DNA of 64,000 nucleotides from Alphaproteobacteria bacterium (GTDB taxonomy: Bacteria; Pseudomonadota; Alphaproteobacteria; Rickettsiales; JABCZZ01), in assembly GCA_035906055.1 (NCBI GenBank), contig JAMIFV010000005.1, positions 26,996 to 90,995 of the forward strand, given 5' to 3'. The notes beneath the pieces are model-generated. The model searched no databases and had not been told where the DNA came from. It saw only the letters and a list, made by a program, of their open reading frames with translations. Shown here piece by piece: positions 1 through 64,000 of the stretch; positions within the stretch are counted from its first letter, which is position 1; every line of letters begins with the position of its first letter. A program made the position numbers and the translations under genes.

Positions 1-447
1 GATTTGCACCCAGCGAGATGAACTGCTCCGCCAGTTCTGGCCTGTTCTGTTCAATGGCTTTGAACAACGCGGTCTTGCCGTCCTTGTCGGCGATGTTGAG
101 CGCGTCAACGCTTTGCGCTCCCGGCGTCATATGCTGCAGCAGTAATTTGAGTATCTCATCCGAAGGCAACTCCATCGCGGCCAGAAGCGCGCTGGTGCCT
201 TCATGGTTGCGGATGCCTGCATTCGCGCCCATGCTCAGGAAGAAACGCACATTGTCGATGTGGCCGTCTTTGATCTCCTGAATGAATGTATCGGGGTCGA
301 TGGAGATGTTTTTTTTGCCTGCCATGGTGTTGGAGGCCGTGTTGAGCGAGCCCGAATCGCCCGCGATGCCTGCAAGCGGCATCAACGACATTGCGGTGGC
401 GGTGATGCATAGGGGAAGGATGTGGTAAAGGTCGGTGCGCTTGCTCA
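1..447 (-). CDS. ankyrin-repeat protein with N-terminal signal peptide (partial; 3' end runs off the window)
   Basis: Absent from the ORF track because it runs off the edge. My translation of the minus strand from the ATG at 445-447 gives MSKRTDLYHILPLCITATAMSLMPLAG...DGHIDNVRFFLSMGANAGIRNHEGTSALLAAM...DKDGKTALFKAIEQNRPELAEQFISLGAN, which contains two clear ANK repeats. The 60-90 aa ORFs listed here are shadow frames. Confidence 0.7.
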
Positions 448-467
448 TGAAAGGCGATCCTTTGCGT

Positions 468-677
468 TTAAGTAGAGTAGGGTGAGGAAAGATGGTCTTT
501 ATATGCTATGCGGCGCTTCTCCAGCTCGCTCAATATATGCGTGCGCTCGTCATCGCTGTAGGCATTCCAGCGGGCGATCTCTTCCAGCGAGCGCAGGCAG
601 CCACGGCAGAAACCGATATCTTCTTCTATGGAACATACCGAGATACAGGGAGAGCGCTTTTCTTTTTTTGTATTCAT
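468..677 (-). CDS. DUF1289 family small Cys-rich protein
   Basis: SPCISVCSIEEDIGFCRGCLRSLEEIARW shows the Cx3C...CxxC...EIxxW pattern typical of DUF1289/YdhL-like proteins. Confidence 0.75.
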   Translation of the reverse strand: MNTKKEKRSPCISVCSIEEDIGFCRGCLRSLEEIARWNAYSDDERTHILSELEKRRIAYKDHLSSPYST

Positions 678-820
678 ATCAATAGATTAACAAGAATTAT
701 TAACCAAGGTGTCATCATTTTGTCACAAAAAACGTAAAGAATTGTTAACTTTCTGAGCATACCATACATGGTAATAATACTGCTAAGAAACAAAAAAGAC
801 GATTGTTAGCCAGGGCTGGT

Positions 821-1321
821 ATGAAAGATTTCGACCATACATTGCAACGCCGTGAGGGCGGGCAGATGAGTGTCGGCGTGAATGCTCACTCCCTGAGGTT
901 TACTATCACGGGGCCTGTTACCCCTAATGAAAAAGAAGCGATAGGCGGGCTTGTGAGCCTTGCAGCTGCTCTCAAGCGCGGCGTACAAGGATCCAGCGTT
1001 CAGTCGGAAGGCGAAGCGCTATCGCTTGCGATCCAGACTCCCAACGGTCGCGATGACGCGCTGGCCATGGTGGCGGTGAACTCGCTGGAAGCGCATGGCG
1101 CGATCAGCATAGGCGAATCACAGCGGTTTCAAACGGCACTGCACACTTCCGCGCAGCAGGCGCAAAAAGCAGCCGAACCGGTCGCGCAGGATATTTCCGA
1201 CATCCAGAAAGCCGTAGCCGCTATCGGCAATTCAATGCGCACAATTGTCGCGCCTTCCGAGTCCTCCGTTGTCGCCGCGCAAAACCTGCCGGGCAAGTCC
1301 GAGGGCAAGATCTTAGGTTAG
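821..1321 (+). CDS. hypothetical protein
   Basis: ORF 803-1321; the first ATG is at 821. No motif recognised. The 3' end overlaps the dapE stop by 9 nt in convergent orientation. Confidence 0.4.
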   Translation: MKDFDHTLQRREGGQMSVGVNAHSLRFTITGPVTPNEKEAIGGLVSLAAALKRGVQGSSVQSEGEALSLAIQTPNGRDDALAMVAVNSLEAHGAISIGESQRFQTALHTSAQQAQKAAEPVAQDISDIQKAVAAIGNSMRTIVAPSESSVVAAQNLPGKSEGKILG

Positions 1322-2446
1322 GTATTGCTGCATCACGCGCAGGTAGATGCTTTTGAGTTTTTGCAGGTCGTCCACCAATACACGCTCATCCACCGCATGT
1401 GCGCGGGAGCCGGTAGTGCCGAATTCCACGACCGGGCAGATATCCTTGATAAAACGCGCGTCTGACGTGCCGCCGGTAGTGGAAAGCACAGGCTCCATTC
1501 CCGTCACTTCTTTCACAGCTTCTTTCAGCACGTTACTCAGCTTGCCCGGCGGGGTGAGAAAGGATTCGCCAGAAACGCGCCATTGCAGGTCATAGTTGCC
1601 CGGCACGCTGTCGAGCTGCTGCTGCACCCATGCGCGGATGGACTCAGCATTGTGCTGGTCATTGAAGCGGATATTGAAACGCGCGACGGCATGCGCGGGA
1701 ATCACATTGCCCGCCATGTTGTTCACGTCAACGCTGGTTACTTCAAGGTTGGAGGGTGGAAAGAATTTGCTGCCGCCATCGATGGGCGTGTATTTGAGTT
1801 TGTGCAGCACCTTCAGCATCGTGGTGACGGGATTATCCGCCATTTCCGGGTAGGCTGCGTGACCCTGTTTGCCTTTCACGGTGAGGATGCCGTAGGCGCT
1901 GCCGCGTCGGCCTATCTTGGCCATTTCGCCAAGTGTGTGTGGGTTGGTGGGTTCGCCCACGATGCAGCCGTCAATCACTTCGCCTTTTTCCTTCAGCCAG
2001 GGCAGCACTTTGCGCGTGCCATTCACTGCAACACCCTCTTCATCGCCCGTGATGAGCAGGCTCAGCGAACCGTTGAACGGCTTTTTGGCGAATTCGGCGG
2101 CGGCGGCCACGAATGCGGCGATGGCGCCTTTCATGTCTTCGGTGCCGCGCCCGTAAAGATAGCCGTCTTTAACGGTGCCAGCGAACGGGTCCACGCTCCA
2201 TGCGGCGCGGTCGCCCACCGGCACCACATCCACATGCCCGGCGAAGCACAGGTTAGGCTGCGCGGTGCCGATGCGCGCATACAAATTCTCGGTGGGCTCA
2301 CCGGGAGCATCGCTGAACGTCATGCGGTGACAGGTGAAGCCGATCACTTCGAGGTGATGTATCAGTGCTTCCATCACGCCTTCGTTCTTCGGCGTGATGC
2401 TGGGGCAGCGTATGAGGTCTTGTGCTACAGAGATTACGTCAGTCAT
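1313..2446 (-). CDS. dapE: succinyl-diaminopimelate desuccinylase
   Basis: M20 peptidase motifs AGHVDVVPVG, GRGTEDMKG and ITGDEEG. Full-length DapE-like architecture of 377 aa, adjacent to dapD. Confidence 0.9.
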   Translation of the reverse strand: MTDVISVAQDLIRCPSITPKNEGVMEALIHHLEVIGFTCHRMTFSDAPGEPTENLYARIGTAQPNLCFAGHVDVVPVGDRAAWSVDPFAGTVKDGYLYGRGTEDMKGAIAAFVAAAAEFAKKPFNGSLSLLITGDEEGVAVNGTRKVLPWLKEKGEVIDGCIVGEPTNPHTLGEMAKIGRRGSAYGILTVKGKQGHAAYPEMADNPVTTMLKVLHKLKYTPIDGGSKFFPPSNLEVTSVDVNNMAGNVIPAHAVARFNIRFNDQHNAESIRAWVQQQLDSVPGNYDLQWRVSGESFLTPPGKLSNVLKEAVKEVTGMEPVLSTTGGTSDARFIKDICPVVEFGTTGSRAHAVDERVLVDDLQKLKSIYLRVMQQYLT

Positions 2447-2553
2447 GCTTATTCAAAAATATCACTATGGGTACTGCTGGCAGCTAAATATAGCACAGCG
2501 TTGTCGTACTGATAGACTAATAGCCAGTCTGGTTCAATATGGCATTAAATCCT

Positions 2554-3375
2554 TTATATCCCTCTCAGTAGTTCGTTGATGCCGGTCTTGCTGCGGGTTT
2601 TTTCATCCACGCGTTTAACAATAACGGCGCAATAGAGGGAAGGGGAATTGGGAGTTTTACCGGGCATGGTGCCAGCCACCACCACGCTGTAAGCGGGCAC
2701 GCGGCCATAGAATACTTCACCCGATTCACGGTCGATGATACGTGTAGACGCGCCAAGGTAAACGCCCATGGAAAGCACGGAGCCTTCTTCCACGACCACG
2801 CCTTCGGCCACTTCGCTGCGCGCGCCGATGAAGCAGTTATCCTCGATGATGACGGGGCCTGCCTGTAGCGGCTCCAGCACGCCGCCGATGCCCACACCGC
2901 CGGAGATATGGCAGTGCTTGCCGATCTGCGCGCAGGAGCCGATAGTCACCCATGTATCCACCATCGTGCCCTCGCCAACATGCGCGCCAATGTTCACGAA
3001 GCTCGGCATCAGCACCACGTTGGGGGCAACATAAGAACCGCGCCGCACGAAGCAGCCCGGCACAGCGCGGAATTTGGCTTCCGCGAATTTTGCCTTATCC
3101 CAGCCGTCGAATTTGGAGGGAACCTTATCGAACCACGAAGAGTCGCCGTGGCTTTTCACCACATCCGTATCGTTCAGGCGGAAGGACAGCAGCACGGCCT
3201 TTTTCACCCACTGGTTCACCTGCCAGTCAGCGCCGGTTTTTTCCGCCACGCGTAAGCTGCCGTTATCAAGCCCCGCGAGTGTCTCGTTCACGGCGTCGCG
3301 CACGTCGCCTTTGGTTGCGGTATTGATGGTGTCGCGTGCTTCCCACGCATTTTCGATGGTCGTCTGTAACGTCAT
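2554..3375 (-). CDS. dapD: 2,3,4,5-tetrahydropyridine-2,6-dicarboxylate N-succinyltransferase
   Basis: Left-handed beta-helix hexapeptide region [40 protein letters not shown]. 273 aa, in DapD-like context next to dapE. Confidence 0.9.
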
Positions 3376-4157
3376 GTTATGGTGTCCTCAGGTAAACAGG
3401 ATTTTTTGGGCAGCGCTGCAAACAGCGGATCGGTTATGCGCACTGACAGGCACGTAAGCAGCCAGAGCGGAAGGTAAAGCGCAAGCGGAAAAGCGATGCG
3501 CGCGCGCGAAAGTGCGATGCCGCGCTGGATGATGCGGGCGGCTTTCTCCGCGCTCATGATAAAAGGCATAGGGAAATCATTTACTTGTGTCATCGGTGTT
3601 TTGATATAGCCCGGGCAGATGACGCTCACGTTCACGCCGGAACCTTTATACGCCCCGCGCAGGCCTTCACCGAACGCGCGCACGGCGTTCTTGCTGGCGC
3701 TGTAAGCCGGGCAGCTGGGAATGCCGCGCAAGCCCGCAAGCGAGGCCATGAGCGCGATATGGCCGTTTTTGCGCTGCACCATTCGCGGCAGAATGGGCAT
3801 CACAGTGTTAAGCACGCCGTCCACGTTAATGGCGAAGATATCGCGCACCTGCTGCTCCGTCTCGTGAGAGTCGCCGGTTCCGGCGGAAATGCCCGCATTG
3901 GCGATGACGAGGTCAAGCGTATGGGCGGCGTCAAACGCCAGTATTATGGCAGCCAGCTTTTCACGGTCGCGCACGTCGCAAACATGCGCTTCCACCAGCG
4001 CGCCGCGCGCAGTACATGCGCGCACAACCTCCTGCAGGCGCTCTGCATTACGGCCGGTAAGGCAGAGCGTTACGCCGGGGGCGGCATAGGCCCCGGCCAG
4101 CGCCGCGCCGACGCCGGAACTGGCTCCCGTTATAAGTACAGAGTGGAAATGCTTCAT
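3372..4157 (-). CDS. SDR family oxidoreductase
   Basis: [12 protein letters not shown] (TGxxxGxG) and YSASKNAV (YxxxK). 4-nt overlap with the dapD start. Confidence 0.85.
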
Positions 4158-4218
4158 AAAGTCTACTTCTGAATTGGCTGATAACCTATGTTAAGCGGTA
4201 GGCAATTCCAAATAAAAT

Positions 4219-5367
4219 ATGCTAGATTCATACTATATGAACGAGCCTGTGCCCGAAAACCTGCATCTGTTTGCCGCCGGAATTGATCTGGACGCCGCCC
4301 ACAAGGCGCATATGCGCTGGCTTACCTCCGGCGGCAGGCAGGGAAAACGGCTGCATCTGCGCAATACCGACCTTGAAGGGCTGAACATGTCGGGCTTCAC
4401 GCTGGCGGAAGCATCGCTGCGCGGCATCGTGATACGCGACGTGGACCTCTCCGGCGCTGACCTGCGCGGGTCCGACCTTGCCGAAACCATGTTCGAGAAT
4501 GTGAACCTTAAAGGCGCGATGCTTAACTCGGCGTTGTTCATGGGCGCGCAGTTCGTCAATGTGAACTTTGAGGGGGCCGACCTGACCGGCGCCGACCTGC
4601 AGGGAGTCATGGCGCGCGATATCCGTTTCACAGGAGCGCGCATGAATAAATGCACGATGCGCGACGCCACCTTGCAGCATGCCGATTTTGCGCATGCGCA
4701 ATTGCGCGATACCATGCTGCGCGCGGTTTCCTGCATGGGGGCGCGGTTCGATAACGCCGACCTCGCCAATGCCGAATGCCGCGAAGGCGTGTTCGACTAT
4801 GCCAGTTTCTCGCATGCGAACGTGGATAACGTTATCTTTAAAGATGCATCCTTGCGCGGTGTGGACATCCACAACGTAAACTTCACCAAGGCGCATGACG
4901 TGGTGTTCGACGAACAGACGCAGGCCTTTATCAAGGAGCGCGCGCGGCTGGACGACCTCAACCAGCAACTCACCCTGCAGGTGTCGCGGCAGGAGAACCG
5001 CACGAAGATCCTGGAAGGCGAAAACACCGTGCTGCGCGCGCGCGAACGCACCAACCGCCTGCGCGAGGCGAGGCTGGAAGGGCTGATCTACAAGCTCAGC
5101 CGCGTCGCGTTCGCATACGGGCTTATCAGCATCGTATGGCTTGCGATCAGCGCGTTCCTGCTGTCATTCACCTATTCACGCTTCAGCCAGCTCGACTTCA
5201 GCCGCATCGCGGGCATCCTCGCGGGGGTGGGGCTGGTCATCATTCTTTCCTTCCTTTCTTTCTATTTTGCGATTAAGACTCGCAAAATTCTGTTTTCCAT
5301 GGCAGAAAAACCGGACCCTGATACCAACAACAACCAAAATTCTATGACGAAGCAGGAGTTACCATGA
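4219..5367 (+). CDS. pentapeptide-repeat protein with coiled-coil and C-terminal transmembrane segments
   Basis: Long run of A(D/N)LxG-type pentapeptide repeats (DLSGADLRGSDLAETMFENVNLKGAMLNSALF...). This is followed by a charged coiled region and hydrophobic helices (LISIVWLAISAFLL, VGLVIILSFLSFYFAI). Confidence 0.75.
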   Translation: MLDSYYMNEPVPENLHLFAAGIDLDAAHKAHMRWLTSGGRQGKRLHLRNTDLEGLNMSGFTLAEASLRGIVIRDVDLSGADLRGSDLAETMFENVNLKGAMLNSALFMGAQFVNVNFEGADLTGADLQGVMARDIRFTGARMNKCTMRDATLQHADFAHAQLRDTMLRAVSCMGARFDNADLANAECREGVFDYASFSHANVDNVIFKDASLRGVDIHNVNFTKAHDVVFDEQTQAFIKERARLDDLNQQLTLQVSRQENRTKILEGENTVLRARERTNRLREARLEGLIYKLSRVAFAYGLISIVWLAISAFLLSFTYSRFSQLDFSRIAGILAGVGLVIILSFLSFYFAIKTRKILFSMAEKPDPDTNNNQNSMTKQELP

Positions 5368-5909
5368 GCGATATAAAAGCAGTCTGCGTATTTTGCGGCG
5401 CAAGCAACAACGTGCCCACGCACTTTCTCGACATCGGCAAGACGTTTGGCAACATGCTGGTGCAGAACAATATCAAACTGGTCTATGGCGGCGGCGATTG
5501 CGGCATCATGGGCGCAGTGGCCAACTCCGTGCTCAAAGCCAAGGGCTATGTGACCGGCGTGTTCCCCCGCAGCCTGAAAGACCTCGAGTCCGAACATGCG
5601 AGCCTAAGCGAGATCATCATGGTGGAAAGCATGCATGAGCGCAAACGCATCATGTTCGAGCGTTCCGACGCCATCGTGGTGCTGCCCGGCGGCTTCGGCA
5701 CCATGGATGAAATGTTCGAGATCATCACCTGGAAACAGCTCCGCTTCCACCAGAAAAAGATCATCATCCTTAATCACAAGGGCTACTGGGATACGCTCAT
5801 CCACCTGATGGACAATATCATCGACATAGGCTTCGCCCGCGAAGAGGTGCGCTCGTTCTATCAGGTAGTGGATACGCCCGAAGGTGTAATTGACGCTTTA
5901 AAGGGCTAA
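5364..5909 (+). CDS. LOG family (TIGR00730) nucleotide phosphoribohydrolase
   Basis: VYGGGDCGIMG and the PGGFGTMDE signature. 4-nt overlap with the upstream gene. Confidence 0.85.
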   Translation: MSDIKAVCVFCGASNNVPTHFLDIGKTFGNMLVQNNIKLVYGGGDCGIMGAVANSVLKAKGYVTGVFPRSLKDLESEHASLSEIIMVESMHERKRIMFERSDAIVVLPGGFGTMDEMFEIITWKQLRFHQKKIIILNHKGYWDTLIHLMDNIIDIGFAREEVRSFYQVVDTPEGVIDALKG

Positions 5910-5912
5910 TTT

Positions 5913-5995
5913 ATCGGGGGCACGCTGCCCCCGATTTCGTTCCACGAAATCTCCCCTGCGGGGGCGTCGCGATAAAGCTCCTCCATGCTTACGGC
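5913..5995. repeat. family-1 palindromic repeat, half element
   Basis: Sequence atcgggggcacgctgcccccgatttcgttccacgaaatctcccctgcgggggcgtcgcgataaagctcctccatgc. The same arm recurs at 14316, 18187, 19253 and, inverted, at 24438. It starts with the perfect hairpin gggggca-cgc-tgccccc immediately after the LOG stop codon. Confidence 0.85.
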
Positions 5996-6136
5996 GTTTT
6001 GCCTGCTTGATTAAAAATACATATATTTAACAAATGATTATATACTTATGCATTTGTCACAAAACTGTCACTTGAGGGTGGGGGTGGGTGCGGGTAGAAT
6101 TGAATTGTTATAAAATAGCAGCTTAAAGGTTTTGAT

Positions 6137-7519
6137 ATGGCCGAAAAACTTATGTTCTCAGGTGTGCGCACGGAATTGGCAAAACTCGCCTTGGCAGCAA
6201 GCTTGGGCCCATTGGCTGGCTGCGGTGATCAGGCGGTCAGTGAACCGGTGCCTCTTAATGCGCAGCAACGCCTGGACTGTGATCAAGAAGGCATTGATGG
6301 AGCGAACGCCATACTCGCAGGCAGAAAGCGTTTTGAAGGCACACCTTTCTTTGAAAAGCATTTTACACGCAGCAATGTTACCGATCGGCAACTTTATGAT
6401 GCACTGAAACCAATGGGCGCTGCAGCCTGTGAAGTAGATGCCAGAAACCCTAATAATCCGGCAAGCCTTATTAGGGCTGAAAGGGATGCGTGCAGGAAAG
6501 AGTCTCTTGCTCGTGCAGAAAATACGCTTATCAATAGAGTTTCTCAAGAAGGGCCGGGTTTTTTACAACAGCAATTCCCTCCCGAAGGTACACCAACCCA
6601 GAGAGATATGTTCTTGCGTGAACAACAAAGAACGCACGCAGAGTGTATTGCCGACGAAAAAGCAAGAAAAACACAAGAGCATAATAAAGCCAAAGCTACT
6701 AAATTTCCTGCTTACGGCACTGCTGGTCAGGCTGGGGCGTCAGGTTCATCTGCTCAGCCAGACATTAGAGAATCACCGCGTGTTATTCCGCAGTTCGTTC
6801 CTCAGGCTTCTACGGAAATACTGAAACATGAGTCTTTTGGGGATGCAGATTTTGAAGTGCTTTCAAAACTCATCATGCTGGAAAGCAGTGGTGGTAAGAA
6901 TACAGCAAACCCGCTAAATCCAAAAGTAAAAGGTATATACCAGTTCAGTGAAGGAACAGCTCTCCGGTTTGGTCTTAAAGACCGTGCAGATCCCTTTGAG
7001 TCTTTAGTGGCTGCGGGCAAGCTTGAGGTGCATAACAGAAAATCACTCATCGAATTGCTGGGGCACAAGCCCAGCAAATTTGAAGTTGCCTTTGCCCACC
7101 AGCAGGGTGCTGTTGGTGCGGCGGCGCTTATTAATAATCCCAAGAAAAACGCTATAGATGTACTTACTCCGATTTATAAGAGTAAAGCGGTTGCAACACA
7201 GGCTATAATTAACAATAGTGGCGACGCTTCTATGACTTCAGAGGATTTCATTGCCGTGCATATGGGCAAATACAATATGGCAGATGCCAATCAGGGACTG
7301 GAAGCTATTAACGGTATTCTGGCCAGCAAAGGCCTTGAAACGATTGACGCAAAATTTACTAACCCCTTTGGCACAAAGCTGGATAAAACGCCTTATGGTA
7401 GCCTGTTTGTTGCGCTTATGGGCAAACCTAAGACGATTGGTGAATCAAGAACGGCAGAGGCTCTTGGCGGCTTTGTAGAGAAGCTCATGAAAGGCACGCC
7501 GACAGAGCAGCGGCGTTAG
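6137..7519 (+). CDS. putative lipoprotein with C-terminal SLT-like lytic transglycosylase region
   Basis: Lipobox LGPLAGC near the N-terminus. MLESSGGKNTANPLNPKVKGIYQFSEGTA resembles the catalytic E-S...YQF region of soluble lytic transglycosylases. Confidence 0.5.
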   Translation: MAEKLMFSGVRTELAKLALAASLGPLAGCGDQAVSEPVPLNAQQRLDCDQEGIDGANAILAGRKRFEGTPFFEKHFTRSNVTDRQLYDALKPMGAAACEVDARNPNNPASLIRAERDACRKESLARAENTLINRVSQEGPGFLQQQFPPEGTPTQRDMFLREQQRTHAECIADEKARKTQEHNKAKATKFPAYGTAGQAGASGSSAQPDIRESPRVIPQFVPQASTEILKHESFGDADFEVLSKLIMLESSGGKNTANPLNPKVKGIYQFSEGTALRFGLKDRADPFESLVAAGKLEVHNRKSLIELLGHKPSKFEVAFAHQQGAVGAAALINNPKKNAIDVLTPIYKSKAVATQAIINNSGDASMTSEDFIAVHMGKYNMADANQGLEAINGILASKGLETIDAKFTNPFGTKLDKTPYGSLFVALMGKPKTIGESRTAEALGGFVEKLMKGTPTEQRR

Positions 7520-7580
7520 GCGCTTTTCTGAAAGTATAAATCATTTAAGTTTATAAATTACTCAACGCTCATTCCTCCCG

Positions 7581-7618
7581 GCATAATTAAAGAAATGGGG
7601 CATAATTAAAGAAATGGG
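7581..7618. repeat. perfect 19-bp tandem duplication
   Basis: gcataattaaagaaatggg occurs twice back to back (7581-7599, 7600-7618) in a convergent intergenic region. Confidence 0.9.
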
Positions 7619-7647
7619 AAATTCAAAAAACCCAAATGCCTAAACTT

Positions 7648-8433
7648 TTAGCGTTGTATTCCGAGTTCATTACTGCGGTCATTGCCCTTCTGTAAGGAGT
7701 CCATGCCTTTGCCTGGCTTGAAATAGGGATTGGTATTGGGTTCATCCATCAGGCGGTCTTTCGGCGGAAATACTGTTCCGCCAAACTGTGTTCCCCCTGC
7801 GGCACTATCGGCAGCGCTACGCGACGTGTCATCTGCATTCTGTGGTGTTTGCGGTTGTGCAGATGCCTGTGACTCTGCCGCCTGTGAATGATACTCATGA
7901 CGTGAATTATCAATATATGTGTGATTGCCAGCGCTACCGCCGCCGCTTGGAGAAACGGGGCCAGCAGGAAGTATATCGCGGCCACTGTCCAAGTTAGGAG
8001 AGGAAGGAAAAATATCGGAGCCACGATCAGGCGTTCTCGGAGATAATTCTGTCTGTTGCTCGCGTTTATGTGAACGTTCGTTACGCTTAAACAGGTTGCG
8101 CAGACGAAAGCCTTGGTCTTTTCCGGGTATCAAATTTGTGATACCCACCGCTCCGCCGCCAATTACAGCGCTACCGACTGCTATATCCAGAATATTGCCG
8201 CCAAATGCAATTATGCCGTCTAATGCTGCGATACCTGTACCGGTACCAGCCAGTGTTTCTGCGACCAGTGTTGCAACGCCGGGAATGAAAGCAGCTCCTG
8301 CTGCTGCAGCTACAACCCCAACGCCCAAGGCAATGGCGCCAAACATAAGGCCGCCTTTGATAGCGCTGCCAGTCGCATGCTTGAGAGTGCCAATCAGGCT
8401 TCTCGTGCCGTCCATGATATCATCGCCTAACAT
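7648..8433 (-). CDS. glycine-zipper membrane protein with disordered Ser/Pro/Gln-rich C-terminus
   Basis: IKGGLMFGAIALGVGVVAAAAGAAFIPGVATLVAETLAGTGTGIAALDGIIAFGGN forms GxxxG/A-rich TM hairpins. The remainder is low complexity. Confidence 0.55.
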   Translation of the reverse strand: MLGDDIMDGTRSLIGTLKHATGSAIKGGLMFGAIALGVGVVAAAAGAAFIPGVATLVAETLAGTGTGIAALDGIIAFGGNILDIAVGSAVIGGGAVGITNLIPGKDQGFRLRNLFKRNERSHKREQQTELSPRTPDRGSDIFPSSPNLDSGRDILPAGPVSPSGGGSAGNHTYIDNSRHEYHSQAAESQASAQPQTPQNADDTSRSAADSAAGGTQFGGTVFPPKDRLMDEPNTNPYFKPGKGMDSLQKGNDRSNELGIQR

Positions 8434-8445
8434 AACCTGTCCCTC

Positions 8446-8700
8446 TTAGTTGATCGTCGTATGATGTGAAATATGCGTCTGGTGGAATTGCTCGATAGCG
8501 CGGTTGCGCAGGGTGTCCTTTTCGGTGTTGCCTGCGTATGCGCCGATCGGCGTGATAAAAGCCACGGCTGCACCGGGGCGGAACCCTTCGCCGCTATGGG
8601 CGCTGTCCGTTTTAACCTGCGCTACGTCCTGCCCCGTGCGTTTGCGGGTGAACAGGGTCCTGAGGCGTAGCATAAGGGTATTCTTTGTTTTCGTGGCCAT
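8446..8700 (-). CDS. hypothetical small protein
   Basis: ORF 8446-8760 trimmed to the internal ATG (MATKTKNT...), so that it starts 1 nt after the upstream gene's stop. No motif recognised. Confidence 0.35.
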   Translation of the reverse strand: MATKTKNTLMLRLRTLFTRKRTGQDVAQVKTDSAHSGEGFRPGAAVAFITPIGAYAGNTEKDTLRNRAIEQFHQTHISHHTTIN

Positions 8701-8701
8701 A

Positions 8702-10303
8702 TTATATTGTCTGCTGCATGGTTTGGGGTTGCTGGGACTGCGCGAGTACTTTCTGTTCAAAAGATTGCGCGGGGCGTTGTTGCATGCGTTCTTCCATCTT
8801 CGACACGTCTTCCGGTGTCACCAGATGCTGGATGCCTGCTTTCTTCACCATATCTTCCGGTAATTCCTGCGGCACCACATAGGGTTTGGCGGTGGGGTCG
8901 TTATGCACCACGTAGGCTTTATTATAGAGCCAGTCGGTGGTTTTGCTGAGCACCTTGATGGAGTCGCCGCCCACGCCGTACATCGCGCCGAACATGCCGC
9001 CAACGGTGGCGGATGCGCCCAGCGTCAGGGCGCTGATAGTGCCTGCGGCAATTTCCGCTGAGGCAGGGAGGATGGCGTTTAATGCAAGCACGCCGATGCT
9101 GGGCAGCAGCAACCCGACAGCCGCGCCGATAGCGCCCATCACCAAAGCGGATTTAAGGTTGAAGAATTTTTCTTTGACCGGCTTGGGCGCTTCCGGCGTA
9201 ATGCCGCGCTGGCGCAGTTCCTGATTGCGTTCGAATTCATTATCTATGGCGCGTGCCATGCTTTCGGCCCCGGCTTCACGTCCGGCATCGGAAAAGGCGC
9301 GCATGCCGAAGGAGGCGCCCACGGCTGCGAAGGCGGCTACCGCTTTGAATGCTGTAAGGCCTACAACAACTTCAGGTGCGATAAGCGCGGTTGCGCCGAA
9401 AGCTATGAGACCTACGGCGCCCGCGATTACCGCACCGGCGACGGCACCACCGGCAAGCCCGCGGAACAGGCCTTTCACCGCGCTTGCATAGATCTTGTTG
9501 TGGTATTCTTCTTCCAGCGAGAACATGCTCGACTGCCTGCGCAGGCGGTGCTCGGCGAGTTCCTTGTCATTTTCGATGCCTTTGAACTGCTCGCGGCCCA
9601 TATCGATGCCGCTATACATGCCCTTGGATTTGCCCCAGCTTGCAGCATCCACCTTATTGAATACGCCCTTAAGGTTGCTGCGGTCTATGCCGAAGGTGGC
9701 ACCCAGCGCGCCAAACGCTATGGCGGCACCTGCCGGGCCGCCCACTACGGCCAGCAAAGAGCTGCCGATAGTGAGGCTGTTGGCAAGCAGTGCGCCAACG
9801 CCCGCACCGATTGCGGCACCTGCAGCGCCAGATTTCCAGTTGAAGAGTTTACCTTTGTCGCGGTCCGCCGGGAACTGGAAGTGGTGGCCGCGCCCGTCCA
9901 TCATGAGTTTATCTTCGAGCGCTGCGGGTTCGTTATCCTTATAGACCGGGTCGAGCACGCGTGCGTGGCGCTCGGCCAGCCCTGCCGCGCGTGAAGCGGC
10001 GGCGGAACCGGCGGTGCCGTAAGTTTCCGCGCCGTGAACGGCAGCGATACCTGCCAGGCCAGCCACGGCAATGCCAAAACCCATTCCTGCAAGGCCCGCC
10101 ATCAGTGCGAGGCCTGCGCCAATGGCAGCGCCAACCACACCCCCCACCAGCACGCCGACCAGCATGCCGCGCACCCGGCCTTTGTAGGAAGACCAGTATT
10201 CGCGGTAGTAAGCCTGACGCGCGCGCTCATTCACCCGGTTGTAATCGATCGAGTCCGGGCGGTAGGGAGGCGTCGCTTGCGCTATAGGTTTTTGCGTTTC
10301 CAT
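8702..10303 (-). CDS. multi-module glycine-zipper membrane protein
   Basis: Four internally repeated Gly/Ala-rich TM-hairpin modules (for example VGGVVGAAIGAGLALMAGLAGMGFGIAVAGLAG and GAAGAAIGAGVGALLANSL...GGPAGAAIAFGALGATFG), separated by charged linkers. Confidence 0.6.
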   Translation of the reverse strand: METQKPIAQATPPYRPDSIDYNRVNERARQAYYREYWSSYKGRVRGMLVGVLVGGVVGAAIGAGLALMAGLAGMGFGIAVAGLAGIAAVHGAETYGTAGSAAASRAAGLAERHARVLDPVYKDNEPAALEDKLMMDGRGHHFQFPADRDKGKLFNWKSGAAGAAIGAGVGALLANSLTIGSSLLAVVGGPAGAAIAFGALGATFGIDRSNLKGVFNKVDAASWGKSKGMYSGIDMGREQFKGIENDKELAEHRLRRQSSMFSLEEEYHNKIYASAVKGLFRGLAGGAVAGAVIAGAVGLIAFGATALIAPEVVVGLTAFKAVAAFAAVGASFGMRAFSDAGREAGAESMARAIDNEFERNQELRQRGITPEAPKPVKEKFFNLKSALVMGAIGAAVGLLLPSIGVLALNAILPASAEIAAGTISALTLGASATVGGMFGAMYGVGGDSIKVLSKTTDWLYNKAYVVHNDPTAKPYVVPQELPEDMVKKAGIQHLVTPEDVSKMEERMQQRPAQSFEQKVLAQSQQPQTMQQTI

Positions 10304-10421
10304 TCAGGTCTTTGTATTAAACACACTCTACTAACATCTTGCCATTATAGGCATTAACGTGCACCATACCAAGTGAAGATTTGATGACAACCGCAAACTA
10401 ACCTATTGAAAGAAAAGTGTT

Positions 10422-10826
10422 ATGATAGGCCGACTCAACCATGTTGCCATCGCCGTGCCAGATCTTGCTGCGGCCAGTGCCATATACAGGGGCACGCTGG
10501 GCGCAAATGTGTCGGAACCTCAGCCGGTTCCCGATCACGGTGTGACCGTGGTCTTTATCACGCTGCCGAACACGAAAATAGAACTGCTGCACCCGCTGGG
10601 TGAAAATTCTCCCATTGCCGGGTTTCTTGCCAAAAATCCTTCCGGCGGCATCCACCATATCTGCTGCGAAGTGGAAGACATTATCGCCGCGCGCGACAAG
10701 CTTAAGAAGGAAGGCGCGCGCGTGCTGGGTGACGGCGAACCCAAAATCGGCGCGCATGGCAAACCGGTGCTGTTCCTGCATCCGAAAGATTTCTGCGGAA
10801 CCCTCGTGGAACTGGAGCAGGTATGA
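10422..10826 (+). CDS. mce: methylmalonyl-CoA epimerase (VOC/glyoxalase fold)
   Basis: LNHVAIAVPDL, GGIHHICCEVEDI and GKPVLFLHPKD. 134 aa, typical for Mce. Confidence 0.85.
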   Translation: MIGRLNHVAIAVPDLAAASAIYRGTLGANVSEPQPVPDHGVTVVFITLPNTKIELLHPLGENSPIAGFLAKNPSGGIHHICCEVEDIIAARDKLKKEGARVLGDGEPKIGAHGKPVLFLHPKDFCGTLVELEQV

Positions 10827-11029
10827 CCACGGCTCAGGCGGTTATCGCCTATACCATTGCGTGGTGGATGGTGCTGCTCCTTGCTGCGCCGGTCGCGGCG
10901 CACACGACCACGGATGCCAACCGCAAGAAGATATGGGGCATCAAGATACTGGCTACCACTGTTATTGCCGGGTTCGTCACCTGGGGCATGGCGTTGTTCA
11001 TCGATAGCGGCGTCATTTCAGTAAAATAG
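10823..11029 (+). CDS. DUF1467 family small membrane protein
   Basis: 68 aa with two TM helices and a 4-nt overlap with mce. The mce-DUF1467 pairing is common in alphaproteobacteria. Confidence 0.6.
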   Translation: MTTAQAVIAYTIAWWMVLLLAAPVAAHTTTDANRKKIWGIKILATTVIAGFVTWGMALFIDSGVISVK

Positions 11030-11098
11030 TTGTTGGTTGTTCGTTGCCGGTTGCTAGTATGCGGACAGTTAACAGCTAACAACTAACAACGAGTCCTC

Positions 11099-12418
11099 AT
11101 GCGCCTTTCACGATTCTTTCTTCCCTTGCTTAAGGAAACCCCTTCCGAAGCCCAGATCGTCTCCCACCGCTATATGCTGCGCGCCGGCATGATACGCCAG
11201 GTGGGCGCGGGCATCTATAACTGGCTGCCGCTGGGTGTGCTGGTGCTTAAAAAAATCGAGCAGATCGTGCGCGAAGAACAAAACCGCGCGGGAGCCGTTG
11301 AAATACTCATGCCCACCATGCAGCCTGCCGACCTCTGGCGCGAATCCGGCCGCTACGACGATTACGGCAAGGAAATGCTGCGCATCACCGACCGCAGCGA
11401 CCGCGACATGCTGTTTGGTCCCACTGCCGAGGAAGTGGTGACGGATATCTTCCGCAGTTTCGTGAAAAGCTACAAATCGCTGCCGATGAACCTCTATAAT
11501 ATCCAGTGGAAATTCCGCGACGAGGTGCGCCCGCGTTTCGGCGTGATGCGTGGCCGCGAGTTCCTGATGAAGGATGCGTATTCGTTCGATATCGACGAAA
11601 CGGCAGCGAGGAAATCCTATAACCGCATGTATGTGGCCTACCTGCGCACGTTCGCGCGCATGGGGCTTAAATCCATCCCGATGCGGGCGGAAACCGGCCC
11701 TATCGGCGGTGACCTCAGCCACGAATTCATCGTGCTGGCGGAAACCGGTGAAAGCGGCGTGTTCTGCCACAAGGACCTGCTCGATATGCCCATTCCGCCT
11801 GTGGACGTGGATTTCGACGGCGACCTTGAGCCCATCGTGAAGCAGCGCACCAGTCTTTATGCCGCCACCGAGGACGTGCATGACCAGGCGCGCTTCGAGA
11901 AGGAGGTGCCTGAAGATAAACGCCTCAGCGCGCGCGGCATTGAAGTGGGGCAGATATTCTATTTCGGCACCAAATATTCCACGCCGATGAAAGCCAGCGT
12001 TACCGGGCCGGACGGCAAGGAAGCGGTAACGCATGGCGGTTCCTACGGCATCGGCGTGTCGCGTCTTCTGGGGGCTATTATCGAGGCCAATCATGATGAT
12101 AACGGGATCGTCTGGCCGGAAGCGGTGGCACCTTTCACCTTCGGCCTCATCAATATCCGTGTGGGCGATGCGGCATGTGACGCGGTGGCGCAGTCCCTTT
12201 ACGAAAAATGCACTTCCGCCGGTGTGGATGTGCTGTATGATGACACGTCCGAAAGCGCCGGTAAGAAATTCGCCGCGATGGATCTCATTGGCCTGCCGTG
12301 GCAGGTGGTGGTGGGGCCCAAAGGTGTCGCCGCGGGAGTCGTGGAGCTTAAGAACCGCCGTACCGGCGAAAAAACGGAAATAACGCCCGAAGCATTTGCA
12401 GAAAGGTTCCTGAAATGA
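11099..12418 (+). CDS. proS: proline--tRNA ligase (short form lacking the insertion/editing domain)
   Basis: 439 aa class II aaRS with [38 protein letters not shown] and [11 protein letters not shown]. The 438-aa antisense ORF is a shadow frame. Confidence 0.95.
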
Positions 12419-13050
12419 TGTCACTCAAGCGATATACAGCATCAGCTATTATGTCGGTTGCCCTGCTAACGGCGGGCACGACGCTTGCGCAGGTGGATGC
12501 GCCGCCCACCACGTGGGAAGTGCTGCCGCAGGAAAGCAGCATCGAATGGACGGCCATATATACCGGCAAGCCCGTTACCGGCGGGTTCAGCAGTTTTACC
12601 TCCGATATCCGTTTCGATCCGCAGAAGCTGGATAAATCCAGCGTGCAGGTGAAGATAGACACCGCCAGGATCACCAGCGACGACAAGGACGCGGAATCTT
12701 CATTGCCGGGCGCTGAGTGGTTCAATGCCAGCGTGTTCCCGCATGCCGTGTTCGAGGCGAAGTCCTTTACCCATGTGGAAGATGAGAAATACCGTGCGGA
12801 AGGCACACTGACCATCGGTGAAAAGAAGAACAATGTAGTGCTGCCGTTCTCGGTGCATTTCTATCAGGATACGGAAGCAAGCGCCCCTGTGCGTTATGCG
12901 CAGATGGCGGCGGAAACCGTGATCAAGCGCTCTGAATTCGGCCTTGGCAAAGGCGAGTGGAGCAAAGCCGACCTCGTGCTGGATGATGTGAAAGTGACTA
13001 TCAACATCAAGGCCAAGGAAGCGGCACAGCCTAAAACGGTTACTCCCTGA
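12415..13050 (+). CDS. YceI family periplasmic protein
   Basis: Signal peptide ([17 protein letters not shown]), then a YceI-like core (SSIEWTA...V.GGFSSF...[10 protein letters not shown]...FPHAVFEA). Confidence 0.8.
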
Positions 13051-14306
13051 TGTTCTCACCGCTTGAACGCCTGATGGCATGGCGCTACCTGCGGGCAAGG
13101 AAGGCCGAGGGGTTTCTTTCGCTTATCACGGCATTCTCACTGCTTGGCATTGCGCTGGGCGTGGCGGCGCTGATTGTCATCACCTCGGTGATGAACGGCG
13201 TGAAGACCGAGATGCTCAGGCATTTCATCGGCTGGAGCGGGCATGTAAGCGTGTATGGCATGGGTGCGCCGATCGACCAGTATGATACGCTTGCGCAACG
13301 TATAAGGACGCAGAACGGCGTGATAAGCGCACATCCGCTGGTGGAAGGGCAGGTGATGGCCGCCGCCAACGGCCATAACAGCGGCGCGCAGGTGATGGCG
13401 CTGCGCTATGACGACCTGATGCAGAAGCAGCATATCAAAGACAAGATCACCGCAGGCAGCCTTGAAGATTTCGAGTCCGGCGAAGGCATCATCATCGGCC
13501 AGCGCATGGCGGAGAATTTCGGCCTGCAGGTGGGGGATTCATTGACGCTGATTTCGCCGGAAGGCCGCCAGACACTGGCGGGCATGATTCCGCGCCTGAA
13601 GTCTTATCCCGTCGTGGCCATTTTCAAGCTGGGCATGCATGCGTTCGACGCGGGCATGATCATCATGCCGTTTGCCGAAGCGCAGATCTATTTCAAGCTC
13701 AGTGATGGTGGGCAGGACAAGGTGACCGGCATCGAGGTGAATGTGGATAAGCCCTACGAAGCACGCGCAATTGCTGAAAAACTGGCAAGCGGGCTTGGTG
13801 GCCAGTATCGCCTCTATGACTGGCAGCAGAGCAACCGCACCGTATTCGAGGCGCTCACGATACAGCGCAACGTGATGTTCATCATCCTCACGCTTATCAT
13901 CGTGGTGGCGGCGTTCAATATCATCTCCAGCCTCATCATGCTGGTGAAGGACAAAGGGCGCGATATCGCCATTCTTCGCACGATGGGCGCGTCGCGCGCC
14001 AGCGTCACGCGTATCTTCATCAGCTGCGGCATGATCATCGGTGTGCTGGGCACGTTCATCGGGCTGGCGCTGGGGCTTTTGCTGGCGGTGAATGTGGACA
14101 ATATCCGCATATGGCTTGAAAAAGCGTCCGGCGGTAAAATACTTGCAGAACAGCTTTACTTCCTCTCCACACTGCCTGCCGAGGTGGATATGGTGCAGGT
14201 GGCTGCGGTCACGGCCATGTCGCTCACGCTTTCTTTCCTTGCTACGCTTTACCCGGCACGCCGTGCGGCGCGCCTCGATCCGGCGGAGGCCTTGAGATAT
14301 GAGTGA
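13050..14306 (+). CDS. lolC: lipoprotein-releasing ABC transporter permease LolC/E
   Basis: 418 aa with MacB/FtsX-type topology. N-terminus LMAWRYLRARKAEGFLSLI and C-terminus LATLYPARRAARLDPAEALRYE are typical of LolC/E. Confidence 0.9.
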   Translation: MFSPLERLMAWRYLRARKAEGFLSLITAFSLLGIALGVAALIVITSVMNGVKTEMLRHFIGWSGHVSVYGMGAPIDQYDTLAQRIRTQNGVISAHPLVEGQVMAAANGHNSGAQVMALRYDDLMQKQHIKDKITAGSLEDFESGEGIIIGQRMAENFGLQVGDSLTLISPEGRQTLAGMIPRLKSYPVVAIFKLGMHAFDAGMIIMPFAEAQIYFKLSDGGQDKVTGIEVNVDKPYEARAIAEKLASGLGGQYRLYDWQQSNRTVFEALTIQRNVMFIILTLIIVVAAFNIISSLIMLVKDKGRDIAILRTMGASRASVTRIFISCGMIIGVLGTFIGLALGLLLAVNVDNIRIWLEKASGGKILAEQLYFLSTLPAEVDMVQVAAVTAMSLTLSFLATLYPARRAARLDPAEALRYE

Positions 14307-14315
14307 TTTATTATG

Positions 14316-14582
14316 TGGGGGGCACGCTGCCCCCATTTACGCTCCGCGTAAATTCCCCTGCGGGGTCGTCGCTTCGCTCCTCCATGCATGCGGCTTCATT
14401 GTTGCCAATTGGGGAAACGCTTTCCTCAATTTTGCTCTACGGGTGCGTCGTGAAGAACGCCTCCGTGCACACGGCATTGCTCTGGAACAGAAATTGTCAT
14501 TCCCGCGCAGGCGGGAATCCATCTTTATTAAGATAGTCGTGCCGCAGGCGCTGCGATGGATCCCGGCCTTCGCCGGGATGAC
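14316..14582. repeat. pile-up of palindromic repeats between lolC/E and lolD
   Basis: Contains a family-1 arm (14316-14395), a degenerate second arm (14408-14478), gtcattcccgcgcaggcgggaatcc (14496-20) and ggatcccggccttcgccgggatgac (14558-82). The ORFs across it (SFPRRRESI, VIPAKAGIH, WIPAFAGMT) are typical translations of repeats. Confidence 0.85.
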
Positions 14583-14596
14583 GGGAAGAGGCAGGC

Positions 14597-15268
14597 ATGG
14601 CTGATATTGTACTTGAGCTGAAGAATGTAACACGCACGTTCACACAAGGTGGTGAGCAGGTGGAAGTGCTGCGCGGGGTGGACCTCACTATCCGGCGCGG
14701 TGAAGTGGTGGCGCTTGTGGGTGAGTCAGGCTCCGGCAAGAGCACGCTGCTGCAGATAGCGGGACTCCTTGATACCCCGACAGGCGGGCATATCTTCATC
14801 AACGGCATGAACGCCTCGCGCGCCAGCGACGCGGAACGCACGGCACTGCGCCAGAAGCATCTGGGATTTGTATACCAGTTCCATCACCTGTTGCCGGAAT
14901 TTTCAGCCTGCGAGAATATCGCTATTTCCCTGATGATCGGCGGGCAGCCTTATGGACGCGCTACCGAAAAAGCCAGGACGATGCTGGCGCAACTGGGCTT
15001 GAAAGAACGCGCTGGGCACCGGCCTGCCGCACTCTCAGGCGGTGAGCAGCAGCGCGTAGCCATTTTACGTGCGCTGGCAGGCAACCCGTCACTCATACTT
15101 GCCGACGAGCCTACCGGGAATCTTGATCCCGGCACGTCGGAAACCGTGTTTGGCATATTCATGGACATGGCGCGCTCACAGGGGCTTTCCGCGCTTGTTG
15201 CAACGCACAATCTTGAGCTTGCACACCGTATGGATCGCGTGGTGACGCTGCAAAAAGGAAAAGTTTAG
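14597..15268 (+). CDS. lolD: lipoprotein-releasing ABC transporter ATP-binding protein
   Basis: Walker A GESGSGKST, ABC signature LSGGEQQRVAI, Walker B ILADEPTGNLD. Confidence 0.9.
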   Translation: MADIVLELKNVTRTFTQGGEQVEVLRGVDLTIRRGEVVALVGESGSGKSTLLQIAGLLDTPTGGHIFINGMNASRASDAERTALRQKHLGFVYQFHHLLPEFSACENIAISLMIGGQPYGRATEKARTMLAQLGLKERAGHRPAALSGGEQQRVAILRALAGNPSLILADEPTGNLDPGTSETVFGIFMDMARSQGLSALVATHNLELAHRMDRVVTLQKGKV

Positions 15269-15294
15269 AGCGTTTTCGCTTTAATTGTTCGCTA

Positions 15295-15514
15295 GGGTCA
15301 GGACTCATGACTTCCCTCTCCTGCAAAGCGGGAGAGGGTTGCGCAGGCTTTGCTGCGCAGCAGCTTAGCCGAAGCTGGGTGAGGGTGAATGTAAACGCGC
15401 CCCCTCACCTCGGTTTGCCTAAGGGCTTAGCTAAAGCAGCTAAACCCAAGGCAAACGCGTCCTCTCCCTCAAGGGGAGAAGAAAAGTAAGCAAGAGTGTA
15501 ATGAGTCCTGAGCC
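15295..15514. mobile_element. 220-bp MITE (family 2), copy 1, flanked by TA
   Basis: 14-bp terminal inverted repeats gggtcaggactcat / atgagtcctgagcc, flanked by TA (15293-94 and 15515-16). More than 90% identical by eye to the reverse complement of 38825-39044. The interior consists of nested hairpins. Confidence 0.85.
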
Positions 15515-16356
15515 TAATCAATTACCACATCCAGCCCGATATCCACATTGGGGGCGGAGTGGGTGAGGCGGCCAACCGAGATATAATCCACGCCGGTTTC
15601 CGCGATGGCGCGCACAGTCTCAAGTGAAACGCCGCCGGAGGCTTCCAGCTTCGCTTTGCCTTTGGCAAGCTGCACGGCCTCGCGCATCTGCGCATGGTTC
15701 ATGTTATCCAGCATGATGCGGGTCGCGCCTGCGCCGAGCGCTTCCTTCACCTGTTCCAGTGTGTCGCATTCGATTTCCACCGGCAGTTGTTTGGTGTTGC
15801 CTGCAAAGGTCTTGGCAAGAACCTGCCTGATGCCGCCACAGAGCGCGATGTGATTATCCTTGATGAGGATACCGTCATCCAGCCGCATGCGGTGATTCTG
15901 CGCGCCGCCCGCCTTCACGGCGAATTTATCCAGCATGCGCAGGCCGGGCATGGTCTTGCGTGTGTCGAGTATGATCGCGTCCGTGCCTCTCACTTCCTCC
16001 ACATAACGCGCGGCCAGTGTGGCCACGGCGCTCATGCGTTGCAGCAGGTTAAGCGCGGTGCGCTCCGCCGTGAGCATGGCGCGCGCAGGGCCGCTCACTT
16101 CAATGAGCCTGTCGCCTTTGACAGCTTTAGCACCGTCTTTCACCAGCAGCTTGCAGTTAATGGCTTTATTAACCGTAGCGAATACCTGTTTAACCACTTC
16201 GCCGCCACACATGATAACCGGTTCACGTGTAACGAAAACCAGCGTTGCGGTGGCATTTTCGGGCACCAGCAGGCTGGCGGTGGCGTCACCTGTGCCGATA
16301 TCCTCGGCCAGCGCACCTGAAATAATCCGCTCTACTTCCTTGAAATCCAAATCCAT
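15514..16356 (-). CDS. nadC: nicotinate-nucleotide diphosphorylase (quinolinate phosphoribosyltransferase)
   Basis: 280 aa with [27 protein letters not shown] and [12 protein letters not shown]. The stop codon TAG spans the MITE/TA junction. Confidence 0.9.
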
Positions 16357-16399
16357 AGGCTTATTCTACCTTTCCCCGGGATTTTTAAAGCATTACGCA

Positions 16400-18181
16400 A
16401 TGACCGTCAAAGCCTATACGCCTGTGATACACAAATATGACGCTGCCATTATCGGCGCAGGCGGGGCTGGGCTGCGGGCGGCCCTGGCGGCGGCGGAAGG
16501 CGGCGTGCGCGTGGCGGTGATAACCAAGGTTCCGCCCACCCGCAGCCATACGGTGGCGGCGCAGGGGGGCATCAACGCGGCGCTGGGCAACCGTGGCCCT
16601 GACGACTGGCGCTGGCATATGTATGACACGGTGCGCGGGGCGGACTGGCTGGGCGATCAGGACGCCATTGCCTATATGTGCAGGCATGCGCCCGCCGCCG
16701 TGCGCGAGCTGGAGCACATGGGCGTGGCGTTCACGCGGTCTGACGATGGCAGCATCTACCAGCGCGCGTATGGCGGGCAGGCTACCGATTTCGGCAAAGG
16801 CCCGCTGGCTTACCGCGCCTGTGCGGCAGCCGACCGCACGGGGCATGCGATACTTCACACGCTTTACCAGCAATGCCTGCGCGCGGGCGTGCAGTTCTTC
16901 GTGGAGCATATGGCGATCGACCTCATGTTCGACCGCGAAGGGGCTTGCGCGGGCGTGCTGACGCTACAGCCGGAAACGGGCGAACTGCATCTCTTCCGCG
17001 CGCACCACACGGTGCTGGCGACAGGCGGCTTCGGCCAGGTTTATGCGCAGACCACCGCATCCACTATCTGCACCGGCGACGGCAACGGCATGATCCTGCG
17101 TGCTGGCCTGCCGCTGCAGGATATGGAATTCATCCAGTTCCATCCCACCGGGCTTTACGGCACGGGCGTGCTGATAACCGAAGGCGCGCGCGGGGAAGGC
17201 GGCTTCCTTGTCAACGGCCTGGGCGAGCGTTTCATGGAACGTTATGCACCCAGTTACCTTGACCTTGCCTCGCGTGACGTTATCAGCCGCGCGATCGTGC
17301 AGGAGATACGCGAGGGAAGGGGCGCAGGCCCCAAGAAAGACCACGTGCTGCTGATGATGGGGCATCTGGGTAAAGACGTTATCGCACAGAAACTGCCGAG
17401 CATCGCGGCTATTGTGAAAACCTTCACCGGGCTGGATGTGAACCGCTCCGCCATTCCCGTACTGCCGTCAGTGCATTACACTATGGGCGGCATTCCCACG
17501 CGCGCCACTACGCAGGCGCTCAATGAGCGCGGTGAGGTTGTGTGCGGGCTGTATGCTATCGGCGAAACGGCCTGCGGCTCGGTGCATGGCGCTAACCGCC
17601 TTGGCTGTAATTCGCTGCTCGATCTCATCGTATTTGGCAAAGCGGTGGGCGAACAGGTGGGGGCCGCACAGAACGGCGCTTACGCCACGCTTGACCAGAA
17701 CGTGCTCGACCGGTCGCTCCGGCATCTGGATGCGTTGCGCTACAGCAGGGGGCGCGATACGCCGCAGAGGATACGCAAGCAGATGCAGAATTCCATGCAG
17801 CATCATGCGGGCATCTTCCGCGACCTGCATACGCTGACCGGCGGTCTCACGGTGCTGGATGTGTTATGGCAGCAATACCGTCAATCGCTGAACGTACGCG
17901 AGCAGGGCCTCATATGGAATAACGACCTGCTGGAAGCGCTGGAGCTTGATAACCTCATGCGCCAGTCCATAGCCGTCATAGCTTCCGCTTTGCACAGGCG
18001 AGAGAGCCGCGGCGCGCATTTCCGCATGGATCACCCTGAGCGTGATGACGAAAACTGGCTGAAGCACACAGTGTTCATGATGGATGATACGGGCAAGTTC
18101 CGCCTTGCCGAGCGTGCGGTCTGCCTTGATTCGGGTGTTGAAGGTACGCCTGTATTTGCGCCGGAGATGAGAAGGTATTAG
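16400..18181 (+). CDS. sdhA: SdhA-type flavoprotein (succinate dehydrogenase/fumarate reductase flavoprotein family) sitting in the NAD cluster
   Basis: The ORF track extends the N-terminus to 16019 over nadC; the real start is the ATG at 16400 ([29 protein letters not shown]). Carries the covalent-FAD motif [18 protein letters not shown], plus [32 protein letters not shown] and a C-terminal ...PEMRRY. These features are SdhA-like rather than NadB-like. Confidence 0.75.
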
Positions 18182-18186
18182 TTTAT

Positions 18187-18368
18187 AGGGGGAAACGCTT
18201 CCCCCAATTTTACTCCGCAAAATTTCCCCCGCGGGGTCGTCACGAAGAGTTCCTCCATGCCTATTGCAAAGCACTGGAATAGACATCGGTGCAGTATGCG
18301 TGGAGGAGTTTTGCACGACGACCTCTTTAGAGGGGGAGCGGTAGCGGGGGCGGGACGCCCCCCAAAAT
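18187..18368. repeat. family-1 palindromic element, full length (both arms)
   Basis: Left arm agggggaaacgcttcccccaattttactccgcaaaatttcccccgcggggtcgtcacgaagagttcctccatgc. Inverted right arm gcgtggaggagttttgcacgacgacc...gggggcgggacgcccccc. Confidence 0.85.
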
Positions 18369-18372
18369 AAAA

Positions 18373-18831
18373 CTAACGGGCAGGACTCAACGAAGCAGGG
18401 AATGCGGCAGAGCTGTTGCGTTGCTGTTCTTTCGGTACGTCATCAAGCGTATAGACGCTGTCAGGCGTAGGGGTTGGGTTCATGCCCAGCGGGCGTTTGT
18501 CGATGAAGCGGTAAGAGGCGTTGGGGTTGGACTCGGCGATATCGGCAGCGGTGCGCGGTTTGCGTGGGGCAGTGGCCGCAGGCGTTGCCTGCTGTGTGTA
18601 AGTTTCCGCCAAGGAAAGACCCGCCTTGTTCTGTGGCTTTGGCAGCACCCTCAGGCTTCTCAGTGGCTGCACGCCCGGCACCGGTGGTGATATGCGGTTG
18701 GTGCGGCTGCCGTCATGCACATAGTCTGCGGTAGCATTCGCATCAATGATAACAGGCGCGTTCGTGTTGGCCGCCAGTGCGCAACCGGCAGCAAGCGTGA
18801 TAGCGCAGACGGGTATAATTACTTTTTTCAT
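18373..18831 (-). CDS. hypothetical lipoprotein
   Basis: ORF trimmed to MKKVIIPVCAITLAAGC (lipobox). The rest is Pro/Thr/Ala-rich. Confidence 0.5.
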   Translation of the reverse strand: MKKVIIPVCAITLAAGCALAANTNAPVIIDANATADYVHDGSRTNRISPPVPGVQPLRSLRVLPKPQNKAGLSLAETYTQQATPAATAPRKPRTAADIAESNPNASYRFIDKRPLGMNPTPTPDSVYTLDDVPKEQQRNSSAAFPASLSPAR

Positions 18832-18937
18832 AACGGTGCCAGCGTAGCGGCAATCTGTCATGTTGCAAAAGAAAAAGGCGGAACCTTGCGATCCCGCCTT
18901 CATTTTTAGCCTAGGTACAACAAGAGAGACTTAGCGC

Positions 18938-19135
18938 TTACTTGTGTTCTTCTTTCTTATGTTCTTCGGTCTTGTGCTCTTCCTTCTTCACTTCGCCAGT
19001 GGCGGGATTGGCTTCAGTGGTGGTTTCGGTCTTTACTACTTCTTTGGTGGTTTCGGTTTTGGCTTCTTCGGTAGCCTGAGCGCCGAAAGCAGCGAGAGCG
19101 AGCAGGGAGGTAGCAGCGAGCAAAGTCTTTTTCAT
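18938..19135 (-). CDS. small secreted Lys/Glu/Thr-rich protein
   Basis: ORF trimmed to MKKTLLAATSLLALAAFGAQA (signal peptide). The mature part is TEEAKTETTKEVVKTETTT...KKEEHKTEEHKKEEHK. Confidence 0.5.
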   Translation of the reverse strand: MKKTLLAATSLLALAAFGAQATEEAKTETTKEVVKTETTTEANPATGEVKKEEHKTEEHKKEEHK

Positions 19136-19252
19136 AAGAAAAACTCCAGTGTGATTCAGGTTTGTCAGACCGCTACGTACTTCGTAGTCCGCAACGTCTG
19201 GTGAGGTAAGACTATGCCGCTTCCGCATGGATTTCAAATTACATATTTGTAA

Positions 19253-19452
19253 TGGGGACTAGCCATCCCCATTTGCGCTCTGCGCAAATTCCCCTGCGTA
19301 AATCCCGTAAGCGTACTGGAACGGTGCCGTAGTGATGGAGGAGTGCTTCACGACGACCCCGCTGGGATGAATTCGCGGAGCGAAGAAGGGGAAGCGTTTC
19401 CCTTAATTAAAAGAGGTGCCGGAGGCAAGAGGGGAAAGCGTTTCCCCTAATT
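19253..19452. repeat. family-1 palindromic element, full length with duplicated terminal hairpin
   Basis: The left arm is tggggactagccatccccatttgcgctctgcgcaaattcccctgcg. The inverted arm is gatggaggagtgcttcacgacgaccccgc. Two terminal hairpins follow, aggggaagcgtttccctt and aggggaaagcgtttcccct. Confidence 0.8.
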
Positions 19453-19456
19453 ATAA

Positions 19457-20434
19457 TTAATCCTTCGCAGCGGTAGCAGCCACGGGAATGGATTTGGACA
19501 TTTCCAGCATCCTCTGCAACGGTTTACGCGCAGCGTCCATTAATGACGCAGGCAATACCAGTTCCGGGCTGCCGCTCTTCATGCAGGCGAGCAGTTTTTC
19601 CATCGTGTTGAGTTTCATGTACTGGCAGTTATTGCACGACACACATGCGCCGCCGATGATGCCCGGCGCTTCGATGAATGTGCTGCCCGGAGATTTCGCG
19701 CGCATCTGGTGGATGATGCCCGGTTCCGTGAGCACGATGAATTCCTTGCCTGGATTATCCACCGTGTATTTGAGCAGCGACGAGGTGGAACCGATATGGT
19801 GTGCGTATTTCAGGATATCGCCGGGGCATTCAGGGTGTGCGATGATGATGGCGTCCGGGTGGCGCGTGCGCAGTTTCACCAGTTCCTGCTCGCTGAAGCG
19901 CTCATGCACCATGCAGGAGCCGTTCCACAGCACCATGTCGCGCCCGGTCTTTTTGGAAAGGTAGGAGCCGAGATATTTATCCGGCGCGAAAATAATCTTT
20001 TGTGATTCAGGTATCTGGCGGATGATGGATTCCGCATTGGTGGAGGTGACGATGACATCGGAAAGCGCCTTCACCTCTGCCGAGCAGTTGATGTAGGTGA
20101 CGACCATGTGATCGGGGTGCTGCGCCTTGAATGCGGCAAACTCTTTTGGCGGGCAGGAGTCTTCCAGCGAGCAGCCCGCTTTCAGGTCAGGCAGGATGAC
20201 TTTTTTGCCGGGGTTGAGTACCTTTGCGCCCTCGGCCATGAACTTCACGCCGCAGAACACGATCACGTCTGCAGTGGTGGCGGCTGCCTTGCGCGCGAGG
20301 TCGAGCGAGTCGCCTACGAAGTCGGCGATGTCCTGAATGTCGTCTTCCTGATAATAATGCGCGAGGATGACCGCGTTCATTTCCTTGCGCAGTTTCTTGA
20401 TCTCGGTTTCGGTGACTTGAGCGGGGTTGAGCAT
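19457..20434 (-). CDS. nadA: quinolinate synthase
   Basis: 325 aa with ILAHYYQ, GDSL.L, VFCGV.FMAE, the Cys ligand context [10 protein letters not shown], and HPECP. Confidence 0.9.
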
Positions 20435-20437
20435 TGT

Positions 20438-21097
20438 TTACTGTTCCTGCGGTGTCTGGGATCCTAGGTAATCCATAATACTGCCGGCGGTGAGCTTGAA
20501 CGGGGTGGAAATGTCATACCCTGCGCTCTTTAAGCCCCGCGCCGTCCACTTATTACAGGTGTTTACCACCGAATAGCTACCATTTCCTTCATAAAACTGG
20601 CTGTCGCCGTAAAGCCCGGCCTGAAGGGGGATGACCCCGCCTTCGCTGTTACGTGCAAAACTTACATTAAGAAAGCGTATTAAATCATTGAATTCATTAT
20701 TGGATAAATGCAACTCCACCACCTTGCTGCCGGAAAAATACTCATAAGGGGAATCCGGTACGGAAACCACATGCACCACCGACCTGCTCGACCAGAACAT
20801 AGCGCGTAGCGTCAGCCCCGTGGTTATCTCATGCGACTGGTAGAAGCCCTTATCACCCCAGCCGATCTCGTAGTAGAGCGTGCGGGCGGTGAAGCGCTCT
20901 TTCAGGAAAGGCAGCGCTTCGTTAAGCCTCTGTGCGCCAATGATGAATCCGGTATGCCAGCCATGGCTGTTCACATAGACAACGTTCTGGCGTACGGGTG
21001 CGGTTTCCTGCACATGATTGATAGCGTGCGGCGCAAGGTCGCATGCGGTGGTGCCGCATAACACAAGCAAAACGACAAACGCCCGTAGGTTTTTCAT
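20438..21097 (-). CDS. TIGR02117/DUF2459 family lipoprotein
   Basis: ORF trimmed to MKNLRAFVVLLVLCGTTAC. VYVNSHGWHTGFII and YYEIGWGDKGFYQ match my recollection of this family. Confidence 0.6.
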   Translation of the reverse strand: MKNLRAFVVLLVLCGTTACDLAPHAINHVQETAPVRQNVVYVNSHGWHTGFIIGAQRLNEALPFLKERFTARTLYYEIGWGDKGFYQSHEITTGLTLRAMFWSSRSVVHVVSVPDSPYEYFSGSKVVELHLSNNEFNDLIRFLNVSFARNSEGGVIPLQAGLYGDSQFYEGNGSYSVVNTCNKWTARGLKSAGYDISTPFKLTAGSIMDYLGSQTPQEQ

Positions 21098-21104
21098 GAG
21101 CCGC

Positions 21105-21521
21105 CTAGATGAGTGCCTTGGCGATGCCTGCGAGCGAACCCAGCAGAAGGATAACCGAAGCAAGCTGTCCTATAATAAAACCCGCCGCACGCTTATGCAC
21201 GGATCTGTAATAACCGATCATGTAGAGCGTGCGTCCGGCAAGCCACACAGCGCCAAGCGCAGCGGCTGCGCGCGGAGCCTGCCATATTACGGTAAAAAGC
21301 ATCAGTGACGGTATAAACAGCACGATCTGTTCCAGCGTGTTCTGCTGCACGCGGAAATAACGCTCAAAATCCGGATGACCAGAGGTGGCAGGCGGTGCCA
21401 CTTTATACCGCGCACGCGCACGGCCTGCATTGACGATGGTGACGAGGTAAAGCGCCAATGCCAGCGCAATAACCAGCGCTACATACAGGAATGAAGCATA
21501 GACGATGTTGTTGGTGTGCAT
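21105..21521 (-). CDS. MAPEG family membrane protein
   Basis: ORF trimmed to the ATG (MHTNNIVYA...). ARARYKV..P...GHPDFERYFRVQQNTLEQ plus four TM helices. Confidence 0.65.
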   Translation of the reverse strand: MHTNNIVYASFLYVALVIALALALYLVTIVNAGRARARYKVAPPATSGHPDFERYFRVQQNTLEQIVLFIPSLMLFTVIWQAPRAAAALGAVWLAGRTLYMIGYYRSVHKRAAGFIIGQLASVILLLGSLAGIAKALI

Positions 21522-21522
21522 G

Positions 21523-22038
21523 TTATCCAACCTTGGTCTTAGCAAAAATCAATTTCAGAGAATTGATATAATCATTATCAAATTCCATAACCCTGATTTT
21601 GTTGGGTGTGAATTGTTTTTTACCTTCCCATTTTCCTTCGGGATTTAGGTATTTTAGTATCAGCTCTTTATCATCGATTGACTCCAAACGCCCTAAATAA
21701 CAAGCTGCTTCTGATTTTGTGTATAAAGTAAAAACCCCAAAATTTTTAGATAGATATTTTAAAATCACATCTATTGAGCTAATTGGGATTTTATCTTTAT
21801 CTGTAACTGTAATTTTCTTTAGTTTAATAATCTTTTCTTTGAATTTTTCTTTTACACCTCTAGCTGCAAAAGCAATATTTTTGTGTCGGATTATTACATA
21901 GCCATCGATTACATAATCCACTGGATTATATTTAAGCAAAGTCCACTCATCATTGTAGTCAATCAGCAATCCAGAGATTGACTGTTTTCTATCGCTAAAA
22001 CTAATTGAAACGAATTCACCAATCTTTGGGTGGCTCAT
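21523..22038 (-). CDS. hypothetical protein (A+T-rich orphan)
   Basis: ORF trimmed to MSHPKIGEF. Lys/Ile/Asn-rich, with strikingly lower GC than both neighbours. No motif recognised. Confidence 0.45.
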   Translation of the reverse strand: MSHPKIGEFVSISFSDRKQSISGLLIDYNDEWTLLKYNPVDYVIDGYVIIRHKNIAFAARGVKEKFKEKIIKLKKITVTDKDKIPISSIDVILKYLSKNFGVFTLYTKSEAACYLGRLESIDDKELILKYLNPEGKWEGKKQFTPNKIRVMEFDNDYINSLKLIFAKTKVG

Positions 22039-22039
22039 T

Positions 22040-23995
<1,956 letters not shown>

Positions 23996-24104
23996 CTACG
24001 GTCTCCTGACCTTCGCAATGAGCCTGATGCCTTCGGCAACTAAAGAGATGAGCCTTCTGGCTCACCGTTGCAGACCGCGCCGAAGATGCGTAGAATAGCC
24101 CGCC

Positions 24105-25199
24105 ATGCCCCGCAACACAAATGATTTCAAGGCAAAGCTTCCATCCGTCCACCGCTCCATAGCGAAGTGGTATAAAGCGCATGGACGGCACCATCTGCCG
24201 TGGCGGCAAAAGGGCAATCCGTATCACGTGTATATCAGCGAGGTGATGCTGCAGCAAACGCAGGTGAAAACAGTGCTGGAGCGTTATTATTATCCGTTTC
24301 TCAAAAGCTTTCCCACACTCGCTGCGCTTGCTGCTGCACCGCAGCAGGATGTGATGAAGGCATGGGAAGGGCTTGGTTATTACACACGCGCGCGCAACCT
24401 GCATAATGCCGCAAAACAAGTTGTTCACGATGCTGCGTGCGTGGAGGAGCTCTACCCGCGACGACCCCGCAGGGGTGAATCGGCGGAGCCGAGAGGGGGC
24501 AGCGTGCCCCCCGTAAGCGTAGCGTTACCAGCTACGGTAGAGGGGTTGCTGGCGCTGCCGGGCATCGGGCGCAACACCGCGCATGCGGTGGCAAGCTTCG
24601 GTTACGGCGTGCCCGTGCCGGTGATGGAGGCCAACGTTAAGCGCGTGCTGGCCCGCGTGTTCGCCATGGAGGCGCTTGACGACAAACTGCTATGGCAGTA
24701 TGCGGAAAGCCTGCTCAATACCCAAAATCCGTTCGACCATAATCAGGCGATGATGGATATCGGTTCTCTGGTCTGCACCAGGCGAGCGCCGCGCTGCGGT
24801 GAGTGTCCGCTTTCCGGGATATGTGCAGGCAAGGGTGACCCGGAAGCGTATCCTGAACCCAAGAAAGCCAGGCAGATGCCCACACGAGAGCGAGTGATCG
24901 TGGTGTATAGGGACAAAACGGGCAAAGTATGGCTCAAACAGCGCGAAACGCGGTTTCTGGGCGGGTTATGGGGTTTTGCAGAATATGAAGAAGCGCCTAA
25001 GCTTGTCGGAGCGGAGAGGCTGGGGCAGGTGCGGCAGGTCTACAGCCATTTTACGCTGGAGGCCAAAGTGTTGCTGGCAAGGGTTGAAACTGCGCCAGAG
25101 ACGGGCGGGGAGTGGGTGAATCAAGAAGCTTTGGGCGAATTTCCCCTTTCGCGTGCGGACGCCAAAGTGCGGGCTCTTCTTCAGGCTTTCAGCCAGTAA
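24105..25199 (+). CDS. mutY: A/G-specific adenine DNA glycosylase (with in-frame repeat insertion)
   Basis: LPWR....PY.V.ISEVMLQQTQV, GLGYYTRARNLH, HhH LPGIGRNTAHAV, the 4Fe-4S cluster CxxxxxxxCxxCxxxxxC (CTRRAPRCGECPLSGIC) and a C-terminal NUDIX-like domain. Confidence 0.9.
   Translation: MPRNTNDFKAKLPSVHRSIAKWYKAHGRHHLPWRQKGNPYHVYISEVMLQQTQVKTVLERYYYPFLKSFPTLAALAAAPQQDVMKAWEGLGYYTRARNLHNAAKQVVHDAACVEELYPRRPRRGESAEPRGGSVPPVSVALPATVEGLLALPGIGRNTAHAVASFGYGVPVPVMEANVKRVLARVFAMEALDDKLLWQYAESLLNTQNPFDHNQAMMDIGSLVCTRRAPRCGECPLSGICAGKGDPEAYPEPKKARQMPTRERVIVVYRDKTGKVWLKQRETRFLGGLWGFAEYEEAPKLVGAERLGQVRQVYSHFTLEAKVLLARVETAPETGGEWVNQEALGEFPLSRADAKVRALLQAFSQ
24438..24513. repeat. family-1 repeat arm embedded in the mutY coding sequence
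   Basis: gcgtggaggagctctacccgcgacgaccccgcaggggtgaatcggcggagccgagagggggcagcgtgccccccg is nearly identical to the reverse complement of 5913-5995. It is translated in frame as ~CVEELYPRRPRRGESAEPRGGSVPP. Confidence 0.85.
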
Positions 25200-25272
25200 A
25201 ACAGGTTCCAAGAGATTTTTGTTGACTTAAAGCCCCTCTACTGGAAAAAGTACCCCCCTAAATTCCACGCAT

Positions 25273-25347
25273 GACCCCTTCGTCTAGCGGTTAGGACATC
25301 GCCCTTTCACGGCGGTAACACGGGTTCGAGTCCCGTAGGGGTCACCA
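25273..25347 (+). tRNA. tRNA-Glu (anticodon UUC)
   Basis: Manual cloverleaf: acceptor GACCCCT/AGGGGTC, anticodon stem TCGCC/GGCGG with loop CTTTCAC, T arm ACGGG-TTCGAGT-CCCGT, discriminator A and encoded CCA. Confidence 0.9.
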
Positions 25348-25430
25348 CCGCCTATCTAAGTATTTCAGATAGATAGGTTTCCCTGATAAATTCAAGCGTT
25401 TTTGGTGCCTGCTACGAAAGGGTGCTACTA

Positions 25431-25556
25431 ATGCCATGTCCGAATTACCTCGTCAGGAGGGGTGAGAGCTATTACCTGCGGCTGCCTGTTCCGAAGAGTC
25501 GGCAGTCTGCTGCCCCCGATCCCGGCCCGGTTGCCGTAGGTGAAGCGACCGGCTAA
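25431..25556 (+). pseudogene. N-terminal remnant of a tyrosine integrase
   Basis: The 41-codon ORF MPCPNYLVRRGESYYLRLPVPKSRQ... resembles the conserved N-terminus (YL.RRGg.YYfRrrVP) of a class of tRNA-associated integrases. It lies 84 nt after tRNA-Glu and lacks the rest of the gene. Confidence 0.5.
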
Positions 25557-25595
25557 AATAGAATGCGTTAGTCGCTGTTTCGCAGAAAGTACAGG

Positions 25596-26438
25596 ATGTC
25601 AGTTGTTTTCCGTTTCGCCCCAAGCCCCAATGGCAGGCTGCATCTGGGGCATGCCTATTCGGCGCTGCTGAACTATCGGCTGGCGGGGCAGCAGGGCGGG
25701 CGTTTCCTGCTGCGCATTGAGGATATTGATACCACGCGCTGCACGCCTGAGTTCACGCAGCATGTGTTGGGCGACCTGCGCTGGCTGGGGCTGAACTGGG
25801 AAGAGCCGGTGCGTGTGCAGTCAGAACATTTCGCGGATTACCGGCAGGCGCTTGCCCCGCTGAAAACAAAAGGGCTGGTCTATCCCTGCTTCTGTTCACG
25901 CACGCAGATTTCGGCAGTAAGCACTGGCACTGACCCCGACGGCGCACCGCTTTACCCCGGCACATGCCGCGCAATTAGCCGGGCAGATGCCCAAGCGCGC
26001 ATCGGCAAGGGGGAGCGGCATAGCTGGCGGCTGGATATGCGGGGCGCGCTTGCCGCCGCGCCGGGGCCTTATGAAGGCACCCGATTTGCACTGCCGTCTT
26101 TCATGCAGGAGACATTCACAGCGCAGCCGCAGCGTTGGGGGGACGTGATACTCGCGCGCAAGGAAACGCCGACCAGCTATCATCTCTCCGTGGTGGTGGA
26201 CGACGCGTTGCAGGGCGTCACCCATATCGTGCGCGGTGCCGACCTTGAAGCCGCCACTGACCTGCACCTGTTGTTGCAGAAGCTGCTCGGGCATGCTGCG
26301 CCATTATATCACCATCACGCGCTGATCAAAAGCGGGGAGGGCGAAAAGCTTTCCAAAAGCAGGCATAGCGAAACGCTGGCCGACCTGCGTGCGCAAGGCG
26401 CAACGCCGGAAGAGGTAACAGCGGCAATAAAGCTTTAG
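25596..26438 (+). CDS. gluQ: glutamyl-Q tRNA(Asp) synthetase
   Basis: 280-aa truncated GluRS paralog with FAPSPNGRLHLGHA (HIGH-like), YHLSVVVDD and KLSKS. Confidence 0.85.
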   Translation: MSVVFRFAPSPNGRLHLGHAYSALLNYRLAGQQGGRFLLRIEDIDTTRCTPEFTQHVLGDLRWLGLNWEEPVRVQSEHFADYRQALAPLKTKGLVYPCFCSRTQISAVSTGTDPDGAPLYPGTCRAISRADAQARIGKGERHSWRLDMRGALAAAPGPYEGTRFALPSFMQETFTAQPQRWGDVILARKETPTSYHLSVVVDDALQGVTHIVRGADLEAATDLHLLLQKLLGHAAPLYHHHALIKSGEGEKLSKSRHSETLADLRAQGATPEEVTAAIKL

Positions 26439-26456
26439 CCTGAGGGCGGAGCGCAT

Positions 26457-28545
<2,089 letters not shown>

Positions 28546-28571
28546 AGTCTCGTATCCTTTGGTGCCGTTTA

Positions 28572-29321
28572 TTATCCTGCGGCACTGATTATGGCACTGA
28601 ATTCTTCCGGCTTCAGGCTTGCACCTCCCACCAGGGCGCCATCCACCGCATCGGCTGATAGAATGTCTTTCGCATTCGCCGCTTTCACGGACCCGCCATA
28701 CACGATTGCTGTGCGCGTGGCTGGTGTATCATAAGCTAGCAGGGAGGCAATAGTTTTATGCACTTGCGTTATATCGGCCAGCGTGGGTGTTGCACCGGAA
28801 CCTATCGCCCAGATCGGTTCATAGGCAACGATGACGCTGTTATTATGCGCCAGCGACGGCAGGCACTCTTTAACCTGCTGTGAAATAACGATCAAATGTT
28901 TTCCGGCGGCGCGTTCCGCCTGCGATTCGCCCACGCAGATGACGGCGGTAAGCCCGGCGGCAAGCGCGGCTTGCGCCTTACGGCGGATGAGGGCGTTGGT
29001 TTCCGCGTGATACTGCCTGCGTTCAGAATGGCCGATGATGACATATTCACAGCCTGCTGCCTTAAGCATGGCGGCGCTTACCTCGCCGGTATAGGCACCG
29101 TCGGCGTCTTGTGCGCTGCAATCCTGCGCGCCCAGCCCCACGTGGCTGTTGCCCACAGTTCCCGCTACGGCGGGGATGGTTATATAGGGAGGGAATACAG
29201 CTACTTTAACCCCTGCGGGCGGGGTTATGGCGCATGTGGCGGCAGCGAGGCTTCTGGCCTTTTTCGCGTCCAGATGCATTTTCCAGTTACCTAATATATA
29301 GCGAGATGTAGGGCGAGTCAT
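28572..29321 (-). CDS. tpiA: triose-phosphate isomerase
   Basis: GNWKMH, IIGHSERR, AYEPIWAIGSG and YGGSV. Confidence 0.9.
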   Translation of the reverse strand: MTRPTSRYILGNWKMHLDAKKARSLAAATCAITPPAGVKVAVFPPYITIPAVAGTVGNSHVGLGAQDCSAQDADGAYTGEVSAAMLKAAGCEYVIIGHSERRQYHAETNALIRRKAQAALAAGLTAVICVGESQAERAAGKHLIVISQQVKECLPSLAHNNSVIVAYEPIWAIGSGATPTLADITQVHKTIASLLAYDTPATRTAIVYGGSVKAANAKDILSADAVDGALVGGASLKPEEFSAIISAAG

Positions 29322-29398
29322 CCCACACTTCTAATTATCCCTTTGAAAAAAGCAACCCACAGTGTTAAACCGCTCTACTAATCTAAGGGAAATCCATC

Positions 29399-31330
29399 AT
29401 GATCAATAATTTGCAATCTTCCGGCCACAGCATTCTCACCCGCATTATGCTGCTGTTCATCGTGGCGACCTTCGCGCTGTGGGGCATCGGCGACATATTC
29501 CGCGGCGGCGGCAGCGCCATGGTGGTGGCAACGGTGGGCACCCAGAAGATCTCCGCGCAGGAGTTCGCCGCAGCGGTCAAGAACCGCCAGGAAGAAGTGC
29601 GCCGCAGGCTGGGCAAGATGTACACCCCCGACCTGATGAAGCAATTCAATATTGAGCCGCAGGTGCTCGAAGCCATTATCAACCGCCACCTGCTCCAGCT
29701 GGAAGCGCAGGCGCAGGGGCTTATGGTGGGTGAGGACGCTATCGCCGAGCATATCGCCACCGCGTCTGAATTCCGCGATACGAACGGCAAGTTCAGCAAG
29801 GAGCGTTTTCAGGCGATTCTGCAGTCCAACCGCATGAGCGAGAAGGAATTCATTTCGGTGATGTCACAGCAGCTCAGTTCGCAGCTGCTGCTGAGCACCA
29901 TCTCGGCTGGCATCACCCCGCCGGAAGACCTGGTTTACGCACTTTACCGTGCCCGCGCCGAGAAGCGCCAGTCGTCGCTGCTCACCATTGCGCTCGGCGC
30001 GGTGGCGAGGAACGCCGTGCCCACGGAAGACGAGATCAAGGCGTATTATGAAGGCAACAGCCGTAAATACACCGTGCCCGAAAGCCGCGCTTTCAGCTAT
30101 GTGGAGCTGAAGCCTGAAGACATAAAAGGTATCACCGTTTCCGAGGAAGAGATCAAAAAAACCTATGAAGAGCGCATAGACACCTTCCACCAGCCCGAAC
30201 GCCGCGTGGTGGAACAGCTCGTATATGAAAAAAAGGAAGACGCCGAGAAGGCCAGCGCCATGCTCGTTGCGGGCAAAAGCATGAAGGAAGCGGCGGCGGC
30301 CAGCAACCCGCAGAACAAGGACAAACTGCTGCTGGGCGAACTGACCAGGGAAAGGATGCCGGTAGCGGCGGATGAGGCATTCATGCTCAAGGAAGGCCAG
30401 TACACGCGTCCGTATGAATCTCCGTTCGGCTGGCACATCATCCATGTGGTGAAGATCCTGCCCGCCGGGCTGAAGCCGCTGGCGGAAGCGCACGACGCTA
30501 TCGCCGAAGAGATCAGGCTGCGCGGCGCGCAGGACGGGCTGTTCAGGCTCTCCAACAGCTTTGAGGACACGCTGGGCGGCGGCGGCACTTTTGAGCAGGC
30601 CGCAGAGAAAATGAACCTCAGGGTGAACAATGTGGAAGCCGTGACCCGGGAAGGCGTTAAAGCCACCGGCGGAAGTGCGACCCTGCCGGACATCGGCAAC
30701 CTGCTGGACGTGGTGTTCTCCACCAGTGAGAAAGACCATTCCCGCATGATGCAGTCTGAGCACGGCACCTATTTCATGGTGCAGGTCAACAGCATCGGGA
30801 AAGAACATTCACGCCCGCTGGCGGAAGTGCAGGCCGACGTGAAGGAAGCGCTTATCAGCGAACAGCAGGAAAAGCAGGTGAAGGCGCTTGCCGACCAGAT
30901 CGCCGGAGGCCTGAAGGCTGGCAAGAAGCTGGAAGAAGCGCTTGCAGGCAAGAAGCTGAGCAGCGCCTTTGAACCTGCGGGCCTGCTGCAACGCAATTCC
31001 GAAACGGTGGAAGAAGGCAGGCTCAAGGGCAGGGTGCTGCCGCCTGAACTGGTGAAGGATATTTTTTCCGTGCGCAAAGGCGCCTATACCGCCGCCCATG
31101 CGCTGCCTGAAGGCGGCTACATGATCGGCACGGTGGAACAGGTGATCGCCGCGCCGGACATTGTGGAAGACCCGTCCAAAACCAGCTCGCCGCTGCAGAG
31201 CATCCGCAACGAGCTGAACGAAACGCTACCCAATGAATTACAGTATTACTACCTGCAATACCTGCGCAAGAAATACCCGGTCAACATCCACCAGGAGGCG
31301 CTGAAGGCGGTTACGGATACGAATGGCTGA
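29399..31330 (+). CDS. periplasmic chaperone/peptidyl-prolyl isomerase, PpiD/SurA-like
   Basis: N-terminal TM anchor (ILTRIMLLFIVATFALWGIGD), a SurA_N-like region and a parvulin-like segment (SPFGWHIIHV). 643 aa. Confidence 0.75.
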   Translation: MINNLQSSGHSILTRIMLLFIVATFALWGIGDIFRGGGSAMVVATVGTQKISAQEFAAAVKNRQEEVRRRLGKMYTPDLMKQFNIEPQVLEAIINRHLLQLEAQAQGLMVGEDAIAEHIATASEFRDTNGKFSKERFQAILQSNRMSEKEFISVMSQQLSSQLLLSTISAGITPPEDLVYALYRARAEKRQSSLLTIALGAVARNAVPTEDEIKAYYEGNSRKYTVPESRAFSYVELKPEDIKGITVSEEEIKKTYEERIDTFHQPERRVVEQLVYEKKEDAEKASAMLVAGKSMKEAAAASNPQNKDKLLLGELTRERMPVAADEAFMLKEGQYTRPYESPFGWHIIHVVKILPAGLKPLAEAHDAIAEEIRLRGAQDGLFRLSNSFEDTLGGGGTFEQAAEKMNLRVNNVEAVTREGVKATGGSATLPDIGNLLDVVFSTSEKDHSRMMQSEHGTYFMVQVNSIGKEHSRPLAEVQADVKEALISEQQEKQVKALADQIAGGLKAGKKLEEALAGKKLSSAFEPAGLLQRNSETVEEGRLKGRVLPPELVKDIFSVRKGAYTAAHALPEGGYMIGTVEQVIAAPDIVEDPSKTSSPLQSIRNELNETLPNELQYYYLQYLRKKYPVNIHQEALKAVTDTNG

Positions 31331-32831
31331 TACATTGCCGTTATTCCCCGACGCTGAAACTTTCGTTGCCGCTTACGGCAAGGGGGCGTCGCAGCTTGTG
31401 GGCATACGCATCATCGCCGATATGGAAACGCCGGTCTCCGCGCTGCTCAAGCTGCAGCAGGAGGATAAGCCCTGTTTCCTGCTGGAGTCCGTGCAAGGCG
31501 GTGAGACGAGGGGGCGCTATTCCATCATCGGGATCGAGCCTGACCTCGTCTGGCGCTGCATCAAGGGCGAAGCGGAAATAAACCGCACTGCCGATAATCC
31601 CGGCGCATTCACAAAGCTGGCCGAAGCGCCGCTGGCCTCGCTCAAGTCGCTGCTGAAGGAATGCCACATGGAAATGCCCGAAGGCTTTCCGCCCATGTCG
31701 GCAGGCCTTATCGGGTATATGGGCTATGACATGGTCAAGCTCATGGAGCGCCTGCCTTCCTCCGGGAAAGAAGCGATAGGGCTGCCCGATGCCTGCTTCA
31801 TGCGCCCGCGCATCATGATCGTGTTCGACACGGTAAAGGGCGAGATGTTCCTCGTCACGCCCGTCTGGAAGGACGATAAACATAAAAATGCGGCAGATGC
31901 CTATGCCGTTGCCTCCGCACGCCTTGAAGCGGTGGTGAAACGCCTGCGCGCGCCGTTGACTGCGCCTGCGCTGGTGAACGAAGCGAAAGACGGCGAAATG
32001 CAGTTCACCTCCAACACCACGCGGGAGGAATACCACGCGATGGTAGCCAGGGCGAAAGAGTATATCGGCGCGGGCGACATCTTCCAGGTGGTGCCGTCGC
32101 AGCGTTTCAGCGCACCGTTTACGCTTCCGCCATTCTCGCTGTACCGTTCGCTGCGCCATTTGAACCCTTCGCCGTTTTTATTCTTCCTGAACATGCAGGG
32201 CTTTTCGCTGGTGGGTTCCAGCCCTGAAATCCTCGTGCGCCTGCGTGACGGCAAAGTGACCATCCGCCCGATCGCCGGAACCCGCAAGCGCGGTGCCACG
32301 GAAGCGGAAGACAAAGCGCTGGAAGCGGACCTTCTCGCCGATCCCAAGGAGATCGCCGAACATCTGATGCTGCTCGACCTTGGCCGCAACGACGTAGGCC
32401 GTATCGCGAAAATCGGCACGGTGAAAGTGACCGACCGCATGTTCATCGAGCGTTATTCGCATGTGATGCATATCGTTTCTAATGTTGAAGGTGAAATAGA
32501 CCCGCGCTTTGACGCTATCGACGCGCTCTCGGCGGGTTTCCCCGCAGGCACGGTGAGCGGCGCGCCCAAAATCCGCGCGATGGAGATCATTGACGAACTG
32601 GAAAAAGAGCCGCGCAGTTTCTATGCCGGATGTGTGGGGTATTTCTCCGCCAACGGTTCCATGGATACCTGCATCACGCTGCGCACGGGACTTATAAAAG
32701 ACGGCGTGCTCTACGCGCAGGCGGGCGGCGGGGTGGTGGCGGATTCCGACCCTGAAGGCGAATATCAGGAATCCTGCAACAAGGCGCGCGCAGTAATGCG
32801 TGCGGCAGAAGAAGCGAAGAGGTTTGTATGA
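31323..32831 (+). CDS. trpE: anthranilate synthase component I
   Basis: LLES..GG...GRYS, NPSPFLFF, IAGTRKRG, GTVSGAPKIRAMEII and YAQAGGGVVADSDP. Confidence 0.95.
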   Translation: MADTLPLFPDAETFVAAYGKGASQLVGIRIIADMETPVSALLKLQQEDKPCFLLESVQGGETRGRYSIIGIEPDLVWRCIKGEAEINRTADNPGAFTKLAEAPLASLKSLLKECHMEMPEGFPPMSAGLIGYMGYDMVKLMERLPSSGKEAIGLPDACFMRPRIMIVFDTVKGEMFLVTPVWKDDKHKNAADAYAVASARLEAVVKRLRAPLTAPALVNEAKDGEMQFTSNTTREEYHAMVARAKEYIGAGDIFQVVPSQRFSAPFTLPPFSLYRSLRHLNPSPFLFFLNMQGFSLVGSSPEILVRLRDGKVTIRPIAGTRKRGATEAEDKALEADLLADPKEIAEHLMLLDLGRNDVGRIAKIGTVKVTDRMFIERYSHVMHIVSNVEGEIDPRFDAIDALSAGFPAGTVSGAPKIRAMEIIDELEKEPRSFYAGCVGYFSANGSMDTCITLRTGLIKDGVLYAQAGGGVVADSDPEGEYQESCNKARAVMRAAEEAKRFV

Positions 32832-33307
32832 GTGTGAAGGTCGGGATTGCTACGGGTAAGCAGTTAACAACTGCCCTGTATGTAGCGTCTGAAACGGCAA
32901 AACGTATATCGCCTGGCCGTTTGGCGGTTTTGCATGACAATAACAAACTGATCGCGGTCACGGTGGACGCTGGCTCGCAGGAAGAAGGAAAACTAAAATG
33001 GCTGCATGGCAGTGTGCTGAAAGACCCTGACGGTAAGATTGAATTCAATGAAGATGGATCGCCGAAAATGGTGCGCAATCTGCTGCTGGCCGAACTCTCA
33101 AAGGATAATGGGGAGAAAACGAGTGTCACCCGCTACTATGAACCGCATATGGATATGCTGCATAGCCTTGGCATGGTGTTTGACCTATCATGCGAGAAAT
33201 CACACGATCTGGCGCAAGCTGTAATGAAAAAAGGCAAGGCTGGCGATATCTCCGACATCGGTGGCGCCACCGGAAAAGACGGAAAAGCAAGAGGTGGGCA
33301 CTGGTAA
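32828..33307 (+). CDS. hypothetical protein (inserted in the trp operon)
   Basis: 159-aa ORF whose ATG overlaps the trpE stop (ATGA). No motif recognised. Confidence 0.5.
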   Translation: MSVKVGIATGKQLTTALYVASETAKRISPGRLAVLHDNNKLIAVTVDAGSQEEGKLKWLHGSVLKDPDGKIEFNEDGSPKMVRNLLLAELSKDNGEKTSVTRYYEPHMDMLHSLGMVFDLSCEKSHDLAQAVMKKGKAGDISDIGGATGKDGKARGGHW

Positions 33308-33382
33308 AGAGAAAGAAATTTGTATGAGTGATTTTAACTATAATCTTTTAAACGTGACATCAACAGAGTGGAAGACCCGCTG

Positions 33383-33769
33383 ATGGGATTTACCGTAAAT
33401 ATACATACAAAAAGAGAAGCAATGGCTGCTGTCAGGGCATCCGGCAATAATGTGTCCAATTTTGTGAGATTGCTGGATAAAGACGCGCTCCTTTTTTCCC
33501 TTAGCTACGCTATGCCGCAGGATAAAATCGAAGAGAACCGGCTCGCCGACTTTCTTAAGCACGCGGGACTTGAAAACAAGGGAGAGGAAAGAAAGATTTT
33601 GCAGCAATTCGATACGACGGATAGGCATACGCTTCTTTTCAGGGCGGATCGCGAACTGCTTACGCCGTTGCGCGGTTGTGGTATGATCGACGCTGCTACG
33701 GAACGCGCAATCAGAAGCAGCTTTGCTGCACATGAAAGAGCTGCAAGGGAGGCGAAGCGCGGCAAATGA
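33383..33769 (+). CDS. hypothetical protein
   Basis: ORF 33368-33769, with a GTG at 33368 and the first ATG at 33383. The stop overlaps the arsC start (ATGA). No motif recognised. Confidence 0.45.
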   Translation: MGFTVNIHTKREAMAAVRASGNNVSNFVRLLDKDALLFSLSYAMPQDKIEENRLADFLKHAGLENKGEERKILQQFDTTDRHTLLFRADRELLTPLRGCGMIDAATERAIRSSFAAHERAAREAKRGK

Positions 33770-34113
33770 GTGTCACCATCTATCACAACCCCAGTTGCGG
33801 CACGTCGCGCAATGTGCTGGCGCTTTTGAAAGAGAAGGGTATCGAACCCGAAGTGGTGGAGTACCTTAAAACCCCGCTGGATAAAAAAAGCCTGCATGCC
33901 TTGCTGAAGAAGATGAAATCATCCGCGCGTGACCTGCTGCGCCAGAAGGGCACGCCCTATGATGAGCTGGATCTGGGGAATGCAAAATGGAGTGAAGACC
34001 AGTTGGTTGCATTCATGGCACAGCATCCTATCCTCATGAACCGCCCGGTAGTGGTGACGGACAAGGGTGCCAAGCTCTGCCGCCCGCCGGAGGCGGTGCT
34101 GGAGCTGCTGTAA
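33766..34113 (+). CDS. arsC: arsenate reductase (glutaredoxin-coupled ArsC family)
   Basis: ITIYHNPSCGTSRNVL, HPILMNRPVVV and LCRPPEAVLELL are collinear with R773/E. coli ArsC as I recall it. Confidence 0.85.
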   Translation: MSVTIYHNPSCGTSRNVLALLKEKGIEPEVVEYLKTPLDKKSLHALLKKMKSSARDLLRQKGTPYDELDLGNAKWSEDQLVAFMAQHPILMNRPVVVTDKGAKLCRPPEAVLELL

Positions 34114-34243
34114 AAAAACCAACCATTGTCATGCCGTACAAGCGGTCAGTAGACCGCGCGATACGGTATCCATGCTGCATCCGCATGTGAGAAATGTGAC
34201 GCGGCAGCAGACCTGCAACTGTGCGTTCCAGCCTATGAAAGAT

Positions 34244-34287
34244 GGATTCCAGATAAACTCGCCTGCGGACTCGTTTTCTGGAATGAC
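34244..34287. repeat. short GTCATTCC...GGAATCC-type palindromic repeat
   Basis: ggattccagataaactcgcctgcggactcgttttctggaatgac. Same end motifs as 14496-14520 and 38454-38493. Confidence 0.7.
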
Positions 34288-34355
34288 AAAGGCATTCAGA
34301 TAGCCATGTAGAGCAACTTTTGACATTTACCCGTCAAAGGTTTATCCCTTTTTTT

Positions 34356-34925
34356 ATGACACTGATACTTCTGGATAACTACGACAGCTTTACCTATAAC
34401 CTGCTGCATTACCTTGGTGAACTGGGCAAGCAGGCGGAGGTGATCCGCAATGACGCCATCACCGTGGAGGCGCTGCTTGCCAAAAACCCCGAGGGCATCG
34501 TCATCTCGCCGGGGCCGGGCACGCCGGACGAATCGGGCATCTGCCTTGAACTGGTGAAGCAGGCTTCCGGCAAGGTGCCGCTGTTCGGCGTATGCCTCGG
34601 CCTGCAATCCATCGGCCAGGCGTTCGGCGGCAAGGTGGTGCGTGCGCCCAGGCCCATGCACGGCAAGATAAGCCCGGTCACGCATACGAATAAAGGTGTG
34701 TTCAAAGGCATTCCCAGTCCCTTCAACGCCACGCGCTATCACTCCCTCATCGTAGACCGTGCCACGCTGCCCGATTGCCTTGAAATCACCGCCGAGACCG
34801 AGGACGGGCTGATCATGGGCCTGCAACACAAACAGCACAACGTGCATTGTGTGCAGTTCCATCCCGAAAGCATCGCTTCCGAGCATGGGCATACTTTGCT
34901 GAAAAACTTCTTAGAGATGTTATGA
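34356..34925 (+). CDS. trpG: anthranilate synthase component II (glutamine amidotransferase)
   Basis: ORF trimmed to [23 protein letters not shown] (catalytic Cys) and VQFHPES. Confidence 0.9.
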
Positions 34926-35950
34926 GCAATGAGATACAGCATTTCATCTCGCACATTGCCGGAGGCAGCCATTTAAGCCGCGCGCAGTCTGGCCGCGCCT
35001 TCCAGATCATCATGGCGGGCGGCGCCACGCCCGCGCAGATAGCAGCGCTGCTGGTGGGCTTGCGCGCCAAGGGGGAGTCGACCGGGGAGATAGCCGGGGC
35101 GGCCATGGCCATGCGTGCCAGGATGGATGCGCTCGCGGGTTTTTCCGACAGTATCGACGTATGCGGCACGGGGGGCGATGGCACGGGCATGCTCAACGTG
35201 TCCACCGCCGTTACACTGGTTGTGGCGGGGTGCGGTCTCAAAGTGGCCAAGCATGGCAATAAATCGGTTTCCTCGCGCAGCGGTTCCGCCGATGTGCTGA
35301 CGGCGCTCGGTGTGAACATACAGGCGGAGAAAGCGGCTGCGGAAAAAGCGCTACGCGATGCAGGCGTATGTTTCCTCTTCGCGCCGCTCTACCACAAAGC
35401 CATGCGCCATGTGGCGCCGGTGCGGCAGGAACTCGCCATGCGCACTATTTTCAATCTGCTGGGGCCGCTGGCCAACCCCGCCAAGCCGGACTACCAGCTT
35501 ATGGGCGTGTATGACCGTTCGCTATTATTGCCCATGGCCGAGGTGCTTTGTGCGCTTGGCAGCAAGGCCGCGTGGGTGGTGCATGGCAGCGACGGCGCGG
35601 ACGAACTCACGCTTACCGGCCCTTCGCATGTTGCGGCGCTCAACGGCGGCAAGATAAGAACTTTCACGGTAAACCCGCAGGACGCAGGCCTCACGCCCTG
35701 CACGCCGGAGGCGCTGGAAGGGGGCAGTCCGCAGTATAACGCAAAGGAGCTATCCCTTTTACTCAGTGGTAAAGCGTCCGCTTACCGGGATATTGTGCTG
35801 CTCAACGCATCGGCTGCATTGGTGGTTGCGGGAAAAGCAAAAGACCTGTTGGAAGGCGTGGGCGTGGCTGCGCGTTCCATTGATGAAGGGCGCGCCAAAG
35901 CAGCGCTTGCATCACTGGTAAGCATCAGTAACGAGACGAAAACAATATGA
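34922..35950 (+). CDS. trpD: anthranilate phosphoribosyltransferase
   Basis: ORF trimmed to the ATG overlapping the trpG stop (MSNEIQHF...). CGTGGDG, KHGN.S.SS.SGSADVL and NLLGPL.NP. Confidence 0.9.
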
Positions 35951-36729
35951 GCAATGTGCTGGCTACCATCTGCGACCTGAAGCGCGAGCATGTTGCACTG
36001 CGCAAACAGGATTGCCCGGAAGAAAAGCTGCATGCGGCGCTGGCATTCTGCCCGCCCACGCGGGGCTTCCGCCGCGCGCTCATTTCGCGCCCCGTGGGGC
36101 TGATCGCCGAGATCAAGAAAGCATCGCCCAGCAAGGGCGTCATCCGTGAGGATTTCAGCCCGCCCGATATTGCAGTCGCATATGAAACCGGCGGTGCGGC
36201 CTGCCTCTCCGTGCTGACCGACAAGCCCTATTTCCAGGGTGACGACAGCTACCTCGCCAGTGCGCGCAACGCCTGTTCGCTGCCGGTGCTGCGCAAGGAT
36301 TTCATGCTCGACCCTTACCAGATATATGAATCGCGCGTGCTGGGTGCGGACTGCATCCTGCTCATCATGGCGGCGCTGGAGAACAAGCTGGCGGCGGAGC
36401 TGGAACGCATCGCCGTGGCGCTGCGCATGGACGTGCTGGTGGAAGTGCATGACGAGGAAGAGTTGCAGCGCGCGCTGGAATTCCTCTCTTCGCCGCTGAT
36501 CGGCATCAATAACCGCAGCCTCAAGACGCTGGAAGTGGATATCGGCACCACGGAACGCCTCGCCAGAAAAGTTCCCGAAGGCAAGACCGTGGTCTGCGAG
36601 AGCGGCATTGCCACGCATCAGGATGTACGCCGCATGATGCGCGCTGGCGTGCATTGTTTCCTTGTGGGCGAATCGCTGATGCGCCAGAAAGACATTGTAA
36701 AGTCCACACGCGTATTGCTGGGGGAGTAA
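35947..36729 (+). CDS. trpC: indole-3-glycerol phosphate synthase
   Basis: IAEIKKASPSKG, LSVLTD...F.G, LRKDF and IGINNR.L. ATGA overlap with trpD. Confidence 0.9.
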   Translation: MSNVLATICDLKREHVALRKQDCPEEKLHAALAFCPPTRGFRRALISRPVGLIAEIKKASPSKGVIREDFSPPDIAVAYETGGAACLSVLTDKPYFQGDDSYLASARNACSLPVLRKDFMLDPYQIYESRVLGADCILLIMAALENKLAAELERIAVALRMDVLVEVHDEEELQRALEFLSSPLIGINNRSLKTLEVDIGTTERLARKVPEGKTVVCESGIATHQDVRRMMRAGVHCFLVGESLMRQKDIVKSTRVLLGE

Positions 36730-36730
36730 C

Positions 36731-37444
36731 ATGAATTTCGAGCACATACCGACGATCGAATGGGTGGCTTTTTTCTGGTTCCTGATGTGCTGGGTGGGCT
36801 ATGCGTACTTTGCCGACTATATGGGCAAACATCGTGGCACGCTGCTGGCCGTCATCAGCGAATACCGCCTCAACTGGATGCGCCAGATGCTCAAGCGCGA
36901 TAACCGCATGGTGGACGCATCGCTCATCGGCAACCTGCTGCGCAGCATTTCATTCTTCGCCAGCACCACCATCTTTATCGTGCTGGGTCTGTTTACAATG
37001 CTTAAATACCGGGCTGAGGCCAACACCATCCTCACTTCCATCCCCTATGCCGCAGAGAGCACGCCGCTCTTGTGGGAGGCTAAGATATTCCTGCTCGTGG
37101 TGATCTTCGTCTATTCTTTCTTCAAATATACATGGTCGCTGCGCCAATATAATTATGCCTGCATCGTGGTGGGGGCGGCGCCGCTGCACAGCGAGCGCGA
37201 GACACGTAAAGACCATTTTGAAGAATACGCGCGCAGCGCCGCAAGGCTTGTGAGCAATGCCGCGCGCCATTTTAGCCTGGGGCTGCGCGGCTACTATTTC
37301 GGCATGGCGGCGATAAGCTGGTTCCTCAATCCTTACGCGTTCATGGCAGCCAGCGCATGGGTGGTTATGGTGCTGTACCGCAGGGAATTCAGGTCCCTGG
37401 CCATTAAATACCTGTCCGACCCGGCGGTTTTCCGCGATAATTAG
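36731..37444 (+). CDS. DUF599 family membrane protein
   Basis: 237 aa. The N-terminal pattern W.GY..FAD......L......R..WM..M..R..R..D plus four TM helices matches my recollection of DUF599. Confidence 0.65.
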   Translation: MNFEHIPTIEWVAFFWFLMCWVGYAYFADYMGKHRGTLLAVISEYRLNWMRQMLKRDNRMVDASLIGNLLRSISFFASTTIFIVLGLFTMLKYRAEANTILTSIPYAAESTPLLWEAKIFLLVVIFVYSFFKYTWSLRQYNYACIVVGAAPLHSERETRKDHFEEYARSAARLVSNAARHFSLGLRGYYFGMAAISWFLNPYAFMAASAWVVMVLYRREFRSLAIKYLSDPAVFRDN

Positions 37445-37594
37445 GCCTGAAACTCAGGCGCTTATCAATCTTCATCGAACTGTCAAATTTGTAGCGTTTA
37501 AAATTTGCTATATCTTTAAATGTAAGATAGTTATTCCTGTGAATGATAATCGTTCGCAATAAAAACAACTACCGTACCAAGATCGCCCGTGAAG

Positions 37595-38428
37595 ATGGAC
37601 AAAGAAGAAAGAAATAAGCAGTTCGCTAACGACGTTGTGTATGCAGGCACACATCTTGCCGCATGCACAGTGCTGGACATTGCCATCGACCCGCATATCA
37701 ATCAATATGTGCAGGATAAACTTGCGCCTAGTTTCAAAGGGCAGGAAGTGCATGCGCGTAAAGCGGAGGTAATAAGCGATGTGTCCGCTTCCGTGATCTT
37801 TCTGGGATTGCAGCGATTCTTTCCCGGTGTGGTAAACGGTATCAAGAAGGCGATGAAGCCGTTGCTTAACCCCATTTATGAAAAGATAGGTAATAACCGC
37901 CTGCAGGAATGGGCGGAACGCCACCATGTCGATCCGGCTTCCAAGGAATTTCGTAATAAGCTTGACGAATGGAAAGACCAGCAGGCGGGCAACTTCGCCA
38001 AATCTTCCGTTATCGCTGGCTTAAGCGCAGCAGGGAATGTGGTCGCGCAGATAAAGCTGGGTAATCCACGCCCGAAATGGGTTATCACGACAGGAAAACT
38101 TTCCGGTGCTGCGGTAACTGTAGGTGTAATCCTTGGCGTACGTGCGTTAGCGCCGCGCGGCATGCATAAGGTGGATAAGAATATCAATAAATACGTGGCC
38201 ATGCCGCTCATCAACGTCACGCAGAAACTGTTCGGTGTGGCAGGCCTTGCGACGGAAGAAGACATAATATCAGCTCCGCCTTCGCAAAGCACGGCACCTG
38301 TTACACAGGCTGACACAGCAAAATGGGCGAAAGAAAAAGTGCAAAAGCTGGTGAGCGAAACCCCGTCTCCCGCGTCTTATAAACAGCGCGTGGACAACGA
38401 AGCGCGCGATGCAGCTATCGCTCGCTAA
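37595..38428 (+). CDS. hypothetical membrane protein
   Basis: ORF 37589-38428, with the first ATG at 37595. Several hydrophobic segments; no motif recognised. Confidence 0.45.
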   Translation: MDKEERNKQFANDVVYAGTHLAACTVLDIAIDPHINQYVQDKLAPSFKGQEVHARKAEVISDVSASVIFLGLQRFFPGVVNGIKKAMKPLLNPIYEKIGNNRLQEWAERHHVDPASKEFRNKLDEWKDQQAGNFAKSSVIAGLSAAGNVVAQIKLGNPRPKWVITTGKLSGAAVTVGVILGVRALAPRGMHKVDKNINKYVAMPLINVTQKLFGVAGLATEEDIISAPPSQSTAPVTQADTAKWAKEKVQKLVSETPSPASYKQRVDNEARDAAIAR

Positions 38429-38453
38429 GAGCATTCTTCATTTAGCCTATTTC

Positions 38454-38493
38454 GTCATTCCCATAATTCGCCCAAGCGAATTCAGGCGATGAC
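38454..38493. repeat. short GTCATTCC-type palindromic repeat
   Basis: gtcattcccataattcgcccaagcgaattcaggcgatgac, with an internal ttcgc-ccaa-gcgaa hairpin. Confidence 0.6.
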
Positions 38494-38501
38494 GGTTGAA
38501 A

Positions 38502-38660
38502 TAAAAAAAGGGCCAGAATTGCTTCTGGCCCCTAAAGTTTAACAGGGAGGCTTTCGTCCAGGAGTACAACTCAACCAGACGACCAGGCATTTCACCCGGA
38601 AGGTCTCTCAACAGGGAGTCAGAGACATTGCTGATCACGTAAGCGCTCAGCAGATAGTGT
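38502..38660 (-). ncRNA. candidate trans-acting sRNA with two CUCCCUGUU motifs and an intrinsic terminator
   Basis: On the minus strand a GC hairpin ggggccagaagcaattctggccc is followed by a run of seven T residues (complement of 38502-38533), giving a Rho-independent terminator. Upstream is the hairpin gtctct-GACUCCCUGUUG-agagac. A second copy of CCUCCCUGUU lies just before the terminator. A possible promoter is TTGCGC-19 nt-TAATAT (the -10 is the complement of 38666-38671). The 63-aa ORF 38447-38638 reads through the terminator and is unlikely to be coding. Confidence 0.35.
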
Positions 38661-38824
38661 TACTTATATTAATTTTTCCTTAAACGACCAGCGCAATTGG
38701 TAAGGATTAGATATGCTTTTAATGCATAGCAAGAAATATATGCCTTGTTAGTCATGCATAAAACGGAGTGTTGTTACTGTCCTGATAGATAAGCATCTAC
38801 AGCAACTTATCCTAAAAATGCTTA

Positions 38825-39044
38825 GGCTCAGGACTCATTGAACTCTTGCTTGCTTTTCCTCTCCCTCTTGAGGGAGAGGACGCGTTTGCCTTGGGTTTAG
38901 CTGCTTTAGCTAAGCCCTTAGGCAAACCGAGGTGAGGGGGCATTTACATTCACCCTCACCCAGCTACGGCTAAGCTGCTGCGCAGCAAAGCCTGCGCAAC
39001 CCTCTCCCGCTTTGCAGGAGAGGGGAATTAATGAGTCCTGACCC
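38825..39044. mobile_element. 220-bp MITE (family 2), copy 2, inverted relative to copy 1, flanked by TA
   Basis: Terminal inverted repeats ggctcaggactcat / atgagtcctgaccc, with TA at 38823-24 and 39045-46. The reverse complement aligns end to end with 15295-15514. Confidence 0.85.
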
Positions 39045-40136
39045 TAAGCGTCGTAGCTTGTGATGGAAAAGCGCTCCAATTCCCTGAGATATTCCTTTAA
39101 CGCCACCATTGCAACACACGGCATGGCCCCTGCACCGGCAAGCTGCCCCTGTGCAAGTTTGCGCGCGAGTATAATTGCTGGCACGCATGGTATCTGCGGG
39201 CCGTCGCCTTTGAGTGCAACGATGAACCAGCTACGTTCATGACCCCGTCCATCCTGCTTTGTGCCACGCAGGATCACATGCATGCCGCCATCTGCGCTGC
39301 CAAACCGGTCAAACCGGTGACTGGCCTTAAGCAGCCAAGGCGCATGCCGGGGAAGGTTCAGCGGTAATCCTAAACGCACCAGCCATCCAAGTGCCCAAAT
39401 GCAGCGGCGCGCATTCCATGCCCGCTGAGAACTGCACATGCTGTATGCCATACTGTAACGGAAAAAGGTCAAGGTCGGGAATATCGCAATTGGCCATCCA
39501 GCGGGTTCCCAGCACCGGATAATGCTGGCGGTATAAATCCTGCCAGCCATAACGGGGTCTGGTGTCTCCCTTCACGGGCTTTAGCTGCCTGCCGATATAG
39601 GTAAGTATGCCCTGTGTGGTAGCAAGGCCGCGTTCGGCCTTCTGGCCGGGGCTGATGCCGAAGCGCAAAGCGTCGATAGAGGCGAACTCATGCCGGTAAT
39701 GTTCCAGCACTGCCGAGGAAAGGCAGGGCACGGTGCTGGCTCCGCTGATGACCCATGTGCCCGCTGCTTTTGCCTGTGCATCCAGCGTGGTGATGCCGGT
39801 CACAAATTCCCTTCCGTCTGCAAGATCGATATAATGCACGCGCCCGGTTATGCAGGCTTGCGCTACGCGGTAATGCTTTAGCTGGAACGGGCCGCATGTG
39901 TTGATGACTACGGCAGGGCGTAAGGTTTGCAGATGAAGGCTTAAGCCCTGTTCTGCATCCAGTGCAGCGTAAGAGATTTCTACATCCGGATGCTGCTGCC
40001 TGAGCTGGTTTGCCAGCGCAGCGGCCTTTGCCTCATTACGCCCGGCGATAATGACCGGCACATGTGAACGCACCAGCGCAACGGCAATGCGCTTACCAAA
40101 ATTACCGTAACCGCCAAGAATAAGAACCTTATCCAA
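39044..40136 (-). pseudogene. saccharopine dehydrogenase-like NAD(P)-binding protein, split by a frameshift
   Basis: The N-terminal ORF 39327-40136 (MDKVLILGGYGNFGKRIA...) and the C-terminal ORF 39044-39550 (...WALGWLVRLGL...FGSADGGMHV...GDGPQIPCVPAIILARKL) are consecutive parts of one protein in different frames. The frames switch near 39393-39403 (catttgggcac). Confidence 0.6.
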
Positions 40137-41151
40137 TGTTCACCTCGGTTATGCGAAACGTGCCGCCATAGCGGTAGGTGATGCCAAACCACGGATGCAC
40201 CACATCCATCCACATGCGGAAGGATTCATCGTCGATGGGTTCTTCCCATGCATCGCCGCTGCCGAGGAACCATCCTAAAGGAACCGGTATGCGCAGGCCA
40301 AATACCCGCCATACATAGCCCAGATGCTGAAGCCGCACGCGGTTTCCTTCCCATGAATAACGGGCGCGCCATCCCAAACCAAAGCGCATGACATCCGTTA
40401 CCTCGCCATTATCGGAGCGTTGCAGGTAAGAGCGGAAGCGATATGGCGCATGGCCGGGAAAACGAAACAGGCGGTCAAAATAGAAGCGATCCGTGCCGAG
40501 CGGAGATACGAGGCGCACCGTCACCGGCACATTGCTGCCGCTATAAGGCACCAGTGCACCACATAGACGCATGAAAGGTGAAAGCAGGCGTGCAAGCCAT
40601 GAACGCTCGATCGTCATCTCGCCCTCGGCTATCACCACATCACCACTGGCAGCATTCACAGCATAATGTTTTTGCATGACGGGCGGCAACTGATCCCACG
40701 CTTGCCCGAAGATCGATTTGAAGAAAGGCTCTTTGGGTGGAGTATGCAGGTTGCGGATCTGGTCTACGCCTTTGAGCCGTAGCAACGCATTGCGGACGCT
40801 GCGGATAGTCGGGTAACAGAAACGCGAAAATGTTCTGGAACGAAAGAGCAGGGCGTTCATGCGATTGAACCAGCCGACCGGACTGCCCAGCAGCCCCATA
40901 ATCAGCATCACGTCGCCGCCGTGATAATAAGTGCCTGCGAATTTGATGACGGAACCTTCATCGAGGCTCAGGCCGCGCGCATTGATCTCTGCAATAACAG
41001 GGTGACGCGGTTCCTCCCTCGCATTGATCAGGTGCAGCGTGCCCACAGCCTCGCGAATGCGCAACGCCCGTGCCGCCGTGCGGCATAACGGGCATTCGCC
41101 GTCATAAACGTACCAGACATCTCCTTTGGCGTTGGCTGGTGGCTTTATCAT
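40129..41151 (-). CDS. DCC-type thiol-disulfide oxidoreductase (DUF393) fused to a DUF4166 domain
   Basis: ORF trimmed to MIKPPANAKGDVWYVYDGECPLCRTAA (CxxC of the DCC family). The C-terminal half is DUF4166-like. 8-nt overlap with the downstream saccharopine-dehydrogenase-like gene. Confidence 0.65.
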   Translation of the reverse strand: MIKPPANAKGDVWYVYDGECPLCRTAARALRIREAVGTLHLINAREEPRHPVIAEINARGLSLDEGSVIKFAGTYYHGGDVMLIMGLLGSPVGWFNRMNALLFRSRTFSRFCYPTIRSVRNALLRLKGVDQIRNLHTPPKEPFFKSIFGQAWDQLPPVMQKHYAVNAASGDVVIAEGEMTIERSWLARLLSPFMRLCGALVPYSGSNVPVTVRLVSPLGTDRFYFDRLFRFPGHAPYRFRSYLQRSDNGEVTDVMRFGLGWRARYSWEGNRVRLQHLGYVWRVFGLRIPVPLGWFLGSGDAWEEPIDDESFRMWMDVVHPWFGITYRYGGTFRITEVNIG

Positions 41152-41214
41152 AGCAGTTCCCTGTGTATGTAAGGATGTTATAGTTGCACAGCGAACCAAC
41201 TGCCAGAGGATTAC

Positions 41215-41679
41215 ATGGAATACCTGCTAGTGAAATGGGTGCATATCGTCAGTTCCACCATATTGTTTGGCACTGGCATCGGCAGCGCCTTTTTCATGTT
41301 CATGGCGAACCGGCGCAAAGATATGGCGGGCATGTATTTTGCCGTGCGGCATGTGGTTATCTCTGACTGGTTGTTCATTACGCCCGCAGTGATCATTCAG
41401 CTTGTCACGGGGCTGTATCTCATGCATCTGGGCGGCTATGGCCTTTCAGATAGTTGGATAATGTGGGGTCTTGTTTTGTATTTCTTTGCCGGAGCCTGCT
41501 GGCTGCCGGTGGTATGGATGCAGATACGCATGCGCGATATGCTCAAAGCTGCTCTGGAAACGGGAGCAGCGCTTGACCCACGCTACTGGATCTTTGACCG
41601 TTGGTGGATAATGCTGGGTTCGCTCGCATTTCCCGCGATAGTACTCGTGTTCTGGCTGATGGTGTCAAAGCCTGGCTGA
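41215..41679 (+). CDS. DUF2269 family integral membrane protein
   Basis: MEYLLVKWVHIVSSTILFGTGIGSAFF, with four TM helices. 154 aa. Confidence 0.6.
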   Translation: MEYLLVKWVHIVSSTILFGTGIGSAFFMFMANRRKDMAGMYFAVRHVVISDWLFITPAVIIQLVTGLYLMHLGGYGLSDSWIMWGLVLYFFAGACWLPVVWMQIRMRDMLKAALETGAALDPRYWIFDRWWIMLGSLAFPAIVLVFWLMVSKPG

Positions 41680-41689
41680 CCAGTGTTTT

Positions 41690-42085
41690 TTAAGGCATCA
41701 GCAACGCAGCAAGTTTATGTATCAGCGCGGGCGGCTGGCCATACAGCTCACGTTTGCCGCCCCATACGGGGTTGGGCCATGCGGCGTCCGTAGTAAAGCG
41801 CGCGATCACATGCACATGCAGTTGCGCCACCTGGTTGCCCAGCGCCGCTACATTGATCTTGTGCGGCGACACGGCAAGTTGCAGCGCGTCGCACGCTTTG
41901 GCGATGTTGTCCATCAGATGGTGGCGTTCAGCGAGGTTGAGGTCGGTCAGTTCACGTGCGCCCGCAATGCGCGGCACAAGTATAAGCCATGGGAAGAGGC
42001 GGTTATTCATCAGGAGGAAAGAGCAGAGCGATCCCTCATAAACGGGGAACGTATCGGCAGCGAGCCGTTCATCTAAAGCCCACAT
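41690..42085 (-). CDS. HIT family hydrolase
   Basis: Histidine triad QLHVHVIARF (HxHxHxx). 131 aa. Confidence 0.85.
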   Translation of the reverse strand: MWALDERLAADTFPVYEGSLCSFLLMNNRLFPWLILVPRIAGARELTDLNLAERHHLMDNIAKACDALQLAVSPHKINVAALGNQVAQLHVHVIARFTTDAAWPNPVWGGKRELYGQPPALIHKLAALLMP

Positions 42086-42094
42086 TGGCTAAAC

Positions 42095-42604
42095 CTAATC
42101 CTGACGGAAGGTGATGATGCGTTTTACTTCTTTTTCGACGATCTTCTGCACGATCAGGGGCAGGTTTTCGTCCAGCCAGCCTTTGAGCATGGGGCGAAGC
42201 GCTTCCAGCAGCAGGTCTTCCACCGTATTGCCGTTGCGCAACTCCGGCGAGGACACGCGCGGAACGGAGAGGTCTTTTTGCGTATTGTCCACGATCGGCT
42301 TGAGCGCTGCCGCCGCTGCGGTTGCGGCTTCGTCGGATACGAGGCCGTCGGTTGAGGGCGCTGCCGGAGTTTCCATAGGCTTCTTGCTCGCTGTTTTGGG
42401 AGCGGGTGCGGCTGTGGGCGGAGGGGCAGGCGGCGCAACCGGTGCCGCTTCCGCTTCTTCCTTGAACTGCGAGAGGTCGAGCACGTCCGCTTCCGCCGCG
42501 GGTTTCTTTTCCCCGGCAGGTTCGTCTTCTATGATGCGCTTGATAGACTGGAGAATGTCCTCCATCGATTCCGATGACGCGCCCGATGCAGCTGGTTCAG
42601 CCAT
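42095..42604 (-). CDS. popZ: PopZ-like pole-organising protein (DUF2497)
   Basis: N-terminal SMEDILQSIKRIIEDE, a Pro/Ala-rich linker and a C-terminal VEDLLLEALRPMLKGWLDENLPLIVQKIVEKEVKRI give the PopZ/DUF2497 architecture. Confidence 0.7.
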   Translation of the reverse strand: MAEPAASGASSESMEDILQSIKRIIEDEPAGEKKPAAEADVLDLSQFKEEAEAAPVAPPAPPPTAAPAPKTASKKPMETPAAPSTDGLVSDEAATAAAAALKPIVDNTQKDLSVPRVSSPELRNGNTVEDLLLEALRPMLKGWLDENLPLIVQKIVEKEVKRIITFRQD

Positions 42605-42730
42605 AATCTCCCTGTTAGTAACAATAGTTCATCTGTCTAGTGTGCAGACTTGCCGCTAGTATAATAAGTGACAAAAATTAAAAACCAAACAATTTGTTAG
42701 GGTTGCTACAGGGTTATGCTGGCACTGTGA

Positions 42731-43417
42731 TTAAAAAACAAACCCTTGCGGCTTATTGAATTCCTCCAGCGGGGCTACGCTGGCGTTGCTGGTGGCGCTG
42801 CGGTAGAGGGTATTGTTGATTTTCCTGTATTCCACAAGGCTTCCAAGGCCAAGCACACCCACGGCTTTGCGGGCATTGGACTCAAAAGTCACGATCCTGC
42901 CGCCTTCCTTCAGTTGGTCGGCCAGCATTTGCGGGATGAACTCCACCGCGCCCTGAATGAGGATCACGTCGAAGGGGCTGCGCGGCTGCACGCCCTCGGT
43001 GAGCGGCACTTCAAATAATGCCACGTTGGCGAGGCCCTTGAGGTTTTCCCGGGCCTGCCTGGCCAGTTCCGGGTTCGATTCCACCGCCACCACGCTCAGC
43101 GCCATGTGCGAAAGCACGGCGGCGGAATAACCGCTGGCGCAGCCTACATCGAGTACGGTGTCCTGCCTGCTGATGCCGGACTGGTCCAGAAGCCTTGCAA
43201 AGGCAAGGGGTTCCATGAGGAAGCGGCCATGGCCAAGGGGAATCTCTTCATCCACATAGGCCACACCCTTCAGGGATACGGGCACAAACGCTTCGCGCGA
43301 GACGGCCATCAGGGCGTCCGCGATGCTCTGCTTAAGGACATTGCCAGTAAAAATCTGGCTTTTCAGCATGTTTTGGCGAACTGCCGAAGAAAAGGACGGG
43401 GAAGATGAGCCGCTCAT
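42731..43417 (-). CDS. pcm: protein-L-isoaspartate O-methyltransferase
   Basis: ORF trimmed to the ATG at 43417; the listed N-terminal extension runs antisense through tRNA-Cys. SAM motif VLDVGCASGYSAAVL and DVILIQGAVE. Confidence 0.8.
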   Translation of the reverse strand: MSGSSSPSFSSAVRQNMLKSQIFTGNVLKQSIADALMAVSREAFVPVSLKGVAYVDEEIPLGHGRFLMEPLAFARLLDQSGISRQDTVLDVGCASGYSAAVLSHMALSVVAVESNPELARQARENLKGLANVALFEVPLTEGVQPRSPFDVILIQGAVEFIPQMLADQLKEGGRIVTFESNARKAVGVLGLGSLVEYRKINNTLYRSATSNASVAPLEEFNKPQGFVF

Positions 43418-43530
43418 GGAACCTGCCTGATCAAAATAAATAGCATCTATGCCGTGTAATATAAGTATGCCCGCAAAATTGCAATGCACAACTTGACCCA
43501 ATACAGCGGGGGCGTTATAGCGGGTGGCAT

Positions 43531-43605
43531 GGCTGGGTAGCAAAGTGGTAATGCGCGGGTCTGCAAAACCTGTATGCGGCGGTTCGATTCCGCCCCCGGC
43601 CTCCA
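43531..43605 (+). tRNA. tRNA-Cys (anticodon GCA)
   Basis: Manual fold: acceptor GGCTGGG/CCCGGCC (one G-U pair), anticodon stem CGGGT/ACCTG with loop CTGCAAA, T arm GGCGG-TTCGATT-CCGCC, discriminator U73 (a Cys identity element) and encoded CCA. Confidence 0.9.
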
Positions 43606-43772
43606 AAACTTCAGTCGCCTCCGTTCATCCCTGTTCGTATGTGTTCGTATAAGCCTTTGTTTTGACAAAGATTATTACGCGCATATATTCGTAACAATCC
43701 GCCACTAATTTTGCTCAGCCGTACAAGTATGGGGGCATTATTGGGGGCATCAGGAAAGGACTGGGGGCATCT

Positions 43773-45014
43773 ATGACGCTAAACAAGGGTGATTGCAGAG
43801 ACGCGGAGCCGAAAGACAAGGCCTATAAGCTGAGCGACGGCGGAGGCTTGTATCTTGAAGTCGTGCCGAACGGCGGAAAGTATTGGCGAATGAAATACCG
43901 CTTTAACCGTAAAGAGAAGCGCCTTTCTTTTGGCGTCTATCCCATCGTGGAACTGGAAGATGCCCGCGACATGCGCCACCAGGCGAAGAAGCTGCTAAGC
44001 CAAGGCATCGACCCTAGCAAGGTAAAGCAGGAGAATGAAACCAAGCGTATGCGTGAGGCGCAGAATACTTTTAAGGCGGTTGCGCTGGAGTGGCATGAGA
44101 ACCGCAAAGATACTTGGAGCGAAGATTATGCCAGCAACACACTACGCCGCATGGAGGCAGATGTTTTTCCGTACATAGGAACCATGCCTATTGCTACCAT
44201 TACCGCCCCGGACGTGCTTGATGCACTGAGGAAGATCGAAAAGCGCGGCTCGTTTGATATTGCAGGCCGCACGCGGCAGATATGCGGCCAGGTATTCCGC
44301 TATGGCATCCAGACCGGCAGGTGCGACCGTGATATTGCAGTTGATCTGAGAGGGGCTCTAAAAACACGCAAGACAAAGCATTTTGCCGCTATTGACGTTA
44401 AAGAGATACCGGAACTGCTGGAAGCATTGGAACGTAACGATGCCAGGCTCTACGCCAGGACACGCCGTGCTATCAAATTATCAATGCTGGTATTCACCAG
44501 GCCGGGGGAAATACGCCAGGCCGAGTGGAAAGAAATCAACTTTGAGGAAAAGCAGTGGATCATTCCCGCCGAGCGTATGAAGATGCGACGTCCGTTGATT
44601 GTGCCGCTCTCCAGCCAGGCGATTCAGATTTTACGGGAGCAGCAGGAGGAGACGGGGCACATCAATACTCCCTTTGTCTTTCCTGGCCAGCACAGTCCCC
44701 GAAAGCCGATGTGTGATGCCGCCGTGCGGGTCGCACTACACAAGCTGGGCTTCAAGGGCCGCATGACGGCTCACGGCTTCCGTGCTCTCGCCCGCACCGG
44801 CATACGGGAGAAGCTCAATTACGATCCCGATGTGATCGAATGCCAGTTGGCGCACAAAGCAGCCGGGCCGCTGGGTGAAGCCTACAATCGCGCACAGTTT
44901 GTCGAGAAGCGACGTGTTATGATGCAGGAATGGGCGGATTACATTGATTCCGTCATGGAAGCGCGCAAACAACACCCGCAACGCTCGGTAAGTGAGGTAA
45001 AAAATGCTGCTTGA
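43773..45014 (+). CDS. int: tyrosine recombinase, P4-type integrase (DUF4102 N-terminal arm-binding domain)
   Basis: AEPKDKAYKLSDGGGLYLEVVPNGGKYWRMKYRFNRKEKRLSFGVYP matches the DUF4102 signature. The catalytic region has R(TRRAIKL), HGFR, LAH and GEAYNRA (the Tyr). Confidence 0.95.
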   Translation: MTLNKGDCRDAEPKDKAYKLSDGGGLYLEVVPNGGKYWRMKYRFNRKEKRLSFGVYPIVELEDARDMRHQAKKLLSQGIDPSKVKQENETKRMREAQNTFKAVALEWHENRKDTWSEDYASNTLRRMEADVFPYIGTMPIATITAPDVLDALRKIEKRGSFDIAGRTRQICGQVFRYGIQTGRCDRDIAVDLRGALKTRKTKHFAAIDVKEIPELLEALERNDARLYARTRRAIKLSMLVFTRPGEIRQAEWKEINFEEKQWIIPAERMKMRRPLIVPLSSQAIQILREQQEETGHINTPFVFPGQHSPRKPMCDAAVRVALHKLGFKGRMTAHGFRALARTGIREKLNYDPDVIECQLAHKAAGPLGEAYNRAQFVEKRRVMMQEWADYIDSVMEARKQHPQRSVSEVKNAA

Positions 45015-45549
45015 TAAGCGAAAGCGCGGAATTGAGAAAAAGATTGTGGAGCAGTCATCGGAGATGATGGAAGCATTTCTCCATCCAGACGCAAAGAAAC
45101 ACAAATCGCCACAATGGAAGGATCAGTTCAAGAAGCAGGCTATGCTGCTACTGTGGGAGTGTTACTTCGAGGAAATCCCTCCTCCCATAGAGCTTGTCAT
45201 GCTCAGCAGCTGCATTCTTGGCAAGCGGCATGACTGGTCTACCGCTAAGTTTGCCGTAGTGAGCTATCTTGCCTTAACATGCCCGCCTTCAAAAGCCGTC
45301 AAAGATTTACCATCAGGCGTAAAGTCCGAAGTCAGCCGCATCATCAAACGGCATGGCGGGCTGCAAAAGAAGCCGCGCCAGCTGGATTCATTCGTAGGCA
45401 GCGAAGAACACGACTATCGCCGCATCTTCGACAAATGGATCAAGGATGAAATTTTCATCCGCCTTTGGCAGAAGAAATACGTTCAATATCAGAACCGACC
45501 GTACAATGCTGAGGCAATTGAAATCGCAAAAATGGCGCTGGAAGAGTAA
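45004..45549 (+). CDS. hypothetical protein (island)
   Basis: 181-aa ORF overlapping the int stop by 11 nt. No motif recognised. Confidence 0.4.
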   Translation: MLLDKRKRGIEKKIVEQSSEMMEAFLHPDAKKHKSPQWKDQFKKQAMLLLWECYFEEIPPPIELVMLSSCILGKRHDWSTAKFAVVSYLALTCPPSKAVKDLPSGVKSEVSRIIKRHGGLQKKPRQLDSFVGSEEHDYRRIFDKWIKDEIFIRLWQKKYVQYQNRPYNAEAIEIAKMALEE

Positions 45550-45670
45550 ATTTTTATAAACGTAAAATATCGCGTTTTTTCCCCATTAGCGCCCACATTC
45601 TTTTCTATTTACCCTGATTCGTACATGGACTGCACCGTTCATGCTTATTGCCAGAATCAGGAGAAAAGAT

Positions 45671-45898
45671 ATGACGACGTATCATGATAAGCCATTATAT
45701 TCTATTCCCGAAATCATCGAAATGGTCGGGATCGGACGCACGCGGCTGTATCAGGAGTTGAACAGTGAGCGGTTGAAAGCGGTTAAGATCGGTAAACGCA
45801 CCTGTGTCACTAAAGCCAGCCTGGAAACATGGCTTTCAAAACTGGATGGATACCTCCCTGAGAAGCAGAGGGGGAAAGCTAATGTATGCAGCAAGTAA
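45671..45898 (+). CDS. alpA: AlpA-family helix-turn-helix excisionase/regulator
   Basis: LYSIPEIIEMVGIGRTRLYQELNSERLKAVKIGKRTCVTKASLETWL is an AlpA/MerR-type HTH. Start trimmed to MTTYHDK. Confidence 0.75.
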   Translation: MTTYHDKPLYSIPEIIEMVGIGRTRLYQELNSERLKAVKIGKRTCVTKASLETWLSKLDGYLPEKQRGKANVCSK

Positions 45899-48395
45899 CG
45901 CCAATAGTTTAGTCGAGATCAATGACCACCCTAATCTACCAATATGGGCAGAGAAAATCGATGAAACCGACATAACCGGCATCTCAAATAAGGATTTTCT
46001 TGAAGTCACCTTTGGTGTGATAGATCAGCATGCTCAGCCCATGGTCGTAAGTTTTCTGGAATCTCCCGCCAGTTGCGATCAACGCGCATGGCATGGATTA
46101 GCTAGAAAGCACGCTGAGGCGACGGATTACCTGTTCGACGGTGGCAACAACTATTTCAGCTTGTCCGTATTTTCCCCAGACGAAAGCGGTTTCTACGCCC
46201 GTAAAAAAAACCGCTTTTATGAACAACGTGCAATCATGCTTGATGATGTAGGAACAAAAGTCCCGCTGGAACGGTTGATTGTTGAGCCAACCGCATTGAT
46301 CCAAACATCGGAAGGAAACTATCAGGCGGTCTATCTCCTGTCGGAACCGATCCAAAATGCAGAAGATGCGGATGCATTGATGAAGGCTTTTATCGGAGCT
46401 GCTTTATGTGATCCTGGATCCGATGGCCCTACGGCTCGTCTTGCCCGCCTGCCGCGCGGTATCAACGCAAAATACACTCCGGCCTTTGTCTGCCGTCTGC
46501 GGCATTGGAATCCTAGCAAGCGCTACAGCCGGGAAGAACTGATTGCAGGTTTCGGTATAAGAGATTTTCTTTCGGTTCAAAAACCGGAGAAAGCCAAAAA
46601 AGAAAAGAAGCCACGTCCCGAAACAGGCGATCCAATCTATTTCCCGACAGATGACGAAAATCCTGTCGTCGTTGCTCTGAAAAACAAAGGCTTATATAAA
46701 ACCCCTTTGGGCAGTGGAAAAATCGACATTACATGTCCCTGGGTACATGACCACACAGATGCTGCTAATCAGGGAACGACTTATTTTGAACCGGACGATA
46801 ATTATCCTATTGGCGGATTCAACTGTTTTCACGCGCATTGCAAACACAGAAGTATCAAAAACCTGCTTGAATATCTTGAAGTAAGCCCGCGTCATGCTCG
46901 CGGAAAAGCACAAATCTACGTCAATCCGGGCGAGATGGGGCACATTCTTGATGCCGCTGAGCGCGAACTGGCAAAATCCGGGCATCATTATCAGCGCGGC
47001 GGCATGATTTCCATCGTATCGACAACGCCGGAAACCAACCATACGTCAATCATTCCGATTAAATCATCGAATGTACGGGTCGCCCTTTCCAATGCCGCCC
47101 TTTGGTATAGATACAGCTCAACCGCTGAAGACTATGTACAAATCGACCCTCCGGCAGAATATGCAAAAACTCTGTTTGATGCACCAGAATATCGCTATCT
47201 TCCAGTCCTTCGCGGGTTGGCACGGCAGCCGTATTTGCGCAGTGATGGGTCGTTGATGACAATGCCAGGATATGATCCACTAACGGGGATGTTTGGCGTT
47301 TTTGCCATGCAGGATTTTAATGTTCTTGAGAACCCGTCGCTAGATGATATGCGGAATGCTCTCCAACTTATTGAATCTCTGCTGGAGGAGTGCCCGTTCA
47401 AAAGTCCCATCGACAAAGCGGCAGCCATGTGTGCAATACTGACGGCTTCAATTCGTTCCAGTTTACCACTGGCTCCCATGTTTCACATCAGGGCACCGCA
47501 GGTAGGATCGGGGAAATCCTTCCTGTGTCGCCTGATTGCTGCTTTCGCTTCCGCCCGTTTGGGTACGCCTACGACATTTCCACAGGAGGATGAGGAATGC
47601 AGAAAACTCCTGTTAGCCGAGCTTTTGACGGCACCTGCAGTCATTGAATTTGACAATTTGACGACCGATCTTGTGGCGCATAAGAGTCTGTGCGTCGCGT
47701 TGACCTCTGAATATATGACGGATCGCATCCTTGGCGTGTCGAAGACGGCTTCCGTCAGTACACGGACGTTGTTTCTTTCCAGCGGTAATAATGTCGCCCC
47801 TGTCCAGGATATGGTGCGCAGGTGTATCACCATCGACCTCGATCCCGCCTGTGAGACGCCTGCCGCTAAGACGTACAAAAATCCCCGACTAATCGAGATG
47901 GTACTGGCAGAACGTGGAAAATACGTCTCTGCCGCCTTGACCATCATCAGGGGCTGGATCGTCGCTGGACGGCCAAAGCAGGCATGCAAGGCGCTTTCAA
48001 CCTTTAATGATTGGGTGGATCATTGCGTACAGCCACTGCTGAACTTTGGTTATGCCAATCCCATGCTTTCAGCGTTTGATGCCATGAATGCCGACCCGGA
48101 TCGAGAGGCTATTGCCAGGCTGATGAATGTCTGGAAAGATTGTTTTGAGAAAGCACCAGGCATGGTGCGCGACCTAGTAGGCCACGCTCATAGTAACATA
48201 GAGTTGGCAGAAATTCTTGAAGACATCGCACCGGACAGAAAAGGCGGATTTAACAACAAGAGCCTCGGTCGATGGCTCAAGCGCCATGCTGGGCGGGTTG
48301 TTAATGGATACCGCTTCGTTCCTGCTGATGGGTCGAGAAATGCCAGCGCGTGGAAGCTGGAATCGGTTCCATCGGTTTTATCGGTTTCCAACTAG
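45882..48395 (+). CDS. replication protein: RepB'-like primase domain + Zn-binding motif + P-loop NTPase
   Basis: Start trimmed to the ATG at 45882, after agggggaaag. MLDDVGTKV...ALIQTSEGNYQAVYLL resembles the RepB'/RSF1010 primase core (DD...ETSPgNyQ). Also carries CPWVHDHTD...FNCFHAHCKH (C/H4-type) and Walker A APQVGSGKSF with Walker B VIEFDN. Confidence 0.6.
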   Translation: MYAASNANSLVEINDHPNLPIWAEKIDETDITGISNKDFLEVTFGVIDQHAQPMVVSFLESPASCDQRAWHGLARKHAEATDYLFDGGNNYFSLSVFSPDESGFYARKKNRFYEQRAIMLDDVGTKVPLERLIVEPTALIQTSEGNYQAVYLLSEPIQNAEDADALMKAFIGAALCDPGSDGPTARLARLPRGINAKYTPAFVCRLRHWNPSKRYSREELIAGFGIRDFLSVQKPEKAKKEKKPRPETGDPIYFPTDDENPVVVALKNKGLYKTPLGSGKIDITCPWVHDHTDAANQGTTYFEPDDNYPIGGFNCFHAHCKHRSIKNLLEYLEVSPRHARGKAQIYVNPGEMGHILDAAERELAKSGHHYQRGGMISIVSTTPETNHTSIIPIKSSNVRVALSNAALWYRYSSTAEDYVQIDPPAEYAKTLFDAPEYRYLPVLRGLARQPYLRSDGSLMTMPGYDPLTGMFGVFAMQDFNVLENPSLDDMRNALQLIESLLEECPFKSPIDKAAAMCAILTASIRSSLPLAPMFHIRAPQVGSGKSFLCRLIAAFASARLGTPTTFPQEDEECRKLLLAELLTAPAVIEFDNLTTDLVAHKSLCVALTSEYMTDRILGVSKTASVSTRTLFLSSGNNVAPVQDMVRRCITIDLDPACETPAAKTYKNPRLIEMVLAERGKYVSAALTIIRGWIVAGRPKQACKALSTFNDWVDHCVQPLLNFGYANPMLSAFDAMNADPDREAIARLMNVWKDCFEKAPGMVRDLVGHAHSNIELAEILEDIAPDRKGGFNNKSLGRWLKRHAGRVVNGYRFVPADGSRNASAWKLESVPSVLSVSN

Positions 48396-49135
48396 CCGCT
48401 CAGCCGAAAGTTTTGAAGACCAGTAACCATAAGAGCGATACCAAATGCACACAGAAAAATTAGCAATATTCGTATGATAAAAACAAAGACGTTTTTCATA
48501 CACACGTCGTGCAGCTTTTGACTGTTAACGAATATATATCCTATGGAGAAAAGCAATCCGAGTATTATCGCCATGCTCGGCATTTCTTTATAAAATGCTA
48601 TGCCACTATACACACCGATGACGGCAAAAATTAGAACAGAGGCAGCGCAGATCGTATTCAGCGTACCTTCTAAGGAAATCCTTTGCAGATAGTGCTGCCA
48701 CTTTAGCGGGTACGCTTTTTTAGCGTAGGATTGCAGAAAATCTATAACTCGCTTTTCGTGATCCTTGTCATACCTATCCAAGGCAAGAAAACAAATGCCA
48801 ACATAAACCTGCGATTTTGTTCTGAGATTGTGTATCTCTTTTTCGAGCCAGGATAACCATTCCTTGACGTTTTCCTGAACGGGTTTGTTGGGGAGCAAGT
48901 ATCGCTTGCGCCAATACGCTGCCATTTGGTCATGAAAATCCTGCAAAACTCTATGATCGAACGAGTGCAAATTTTTCAATGCAGCTACAATCTCATTTTC
49001 GGGATCGGCTTCAAACCGCGCTAGATAGTGTTTGCGGCAGCCCCCCAAAATAATACCCATTGCCTTGCCGTATTGGTCGTGCTGTGCCCACTGAAAATCT
49101 GTTTTATCGCCATCGAACCGCTCGGATACGATCAT
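48392..49135 (-). CDS. hypothetical membrane protein (island)
   Basis: A soluble N-terminal ~160 aa is followed by three hydrophobic helices (ASVLIFAVIGVYSGIAF, AIILGLLFSIGYIFV, IIRILLIFLCAFGIALMV). The start overlaps the upstream gene's stop (ATGA). Confidence 0.5.
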   Translation of the reverse strand: MIVSERFDGDKTDFQWAQHDQYGKAMGIILGGCRKHYLARFEADPENEIVAALKNLHSFDHRVLQDFHDQMAAYWRKRYLLPNKPVQENVKEWLSWLEKEIHNLRTKSQVYVGICFLALDRYDKDHEKRVIDFLQSYAKKAYPLKWQHYLQRISLEGTLNTICAASVLIFAVIGVYSGIAFYKEMPSMAIILGLLFSIGYIFVNSQKLHDVCMKNVFVFIIRILLIFLCAFGIALMVTGLQNFRLSG

Positions 49136-49419
49136 AGAGGATCACCGACGCGGCCATAGATAGCGAGTTTGCCGGATTGGAAACAGGCATAATAACGGTC
49201 GGAATAATCTCCTGGGCGACGATTCCAGAAGTCACGCCACATGCTGTAGTAGTAGCAATCGGCGTGGCCTTTAATGGCGGCAGAGCTGTCAGGTTCACCC
49301 ATAATATCGCGTACCTGGTCACGGGTCATGCCGAGCTCCAACTGATTGGTTGTCGATCTGGGATTGGCGCAGGCCGCGAGTAGTAGAAGTGTAAAGCTGA
49401 TGATGACGGTTCTTTTCAT
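49132..49419 (-). CDS. small lipoprotein, BamE/SmpA-OmlA-like
   Basis: ORF trimmed to MKRTVIISFTLLLLAAC (lipobox). LELGMTRDQVRDIMGEPD is typical of the SmpA/OmlA fold. Confidence 0.5.
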   Translation of the reverse strand: MKRTVIISFTLLLLAACANPRSTTNQLELGMTRDQVRDIMGEPDSSAAIKGHADCYYYSMWRDFWNRRPGDYSDRYYACFQSGKLAIYGRVGDPL

Positions 49420-49935
49420 AAACTCCCCCCTTAGTTGCGGAAACGGCACCAGATTTTGGTTCTCTGGTGCCGGGAGGTAGTTACCGCTCGTACGAACGGC
49501 GCAGCGTATTCACGCAAGCGCTATTATATTCCGCCGCCCTCCCGACAAAGTGTCGAGAAAGCAACGTCATTGGTTTCGGCCTGACATTGCTTAGGCCGCG
49601 TACGAAGGGGTAACTAGCCCCAGAAACGGTTATGCCGTTTCCAAAAGCGAAGTTAGATAAAAAGCAAAGATATAACAATCAAAAACGCCGCCTCTACATG
49701 ATGCCTGCAGCCTGGCACTAATTAGGCTATCTTCTTACCTGATCTATATTAAACAGTTGCTTAGCTGTTTTGGGGGGTGATTCTGTTTATGTGTTTTTCT
49801 GCGCCAAACGAAGGAATTTTGTTTTTCTTTAGAAAATTCAAATGCCAATCAAATAGAAAAAATGTATTTATCGGAGTGCGCACCAGACCTGTGAGTGATT
49901 CGGAAAATAACGTAGACCAATAGAAAGCACATTTT

Positions 49936-50520
49936 ATGGCTATGGAACGTCTGCCACGCTGCTTACCTGAGTGGCTTCAAAGAAAAGGCATCACTACCCA
50001 GAAACAACTCGTGTTGAGATTGCTTCCTTATCTCGAATGGCGCTCTAAACAGGAGGTGGTGGACTTATTTTTGCAAGTCTTGCCACATGCAAAATCCTCA
50101 ACTAAAAAATCCTCCGCACTTGATCGCCAAATTTTAGAGTTGCTGAGAGCGGGGCTGATTGAAAGAGCCTATGGGGCTAATCCTCCAACCCCGGCTCGTT
50201 CACCTAATGCTACCCCTCATCGTTACGCTTATTATCGAAGAGTAACGAAACGAATGCCGCGTCCAAAAAGATCTATGATGACTATTACACCGGAGGGGTA
50301 TCCACCAAAAGAGGTTAAAAAGCCGAAAACTTCCAGGAAGCGCTTTAAGAAAAGCACTACCTGTTTAACTGCTTCAGACATCGAATTTATAAAAATGAAT
50401 CCCTACGGCATGTCTACTCATGCTTTGGGAGAAATGTTTCGCATTTGCCAATCCTCAGCATGGAGGATAAGACGGGGGAAGATTCCTAAACACCTTAGGA
50501 GCGAATTTAAGAAACTTTAG
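49936..50520 (+). CDS. hypothetical basic protein with putative C-terminal HTH
   Basis: 194 aa. A Lys/Arg-rich centre is followed by MSTHALGEMFRICQSSAWRIRRGKIP, which looks HTH-like. Convergent with the defence operon, with the two stop codons adjacent. Confidence 0.35.
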   Translation: MAMERLPRCLPEWLQRKGITTQKQLVLRLLPYLEWRSKQEVVDLFLQVLPHAKSSTKKSSALDRQILELLRAGLIERAYGANPPTPARSPNATPHRYAYYRRVTKRMPRPKRSMMTITPEGYPPKEVKKPKTSRKRFKKSTTCLTASDIEFIKMNPYGMSTHALGEMFRICQSSAWRIRRGKIPKHLRSEFKKL

Positions 50521-50521
50521 T

Positions 50522-52501
50522 CTAATCTAAAGTTATCCACTCCATGAAATCCAGCCTTTTTTCGTAAATAGCCTTTAGGATATTTTTTATCTCGCTGGGC
50601 TTATTAGACAAATTGATTACCAGCGTATCAATAGCGCGTGTCAGCGGAATCATTGCCCATCGTGAAGCATAAGCAGCGGCCATGTCTTCGGGCGTGTCAA
50701 ACAGGTCGCCAGGAGTGACAGGAGCGTTTAGCTTTTGTTGGTACTTATATTGCCAGAAATCATCGAAGGCATAATTTAAGACTGTCCATCCTTCCAAGCC
50801 ACGGCATGAATCATACTGCACGATCCGCAGCGCCTCTCGTTCGTTTGGATACTGCTCTCGGGTTTCATAGGAGGCACCATCCCATACTTTACCGCCGTGC
50901 TTAAGAATGGTTTTGCCTGGCAGGGAGACGGCGTTGCCATCGCTACGCAGCACCAGGCTGGGGGGCACACAGGCCAACAAATCGACGGGATAGTTGCCGA
51001 GGGCTTTTGCCTCGGCGCTCAGGCGCTCATAAAGGCTGAAATCTTCGGTAAGATTCCCTTCAACGATGATAACCCTGCCGCCACCGGCCTCTACGTTGGG
51101 TTCAATATCCCAATCCTGAAATCCGAAACCGCTGGCCACATCCATCACGAAGTGGGCAAGGTTGACCTTCATCCGCAGGCACCTCTTTAAACGCCGCACG
51201 CTCAAATCCTGTCGATCAATGCCTGTTGTCCAATCCGCCACCGAATCCCTGACAAACTGATCGATGCCATCGGAAACAACGACATGCTCGGGATTATATA
51301 TCTTGCGCAGAATTTCTATTTCGTTGCGCGGCCAATCCTGGCCTTCATCAACAAAAATTAAATCCCATGCATATTCGTTTGCATGCTTTGCCTTTAAACT
51401 CTCGATGTCCTCTGGCGAAATGGCGCCGTTCCGCAAATAGTTGAGGAGCATTTCTTTGTTATCTTCGTAATGCTCAAGGAAATCGCTTTCCTCTTTAATA
51501 ATCCCCAGGTTGAGCATGATGCGTCGCATGAAGGCGTGCACGGTTTCGATGGCGATCCCACCGCTTTGCACGTTGCGCGGCACACCCAGCAGCGCCATGG
51601 TGCGGCGCATATCCGCTACCAGCGCCCGGTTAAAAGTCAGCATCATAGACCGCCGCTGTTCTTGATCGTAAACGCGATAGGCCATTTGCAGCAGCATGAC
51701 GGTTTTGCCTGCACCGCCGCGACCACGAAAAACAATCTGCTTTTGCCCCAATTCAGACATCCACGTTTCGGATATGGCGTTTCGGGCAATGCGATCCATC
51801 CTTTGCCGATCCAGCGAGGTCGGCTCCAGCGTTTGAAACAAAGGAAACTCGGGAGAAAGCAGCTTGGCAAAAACTTCATCAGCGCCGAAGTTAATGTAGG
51901 CATTCCGGTCTGTTTTGCGCGGTGAGGAAATTTGTCCCAGCACGTTCAGCCAGCGCTCGAAACTGGCATTCATGGCTATGCTGTTATGCGGCCTTTTAGG
52001 CAGATCGCTTTCTTTGAGGCCGGTAAAAAGAATGAGATTCTGGACGTAAAGCCCTCTGACGCCACTCCTATCCAAGAACCCCTTAAAATCGAACACCTGC
52101 CTGCGGTTTTTTTCCGTAACATCTTCCCAATATTCTTTTCCGTTTCGCTTATAACGCACGGATGCCAGGTGGCTTTCAAAACGCACGCCGGTCGCGTCAT
52201 GGGATTTAACTTCGATCAGCAGTGCAAAATTGCGGATATAAGCATTGCGCGGAACGAATTTACTGTCATCTACCGGATAAAATTCATATTCCACCGCAAA
52301 TGCGCGAGGCTCTCGGAAACTGCCTATGACGATCAGATCGAGGTCTTGAGTTTTGTAGCCATAGATTTTCAAGCCCACGACGATTTTGATCTGATCGTCC
52401 TTGTGCTGCGCGAGGTCAGGCCATAGTTGCATTAAAAGGTTGCGTACATGCAGTGCGGCTTCGTATTCAGGCCCTTCTTTTACCCCGAAAATATCGATCA
52501 T
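50522..52501 (-). CDS. NERD-domain nuclease fused to a UvrD-like SF1 helicase/ATPase (fifth gene of the Druantia-like operon)
   Basis: The N-terminal PD-(D/E)xK/NERD pattern is QDLDLIVIG...ALLIEVKSH (residues ~53-100). Walker A is FRGRGGAGKT (260-267) and Walker B is LIFVDEGQDW (381-390). The C-terminal UvrD_C-like region has DSCRGLEGWTV and IPLTRAIDTLVI. The ATG overlaps the druE stop (ATGA, 52498-52501). Confidence 0.8.
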   Translation of the reverse strand: MIDIFGVKEGPEYEAALHVRNLLMQLWPDLAQHKDDQIKIVVGLKIYGYKTQDLDLIVIGSFREPRAFAVEYEFYPVDDSKFVPRNAYIRNFALLIEVKSHDATGVRFESHLASVRYKRNGKEYWEDVTEKNRRQVFDFKGFLDRSGVRGLYVQNLILFTGLKESDLPKRPHNSIAMNASFERWLNVLGQISSPRKTDRNAYINFGADEVFAKLLSPEFPLFQTLEPTSLDRQRMDRIARNAISETWMSELGQKQIVFRGRGGAGKTVMLLQMAYRVYDQEQRRSMMLTFNRALVADMRRTMALLGVPRNVQSGGIAIETVHAFMRRIMLNLGIIKEESDFLEHYEDNKEMLLNYLRNGAISPEDIESLKAKHANEYAWDLIFVDEGQDWPRNEIEILRKIYNPEHVVVSDGIDQFVRDSVADWTTGIDRQDLSVRRLKRCLRMKVNLAHFVMDVASGFGFQDWDIEPNVEAGGGRVIIVEGNLTEDFSLYERLSAEAKALGNYPVDLLACVPPSLVLRSDGNAVSLPGKTILKHGGKVWDGASYETREQYPNEREALRIVQYDSCRGLEGWTVLNYAFDDFWQYKYQQKLNAPVTPGDLFDTPEDMAAAYASRWAMIPLTRAIDTLVINLSNKPSEIKNILKAIYEKRLDFMEWITLD

Positions 52502-55500
52502 GCGGCATCACTTTGCTGATTACCATAAACACGCTCCTGCACCATGCGGGTAGCTCTGGCAAGATTGCCACGCACAATCAGTTCGTTTATCGGAACAACT
52601 TCAATGTCGCGGGAATTGGCCTGAATCTCCCTGAGAGAAGGATTAGCAGGGTGACCATCGGTCAGCGGGCCGGAAAGGCCTACAGCGAAGCGTTTTCCAT
52701 CTTGCTTAGTGATCAGAATCGGAACGATTACTTCTCCAGCGCGCGGTATGGTTAAGCGGGCGTTAGGCTCGATCGTCCATTGTTCTACCTGCTGCCGCTG
52801 CAAATCGTGGCAAAGCAGCTCCGTGGAAGCTGCCAACCGGCGCTCATCGAAGGAAGGCAATTCGCCGGTCAGCAAATATTCCACCAGCGCAGCGCCGACA
52901 TGCCGATCCAGCAGGCTATGCTCGAACTTGTTCTTGAAACTGCGCAGACAGCGGTAACAGGATGCATCGCAATGTTCGGGGCATTCTTTCAGGATGCGCA
53001 ATGCTGCGCGGAGCAACGGTTCCGCATGGCCGGTTAACTGGCTGGAAAAGCCAGCGCCGCCCGGCAGGGTATCGTAGAGAAAGATTTCACTCTCCAGGCC
53101 ATTGCTGCCAGCGATGGTAAGTGCCGGCCGGAATTCTGCCATCAACTCTCCTGGTTCAATTTCTAGAATCTGACAGGCTGCCTTTGCCAGCGCTTCGCTG
53201 ACGGTGCGCAACGCCACGTTCGTCGGATCATAGCCTGGCCGGAGTTTCAAGGGTGCCGCCACGCGCATGGAAAACAAGGCGATGTCGGTAATGAAATCGG
53301 TGCCCAGCACGATCTTTTTAGAAATGCGGTCGCTGGCACACTGTTGATCATTATCGGCGGGATACGGCTTCTGATGCGCGCGCATTTGCGTCAGCAGCGG
53401 CGTGTGAATCGTGCTGGCTTCAATGCGTCCGCATTTTGTGCAGTACGAATATCCCTCCTGATCTGGCCCGGTGTTGGAAACGAGCAAGTGGGTGCGATTG
53501 GTCAGCACGCGCACGCGCTCACCTACAGGATGCCATCTTGCTTCATCGGAAGGCGTGGCCATGACCAGTTTTGCGCGGGTGGCGTAGCTGGTTTCTGGCA
53601 TATCATCCGGCGAGGTTACCTCTTCGGCATCGATAGGATGGGCAAAGCCAGGCGGCCGCAGCCAATAATGGCCGGGACCAAACGTGCCAGTCCCGCCGCA
53701 TGCTCTGCAATCCTGGGCGTCTCTACTGCCAATTTCATTCAGGCGGAATGTGCGCGCAAAGCCGCATTCGGTGCATTCAAAATAGTAGCGGCGATCTTGC
53801 CATGCAGTAAATAACTCTTCATGGATTTGCGCGTAAATTGCTCCGGACGTATAGCATTTACCGGCTATCCACACCTGTTTGCCGGGCGCATATTGCGTCA
53901 GGGCAATAGGAAGCCCTTGAGATGGGGCAAATCGCATGACGGTACGGAAACGGGTGGAATTATCCCGGTCGAAGACGCAGAAATTCGCTACGTCTGTTGG
54001 GAAAGCGTAGCGGGGCAGGATGCCTTTATAGAGCAACCAATCCAGCAGTTTGTCGCTTTCCGCTCCGACTCCCGACTGTTCGCCATCCTCTGCCGCCACT
54101 TCCTCTTCCACGGCAGTCGCAAGAGCCGCTACGGTGCCACCTTGGCCACGCAACGCATCATTCAGCGCTTGCATGCAATTTGAAACCAAGTTCTCCAGAA
54201 GTGCATCCCGCTCTTCGGCGTTCAGTTCTACCGGAATCCATGACGCAACACGCTGGCGCAACTGAGCCGAATTGGCATTAAGCCAACGCTCGAAATCGCT
54301 TCGATTCAAGATCGCGGTATCCGTGCAGAAATCAGCCACCGTTCCTAGAACTGAGAATAAATCCGGCTGTTCTTCGGGATCGATGTCCGGCAAGCGCTCC
54401 TGATGATAGCGCTGCAAGAGAAAGGCTTGAATGTGCCGCTTTACGATATCGGCATTATCCAGCGTAAGGCGCGGGTCGACCACCGGCCCGCAAATCATTT
54501 CATCCGAGGATTGGAAATAATGTTCGTCATGACTGTCTGCGCTACCAAAAGCAACAACGGTTGCCACTGCATTACCGCGGCGGCCAGCTCGTCCGGCGCG
54601 CTGCTGGTAATTTGCTCGGCCTGGCGGCATGTTGCGCAAGGCCACGCCCGAGAGCGCTCCGATATCGATACCCACTTCCATCGTCGTCGTACTCGAAAGC
54701 ACATCGATGGCCGTGGCGCGCCTTCCTATTGCTCCCCAGCTAAGTTCCACATCCTGAAACAGAAGTTCGTGCTGCTCGGCCTTGGAAAAAATATCCTCGT
54801 TCTGCGGGGCATTAAGCTGCGCGGTATGCTCGGCGGCGATCAGCGCCATGGGCGCGACTGGCGGATCTTCCAGGGCTTCCACGATTGGATGACGATAAAA
54901 TCCCTTACGCGCTTCAAACACAGGGTCAGCAACAGGATCGAGCGGTGCGACATTGGTGGCGCCGCAATCGATGCATATGTTATAGCCGGGGATCGGCCTA
55001 TGCACGGATTTGCATGCCTGGCACCGCACCCATTCTCCACCCAGCATCAGAGAGAGGTTTCTGCCCGCCAGCCGGGGAACTCCGGTGTCCATCGTTTCGG
55101 TAAATAATGTGAGGAGTTGTGGCAGCCATCTGTCCTTGAAGATTTTTCGGCTGTCTTTGCTTTGCAGCAGCCGATCCATCGCTTTGAAGTTGCCCTTGTG
55201 CCCCTTAACGCTGGTACCGCTCCTACGAGGGCGCTGCCACCAGTCGGTAGGCATATAACCCAGCCAGAAGCCTTTATCACGCCAGCAGCGCAGCCATACG
55301 CGCGCAAGGGCAACTTTGGCTTCGGGGGTTTCCGCGATGCCCGGTATATTGGGTAGTTGCTGGAGTGCCGGGGTTAACTGGCCGCGCTCCATGAACGATG
55401 CAATGGCCAGTGCCTCCAATCCTAAGAAGCGATCCAGCACCGTCTTCATTAAATCATCAAGGAGCGATACAGGCGGGCGCTCGTTGCGCATATCCATCCA

Positions 55501-58065
55501 CAGATCCATCAAGGCCTGATCGGAATCCAATGCACCATTTCTCACCGCGCTTTCCACTATTCCTTCCGCCCCAAAGTTTTCGTCAGGCCGCAGTTCCGGG
55601 CGGAGGCGCACGGAAAGCCGCTGTGAAGCCAATAAGGCAGCCAGATAAATATCTTCCAGGTTAAGCCGCTGTTGAAGTGGCGCGCATGCCTGTAGCCTGC
55701 GGAAGCCCCATGTCACCAGTGACCGCAGAGAATCGCGTACCGAATACATTTGTAAATTGGGAGCAAGGCGCGCGGCCACCTGCCGGGAATCCGAGAAAAC
55801 CAGCACCTTGCGTCCCCGCAATGGAGCGAACCGATTAGCGCCGACCGGACTCGGGGGTTGGATTTGGAGCTGGCGTGACACCAGCGCCTGAAATGGCTGA
55901 TCACCCTTCGTTTGATGATCCTGCACCGTCGATCTATTAAATTTCGCAGCTTGGCCGCAGACAGCGCATGGCACGAATTGGCCGAGAACATCCGTATTGG
56001 TGTTGTCTTCCTGTTCGTCATCATCCGTTGCAACAGGGGCGATGCGTTCCCGGCGAATATAAACCGTTCGCGTGCGTTCCCCAAGTTGCGGGGGATTTAA
56101 TCTTCCTGTCTCAAGGTCAAAGTCAGCGGGTTCCGCCACTCCCTCCTCCTGCGGCTCTTCCAGCAGAAGATCGAGCGGCAAATTCGGACTGATGGTGCCA
56201 TCCGGCATGCGCATCCATCGGCCGGATTCCGCCCATAGCGCATTCGGATTATCGATATTGTCCGTATAGGCGCGCGCGTGCGCTGTCCCGCAGCTACGAC
56301 AGGTATATAATTCCATGACGCATGCGCCGCAGTTGCAGCGATTGCGCGGCTGGCTATACATGCGCCCGCAAATGCCGCTGCGCTCGTCATCTTTCAGTTC
56401 GGTGCATGCGGGATCCATGCAAACCCACAGGCCAGGCAGCCCACGGAAGAAATTATGAATACGGCACGGCAGCAGCCCAGCACCCATGGGGTCTTCGCGG
56501 GCGACGCTTCCCAAGGCTAACAGCGAGGTAACTGCTTTATCGGCTGTCCTTTGGTTCGCGCCGGGGAAAAGTTCTGCTCCCAATTTGGAAATGGGATGAG
56601 CTTGTTTCATGGTAATATTAATCATTTTTTTAAGCGGCCCGTAGTCGGAGAGCGCATTAAATAAATCCCGATCTAGCCCATCTCCACCTTTGGTATCTCT
56701 GGCTTGGAGCAAAGGCTTTATCGATGCGAGGCGGGTTTTTTCATCGGGCGAATAAAACGCTTCCAGGTCAATGCCTGCCAATAATTCGGCATCCTTTGCA
56801 GAACCCGCCGAATCCTGCGGCTTTAGATCCAGCGTGCCGACGATGGGCACGAATGTTTCTGCGGGCACGCCTGCCAGTTGCCCGCCGAACTCCGGCGCAT
56901 AGTCAATATCCTGAAAGCTGGCGGTCGCGCATATAACTTGAAAGCGCTCCGGTGGGATTTCAAGCCGTTCCCGAAGGCGGCGGAGCAGCAGTCCCACCTC
57001 GGCACCAGCTGCGCCGCGGTAAAGATGTGCCTCGTCCAATACAACGAGAATCTTTTCCTTGGGATTCTGCGCAAGCCACTCGCGTGTTTGATTAAAGATC
57101 GGGCGCTCGATGGGGCGCATCAACATATATTCCAACATGGAATAGTTCGTGACAAGCAGATCAGGCGTCGCCTCTTGCACCTCATGGCGCGTCAGCAATT
57201 CCGAATCATCATTTAATGTTACCGCGCGGGCGAATTCACCCGTTTTGCGGTTCTTCCAGTTGGAACCCTTATCCCCATACCACGCGGCCAGGTCAGGCTT
57301 TGCAGGCCATTTCCCGCGTGATTTCAACTGATCCAGCAGATGTTTTGCCGTGGCATGCCCTTCGGACGAAGTGTCATCGGCCTGTTGCTGAATCTGGACA
57401 TAGAAATCATCAAAGGATTTTAATTTTACAGAGTCCTTTTTTGAGGTTCTCACGCCAGCATAGGGCGTCCGGCTGGTGTAGCGGGCGAAGCGCGGGGGTC
57501 TGCCCGCCCAGCCGTTGAATTTATCCACCAGGCGCTTATCCCCGAATAACGCGCGCAAGCGGCCAAGCTGGTCATTCACCAGCGCGTTCATTGGGTATAG
57601 CAGTAGCGCGCGCGTGGCAGGCTGTGCGAAGGCTTTGGGATTCGCGGCGGCTTCTCTCGCCAGTTTGCCGAGGATCGGCAGCAAGAACGATTCCGTCTTA
57701 CCCGAGCCGGTGCCGGTCATGATGATGAGGTTTTTTCCTTCCACCAGGCTTTGCCTGATGGATTCGTATTGGTGGCTGTAGGGCGGGTTATAGATAATTC
57801 TCGGCAGGCCATTCGAAGCGCTGGACAATGCTTCGTACACCTCGAGTGCAGCTGGCGGCAGACCTGGGATCTCATTAAAGCGCTTGCCGGCCGTATAGCG
57901 GGGTGTGGATTCCAGGTACGGTATCTGGAAAGTAACGCCTCTTTCCTCCAGCAATGCCCGGCGCTGATTGATCAGAATCGAATTACTGATGTGGTAAGTC
58001 GCCTCGATATAATCCGTGAGCGCGCCATGGAGTTCCGCGATGGTTTCTTGAATAGTTTTCGACAT
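52498..58065 (-). CDS. druE: DruE-like giant SF2 DEAH helicase with DUF1998-type Zn modules
   Basis: The 1855-aa protein has a Q-like motif PYSHQ and motif I MTGTGSGKTESF (res ~116-126). Motif II is VVLDEAHLY (res ~341-349), and motif VI is YQQRAGRAGRRG (res ~1153-1164). Cys clusters include CTECGF..CRACGG (~1426-1458), CTKCG and CPEHCDASCYRCLRSFKNKFEH (~1694-1715). An RBS ggggag lies upstream of the ATG. Confidence 0.8.
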   Translation of the reverse strand: MSKTIQETIAELHGALTDYIEATYHISNSILINQRRALLEERGVTFQIPYLESTPRYTAGKRFNEIPGLPPAALEVYEALSSASNGLPRIIYNPPYSHQYESIRQSLVEGKNLIIMTGTGSGKTESFLLPILGKLAREAAANPKAFAQPATRALLLYPMNALVNDQLGRLRALFGDKRLVDKFNGWAGRPPRFARYTSRTPYAGVRTSKKDSVKLKSFDDFYVQIQQQADDTSSEGHATAKHLLDQLKSRGKWPAKPDLAAWYGDKGSNWKNRKTGEFARAVTLNDDSELLTRHEVQEATPDLLVTNYSMLEYMLMRPIERPIFNQTREWLAQNPKEKILVVLDEAHLYRGAAGAEVGLLLRRLRERLEIPPERFQVICATASFQDIDYAPEFGGQLAGVPAETFVPIVGTLDLKPQDSAGSAKDAELLAGIDLEAFYSPDEKTRLASIKPLLQARDTKGGDGLDRDLFNALSDYGPLKKMINITMKQAHPISKLGAELFPGANQRTADKAVTSLLALGSVAREDPMGAGLLPCRIHNFFRGLPGLWVCMDPACTELKDDERSGICGRMYSQPRNRCNCGACVMELYTCRSCGTAHARAYTDNIDNPNALWAESGRWMRMPDGTISPNLPLDLLLEEPQEEGVAEPADFDLETGRLNPPQLGERTRTVYIRRERIAPVATDDDEQEDNTNTDVLGQFVPCAVCGQAAKFNRSTVQDHQTKGDQPFQALVSRQLQIQPPSPVGANRFAPLRGRKVLVFSDSRQVAARLAPNLQMYSVRDSLRSLVTWGFRRLQACAPLQQRLNLEDIYLAALLASQRLSVRLRPELRPDENFGAEGIVESAVRNGALDSDQALMDLWMDMRNERPPVSLLDDLMKTVLDRFLGLEALAIASFMERGQLTPALQQLPNIPGIAETPEAKVALARVWLRCWRDKGFWLGYMPTDWWQRPRRSGTSVKGHKGNFKAMDRLLQSKDSRKIFKDRWLPQLLTLFTETMDTGVPRLAGRNLSLMLGGEWVRCQACKSVHRPIPGYNICIDCGATNVAPLDPVADPVFEARKGFYRHPIVEALEDPPVAPMALIAAEHTAQLNAPQNEDIFSKAEQHELLFQDVELSWGAIGRRATAIDVLSSTTTMEVGIDIGALSGVALRNMPPGRANYQQRAGRAGRRGNAVATVVAFGSADSHDEHYFQSSDEMICGPVVDPRLTLDNADIVKRHIQAFLLQRYHQERLPDIDPEEQPDLFSVLGTVADFCTDTAILNRSDFERWLNANSAQLRQRVASWIPVELNAEERDALLENLVSNCMQALNDALRGQGGTVAALATAVEEEVAAEDGEQSGVGAESDKLLDWLLYKGILPRYAFPTDVANFCVFDRDNSTRFRTVMRFAPSQGLPIALTQYAPGKQVWIAGKCYTSGAIYAQIHEELFTAWQDRRYYFECTECGFARTFRLNEIGSRDAQDCRACGGTGTFGPGHYWLRPPGFAHPIDAEEVTSPDDMPETSYATRAKLVMATPSDEARWHPVGERVRVLTNRTHLLVSNTGPDQEGYSYCTKCGRIEASTIHTPLLTQMRAHQKPYPADNDQQCASDRISKKIVLGTDFITDIALFSMRVAAPLKLRPGYDPTNVALRTVSEALAKAACQILEIEPGELMAEFRPALTIAGSNGLESEIFLYDTLPGGAGFSSQLTGHAEPLLRAALRILKECPEHCDASCYRCLRSFKNKFEHSLLDRHVGAALVEYLLTGELPSFDERRLAASTELLCHDLQRQQVEQWTIEPNARLTIPRAGEVIVPILITKQDGKRFAVGLSGPLTDGHPANPSLREIQANSRDIEVVPINELIVRGNLARATRMVQERVYGNQQSDAA

Positions 58066-58080
58066 AAATTTCTCCCCGTA

Positions 58081-59178
58081 TTAATTCTCGCGGCTTAACC
58101 ACAGTTGTTCTTGTAGGAATCTCTCTTCCTCGATCGCTTCCTCCACCGGCACATGATAGGCAAAAAGACAATTAGGCTGTTCGACTTGACGACCAATAAT
58201 CGCAAGTTTTCGCTGCGCCCACATAGGTAACGGCATGAAGAACTCTAATAGCATTTCATCGCCGATTCTACGACTACGATAAGTCTGCCCCGATCCCCTG
58301 CAACGGTCTATGGCAAGCTGCAAGTGCCAAGCGACGTCGCATCCACGGAAACGGGCGTTTTTTAAGGGCAAATCCAGAAAACGGATCGGCTCACCATCGG
58401 CCAGTTCCACATATCCCCACAGGTCGGAGCCATACTCTTGCGGGCGTCGGGCAACGAATTTGCCAGTGTGTTTTTTTGGGACTGTCCAGCGCTTCCTATA
58501 AGATCGGGTGGATAAATCGGGATCCAGTATTTGAAGGTCTGCAATGCTGCCGCAAGGCGATTGCTGATCGAGCCTCTGCTGCATCTGCCGCAGAAATTCT
58601 TGCGCAGTTTCCCGTTTCGGAAGTTTGTGCCAGGCGCTCCATGAAATTTCCCGAAGCCCCAACTGCACTAGGGGCTTTTTTAGGTTTTCACCGCTTTCTG
58701 GCACTAAAAATCTGATAAACCCTGCATATTGAAGGCGGCTGCTAAGGGTTTCCGGCAAGGGCGACAACTCGTCACGCGCAATACCAAGAATGAAGATTTT
58801 CTCTCCCGATGGGTGAGCAACGAAAGCCGGAGGCGCAGCAAATACCCACGTTCCTTTTACATTGGAGTCCATGGTGGTGACGTTTTGCAGTTCCAAAATG
58901 TCGCCCACCACCGCCAGCATTTCCAGCACGGCATCGATACGTTCTCGGAGCGCATCTGCCGGAAGATTCTCGATGAGCTGGTTGAGGCTTTGGCACAGCG
59001 TTGCAGCCAGCAGCGTCGGGGAACAAGGGCATTGAAACCCTGCCTGGCGCCGGAGTGATGCCGCCAGAAAAATATCATCAAGGGATGAGGCTTCCTGCGC
59101 AAGCGCGGGCAGCCCAAAATAATCGCGGGAAGCGTTTATAAGCTGACTAGCACTGATTTCAGTAATGCTCATTCCCAT
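58081..59178 (-). CDS. Druantia-operon protein of unknown function (365 aa)
   Basis: ORF with two possible ATG starts (59178 or 59172), the latter forming ATGA with the upstream stop. No catalytic or binding motif recognised. Confidence 0.6.
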   Translation of the reverse strand: MGMSITEISASQLINASRDYFGLPALAQEASSLDDIFLAASLRRQAGFQCPCSPTLLAATLCQSLNQLIENLPADALRERIDAVLEMLAVVGDILELQNVTTMDSNVKGTWVFAAPPAFVAHPSGEKIFILGIARDELSPLPETLSSRLQYAGFIRFLVPESGENLKKPLVQLGLREISWSAWHKLPKRETAQEFLRQMQQRLDQQSPCGSIADLQILDPDLSTRSYRKRWTVPKKHTGKFVARRPQEYGSDLWGYVELADGEPIRFLDLPLKNARFRGCDVAWHLQLAIDRCRGSGQTYRSRRIGDEMLLEFFMPLPMWAQRKLAIIGRQVEQPNCLFAYHVPVEEAIEEERFLQEQLWLSREN

Positions 59179-62063
59179 CCTCTGTTTGGCAATTTTCTCT
59201 CTTCTGCCAAAGTTAACATTATCATTAACCGCGCGCCACGCAGTAACGCGGGATATTCTGCGATTTTATTAATATTTTCCATGGTGCCTTCACCCAACTG
59301 CTGTCTGAATCGGGAGGACATGCACGCTAAACGAATGGCAAAATCGCACACTTCCTTGTCAGAGCAGACTCCGTATCGGGAAGCGAGTTCATGAAAGCGC
59401 TGAACACACAATGCATAATCATCCTTGAACATTTCGACGCCATCGCGCCCTAAGACCGACCCAAAACCGCCGAACCTACGATCAATGTTGCTTTGCAGTT
59501 GTTGGCGCGCGGTGGGGGTATCCTCTACATTTCGGAAAGCCTGTTCAGCCGCAGCCCAGCGCCCGCCGCAAATAATAAAGTAAATTCGTTGTGCCAGCAT
59601 CTCCACCGTATGCCTGCGCCGCATCATGGAAAACGGCCCCGCAACGGGCGCGCTGTTCCAAGCGTCGATCAGTGCCATCAGTTTAGGCACCGAGGCAAGA
59701 TCAGACGGTAAAGAATGAGTATCCGGATCGATAACAAGATCATGGAAACTGGTTGCCGTAGTCGCTGAACATGCAACGAGCATCTGTCGATGGGCACCTT
59801 TTTGCGCTATATAAAGCCCGCCAGGCGGAGGTGGCTCTATGCCCTGTAAACAGTCCTCGGCAGAAATAGCCGTGGGATGGGTGGGGTGCAGGAAGCTATA
59901 GAACTGGACTTTTAATTCCGCATCATCATCCCCTGTGTCATCGCTTAAGCGCAGGACGGTTTTACGCTGCTGCGCGGCCATCAGCCAGCGAAGCGGCAAT
60001 ACCTCGCGGTATAAAGGCACATTGAAAGCACCCATTTCCTCGGCATCGACAATAAACATGCCGCAAGTGGCACGGAGGAATATGGTGGGATCGTTTTCGC
60101 GGTCGGTGAAACGCTTGATTTGCTGAGAAAGCGCTTCTGGCGAAACAGGAATCGTAAATTTACCAATTTCTTTTTTTACTAATTCCTCACCATCGTCACG
60201 CATCAAGGCAATAGAGCATGTGACCTGCCGTCCTTCCGGGCCGTAGATGTGAATGCTGGCATCGCCTTCCAGAAAAATGTCGAGTGAAGGATCGACGGGA
60301 TCGATAAAAACGGTAAGCCCTGCATGCCCCGACAGCCCCGGCGTCCACGGTTCAGGATCTCGAACAGAAAGCAATATCCTGCCTTCGGCAATGGCCTTGT
60401 CGCTGATGGAAGATATGCCACTGCGCTCCAGCGCCGTCACAGTAACCATATGCCGCCCAGGCGGAAGATCAGGAACGCGGAAAAAAATAGGACTGCCTAC
60501 GCCAGCAGCTTCCACTATTACGGGCAGCCGACCATTAAGTTGCAGGGCATAGGCATCGACGGGCGTGTCGTGGGTAAGACCGAAACATGGTGATTCCGTT
60601 GTGAGCCATTCTCCTTGGCCTACACCATCCCAAGAACGCACAGGCATGCCCGCTGGCCACAGCCTGATAGTGCGGACTATCGAAAGCCCGAGACCTTTTA
60701 AATGATCAATAATTCCATCCGTCAGCGCTGTCGGGATGGTCAGCGATTTCGCCTGTATGCCGCTGCACTGTAGGGCGCAGGGCGTAAGCATGGGAGAATT
60801 CAGGTCGGCGCTGTGCAGCAGAATATATTTCTGTCCAGCGCGCACGATCCGGCTGGTGATTTCGCGTGCGGCGCCATCCGCCCCAATGTGGAATAGCCAG
60901 ATCGGTCCGGACGTAATGAGGCATTCGCTTTGAATGAGTTGCTCTATCTGCGGATCGGTACGCTCAAAATTAAGAACCGATCTGCCAACGCCCGGCCATG
61001 ATTCAAGTATCTTTTTGCACTCCGGCAATAGCAGCCAACCACCCGGATGCTTTCTCCCATCGGTACCGACAATGCTACAGCGTGTTCCTTTGAAAAACGT
61101 GAGCAAGTTCGGAGATTGCTTCGCCAGGGTCGAAAAACCGGAAAGCTGGATGACGACTTTCCACTCGCCGTTTCCCGCATGCCACAGCACCAGTTTCGGC
61201 CTGATATTTTGCCGCTCTTCGCCAAGCACTCGTTCGCCATATTCTTCATCGTCATCCTCGCCCAAGGATGAATTACCCAATCCGCGCATCCTGATCATTT
61301 CGACCACGCGCTTGGTTTCGCGCAGCCATTCCCGCGCGTTTTGTACTTTCTCTAGATCATCGACTATGCGCTCAAGGGTCTTTTCATAAATGTGATTACC
61401 CGCCATCGAGGAGGAGGAATCATCGTAGATAAGTGCGGTGACGATGCGGCCGACTAATTCATGCTGCTGGAGGAAATTGTCAAAGCGGGAACTGGTATAA
61501 CCCACCGAGGAAGCCAATAAACGGCCTGTTTCTGCTGGGTCGCGGAAGTTATGATGCGCAAGCTGATATTTCAGGTCGTGCAGCGTTTTTGCCATCTGCA
61601 ACTGCATATCTTTCGGCAAGATGGCATGCGTGATCGGCCAGGCGATGATGGAGAAATGCCCCGCCCACGCGCCGGTTGGTTTCACGCCCGCATAGGTCTT
61701 GTGGAACTTCCGGAACCAGTTCCGGATATAATTGCGGTAAGCGCCATACCATTGCGGGGTGCGCCGCTCGAAAGTTGTCCAGTATTCGTCGCCATCATAA
61801 TCATATCCTTGCTCGGCGGCGTAGATCACCCAAAGCAGCCAGTGGCGGCCTAGATCCGCATGTTGAATTAGAAGGCGAGATTTGAGTTGGCGAAAGACAC
61901 CCTGCATTTCGTCTTGTGTCAGCCCATGCTCTAGGGCGAAAACCGGCATGTTTTTATCTTGCCGGGACGCAGCGAGGGTTGAAAAATGCTGTTCCAGTTT
62001 GGCTTGCCACGAATCCAAATTCGCGGGGCTTATATTAACATCTTTTTGGAGTGATTCACTCAC
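59169..62063 (-). CDS. Druantia-operon protein of unknown function (964 aa)
   Basis: The GTG start overlaps the druA stop (GTGA). Long uninterrupted ORF with protein-like composition. No nucleotide-binding, nuclease or methylase motif recognised. Confidence 0.65.
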   Translation of the reverse strand: MSESLQKDVNISPANLDSWQAKLEQHFSTLAASRQDKNMPVFALEHGLTQDEMQGVFRQLKSRLLIQHADLGRHWLLWVIYAAEQGYDYDGDEYWTTFERRTPQWYGAYRNYIRNWFRKFHKTYAGVKPTGAWAGHFSIIAWPITHAILPKDMQLQMAKTLHDLKYQLAHHNFRDPAETGRLLASSVGYTSSRFDNFLQQHELVGRIVTALIYDDSSSSMAGNHIYEKTLERIVDDLEKVQNAREWLRETKRVVEMIRMRGLGNSSLGEDDDEEYGERVLGEERQNIRPKLVLWHAGNGEWKVVIQLSGFSTLAKQSPNLLTFFKGTRCSIVGTDGRKHPGGWLLLPECKKILESWPGVGRSVLNFERTDPQIEQLIQSECLITSGPIWLFHIGADGAAREITSRIVRAGQKYILLHSADLNSPMLTPCALQCSGIQAKSLTIPTALTDGIIDHLKGLGLSIVRTIRLWPAGMPVRSWDGVGQGEWLTTESPCFGLTHDTPVDAYALQLNGRLPVIVEAAGVGSPIFFRVPDLPPGRHMVTVTALERSGISSISDKAIAEGRILLSVRDPEPWTPGLSGHAGLTVFIDPVDPSLDIFLEGDASIHIYGPEGRQVTCSIALMRDDGEELVKKEIGKFTIPVSPEALSQQIKRFTDRENDPTIFLRATCGMFIVDAEEMGAFNVPLYREVLPLRWLMAAQQRKTVLRLSDDTGDDDAELKVQFYSFLHPTHPTAISAEDCLQGIEPPPPGGLYIAQKGAHRQMLVACSATTATSFHDLVIDPDTHSLPSDLASVPKLMALIDAWNSAPVAGPFSMMRRRHTVEMLAQRIYFIICGGRWAAAEQAFRNVEDTPTARQQLQSNIDRRFGGFGSVLGRDGVEMFKDDYALCVQRFHELASRYGVCSDKEVCDFAIRLACMSSRFRQQLGEGTMENINKIAEYPALLRGARLMIMLTLAEERKLPNRGWE

Positions 62064-63259
62064 GCAACTCTCGCCAATTGGCGAAGGAAGATTCGGGCAT
62101 TCACCTTAAGCAAGTGAAGCAAGTCCTCCTGCCGCCATGTTAAATATTCCGGCATGCGCTCGGCGCGCGGCCGTACCCATCGCTCCAGCGCTAATTCCGA
62201 CACCTCCCTGACCGACAGCAGGGTAGAGAGATCGGGCTTGCCTTTGCCTTCCTGTAAAAGTTTCAGGCTGTTTTCTGCCAGTTCGCAAATGAACACCTCT
62301 CGCTGGATTCCGTGCTTGAGCATATCCGCTTTGAAGCCTAACTCGGACAACGCTGCGCGCGTCGTGCGCAGCCGCCAGTTCGGGCCTTCGCCATAACGGT
62401 GCATGTCTGCGTAAGGGTGCTTGATGTCGCGGAGGTATTGCCGAAGATCGGCGAAGAGATCATCGGGGATATGAAAATGCCCCCAGCCGCCGGTGTAGCC
62501 GATAGGTTTTAGGTATTGCGTATCGCCGAGCTTCACTCGGTTATAAACGGATGAACGCCCCATCGAGGAGGATGTGGTAATGGCCAGCAAGCGGGCTTTT
62601 TTCTCCTGCCCGGAGATGATGCCCACGGTTTTTCCATACGCCTTGGCAAAATCTTTATAAACTTCCTGTGTGCGCAGAAGGCACGCCACCAGCTTCCCGA
62701 CGAGCAGAGTATTATAGGGCGGGATTGCCCCTAAAACATAGGCATCCAGAATATTTGCGAGGCGCTGACCCCTTTGTTCGCTATTCCAGCCGATCAGCTT
62801 ATCCCGAACCGAAAGATTGAAGACAGGGTCGCCAATGGCGATGATACCCATCAGTTTACCGTTGCTTTCGTCCCATACAAGGTAGCGCAAGCGCCGCCCG
62901 AACCCGTTCGAAACGGGCACCGCCCATGTTAGGGCTGCCATCCTAAATAAATCTGACTCCCATGTGTCGCTGTATACCCGTTGTAGAACGGGGCGTATTG
63001 TGGTGGGGTCAATATCAGCACCGGTGGCAAAATGCTTTGCCAACTTTGGTAGTTGATCCGTGATAAAATCTCGATTTTTTGCTAATTTTTCTTTGCGCTG
63101 TGCTAGATGTAAATCCCGTACTATTTCCTTGCCGGTGCCCGGCAGGACTAAGGCACCATCTTCACCTTTATGAAACCCCAATTTCACAAGATGTCTTCTA
63201 AGGCGCCGTTTTAGATTTGCCTCGCGTGTAAAGGCGGGAATTGCAGTGCAATTGCTCAT
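62060..63259 (-). CDS. druA: DruA-like protein (DUF4338-like)
   Basis: GFGRRLRYLVWDESNGKLMGIIAIGDPVFNLSVRDKLIGWNSEQRGQRLANILDAYVLGAIPPYNTLLVGKLVA matches my recollection of the DUF4338 core (RyLv.D...G..lG...f...a..l..RD.wIGW). The start is set at the ATG at 63259, preceded by aggggag-8 nt; alternatives are ATG 63298 and GTG 63310. Confidence 0.7.
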   Translation of the reverse strand: MSNCTAIPAFTREANLKRRLRRHLVKLGFHKGEDGALVLPGTGKEIVRDLHLAQRKEKLAKNRDFITDQLPKLAKHFATGADIDPTTIRPVLQRVYSDTWESDLFRMAALTWAVPVSNGFGRRLRYLVWDESNGKLMGIIAIGDPVFNLSVRDKLIGWNSEQRGQRLANILDAYVLGAIPPYNTLLVGKLVACLLRTQEVYKDFAKAYGKTVGIISGQEKKARLLAITTSSSMGRSSVYNRVKLGDTQYLKPIGYTGGWGHFHIPDDLFADLRQYLRDIKHPYADMHRYGEGPNWRLRTTRAALSELGFKADMLKHGIQREVFICELAENSLKLLQEGKGKPDLSTLLSVREVSELALERWVRPRAERMPEYLTWRQEDLLHLLKVNARIFLRQLARVA

Positions 63260-63383
63260 TGATATATCTCCCCTAGGGGCACTCTCGTTTTTAGTCATAT
63301 GGCCCCGCACAAACTACCAAGTAAGTGTGTTGTTGCAAACACTTAAAACCGATCAGGATAACCGACTATTAACTGCGGTGCGT

Positions 63384-63422
63384 GTGCAGCGGGGAAGTTG
63401 GGAGCAACTTCCCGCACTGCAC
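63384..63422. terminator. GC-rich hairpin downstream of the outer-membrane-protein gene
   Basis: gtgcagcggggaagtt-gggagc-aacttcccgcactgcac is a long imperfect stem 13 nt after the stop at 63435. No U tract on either strand, so its function as a terminator is uncertain. Confidence 0.4.
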
Positions 63423-63434
63423 AGCCGATACAAA

Positions 63435-64000
63435 CTAGAACGAGTAGCTTACGCCGAGCGCGCCAGTCCATGCGCCATCGGCAGTTTTGATGCCAGCATC
63501 TTTGAACTGGACATCGATGTAGCGCACCATGCCGCGAACGCTCAGGTTGTTATCGAAATTATATTGCAAGCCAGCACCTAAACGCAGTGCTGTGTCGCTG
63601 ATATCATCCTTAGCGCTGCCGCCACCCAGATTGAGGCCACCAGCGACGATAGTGCCGCTCAGTTCGGTATGCGCTTTATAGCGACCGATACCCACGGAGC
63701 CGATGGCTTCCAGCTTGTCCGCGAGGGGCACATAGCCGTTGGCATCGATATGCCAGCCGTCGATCCAGGTTTCAGTTTTGCCAGAGGTGCCAGCTAGGAA
63801 ATCCGCGCCCGACAGGCTTTTGTCTTCCTCAGTGGTGCGGAGGTAGCCAGCTTCCAAACCGAAGTGGTTGCCGATGCGCACACCAATATTCGGTACGATC
63901 CCATGGTAGCTATCGGCGTAGGGCTTGCCCGAAAAATCATTGACCGTGTTGGCATCCAGATCGAATGCCTGATTTTTAATGCTGGCACCGATATAAATGT
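63435..64000 (-). CDS. outer-membrane beta-barrel protein (partial; 5' end beyond the window)
   Basis: The frame stays open to the window edge. My translation upstream of the listed ORF reads IYIGASIKNQAFDLDANTVNDFSGKPYADSYHGIVPNIGVRIGNHF.... It shows an alternating beta-strand pattern and a C-terminal ...GALGVSYSF with terminal Phe. Confidence 0.7.
   Translation of the reverse strand, partial: IYIGASIKNQAFDLDANTVNDFSGKPYADSYHGIVPNIGVRIGNHFGLEAGYLRTTEEDKSLSGADFLAGTSGKTETWIDGWHIDANGYVPLADKLEAIGSVGIGRYKAHTELSGTIVAGGLNLGGGSAKDDISDTALRLGAGLQYNFDNNLSVRGMVRYIDVQFKDAGIKTADGAWTGALGVSYSF

Follow-up and report, generated by a model that had tools for sequence, protein, structure and literature searches.

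A dispersed hairpin repeat, probably inserted in frame and tolerated, in the mutY gene of an uncultured alphaproteobacterium

The mutY gene (A/G-specific adenine glycosylase) in the 64 kb of DNA analysed here (the window) very probably carries a copy of a dispersed hairpin repeat of ~97 nt, normally located 3' of genes, that was inserted in frame and is translated and tolerated, as part of a family-wide behaviour like that of the Rickettsia palindromic elements (RPEs). The repeat family is apparently undescribed; the kind of event is already known, as in Rickettsia. The mutY reading frame (Table 1) is uninterrupted across the repeat, where it reads AAKQVVHDAACVEELYPRRPRRGESAEPRGGSVPPVSVALPATVEGLLALPGIG exactly as quoted in the initial annotation, and because the frame is kept open the insert is expected to be translated. 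One copy of the repeat would have entered mutY in the orientation that has no U-tract after the strong hairpin, at the loop that joins the long helix, which ends near residue 116, to the first HhH helix, putting 35 codons in place of four. Most likely, the 31 additional residues make up a flexible loop, tolerated by MutY, at the surface of the predicted structure, and we infer that they are a passenger peptide and not a new functional module. In-frame insertion is very probably a general property of this repeat family in related uncultured alphaproteobacteria, as it is of RPEs and of REPs borne by ORFs.

Table 1. Coordinates of mutY, its insert and the repeat copies of the window
Feature	Position	Strand	Description	Basis
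Non-coding copy	5904..6001	-	Hairpin 3 starts 7 nt past stop of LOG-family gene 5364-5909	94.5 bits
Non-coding copy	14305..14400	-	Tail overlaps stop of LolC/E-like permease gene 13050-14306	99.5 bits
Degenerate tandem second copy	14402..14481	-	Without hairpin 1 and part of hairpin 2	45.2 bits, alignment
Non-coding copy	18176..18273	-	After stop of NadB-like gene 16019-18181	90.4 bits
Non-coding copy	18285..18374	+	Faces the 18176..18273 copy; hairpin 3 adjoins stop of convergent gene 18373-18903 (-)	70.6 bits
Weak/partial copy	19242..19325	-		27.3 bits, E=1e-5
Non-coding copy	19320..19415	+	Downstream of nadA (19457-20434, -)	85.8 bits
Hairpin-3-only fragment	19431-19447		After the 19320..19415 copy	Model match, 14.8 bits
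mutY (A/G-specific adenine glycosylase)	24105..25199	+	364 aa, intact ORF hosting repeat copy	ORF list, Pfam, PDB matches
Segment replacing 4 ancestral codons with 35	24420..24524	+	Residues 106-140, VVHDAACVEELYPRRPRRGESAEPRGGSVPPVSVA, net +31 residues	DNA and protein alignments of filled and empty orthologous sites
Full-length ~97-nt three-hairpin repeat copy	24426..24523	+	"Sense" orientation, GGAGGAG end first	Covariance model R1, leave-out nhmmer
5' motifs	24443..24465	+	GGAGGAG (24443-24449), CGACGAC (24459-24465)	Alignments
Hairpin 1	24465..24475	+	CCCC-GCA-GGGG	RNAalifold consensus
Hairpin 2	24480..24492	+	TCGGC-GGA-GCCGA; strongest covariation of the stems	Covariation across copies
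Hairpin 3	24495..24511	+	GGGGGCA-GCG-TGCCCCC; stop-adjacent end in non-coding copies	Consensus structure
HhH motif of MutY	24555..24581	+	LPGIGRNTA; 10 codons 3' of insert	Pfam HHH residues 142-165; alignment to PDB MutY

The location proposed in the initial annotation (24438-24513, directly before the HhH motif) is correct, the insert lying 10 codons upstream of LPGIGRNTA, but the segment that differs from orthologues lacking the repeat is wider (24420-24524). The earlier figure of ~25-30 extra residues agrees with comparison to the MutY of G. stearothermophilus (27 residues) and falls just short of the 31 counted against close orthologues with an empty site. The covariance model (R1) matches 24426-24523 over its positions 1-97 with 88.9 bits (E~1e-21), and an nhmmer profile built from five intergenic copies of the window, with the mutY copy left out, matches 24427-24515 (E=8.5e-15, 50.5 bits); a strict repeat pattern has four matches in the window and none in 100 shuffles. 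What had been taken for one arm of a palindrome is instead the whole ~97-nt unit, which has three local hairpins and is oriented opposite to the 5904-6001 copy, and the asserted near-identity to the reverse complement of 5913-5995 reduces to homology with that copy, at 79% column identity (73% in the core). The junction-spanning peptides of the insert are AAKQVVHDAAC and PPVSVALPATVEG.

The site is empty, reading AAKQ-xKGx-LP, in three close orthologues (P0004, P0006 and P0008) and in every more distant homologue, whereas five close orthologous alleles, those of the window, L001, L003, L004 and L005, are filled by the repeat at the same codon; the outgroup state, xKGx-LP, is the empty state. 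Alignment of orthologues thus delimits the insertion: both junctions are common to the filled sites of the window, L001, L003 and L004, and that of L005 has the same left junction plus an extra 45 nt. The extra segments of the orthologues match the repeat model at E values of 1e-18 to 1e-22, and since they are copies of the repeat family, the objection foreseen in the initial annotation, that orthologues might carry the same segment without any repeat, does not apply. The presence of filled and empty alleles of one MutY loop in close relatives amounts to a clean natural experiment.

In every filled mutY allele, the repeat is free of stop codons and its length is a multiple of three. The window spacer between GGAGGAG and CGACGAC exceeds that of the orthologous L001, L003 and L004 copies by 4 nt, and a +4/-1 pair of indels within the repeat puts 46 nt of the window allele in another frame before the frame is restored, so that YPRRPRRGESAEPR is encoded in place of the RRDDPAGGFVRSAN of an orthologue and the original frame returns before GGSVPP. 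Such a frameshift and its repair indicate that selection has guarded the open reading frame and not the sequence of the peptide. That the insert might be an artefact, either a chimera of metagenome assembly or an intervening sequence that is removed (an intron, an intein or a translational bypass), had to be considered because the source organism is uncultured and repeats are classic sites of misassembly. It is scarcely credible, given that independent assemblies of different samples yielded the five filled alleles, that the insert is far below the size of an intein or a group I or II intron and has no Rfam match, and that a compensated frameshift would be needless in a sequence that is spliced out or bypassed. 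Intein, intron, bypass and assembly artefact were rejected as explanations on these grounds.

Phylogenetic analysis places the empty-site orthologues among the filled ones with bootstrap support of 96% and 81%, and in 300 bootstraps the filled alleles never form a clade of their own; one simple insertion event therefore does not explain the distribution, and a single ancestral insertion was rejected as a sufficient account. The occurrence of the segment at the same position in five orthologues might suggest an ancestral loop specific to a lineage of MutY proteins, to which the intergenic repeats are similar by coincidence or from which they were derived. This is extremely improbable in view of the nested, outgroup-like empty sites, the match of the insert to a profile made exclusively from intergenic copies, and the more than 50 repeat copies found in unrelated genes and spacers of several assemblies. 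Close relatives can be without the repeat: it is absent from the 63 kb of their DNA that was examined by way of pyrG, a gene with no conserved synteny among the relatives.

The mutY product has the HhH-GPD, HHH, EndIII_4Fe-2S and NUDIX_4 domains of Pfam, and PDB MutY chains match it at E~1e-49 in sequence searches. Pfam, PDB and Foldseek comparisons agree on the features of the MutY class, namely an HhH-GPD catalytic domain, a 4Fe-4S cluster loop with its cysteines and a C-terminal NUDIX-like domain. The catalytic glutamate (E37 in E. coli, E43 in G. stearothermophilus) is present as E46, and the position of the catalytic aspartate (D138 in E. coli, D144 in G. stearothermophilus) is occupied by glutamate (E175, in MEANVKRV). 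Because 111 of 120 homologues have glutamate at this position with or without the insert, it is a feature of the clade that is unrelated to the insertion. No frameshift interrupts the gene, and across all 28 pairs dN/dS is 0.10-0.16 when the insert is left out, alike for filled and empty alleles, which indicates purifying selection. The AlphaFold (AF2) model has the predicted fold of a normal MutY (pLDDT 92.8; TM 0.80-0.86 to MutY-DNA complexes with Foldseek), in which the insert is modelled as a low-confidence coil at residues 117-144 (block pLDDT 74/65/64, the rest of the model exceeding 90), that is, a loop directly before the HhH motif. Judging by sequence and model, mutY with the insert looks functional.

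The first HhH helix starts 5 residues past the end of the insert, and an effect on DNA binding is therefore possible. The insertion may have altered the activity of MutY, through weaker repair of 8-oxoG:A with a mild mutator effect or through a basic loop that contacts DNA, and may have been selected on that account, as Di Nocera et al. proposed for the activity of REP-tagged repair proteins (PMC3733652). The window peptide is rich in arginine (RRPRRG...PRGG), priA and xseA, which also function in DNA metabolism, host the repeat as well, and repair genes are over-represented among REP-tagged ORFs (PMC3733652). Selection for altered activity is nevertheless very unlikely: the peptide differs between filled alleles, from acidic (DDPAGE, in the orthologues) to basic (RRPRRG, in the window) according to the frame, most of the hosts (carA, der, leuS, kdsB, a hemN-like gene and an ABC ATPase) are not repair genes, and filled alleles have the same dN/dS as empty ones.

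The repeat unit consists of a 5' GGAGGAG...CGACGAC block, three short hairpins and an A/T-rich tail, and its copies are 49-72% G+C. With the covariance model, the window holds 7-9 copies in 64 kb, of which the six to eight besides that of mutY are all outside genes. Across 54 aligned copies, 97.9% of pair cells are paired and 10 of 15 pairs have compensatory changes, values reached by 0 of 500 shuffles; the pairs of hairpin 1 are 97.5% retained, and changes on both sides occur at all five pairs of hairpin 2. Coding copies, too, retain their covarying hairpins: all 75 pair cells of the five copies in mutY are intact, and two pairs of hairpin 2 exhibit three to four pair types with none broken.

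The dS between hosts of the filled alleles is 0.8-2, so that, with synonymous divergence saturated, hairpins have nonetheless been kept in coding DNA. Intactness of every stem at dS ~1-2 is not predicted for a purely neutral passenger; it requires selection on nucleic acid structure, gene conversion by copies elsewhere, or insertions that are both recent and independent. A function of the hairpins in cis within mutY (slowing of ribosomes, control of mRNA half-life, or marking of a site for processing or recombination), with the peptide as a by-product, is consistent with all 15 modelled pairs being intact in the five copies, with compensatory changes in hairpins 2 and 3, and with the retention of the stems while the frame of the peptide varies between alleles. 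As these copies were found by protein similarity and not by the repeat pattern, their intactness is not an effect of ascertainment. The same pattern would result from gene conversion by intact paralogous copies or from repeated recent insertions at the same site; furthermore, the orthologous mutY-borne copies (62-85% identical) are no closer to each other than paralogous copies are (57-73%), and three close orthologues manage without the repeat, making a function in cis rather unlikely. It can be suggested only tentatively, and with considerable doubt, that hairpins are actively maintained in coding DNA and that the repeat has been gained or lost at the MutY loop on three or more separate occasions. 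If this were true, it would imply a precise mechanism of insertion and excision that preserves the frame and recognizes structure, or else a role in cis for RNA or DNA hairpins within ORFs, for example in the pacing of translation or in mRNA decay. No new biological principle is established by the present analysis.

Terminal inverted repeats are absent, the left end (GGTGCCGTATGCGTGGAGGAG or GCGTGGGTACGCGGAGGAG) not being complementary to the right end (CCCCCC and the A/T-rich tail), and neither in 50 aligned copies nor at the filled and empty mutY sites is a flank conserved or duplicated, very short target-site duplications possibly excepted. No linked transposase was seen, and no Y1 transposase is among the ORFs of the window and loci submitted to Pfam. 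The repeat has no matches in viral contigs, which argues against a link to phage. Rfam contains no family for it, whether at gathering thresholds for the whole window or at permissive E-values for the repeat regions, the matches being two tRNAs and others due to chance.

The usual site of the repeat is directly past the stop codon of a gene, with its G5/C5 hairpin beside the stop: 30 of 36 non-coding copies have the stop of a converging ORF at -12 to +48 nt from hairpin 3, compared to 8 of 36 at the other end. Such a location is in keeping with a REP-type stem-loop module of the 3' UTR, with a putative role in the formation or stability of transcript 3' ends. Over the 8 nt that follow hairpin 3, T occurs 3.2 times on average, compared to 1.7 times in antisense coding copies (p=0.004). 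A terminator role is weakly and partly borne out, in that only one copy of the window, 18176..18273, is terminator-like in a simple scan (match at 18188-18205) and one pair of copies lies between the cistrons of a probable operon. Stem-loops located past stop codons, in many cases two that face each other where genes converge, are also characteristic of REP/BIME and terminator-like repeats such as the REP of E. coli and the SPRITE of S. pneumoniae (PMC10969869), but for the present repeat termination or stabilization is putative, with only one window copy having a U-tract that passes the scan.

Among 43 copies sampled on metagenomic contigs of related bacteria, 13 are in frame within genes. 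The hosts verified with Pfam are carA, der, priA, leuS, kdsB, xseA, a hemN-like gene, an ABC ATPase and an oxidoreductase; carA has three in-frame copies across two organisms, the oxidoreductase (1154 aa) has two, and the inserts of CarA and Der fall between Pfam domains. The search for other in-frame copies recommended in the initial annotation has thus yielded at least 10 further conserved genes, as with RPEs. The notion of a repeat adapted to coding was dropped: 2.69 of 6 frames are open per copy compared to 2.20 for shuffles (4.22 and 3.61 in the core), which suggests that openness is mostly a by-product of G+C richness. A padded 41-residue profile of the encoded peptide had no match at E<=1 database-wide. 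Low-complexity loops of ~30 residues (DDPAGE..RS..GGSVPP or GGTLPPS.LR..SPAGSS) may be expected in housekeeping proteins of this lineage and should not be annotated as errors; they will disturb alignments and phylogenetic trees.

The likeness to RPEs drawn in the initial annotation is upheld by the in-frame copies in mutY and other conserved, intact genes. RPE-1 to RPE-10 (Ogata et al. 2000, 2002, as summarized in PMC10969869 and PMC3733652) are by description short, scattered hairpin repeats, also present in non-coding DNA, of which a sizeable share are in frame in conserved and apparently functional housekeeping genes, some hit twice, at loops or linkers compatible with the fold, to which the predicted MutY coil and the interdomain sites of CarA and Der correspond. 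The host is an alphaproteobacterium, as are rickettsiae, and the named relatives closest to it are MAGs with the label "Rickettsiales bacterium"; the closest named homologues are at best 80% (PyrG) and 54% (MutY) identical among the matches listed. No named Rickettsia species is among those matches, which are uncultured MAGs labelled Rickettsiales, Alphaproteobacteria or Pseudomonadota/Proteobacteria bacterium, and the MAGs that bear the repeat are labelled "Alphaproteobacteria bacterium". The present repeat differs from RPEs in being GC-rich with three separate short hairpins (the elements of R. conorii are ~150 bp; PMC10969869), in the strict position and orientation of its non-coding copies beside stop codons, and in its uncultured hosts, partly from forest-soil mini-metagenomes (PMC7065516), with biosynthetic genes thiC, nadA/B and carA. 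RPE-style behaviour accordingly reaches beyond reduced, AT-rich genomes to GC-rich alphaproteobacteria that keep such genes.

Presentation of the mutY insertion as a second example of its kind was mistaken, because in-frame palindromic repeats outside Rickettsia have already been published (PMC3733652, PMC10969869). Intragenic ERIC elements (Delihas 2007, as cited in PMC10969869) are, in the description given there, similar to the present repeat as hairpin repeats of ~100-130 nt that are mostly transcribed and intergenic and at times lie within ORFs, adding peptide; they differ as MITEs with terminal inverted repeats, neither these nor target-site duplications being seen here, and in hosts of a different phylum-level group. 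GTAG/CGTC-tagged REPs are in frame in Opitutus, Thauera, Xanthomonas, Erythrobacter and Sphingopyxis, where genes for DNA repair host many of them, and RPE-4 and RPE-6 of R. conorii are CGTC REPs (PMC3733652). Such a REP is a palindrome of 20-40 nt with GTAG or CGTC (or TGTC/CCTC) directly 5' of a stem of 8-9 bp, a loop of 4-5 nt and a short CCA-like tail (PMC3733652). Like the present repeat, REPs are palindromic, occur singly, as dimers or in groups, with the CGTC type commonest in alphaproteobacteria, and add 20-30 in-frame residues to proteins, many of which function in replication or repair (PMC3733652); hairpin 2 of the present repeat has an 8-bp stem that, as in CGTC REPs, starts with A-T/T-A, and CGTC lies beside hairpin 1 on the complementary strand. 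The 97-nt unit has three different hairpins and a conserved GGAGGAG block, however, and is not a single palindrome; every one of its hairpins lacks a tag directly 5' of the stem, and it has no CCA tail. On either strand, the 4 nt that precede hairpin 2 on its 5' side read CCCC or GGGR, and CGTC is confined to the complementary strand, 3' of hairpin 1. A genuine REP of the CGTC-1/dRS3 type, clearly different in sequence from the present repeat, occurs once in the window (14496-21).

The mutY gene of the window encodes a 364-amino acid protein with HhH-GPD, HHH, endonuclease III Fe-S loop and MutY NUDIX-type domains (Pfam), and PDB chains of MutY match it at E~1e-49. In the PDB alignment, its residues 3-106 and 148-309 correspond to residues 6-105 and 120-288 of Geobacillus stearothermophilus MutY, leaving 41 residues at the insert position versus 14. 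The initial annotation held that the mutY frame remains open across a palindrome arm nearly identical to an intergenic repeat. The in-frame repeat holds up, because a profile made from five intergenic copies, with the mutY copy excluded, detects 24427-24515 (E=8.5e-15); the object is the whole repeat unit rather than an arm, and "nearly identical" was too strong, identity being 73-79% (79% of columns against the reverse complement of 5895-6010). A repeat finder ties the insert to more copies near 14.3, 18.2 and 19.3 kb.

In an alignment of 11 copies, the ~97-nucleotide element opens with a variable left end, which leads through GGAGGAG and a short spacer to CGACGAC. Three hairpins predicted by RNAalifold come next: hairpin 1 (CCCC-GCA-GGGG), hairpin 2 (e.g. 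ATTTCGC-GGA-GCGAAAT) and hairpin 3 (GGGGGCA-GCG-TGCCCCC), in which 8 of the 15 pairs change in a compensatory way; the element closes with a tail rich in A/T. Among 54 copies from all sources, standard pairs fill 97.9% of pair cells and two-sided changes occur in 10 of the 15 pairs, values attained by none of 500 shuffles, and slid controls fall to 42-73% paired. No Rfam family matches the element, and neither terminal inverted repeats nor a target-site duplication were seen for it. All copies found in the window with a covariance model of the element (R1) lie within 5.9-24.5 kb; the remaining ~39 kb (25000-64000) yielded none, even with model filters off.

mutY and copies of the 97-nucleotide element in the window (R1), and genes of other genomes with copies in frame inside Pfam-recognised ORFs
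Feature	Position	Strand	Remark
mutY	24105..25199	+	364-aa ORF, peptide as quoted in the initial annotation
full copy	5904-6001	-	
full copy	14305-14400	-	
full copy	18176-18273	-	
full copy	18285-18374	+	
full copy	19320-19415	+	
full copy	24426-24523	+	inside mutY
degenerate copy	14402-14481	-	
weak or partial match	19242-19325	-	
weak or partial match	19431-19447	+	
carA			inter-domain linker, antisense, in two organisms
carA, one of the two			additional sense copy within N-terminal domain
der			between two GTPase domains
priA			within C-terminal domain
leuS			immediately ahead of HIGH region
kdsB			interrupts cytidylyltransferase domain
xseA			antisense
hemN-like radical-SAM gene			sense
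ABC ATPase			sense
1154-aa pyridine-nucleotide oxidoreductase			two copies
hemF			weaker candidate

Orthologues delimit the insertion. A MutY search returned a tight clade (65-80% identity) in which P0002, P0003 and P0005 have an extra segment equal in length and position to that of the window protein, P0007 has a longer one, and P0004, P0006, P0008 and every more distant aligned homologue have only AAKQ-xKGx-LP. In the DNA of seven orthologues, empty alleles read AAGCAGG-CAAAAGGCATG-TTGCCGGAT at the site, where the window and loci L001, L003 and L004 have 105 nucleotides in place of 12, with identical junctions. L005, which encodes P0007, shares the left junction and has an extra 45 nucleotides after the element (~1106-1150; ATGTATAATCAAAGGGGAGCGCAACCATGGCGGCGCTTG, ending near AATTATAAT), a composite resembling window 19320-19452 (a full copy, then a hairpin-3-only fragment) that may be a longer element variant or a second partial insertion. 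The segment of each filled orthologue is a full-length match to R1 (78-93 bits), and so is not shared by orthologues without the repeat; the alignment indicates that the extra segment is an insertion. Local misassembly is ruled out by the five independent assemblies that carry filled alleles.

One insertion would not account for the history of the site. In a bootstrapped neighbour-joining tree (326 gap-free columns, 300 replicates), the P0001-P0007 clade has 99% support, the empty P0004 is nested among filled alleles in {P0001, P0002, P0003, P0004} (96%), the empty P0006 pairs with the filled P0007 (81%), and filled alleles are monophyletic in none of the 300 replicates. At least three events are needed, which could be repeated gains in one loop, precise losses, or allele replacement by recombination. 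Simple excision is argued against by the outgroup-like xKGx codons, which are kept in empty alleles and gone from the window, L001, L003 and L004; L005 may retain them as SKNYN. Orthologous mutY copies resemble each other (62-85%) no more than the window copy resembles its own paralogues (57-73%). In the five mutY copies, all 75 pair cells are intact, and hairpin 2 has two positions that take three to four pair types. This pattern would result from selection acting on structure, from gene conversion or from recent re-insertion alike.

The reading frame points to translation of the insert. The window copy differs from those of L001, L003 and L004 by four additional bases in the spacer that follows GGAGGAG and by the loss of one base ahead of hairpin 3, so that the 46 nucleotides between are read in another frame (YPRRPRRGESAEPR in the window, RRDDPAGGFVRSAN in the orthologue) before both frames rejoin at GGSVPP; the leuS and hemN-like copies show similar switches. 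Such a compensated frameshift is explicable only by ribosome read-through, which argues against splicing or bypass of the insert, and shows that selection is on an open frame, not on a particular peptide.

The element-bearing mutY looks like a living gene and is not frameshifted: outside the insert, dN/dS is 0.10-0.16 in all 28 pairs, filled or empty alike (dS 0.8-2). An AlphaFold2 model based on 72 homologues (mean pLDDT 92.8, pTM 0.88) superposes on MutY-DNA complexes (Foldseek, TM 0.80-0.86); helix 93-116 extends about nine residues into the insert, and residues 117-144 form a coil (block pLDDT 74/65/64) followed by the HhH helices, in agreement with the initial placement just before that motif. 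A Glu (E175, motif MEANVKRV, codon 24627-24629) aligns with the catalytic Asp of MutY from E. coli (D138) and G. stearothermophilus (D144). Of the 120 listed homologues, 111 have E-A-N, 2 have D-A-N and 7 give no motif match; across the 72-sequence alignment the motif does not vary, with the repeat and without it alike. An entire alphaproteobacterial clade of MutY seems to have Glu-Ala-Asn in place of the Asp-Gly-Asn of the reference enzymes. A tRNA-Glu(TTC) gene (25273-25347) lies 74 nucleotides 3' of mutY, followed by a truncated GluRS-like gene (GluQ-RS type, tRNA-synt_1c; 25596-26438), a neighbourhood that is probably coincidental.

Other in-frame copies exist. A strict pattern of 24 positions (22 fixed bases, two two-fold degenerate) matches four of the seven window copies and nothing in shuffles; with one genome per species, it occurs only in two "Alphaproteobacteria bacterium" MAGs from Barre Woods forest soil and in Actinoplanes, a chance match turned down by R1. 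In JGI metagenomes it marks 33 stretches, in which R1 counts 44 copies; 13 of 43 metagenomic copies are in frame, spread over 11 genes (R1, Pfam). Two genes carry in-frame copies in both orientations (carA of L016, 53-149 and 468-564; the oxidoreductase of L039, 9117-9214 and 9582-9677). The recurrent peptides are DDPAGE..RS..GGSVPP (sense) and GGTLPPS.LR..SPAGSS..PPR.H (antisense). Among the recurrent-peptide frames of the consensus sense strand, only GGSVPP is stop-free through the A/T-rich tail, in keeping with its being the frame in which all sense coding copies end. G+C content is higher in coding than in non-coding copies (0.63 vs 0.58, p=5e-4). Copies have 2.69 open frames of six versus 2.20 when shuffled, and adaptation of the element to code is therefore not claimed. 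The family is patchy: ~63 kb around pyrG from relatives at 83-85% PyrG identity contain no copy, versus 7-9 in the 64-kb window.

The usual place of the element is next to stop codons. At 30 of 36 non-coding copies, an ORF of at least 120 amino acids converges on hairpin 3, its stop codon lying -12 to +48 nucleotides away (mostly within 12), and a gene ends at the opposite side in only 8 of 36. Convergent genes have facing pairs of copies (e.g. 18176-18273 and 18285-18374), hairpin 3 of each towards its own gene. This position and polarity are those of a 3'-UTR stem-loop, as in REP/BIME. A role in transcription termination has weak support: one copy of the window is called by a simple terminator scan, and the tandem pair at 14305-14481 separates the gene of a LolC/E-like permease from that of its ABC ATPase. 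In the mutY orientation, CGUAAGCG rather than U comes after hairpin 3, and the six antisense coding copies average 1.7 T in the eight nucleotides after hairpin 3 (mRNA strand) versus 3.2 for non-coding copies (p=0.004), which fits selection against terminator-like copies within genes. The NadB-like ORF (L-aspartate oxidase/FAD_binding_2; 16019-18181) is listed with 720 amino acids and its Pfam domain begins at residue 141, reflecting either a long N-terminal extension or a start codon called too far upstream.

In-frame insertion of repeats is itself established. In R. conorii, nearly half of the copies from three of ten families of Rickettsia palindromic elements (RPEs) are in-frame ORF fusions (PMC10969869). 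GTAG-/CGTC-tagged REPs lie within ORFs of Opitutus terrae, R. conorii (RPE-4, RPE-6), Thauera, Xanthomonas, Stenotrophomonas, Erythrobacter and Sphingopyxis, encoding 20-30 added residues, many in replication or repair proteins (Di Nocera et al., PMC3733652), and intragenic ERIC elements are on record (Delihas 2007, as cited in PMC10969869). The initial annotation was right about a Rickettsia-like mechanism, given the filled and empty alleles and the in-frame copies in other genes, the likeness being one of behaviour; its "second example" of repeat-driven peptide insertion was anticipated by the tagged REPs and ERIC. With three hairpins in 97 nucleotides and no tag 5' of a stem, the element does not fit the definition of a tagged REP; with no terminal inverted repeats or target-site duplications seen, it does not fit that of a MITE either. 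It apparently represents a new, undescribed family within a known kind of element. Its host is closest, among named relatives, to MAGs with the labels "Rickettsiales bacterium" (80% identity in PyrG, 54% in MutY) and "Alphaproteobacteria bacterium". Points worth following up are the occurrence of both filled and empty alleles, the frameshift that was compensated, the hairpins that persist in coding DNA and the strict stop-codon association.

The window has other repeats. An unrelated repeat of ~210-225 nucleotides has two intergenic copies (15299-15523 and 38816-39040, inverted; 88-97% complementary) and is MITE-like in its ends resembling terminal inverted repeats (GGTCAGGACTCATGA ... TAATGAGTCCTGAGCC) and its several small internal palindromes. 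Directly after the two tandem 97-nucleotide copies (14305-14481) lies a single CGTC-1/dRS3-type REP (14496-14521; TGTC ATTCCCGC GCAG GCGGGAAT CCA), which differs in sequence from the 97-nucleotide element and agrees with how CGTC-tagged REPs have been described (PMC3733652).

What the first reader, a model, noticed from the sequence alone, without database searches (positions are those of the whole stretch)
43531..63434. tRNA-Cys-targeting island with a satellite-like backbone carrying the defence operon
The tRNA-Cys(GCA) is followed within 168 nt by a DUF4102-type (P4-like) integrase. Next come a small ORF, an AlpA-type excisionase and a primase/P-loop replication protein. This layout is typical of integrative satellites and islands, which are known hot spots for anti-phage cargo. 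The distal half carries the Druantia-like operon. I found no copy of the tRNA 3' end (ttcgattccgcccccggcctcca) further right in the window. The attR site is therefore degenerate or lies beyond 64000, or the island is an old, fixed one.
Basis: partly seen in the sequence, partly recalled or inferred. Interest (0 to 1): 0.55.

Follow-up and report, generated by a model that had tools for sequence, protein, structure and literature searches.

The report
Mobile defence island at tRNA-Cys
This is a real 21-kb mobile genomic island inserted at the end of a tRNA-Cys gene by a phage-P4-type integrase; it carries its own replication gene and a Druantia anti-phage operon, and it is a well-delimited but fairly ordinary example of how bacteria trade defence genes.

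Summary
tRNA-Cys(GCA) lies at 43531-43605. After it come a P4-family integrase, an integrase-overlapping ORF, an AlpA/excisionase-type HTH protein and a RepB-primase/P-loop replication protein. A DruA-o964-DruD-DruE-helicase operon fills the distal half.

An identical public contig (0 mismatches over 14.5 kb) extends the sequence past the window. It shows the missing attR: a 14-nt exact copy of the tRNA 3' end (GCCCCCGGCCTCCA) at 64763-64776.

Both island ends carry TGGGGGCA(T) boxes. These have the same sequence, 12-nt period and geometry as the annotated attP arm repeats of phage P4.

Relatives sit at tRNA-Cys in other alphaproteobacterial genomes. They share int and o181 but carry three different replication modules and different cargo (Druantia, type I R-M plus a RelA/SpoT-like gene, a giant helicase-nuclease, Czc efflux). 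One 13.6-kb sister island is 99.85-99.99% identical in three unrelated genomic contexts.

"Satellite-like" is a fair description of the layout, which resembles PICMI (int, overlapping gene, alpA, primase). Membership of P4-like, PICI or PICMI satellites fails, and I found no evidence that the island is packaged into phage particles. It is a new member of a known kind.

The parts
43531..43605 (+). tRNA-Cys(GCA), the integration target. It is intact because the island supplies an identical 3' end.
   Evidence: ARAGORN; Rfam RF00005, 64.6 bits. PCMT-tRNA-Cys synteny is conserved in 8 distant alphaproteobacterial loci.
43592..43605 (+). attL core GCCCCCGGCCTCCA. Its exact 14-nt direct repeat (the attR core) is at 64763-64776 in the extended sequence, outside the window.
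   Evidence: It is the only repeat of 12 nt or more from the tRNA region in 68 kb. 1 of 300 Markov simulations reached 14 nt.
43662..43689 (+). Sigma-70-like promoter (TTGACA-16-TATATT, 11 of 12 positions) upstream of int. The TTGACA stretch is conserved in L037 and L040.
   Evidence: This is a consensus match only.
43730..43770 (+). Three arm-type boxes TGGGGGCAT (starts 43730, 43742, 43762) between the attL core and the int ATG. They correspond to the P' arm. Two more boxes, in the P arm, are at 64679 and 64691, 72-84 nt left of the attR core and outside the window.
   Evidence: 5 of 6 + strand copies in 68 kb lie at the island ends, against 1.7 expected. Motif, 12-nt period and geometry match the annotated 'attP arm sequence repeat' features of P4. 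The boxes are conserved across relatives.
43773..45014 (+). P4-family tyrosine integrase (413 aa).
   Evidence: Pfam PF13356, PF22022 and PF00589; phrog_1; 40.8% identical to P4 Int; 88% to L037 and 67% to L021.
45004..45549 (+). o181, a gene that overlaps int by 11 nt. It is part of the conserved backbone. Its function is unknown; by position it resembles PICMI iolg, so it is a candidate excision accessory.
   Evidence: No family hit. 87% identical in L037, 64% in L040, and 30% (E 3e-14) to o202 of the sister islands. The AF2 model is helical but has low confidence (pLDDT 61).
45671..45898 (+). AlpA/excisionase-type HTH protein (75 aa as called; the ORF can start at 45641).
   Evidence: PF12728 HTH_17 at 1.9e-8; TIGR01764 'excise' below its cut-off; phrog_66 excisionase/regulator; gene call.
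45882..48395 (+). Replication protein (837 aa): an N-terminal RepB-type primase, a Cys/His cluster, and a C-terminal P-loop NTPase.
   Evidence: PF16793, 25.7 bits against a cut-off of 24.3. PHROGs 29234, 10537, 19930 and 4861. Invariant DD, C-H-C-H-C and GSGKS columns. More than 1000 homologues. Only the C-terminal domain is found in phages and small plasmids.
48392..49135 (-). o247, a protein with a hydrophobic C-terminus and no family assignment. A homologue follows rep in L025.
   Evidence: 45% identical in L025.
49132..49419 (-). BamE/OsmE-like lipoprotein (95 aa, lipobox LLAAC). It is a conserved backbone gene.
   Evidence: PF04355. 75% identical in L037, and present at the same place in L040.
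49936..50520 (+). o194, a basic protein that is the last conserved backbone gene. The variable cargo starts right after it.
   Evidence: 67% identical in L037. DNA is 76% identical over 49606-50511, and similarity ends there.
50522..52501 (-). hel659, a P-loop/UvrD-like helicase with a possible N-terminal PD-(D/E)xK (NERD-like) part. It overlaps the druE stop and is the fifth gene of the cassette.
   Evidence: Weak AAA_19/UvrD hits and PADLOC 'NERD+UvrD' at 4.8e-6. A 659-aa gene follows DruE in the same way in L027 and L028; its similarity to hel659 was not compared.
52498..58065 (-). DruE (1855 aa).
   Evidence: PADLOC DruE1, E 0, 2029 bits; DEAD, Helicase_C and MZB domains.
58081..59178 (-). 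DruD.
   Evidence: PADLOC DruD1, 5e-127.
59169..62063 (-). o964, which sits where DruB and DruC would be but matches neither.
   Evidence: No Pfam, PADLOC (even at E 10), NCBIfam or PHROG hit. The family has at least 1647 members of about 955 aa. The AF2 model (pLDDT 77) has helical ends and an array of beta-sandwich domains, with only generic Foldseek matches.
62060..63310 (-). DruA (called as 399 aa, 62060-63259).
   Evidence: PF14236 at 9.8e-83; PADLOC DruA1 at 9.5e-202.
63435..64000 (-). Outer-membrane beta-barrel protein gene, which is cargo. The full gene is 63435-64127 (230 aa) and runs off the window. About 640 nt of non-coding DNA with the P-arm boxes and attR follow it.
   Evidence: PF13505; open frame to the window end; gene call in L019.

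Best explanation
What it is. This is a 21.2-kb integrative genomic island. It runs from window 43592 to position 64776 of the extended contig and is inserted into the 3' end of tRNA-Cys(GCA).

Integration and excision.
- Shown: the integration module is of the phage-P4 type.
- Inferred: a heterobivalent tyrosine integrase binds TGGGGGCAT arm boxes (two in the P arm, three in the P' arm) and recombines a 14-bp core that duplicates the tRNA end, so the tRNA stays intact.
- Inferred: excision needs the AlpA-type HTH protein as directionality factor, and possibly the int-overlapping o181.

Replication (inferred). The excised circle is replicated by its own RepB-primase/P-loop protein.

Modular organisation (shown by comparison).
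- The blocks are int-o181, then a swappable alpA and replicon block, then the lipoprotein and o194, then a cargo slot that runs to attR.
- Here the slot holds a five-gene Druantia-I-like cassette (DruA, o964, DruD, DruE, hel659) and an OMP gene. These presumably protect the host, and so the island, from phages.

Transfer between cells. This must depend on a helper, because no conjugation or capsid genes are present. Which helper (phage capsid, conjugative element or vesicle) is not resolved.
For: Boundaries.
- attL and attR share a 14-nt exact repeat.
- The arm boxes cluster at both ends.
- The boxes match the annotated arm repeats of P4 attP in sequence, 12-nt period and spacing.
- Int is 41% identical to P4 Int.
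- The boxes are conserved in relatives while the surrounding DNA diverges.
- The compositional shift starts at the tRNA and ends right of attR.

Mobility of the family.
- A 13.6-kb sister island (int 67%, rep 77% identical) is 99.85-99.99% identical in three genomes whose flanks and tRNA-Cys sequences differ.
- It has the same attR layout.

Modularity.
- L037 has int 88%, o181 87%, the lipoprotein 75% and o194 67% identical, but an AAA_25 replicon and R-M/RelA_SpoT cargo.
- L040 has the same int-o181 with a Toprim_3+DUF927 replicon and helicase-nuclease cargo.

Integrity and dependence on a helper.
- The ORFs for int, o181, alpA and rep are intact.
- No relaxase, T4SS, capsid or terminase domains are present in any island ORF.

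Defence cargo.
Against: - No empty site and no excised circle was seen. No close relative of the host exists in the GTDB representatives (best PCMT match 45% identical).
- Both public assemblies carry the island.
- The predicted attB and attP junctions are absent from JGI metagenomes.
- The 14-nt core alone is only moderately improbable (about 1 in 300).
- No iterons or origin were found near rep.
- The roles of AlpA, o181 and Rep are inferred from homology and position. They were not tested.
- The Druantia cassette lacks recognisable DruB and DruC, so its activity is assumed.
Confidence: 0.85

Rival explanations
1. It is a true phage satellite, working like a PICMI or PICI. A helper phage induces alpA, the island excises and replicates through Rep, and it is packaged into helper capsids. 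The defence cargo acts against competing phages.
For: - The layout of int, an int-overlapping gene, alpA and a primase matches PICMI (PMC10803314).
- An autonomous replicon that is swapped between relatives is typical of satellites.
- The integration module is homologous to that of the satellite P4.
- One IMG/VR contig of 7 kb has the same int-ORF-HTH-rep order.
- Near-identical copies occur in unrelated genomes.
Against: - No homologue of Sid, Psu, Delta, epsilon or alpha.
- No terS, capsid or rpp-type hit.
- No P2/P4 cos sequence (the cos sequence was recalled from memory).
- Only 1 of 2.9 million IMG/VR contigs holds a rep relative, and none holds o181.
- At 21 kb it is large for a satellite.
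- int+AlpA+primase alone is flagged as unreliable evidence (PMC10085698).
Confidence: 0.25
2. It is an integrative mobilisable element, working like SGI1 or an MGI. After excision and Rep-driven replication it is transferred by the conjugation machinery of a co-resident plasmid or ICE, through an oriT that has not been recognised.
For: - int-xis-rep backbones without transfer genes are typical of mobilisable islands (my own knowledge of SGI1 and the MGIs).
- The N-terminal domain is the RepB primase type known from mobilisable IncQ plasmids.
- Cargo in sister islands is metal efflux, which is typical of plasmid-borne or ICE-borne traits.
- A full-length rep homologue lies in a Legionella replicon typed as MOBH-mobilisable.
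Against: - No relaxase or coupling-protein domain in any island ORF.
- No oriT could be tested.
- No conjugative element is present in the window.
Confidence: 0.2
3. It is a fixed, no longer mobile remnant of an island. The genes are kept for the defence function only.
For: - No excised form or empty site was found.
- The composition of the Druantia part is only mildly atypical (z 0.7-1.7).
Against: - The 14-nt repeats are perfect.
- All five arm boxes are intact.
- The int, o181, alpA and rep ORFs are intact, with conserved catalytic and Walker motifs.
- Sister elements transferred very recently.
Confidence: 0.12

Closest known systems
Integration module of satellite phage P4 (Int plus attP with arm repeats; GenBank X51522)
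   Same: - The integrase is 41% identical to P4 Int over 95% of its length.
- The arm boxes are TGGGGGCA(T), in tandem pairs with a 12-nt period.
- Two boxes lie left of the core. Two or three lie right of it, just before the int ATG.
- The core is the 3' end of a tRNA gene.
   Different: - The target is tRNA-Cys with a 14-bp core. In P4 the annotated core is 20 bp, and I recall the target as tRNA-Leu.
- Nothing else of P4 is present: no alpha, sid, delta, psu, epsilon, cI or cos.
PICMI (phage-inducible chromosomal minimalist islands of Vibrionaceae; PMC10803314)
   Same: - The gene order is int, a gene overlapping the end of int, alpA, then the primase or replication gene, then accessory or defence genes.
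- HTH_17 is one of the AlpA profiles accepted in the PICMI model.
   Different: - The primase family differs: RepB-primase/P-loop here, DUF3987/DUF5906 in PICMI.
- Integration is at tRNA-Cys, not downstream of fis.
- The size is 21 kb against about 6 kb.
- No helper phage is known.
- o181 has no detected relation to iolg families.
PICI 'Type C' of SatelliteFinder (int + AlpA + primase/replicase only; PMC10085698)
   Same: It has exactly these three core functions.
   Different: It lacks every hijacking or packaging component. The authors themselves exclude Type C as possibly being other mobile elements.
Tycheposons: tRNA-targeting, cargo-carrying integrative elements of marine bacteria (bioRxiv 10.1101/2020.12.28.424599)
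   Same: - A tyrosine recombinase specific for one tRNA.
- A partial tRNA copy at the far end.
- A replication module with a primase or helicase.
- Variable cargo, and modules shared between cargo-carrying and PICI-like forms.
   Different: - The integrase here is P4-type. Tycheposon integrases form their own clade.
- The host lineage and the cargo (defence, metal efflux) differ.
- Enrichment in vesicles or capsids was not tested here.
Druantia type I (DruA-B-C-D-E)
   Same: DruA, DruD and DruE match the type I models strongly, and the gene order DruA ... DruD-DruE is kept.
   Different: - DruB and DruC are replaced by one 964-aa protein with no model hit.
- An extra helicase gene follows DruE.
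- The four-gene form also exists on Nitrosococcus watsonii pNWAT01.

Membership tests
tRNA-integrated genomic island with a P4-type integration module | P4-family tyrosine integrase next to the 3' end of a tRNA gene | tested here: met
   The integrase starts 167 nt after tRNA-Cys and is 40.8% identical to P4 Int.
tRNA-integrated genomic island with a P4-type integration module | Direct repeat of the tRNA 3' end at the distal boundary (attR) | tested here: met
   A 14-nt exact repeat lies at 64763-64776 of the extended contig. About 1 in 300 simulations reached this length by chance. It lies outside the window.
tRNA-integrated genomic island with a P4-type integration module | Arm-type integrase-binding repeats flanking the core on both sides | tested here: met
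   TGGGGGCA(T) occurs three times at attL and twice at attR. Motif and 12-nt period are the same as in the annotated P4 attP arm repeats. Binding itself was not tested.
tRNA-integrated genomic island with a P4-type integration module | Composition that departs from the host core | tested here: met
   GC is 0.518 against 0.561. Tetranucleotide z reaches 6.3 in the backbone, 2.3-2.4 at the right end and -1.9 beyond attR.
tRNA-integrated genomic island with a P4-type integration module | Absent from the same site in related genomes (empty attB) | tested here: inconclusive
   No close relative is available. Eight distant alphaproteobacterial loci keep PCMT-tRNA-Cys, and none of them holds any of the island's cargo genes; only one (L006) has a distant integrase match (25% identity) about 7 kb from the tRNA.
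tRNA-integrated genomic island with a P4-type integration module | Related elements at the same target in other genomes, with different cargo | tested here: met
   L021-L024, L032, L037 and L040.
P4-like satellite (SatelliteFinder: int, Psu, Delta, Sid, AlpA, epsilon, alpha) | Psu, Delta and Sid capsid-hijacking genes | tested here: not met
   tblastn of the P4 proteins against the island gave E > 0.6. No PHROG hits for the unassigned ORFs.
P4-like satellite (SatelliteFinder: int, Psu, Delta, Sid, AlpA, epsilon, alpha) | Alpha primase-helicase and epsilon | tested here: not met
   No similarity to P4 alpha or epsilon. Rep is a functional analogue from another family.
P4-like satellite (SatelliteFinder: int, Psu, Delta, Sid, AlpA, epsilon, alpha) | Integrase and AlpA-type regulator | tested here: met
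PICI / cfPICI | Packaging or capsid-redirection genes (terS, ppi, rpp, capsid morphogenesis) in addition to int, alpA and pri-rep | tested here: not met
   No such Pfam or PHROG hit in any island ORF. Only the 'Type C' trio is present (PMC10085698).
PICMI | int, alpA and a DUF3987/DUF5906 primase, integrated downstream of fis, about 6 kb | tested here: not met
   int, an int-overlapping ORF and an HTH_17 alpA are present. But the primase is RepB-type, the site is tRNA-Cys and the size is 21 kb.
Integrative conjugative or mobilisable element | Relaxase, coupling protein or T4SS | tested here: not met
   No such domains.
Integrative conjugative or mobilisable element | oriT recognised by a helper relaxase | not testable with these tools
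   No oriT library was available.
Druantia type I | DruA, DruD and DruE | tested here: met
   PADLOC: DruA1 9.5e-202, DruD1 5e-127, DruE1 E 0.
Druantia type I | DruB and DruC | tested here: not met
   The only gene between druA and druD (964 aa) has no PADLOC hit, even at E 10.

The most novel reading that the evidence does not exclude
The backbone may define an undescribed, widespread family of helper-dependent elements in Alphaproteobacteria and beyond. The backbone is a P4-type int, an int-overlapping gene, AlpA and an exchangeable replicon.
- These elements would be phage satellites, or elements spread in vesicles or capsids.
- They would have a fixed cargo slot that shuttles defence systems and metal-resistance operons between genomes.
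- The Rep protein used here has more than 1000 homologues.
- The cargo here would be an unclassified five-gene Druantia variant. In it a protein with an array of beta-sandwich domains replaces DruB and DruC, and a nuclease-helicase is added.
Probability: 0.2. Interest if true: 0.6.

Novelty: new member of a known kind. Interest (0 to 1): 0.35.

Why it matters
The island shows, at base-pair resolution, how a Druantia operon is carried in a poorly sampled alphaproteobacterial lineage. The vehicle is a P4-type integration module joined to interchangeable replication and cargo modules.

The conservation of the TGGGGGCAT arm boxes from coliphage P4 to alphaproteobacterial islands is a tidy result. 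It makes att-site prediction for this integrase family easy.

The relatives offer a natural experiment: the same int-o181 with three replicons and at least four kinds of cargo. This could be used to study module exchange in defence islands.

None of this overturns current views. Defence systems on tRNA-integrated, P4-integrase elements are well known.

Tried and rejected
Looking for close relatives and an empty site.
- A genome-contig scan with the OMP fragment found nothing.
- The scan with PCMT found only relatives of 45% identity or less, so no empty-site comparison was possible.
- The first exact look-up of DruD failed because the called start differs.
- The PCMT look-up found only the two island-bearing assemblies.
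- The right-flank proteins have no homologues in any fetched locus.
- The predicted attB and attP junctions are absent from JGI metagenomes. This is uninformative, because the organism seems not to be in that collection.

Looking for signs of packaging into phage particles.
- The IMG/VR scan with Rep alone found nothing. With a Rep alignment it found one contig. With o181 it found nothing.
- No P2/P4 cos sequence is present.

Replication protein.
- Rep has no sequence match in the PDB.
- No iterons or an origin were found in the backbone.

Structure predictions.
- The o181 model has too low a confidence (pLDDT 61) to search with.
- The o964 model gave only generic hits to Ig-like or macroglobulin-domain arrays, with TM about 0.1.

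Rejected ideas.
- The 42731-43606 ORF is not a gene that overlaps the tRNA. The real PCMT gene starts downstream of it.
- The OMP gene is not a pseudogene. The frame is open and simply runs off the window.
- The island is not a P4-like satellite.

Full report
**1. The observation**

ARAGORN and Rfam place tRNA-Cys(GCA) at 43531-43605.
- int, 43773-45014;
- o181, 45004-45549, which overlaps int by 11 nt;
- an HTH_17/excisionase-type gene ending at 45898;
- an 837-aa replication gene, 45882-48395.

The integrase carries Arm-DNA-bind_3 (ex-DUF4102), Phage_int_M and Phage_integrase domains. The replication protein has a RepB-primase N-terminus just above Pfam's cut-off. It also has an invariant Cys/His cluster and a Walker A motif, GSGKS.

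The rest of the island follows:
- On the minus strand come o247 and a BamE/OsmE-like lipoprotein.
- o194 is on the plus strand.
- A co-directional minus-strand operon then runs hel659-DruE-DruD-o964-DruA, with PADLOC E-values from 1e-123 to 0 for DruA, DruD and DruE.
- An OMP gene runs off the window end.

No copy of the tRNA 3' end exists further right in the window. The left flank is ordinary core: trpD, trpC, DUF599, a DUF2497/PopZ-like gene and PCMT.

**2. Finding the right end**

The Rep protein has a 100% identical entry in the public protein collection. Its contigs are Logan assemblies of SRR18360465 and SRR18360466, and they match the window with 0 mismatches over 14.5-19.4 kb. They extend it to position 68065.

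In that extension the 14-mer GCCCCCGGCCTCCA, which forms the last 14 nt of the tRNA, recurs once in direct orientation at 64763-64776. It is the only repeat of 12 nt or more from the tRNA region in 68 kb. Only 1 of 300 Markov-chain simulations of the downstream DNA gave a repeat that long.

There is independent support from the motif TGGGGGCA:
- It occurs six times on the + strand of the 68 kb, against 1.7 expected.
- Five of the six copies lie at the island ends.
- Three copies (43730, 43742, 43762) lie between the attL core and the int ATG.
- Two copies (64679, 64691) lie 72-84 nt left of the attR core.
- Both tandem pairs have a 12-nt period.

The island is thus 43592-64776, about 21.2 kb. 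It includes the OMP gene (63435-64127) and about 640 nt of non-coding DNA. Right of attR lie a lipoprotein gene and an ECF-sigma cluster.

Composition agrees with these limits:

| Segment | GC | Tetranucleotide z |
|---|---|---|
| Core | 0.561 | – |
| Backbone | 0.487 | 3.4-6.3 |
| Druantia part | 0.536 | 0.7-1.7 |
| Right end | 0.508 | 2.3-2.4 |
| Beyond attR | 0.544 | -1.9 |

**3. The integration module is of the P4 type**

The integrase is 40.8% identical to P4 Int over 95% of its length. GenBank X51522 annotates 'attP arm sequence repeat' features for P4:
- agTGGGGGCAca and aaaGGGGGCAta lie left of the 20-bp core.
- atTGGGGGCAta and atTGGGGGCAtc lie right of it, just before the int ATG.

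The motif, the 12-nt tandem period and the arrangement are the same as in this island: two boxes left of the core, and two or three boxes right of it next to int. Distances agree to within about 10 nt.

The boxes are also conserved at the same positions in relatives whose surrounding DNA has diverged (alignment A4). I therefore read them as binding sites for the integrase's N-terminal arm domain. Binding itself is inferred, not tested.

**4. Relatives show a mobile, modular family**

(a) Sister islands.
- They have Rep 77%, Int 67% and AlpA 43% identical to the proteins here. o202 is 30% identical to o181 (E 3e-14).
- They lie directly after tRNA-Cys in L021/L024, L022 and L023.
- The gene order is int, o202 (overlapping int by 4 nt), HTH_17, rep, then czcCBA-type efflux genes.
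- The 13.6-kb element is 99.85-99.99% identical between three genomes. Their flanks do not align and their tRNA-Cys sequences differ. That is direct evidence of recent horizontal transfer and of tRNA-Cys specificity.
- The right end has the same layout as here: two GGGGCA boxes 12 nt apart, about 85 nt of spacer, TTCGAAAGAG, and then a partial copy of the tRNA 3' end at which identity between hosts stops. Here the corresponding sequence is TTCCGAAGAG.

(b) The closest relatives by int and o181.
- L037 has Int 88%, o181 87%, the lipoprotein 75% and o194 67% identical. DNA identity is 85% over 43529-45628 and 76% over 49606-50511.
- L037 replaces Rep by an AAA_25 protein, leaving a 21-codon remnant of the rep 3' end. 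It carries a RelA_SpoT-like gene and a type I R-M system.
- L040 has int, o181 and HTH_17, then a Toprim_3+DUF927 replicon, a lipoprotein, DUF3644 and a helicase-nuclease of more than 1610 aa.

(c) More distant members.
- L032 has Cus/Czc-type cargo at tRNA-Cys.
- L025 has type I R-M and Abi_C, with int at the far end.
- A Legionella adelaidensis locus lies next to the tmRNA gene.

The structure is therefore: int-o181, then alpA and an exchangeable replicon, then the lipoprotein and o194, then a cargo slot up to attR.

**5. Is it a satellite?**

By layout it resembles PICMI, which has int, an int-overlapping gene needed for excision, alpA and a primase (PMC10803314). It also resembles 'Type C PICI'. 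The SatelliteFinder authors warn that Type C may be other mobile elements (PMC10085698).

Membership tests fail:
- Of the 13 P4 proteins, only Int has a match.
- There is no terS, capsid or hijacking hit.
- There is no P2/P4 cos sequence (I recalled the cos sequence from memory).
- The primase family and the integration site differ from PICMI.

Other evidence on Rep and on packaging:
- Rep has no full-length relative in 50,697 phage records. Only its P-loop domain occurs in phages and small plasmids.
- Only one IMG/VR contig holds a Rep relative. It is 7 kb, has the same int-ORF-HTH-rep order, and has 84-87-nt repeats at both ends.
- No IMG/VR contig holds o181.
- No relaxase or T4SS is present either.

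Transfer must depend on a helper, but the route is open. Tycheposons and VEIMEs are comparable environmental elements.

**6. Cargo**

The cassette DruA-o964-DruD-DruE plus a 659-aa gene in the position of hel659 recurs as a unit next to a serine recombinase in L027 and L028, where o964 is 70% identical. I did not compare that 659-aa gene with hel659.

The four-gene form occurs on Nitrosococcus watsonii pNWAT01 and elsewhere.

o964 has at least 1647 homologues of about 955 aa and no model hit. Its AF2 model (pLDDT 77) shows helical ends around an array of beta-sandwich domains, with only generic structural matches. By PADLOC's components this is not a canonical type I system.

**7. Verdict**

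The island is real and its boundaries are now resolved. Its integration mechanism can be assigned with confidence to the P4 type.

- The right end lies beyond the window and includes the OMP gene.
- 'Satellite-like' describes the layout only. Membership is not shown.

It is a new member of a known kind, and of moderate interest.

Noticed in passing
window 59169-62063 (-): A 964-aa protein sits between DruA and DruD and has no Pfam, PADLOC, NCBIfam or PHROG hit. Its family has at least 1647 members of about 955 aa. The predicted fold has helical ends and an array of about five beta-sandwich domains. It seems to take the place of DruB and DruC in a widespread four-gene Druantia-I-like form, which is also found on Nitrosococcus watsonii pNWAT01.
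   Followed up: partly
window 50522-52501 (-): hel659 overlaps the druE stop codon, and a 659-aa gene follows DruE in the same way in L027 and L028 (their similarity was not compared). It is P-loop/UvrD-like, with a possible N-terminal PD-(D/E)xK motif (LLIEVKSH) and a weak PADLOC 'NERD+UvrD' hit. It may be an accessory fifth gene of this Druantia variant or a separate one-gene system.
   Followed up: partly
window 5000-9000: This is a second compositionally atypical patch (GC 0.47-0.50, tetranucleotide z 2.5-3.7). It holds two ORFs without Pfam hits (6137-7519 +, 460 aa; 7648-8433 -, 261 aa). There is no tRNA or integrase nearby.
   Followed up: partly
L031 1-360, 921-1007, 3568-3654, 6031-7075 (IMG/VR UViG_3300050139_000223): This 7-kb contig has int, an ORF, an HTH gene and rep. 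It carries 84-87-nt repeats full of AAACCGA-type sub-repeats at both ends in inverted orientation, and one copy inside the 5' end of rep. They could be iterons or an origin, or an assembly artefact of a circular element. GGGGTAAC boxes lie before int.
   Followed up: no
L037 12676-12738: A 21-codon remnant of the rep C-terminus (71% identical) lies downstream of the AAA_25 replication gene. It looks like a scar left when one replicon was replaced by another.
   Followed up: no
window 48392-49419 (-) and equivalents in L037, L040: A BamE/OsmE-like lipoprotein gene is conserved just after the replication module. It is always preceded by a variable gene (247, 394 or 224 aa); the 247-aa protein here has a hydrophobic C-terminus. 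The pair could be a surface or exclusion function of the backbone.
   Followed up: no
window 39017; extended 69397: The Logan contigs that cover these positions stop at the same two points: the left-hand contig of each run starts at window 39017, and the right-hand end is at about 69397. This suggests repeats or strain variation there. In SRR18360465 the island is also split at about 49500, in the non-coding stretch before o194.
   Followed up: no
L001, L004, L007, L008: In several distant alphaproteobacteria tRNA-Cys is followed within 0.5-1.7 kb by tRNA-Asn(GTT). No tRNA-Asn is present in the 3.3 kb right of attR here.
   Followed up: partly
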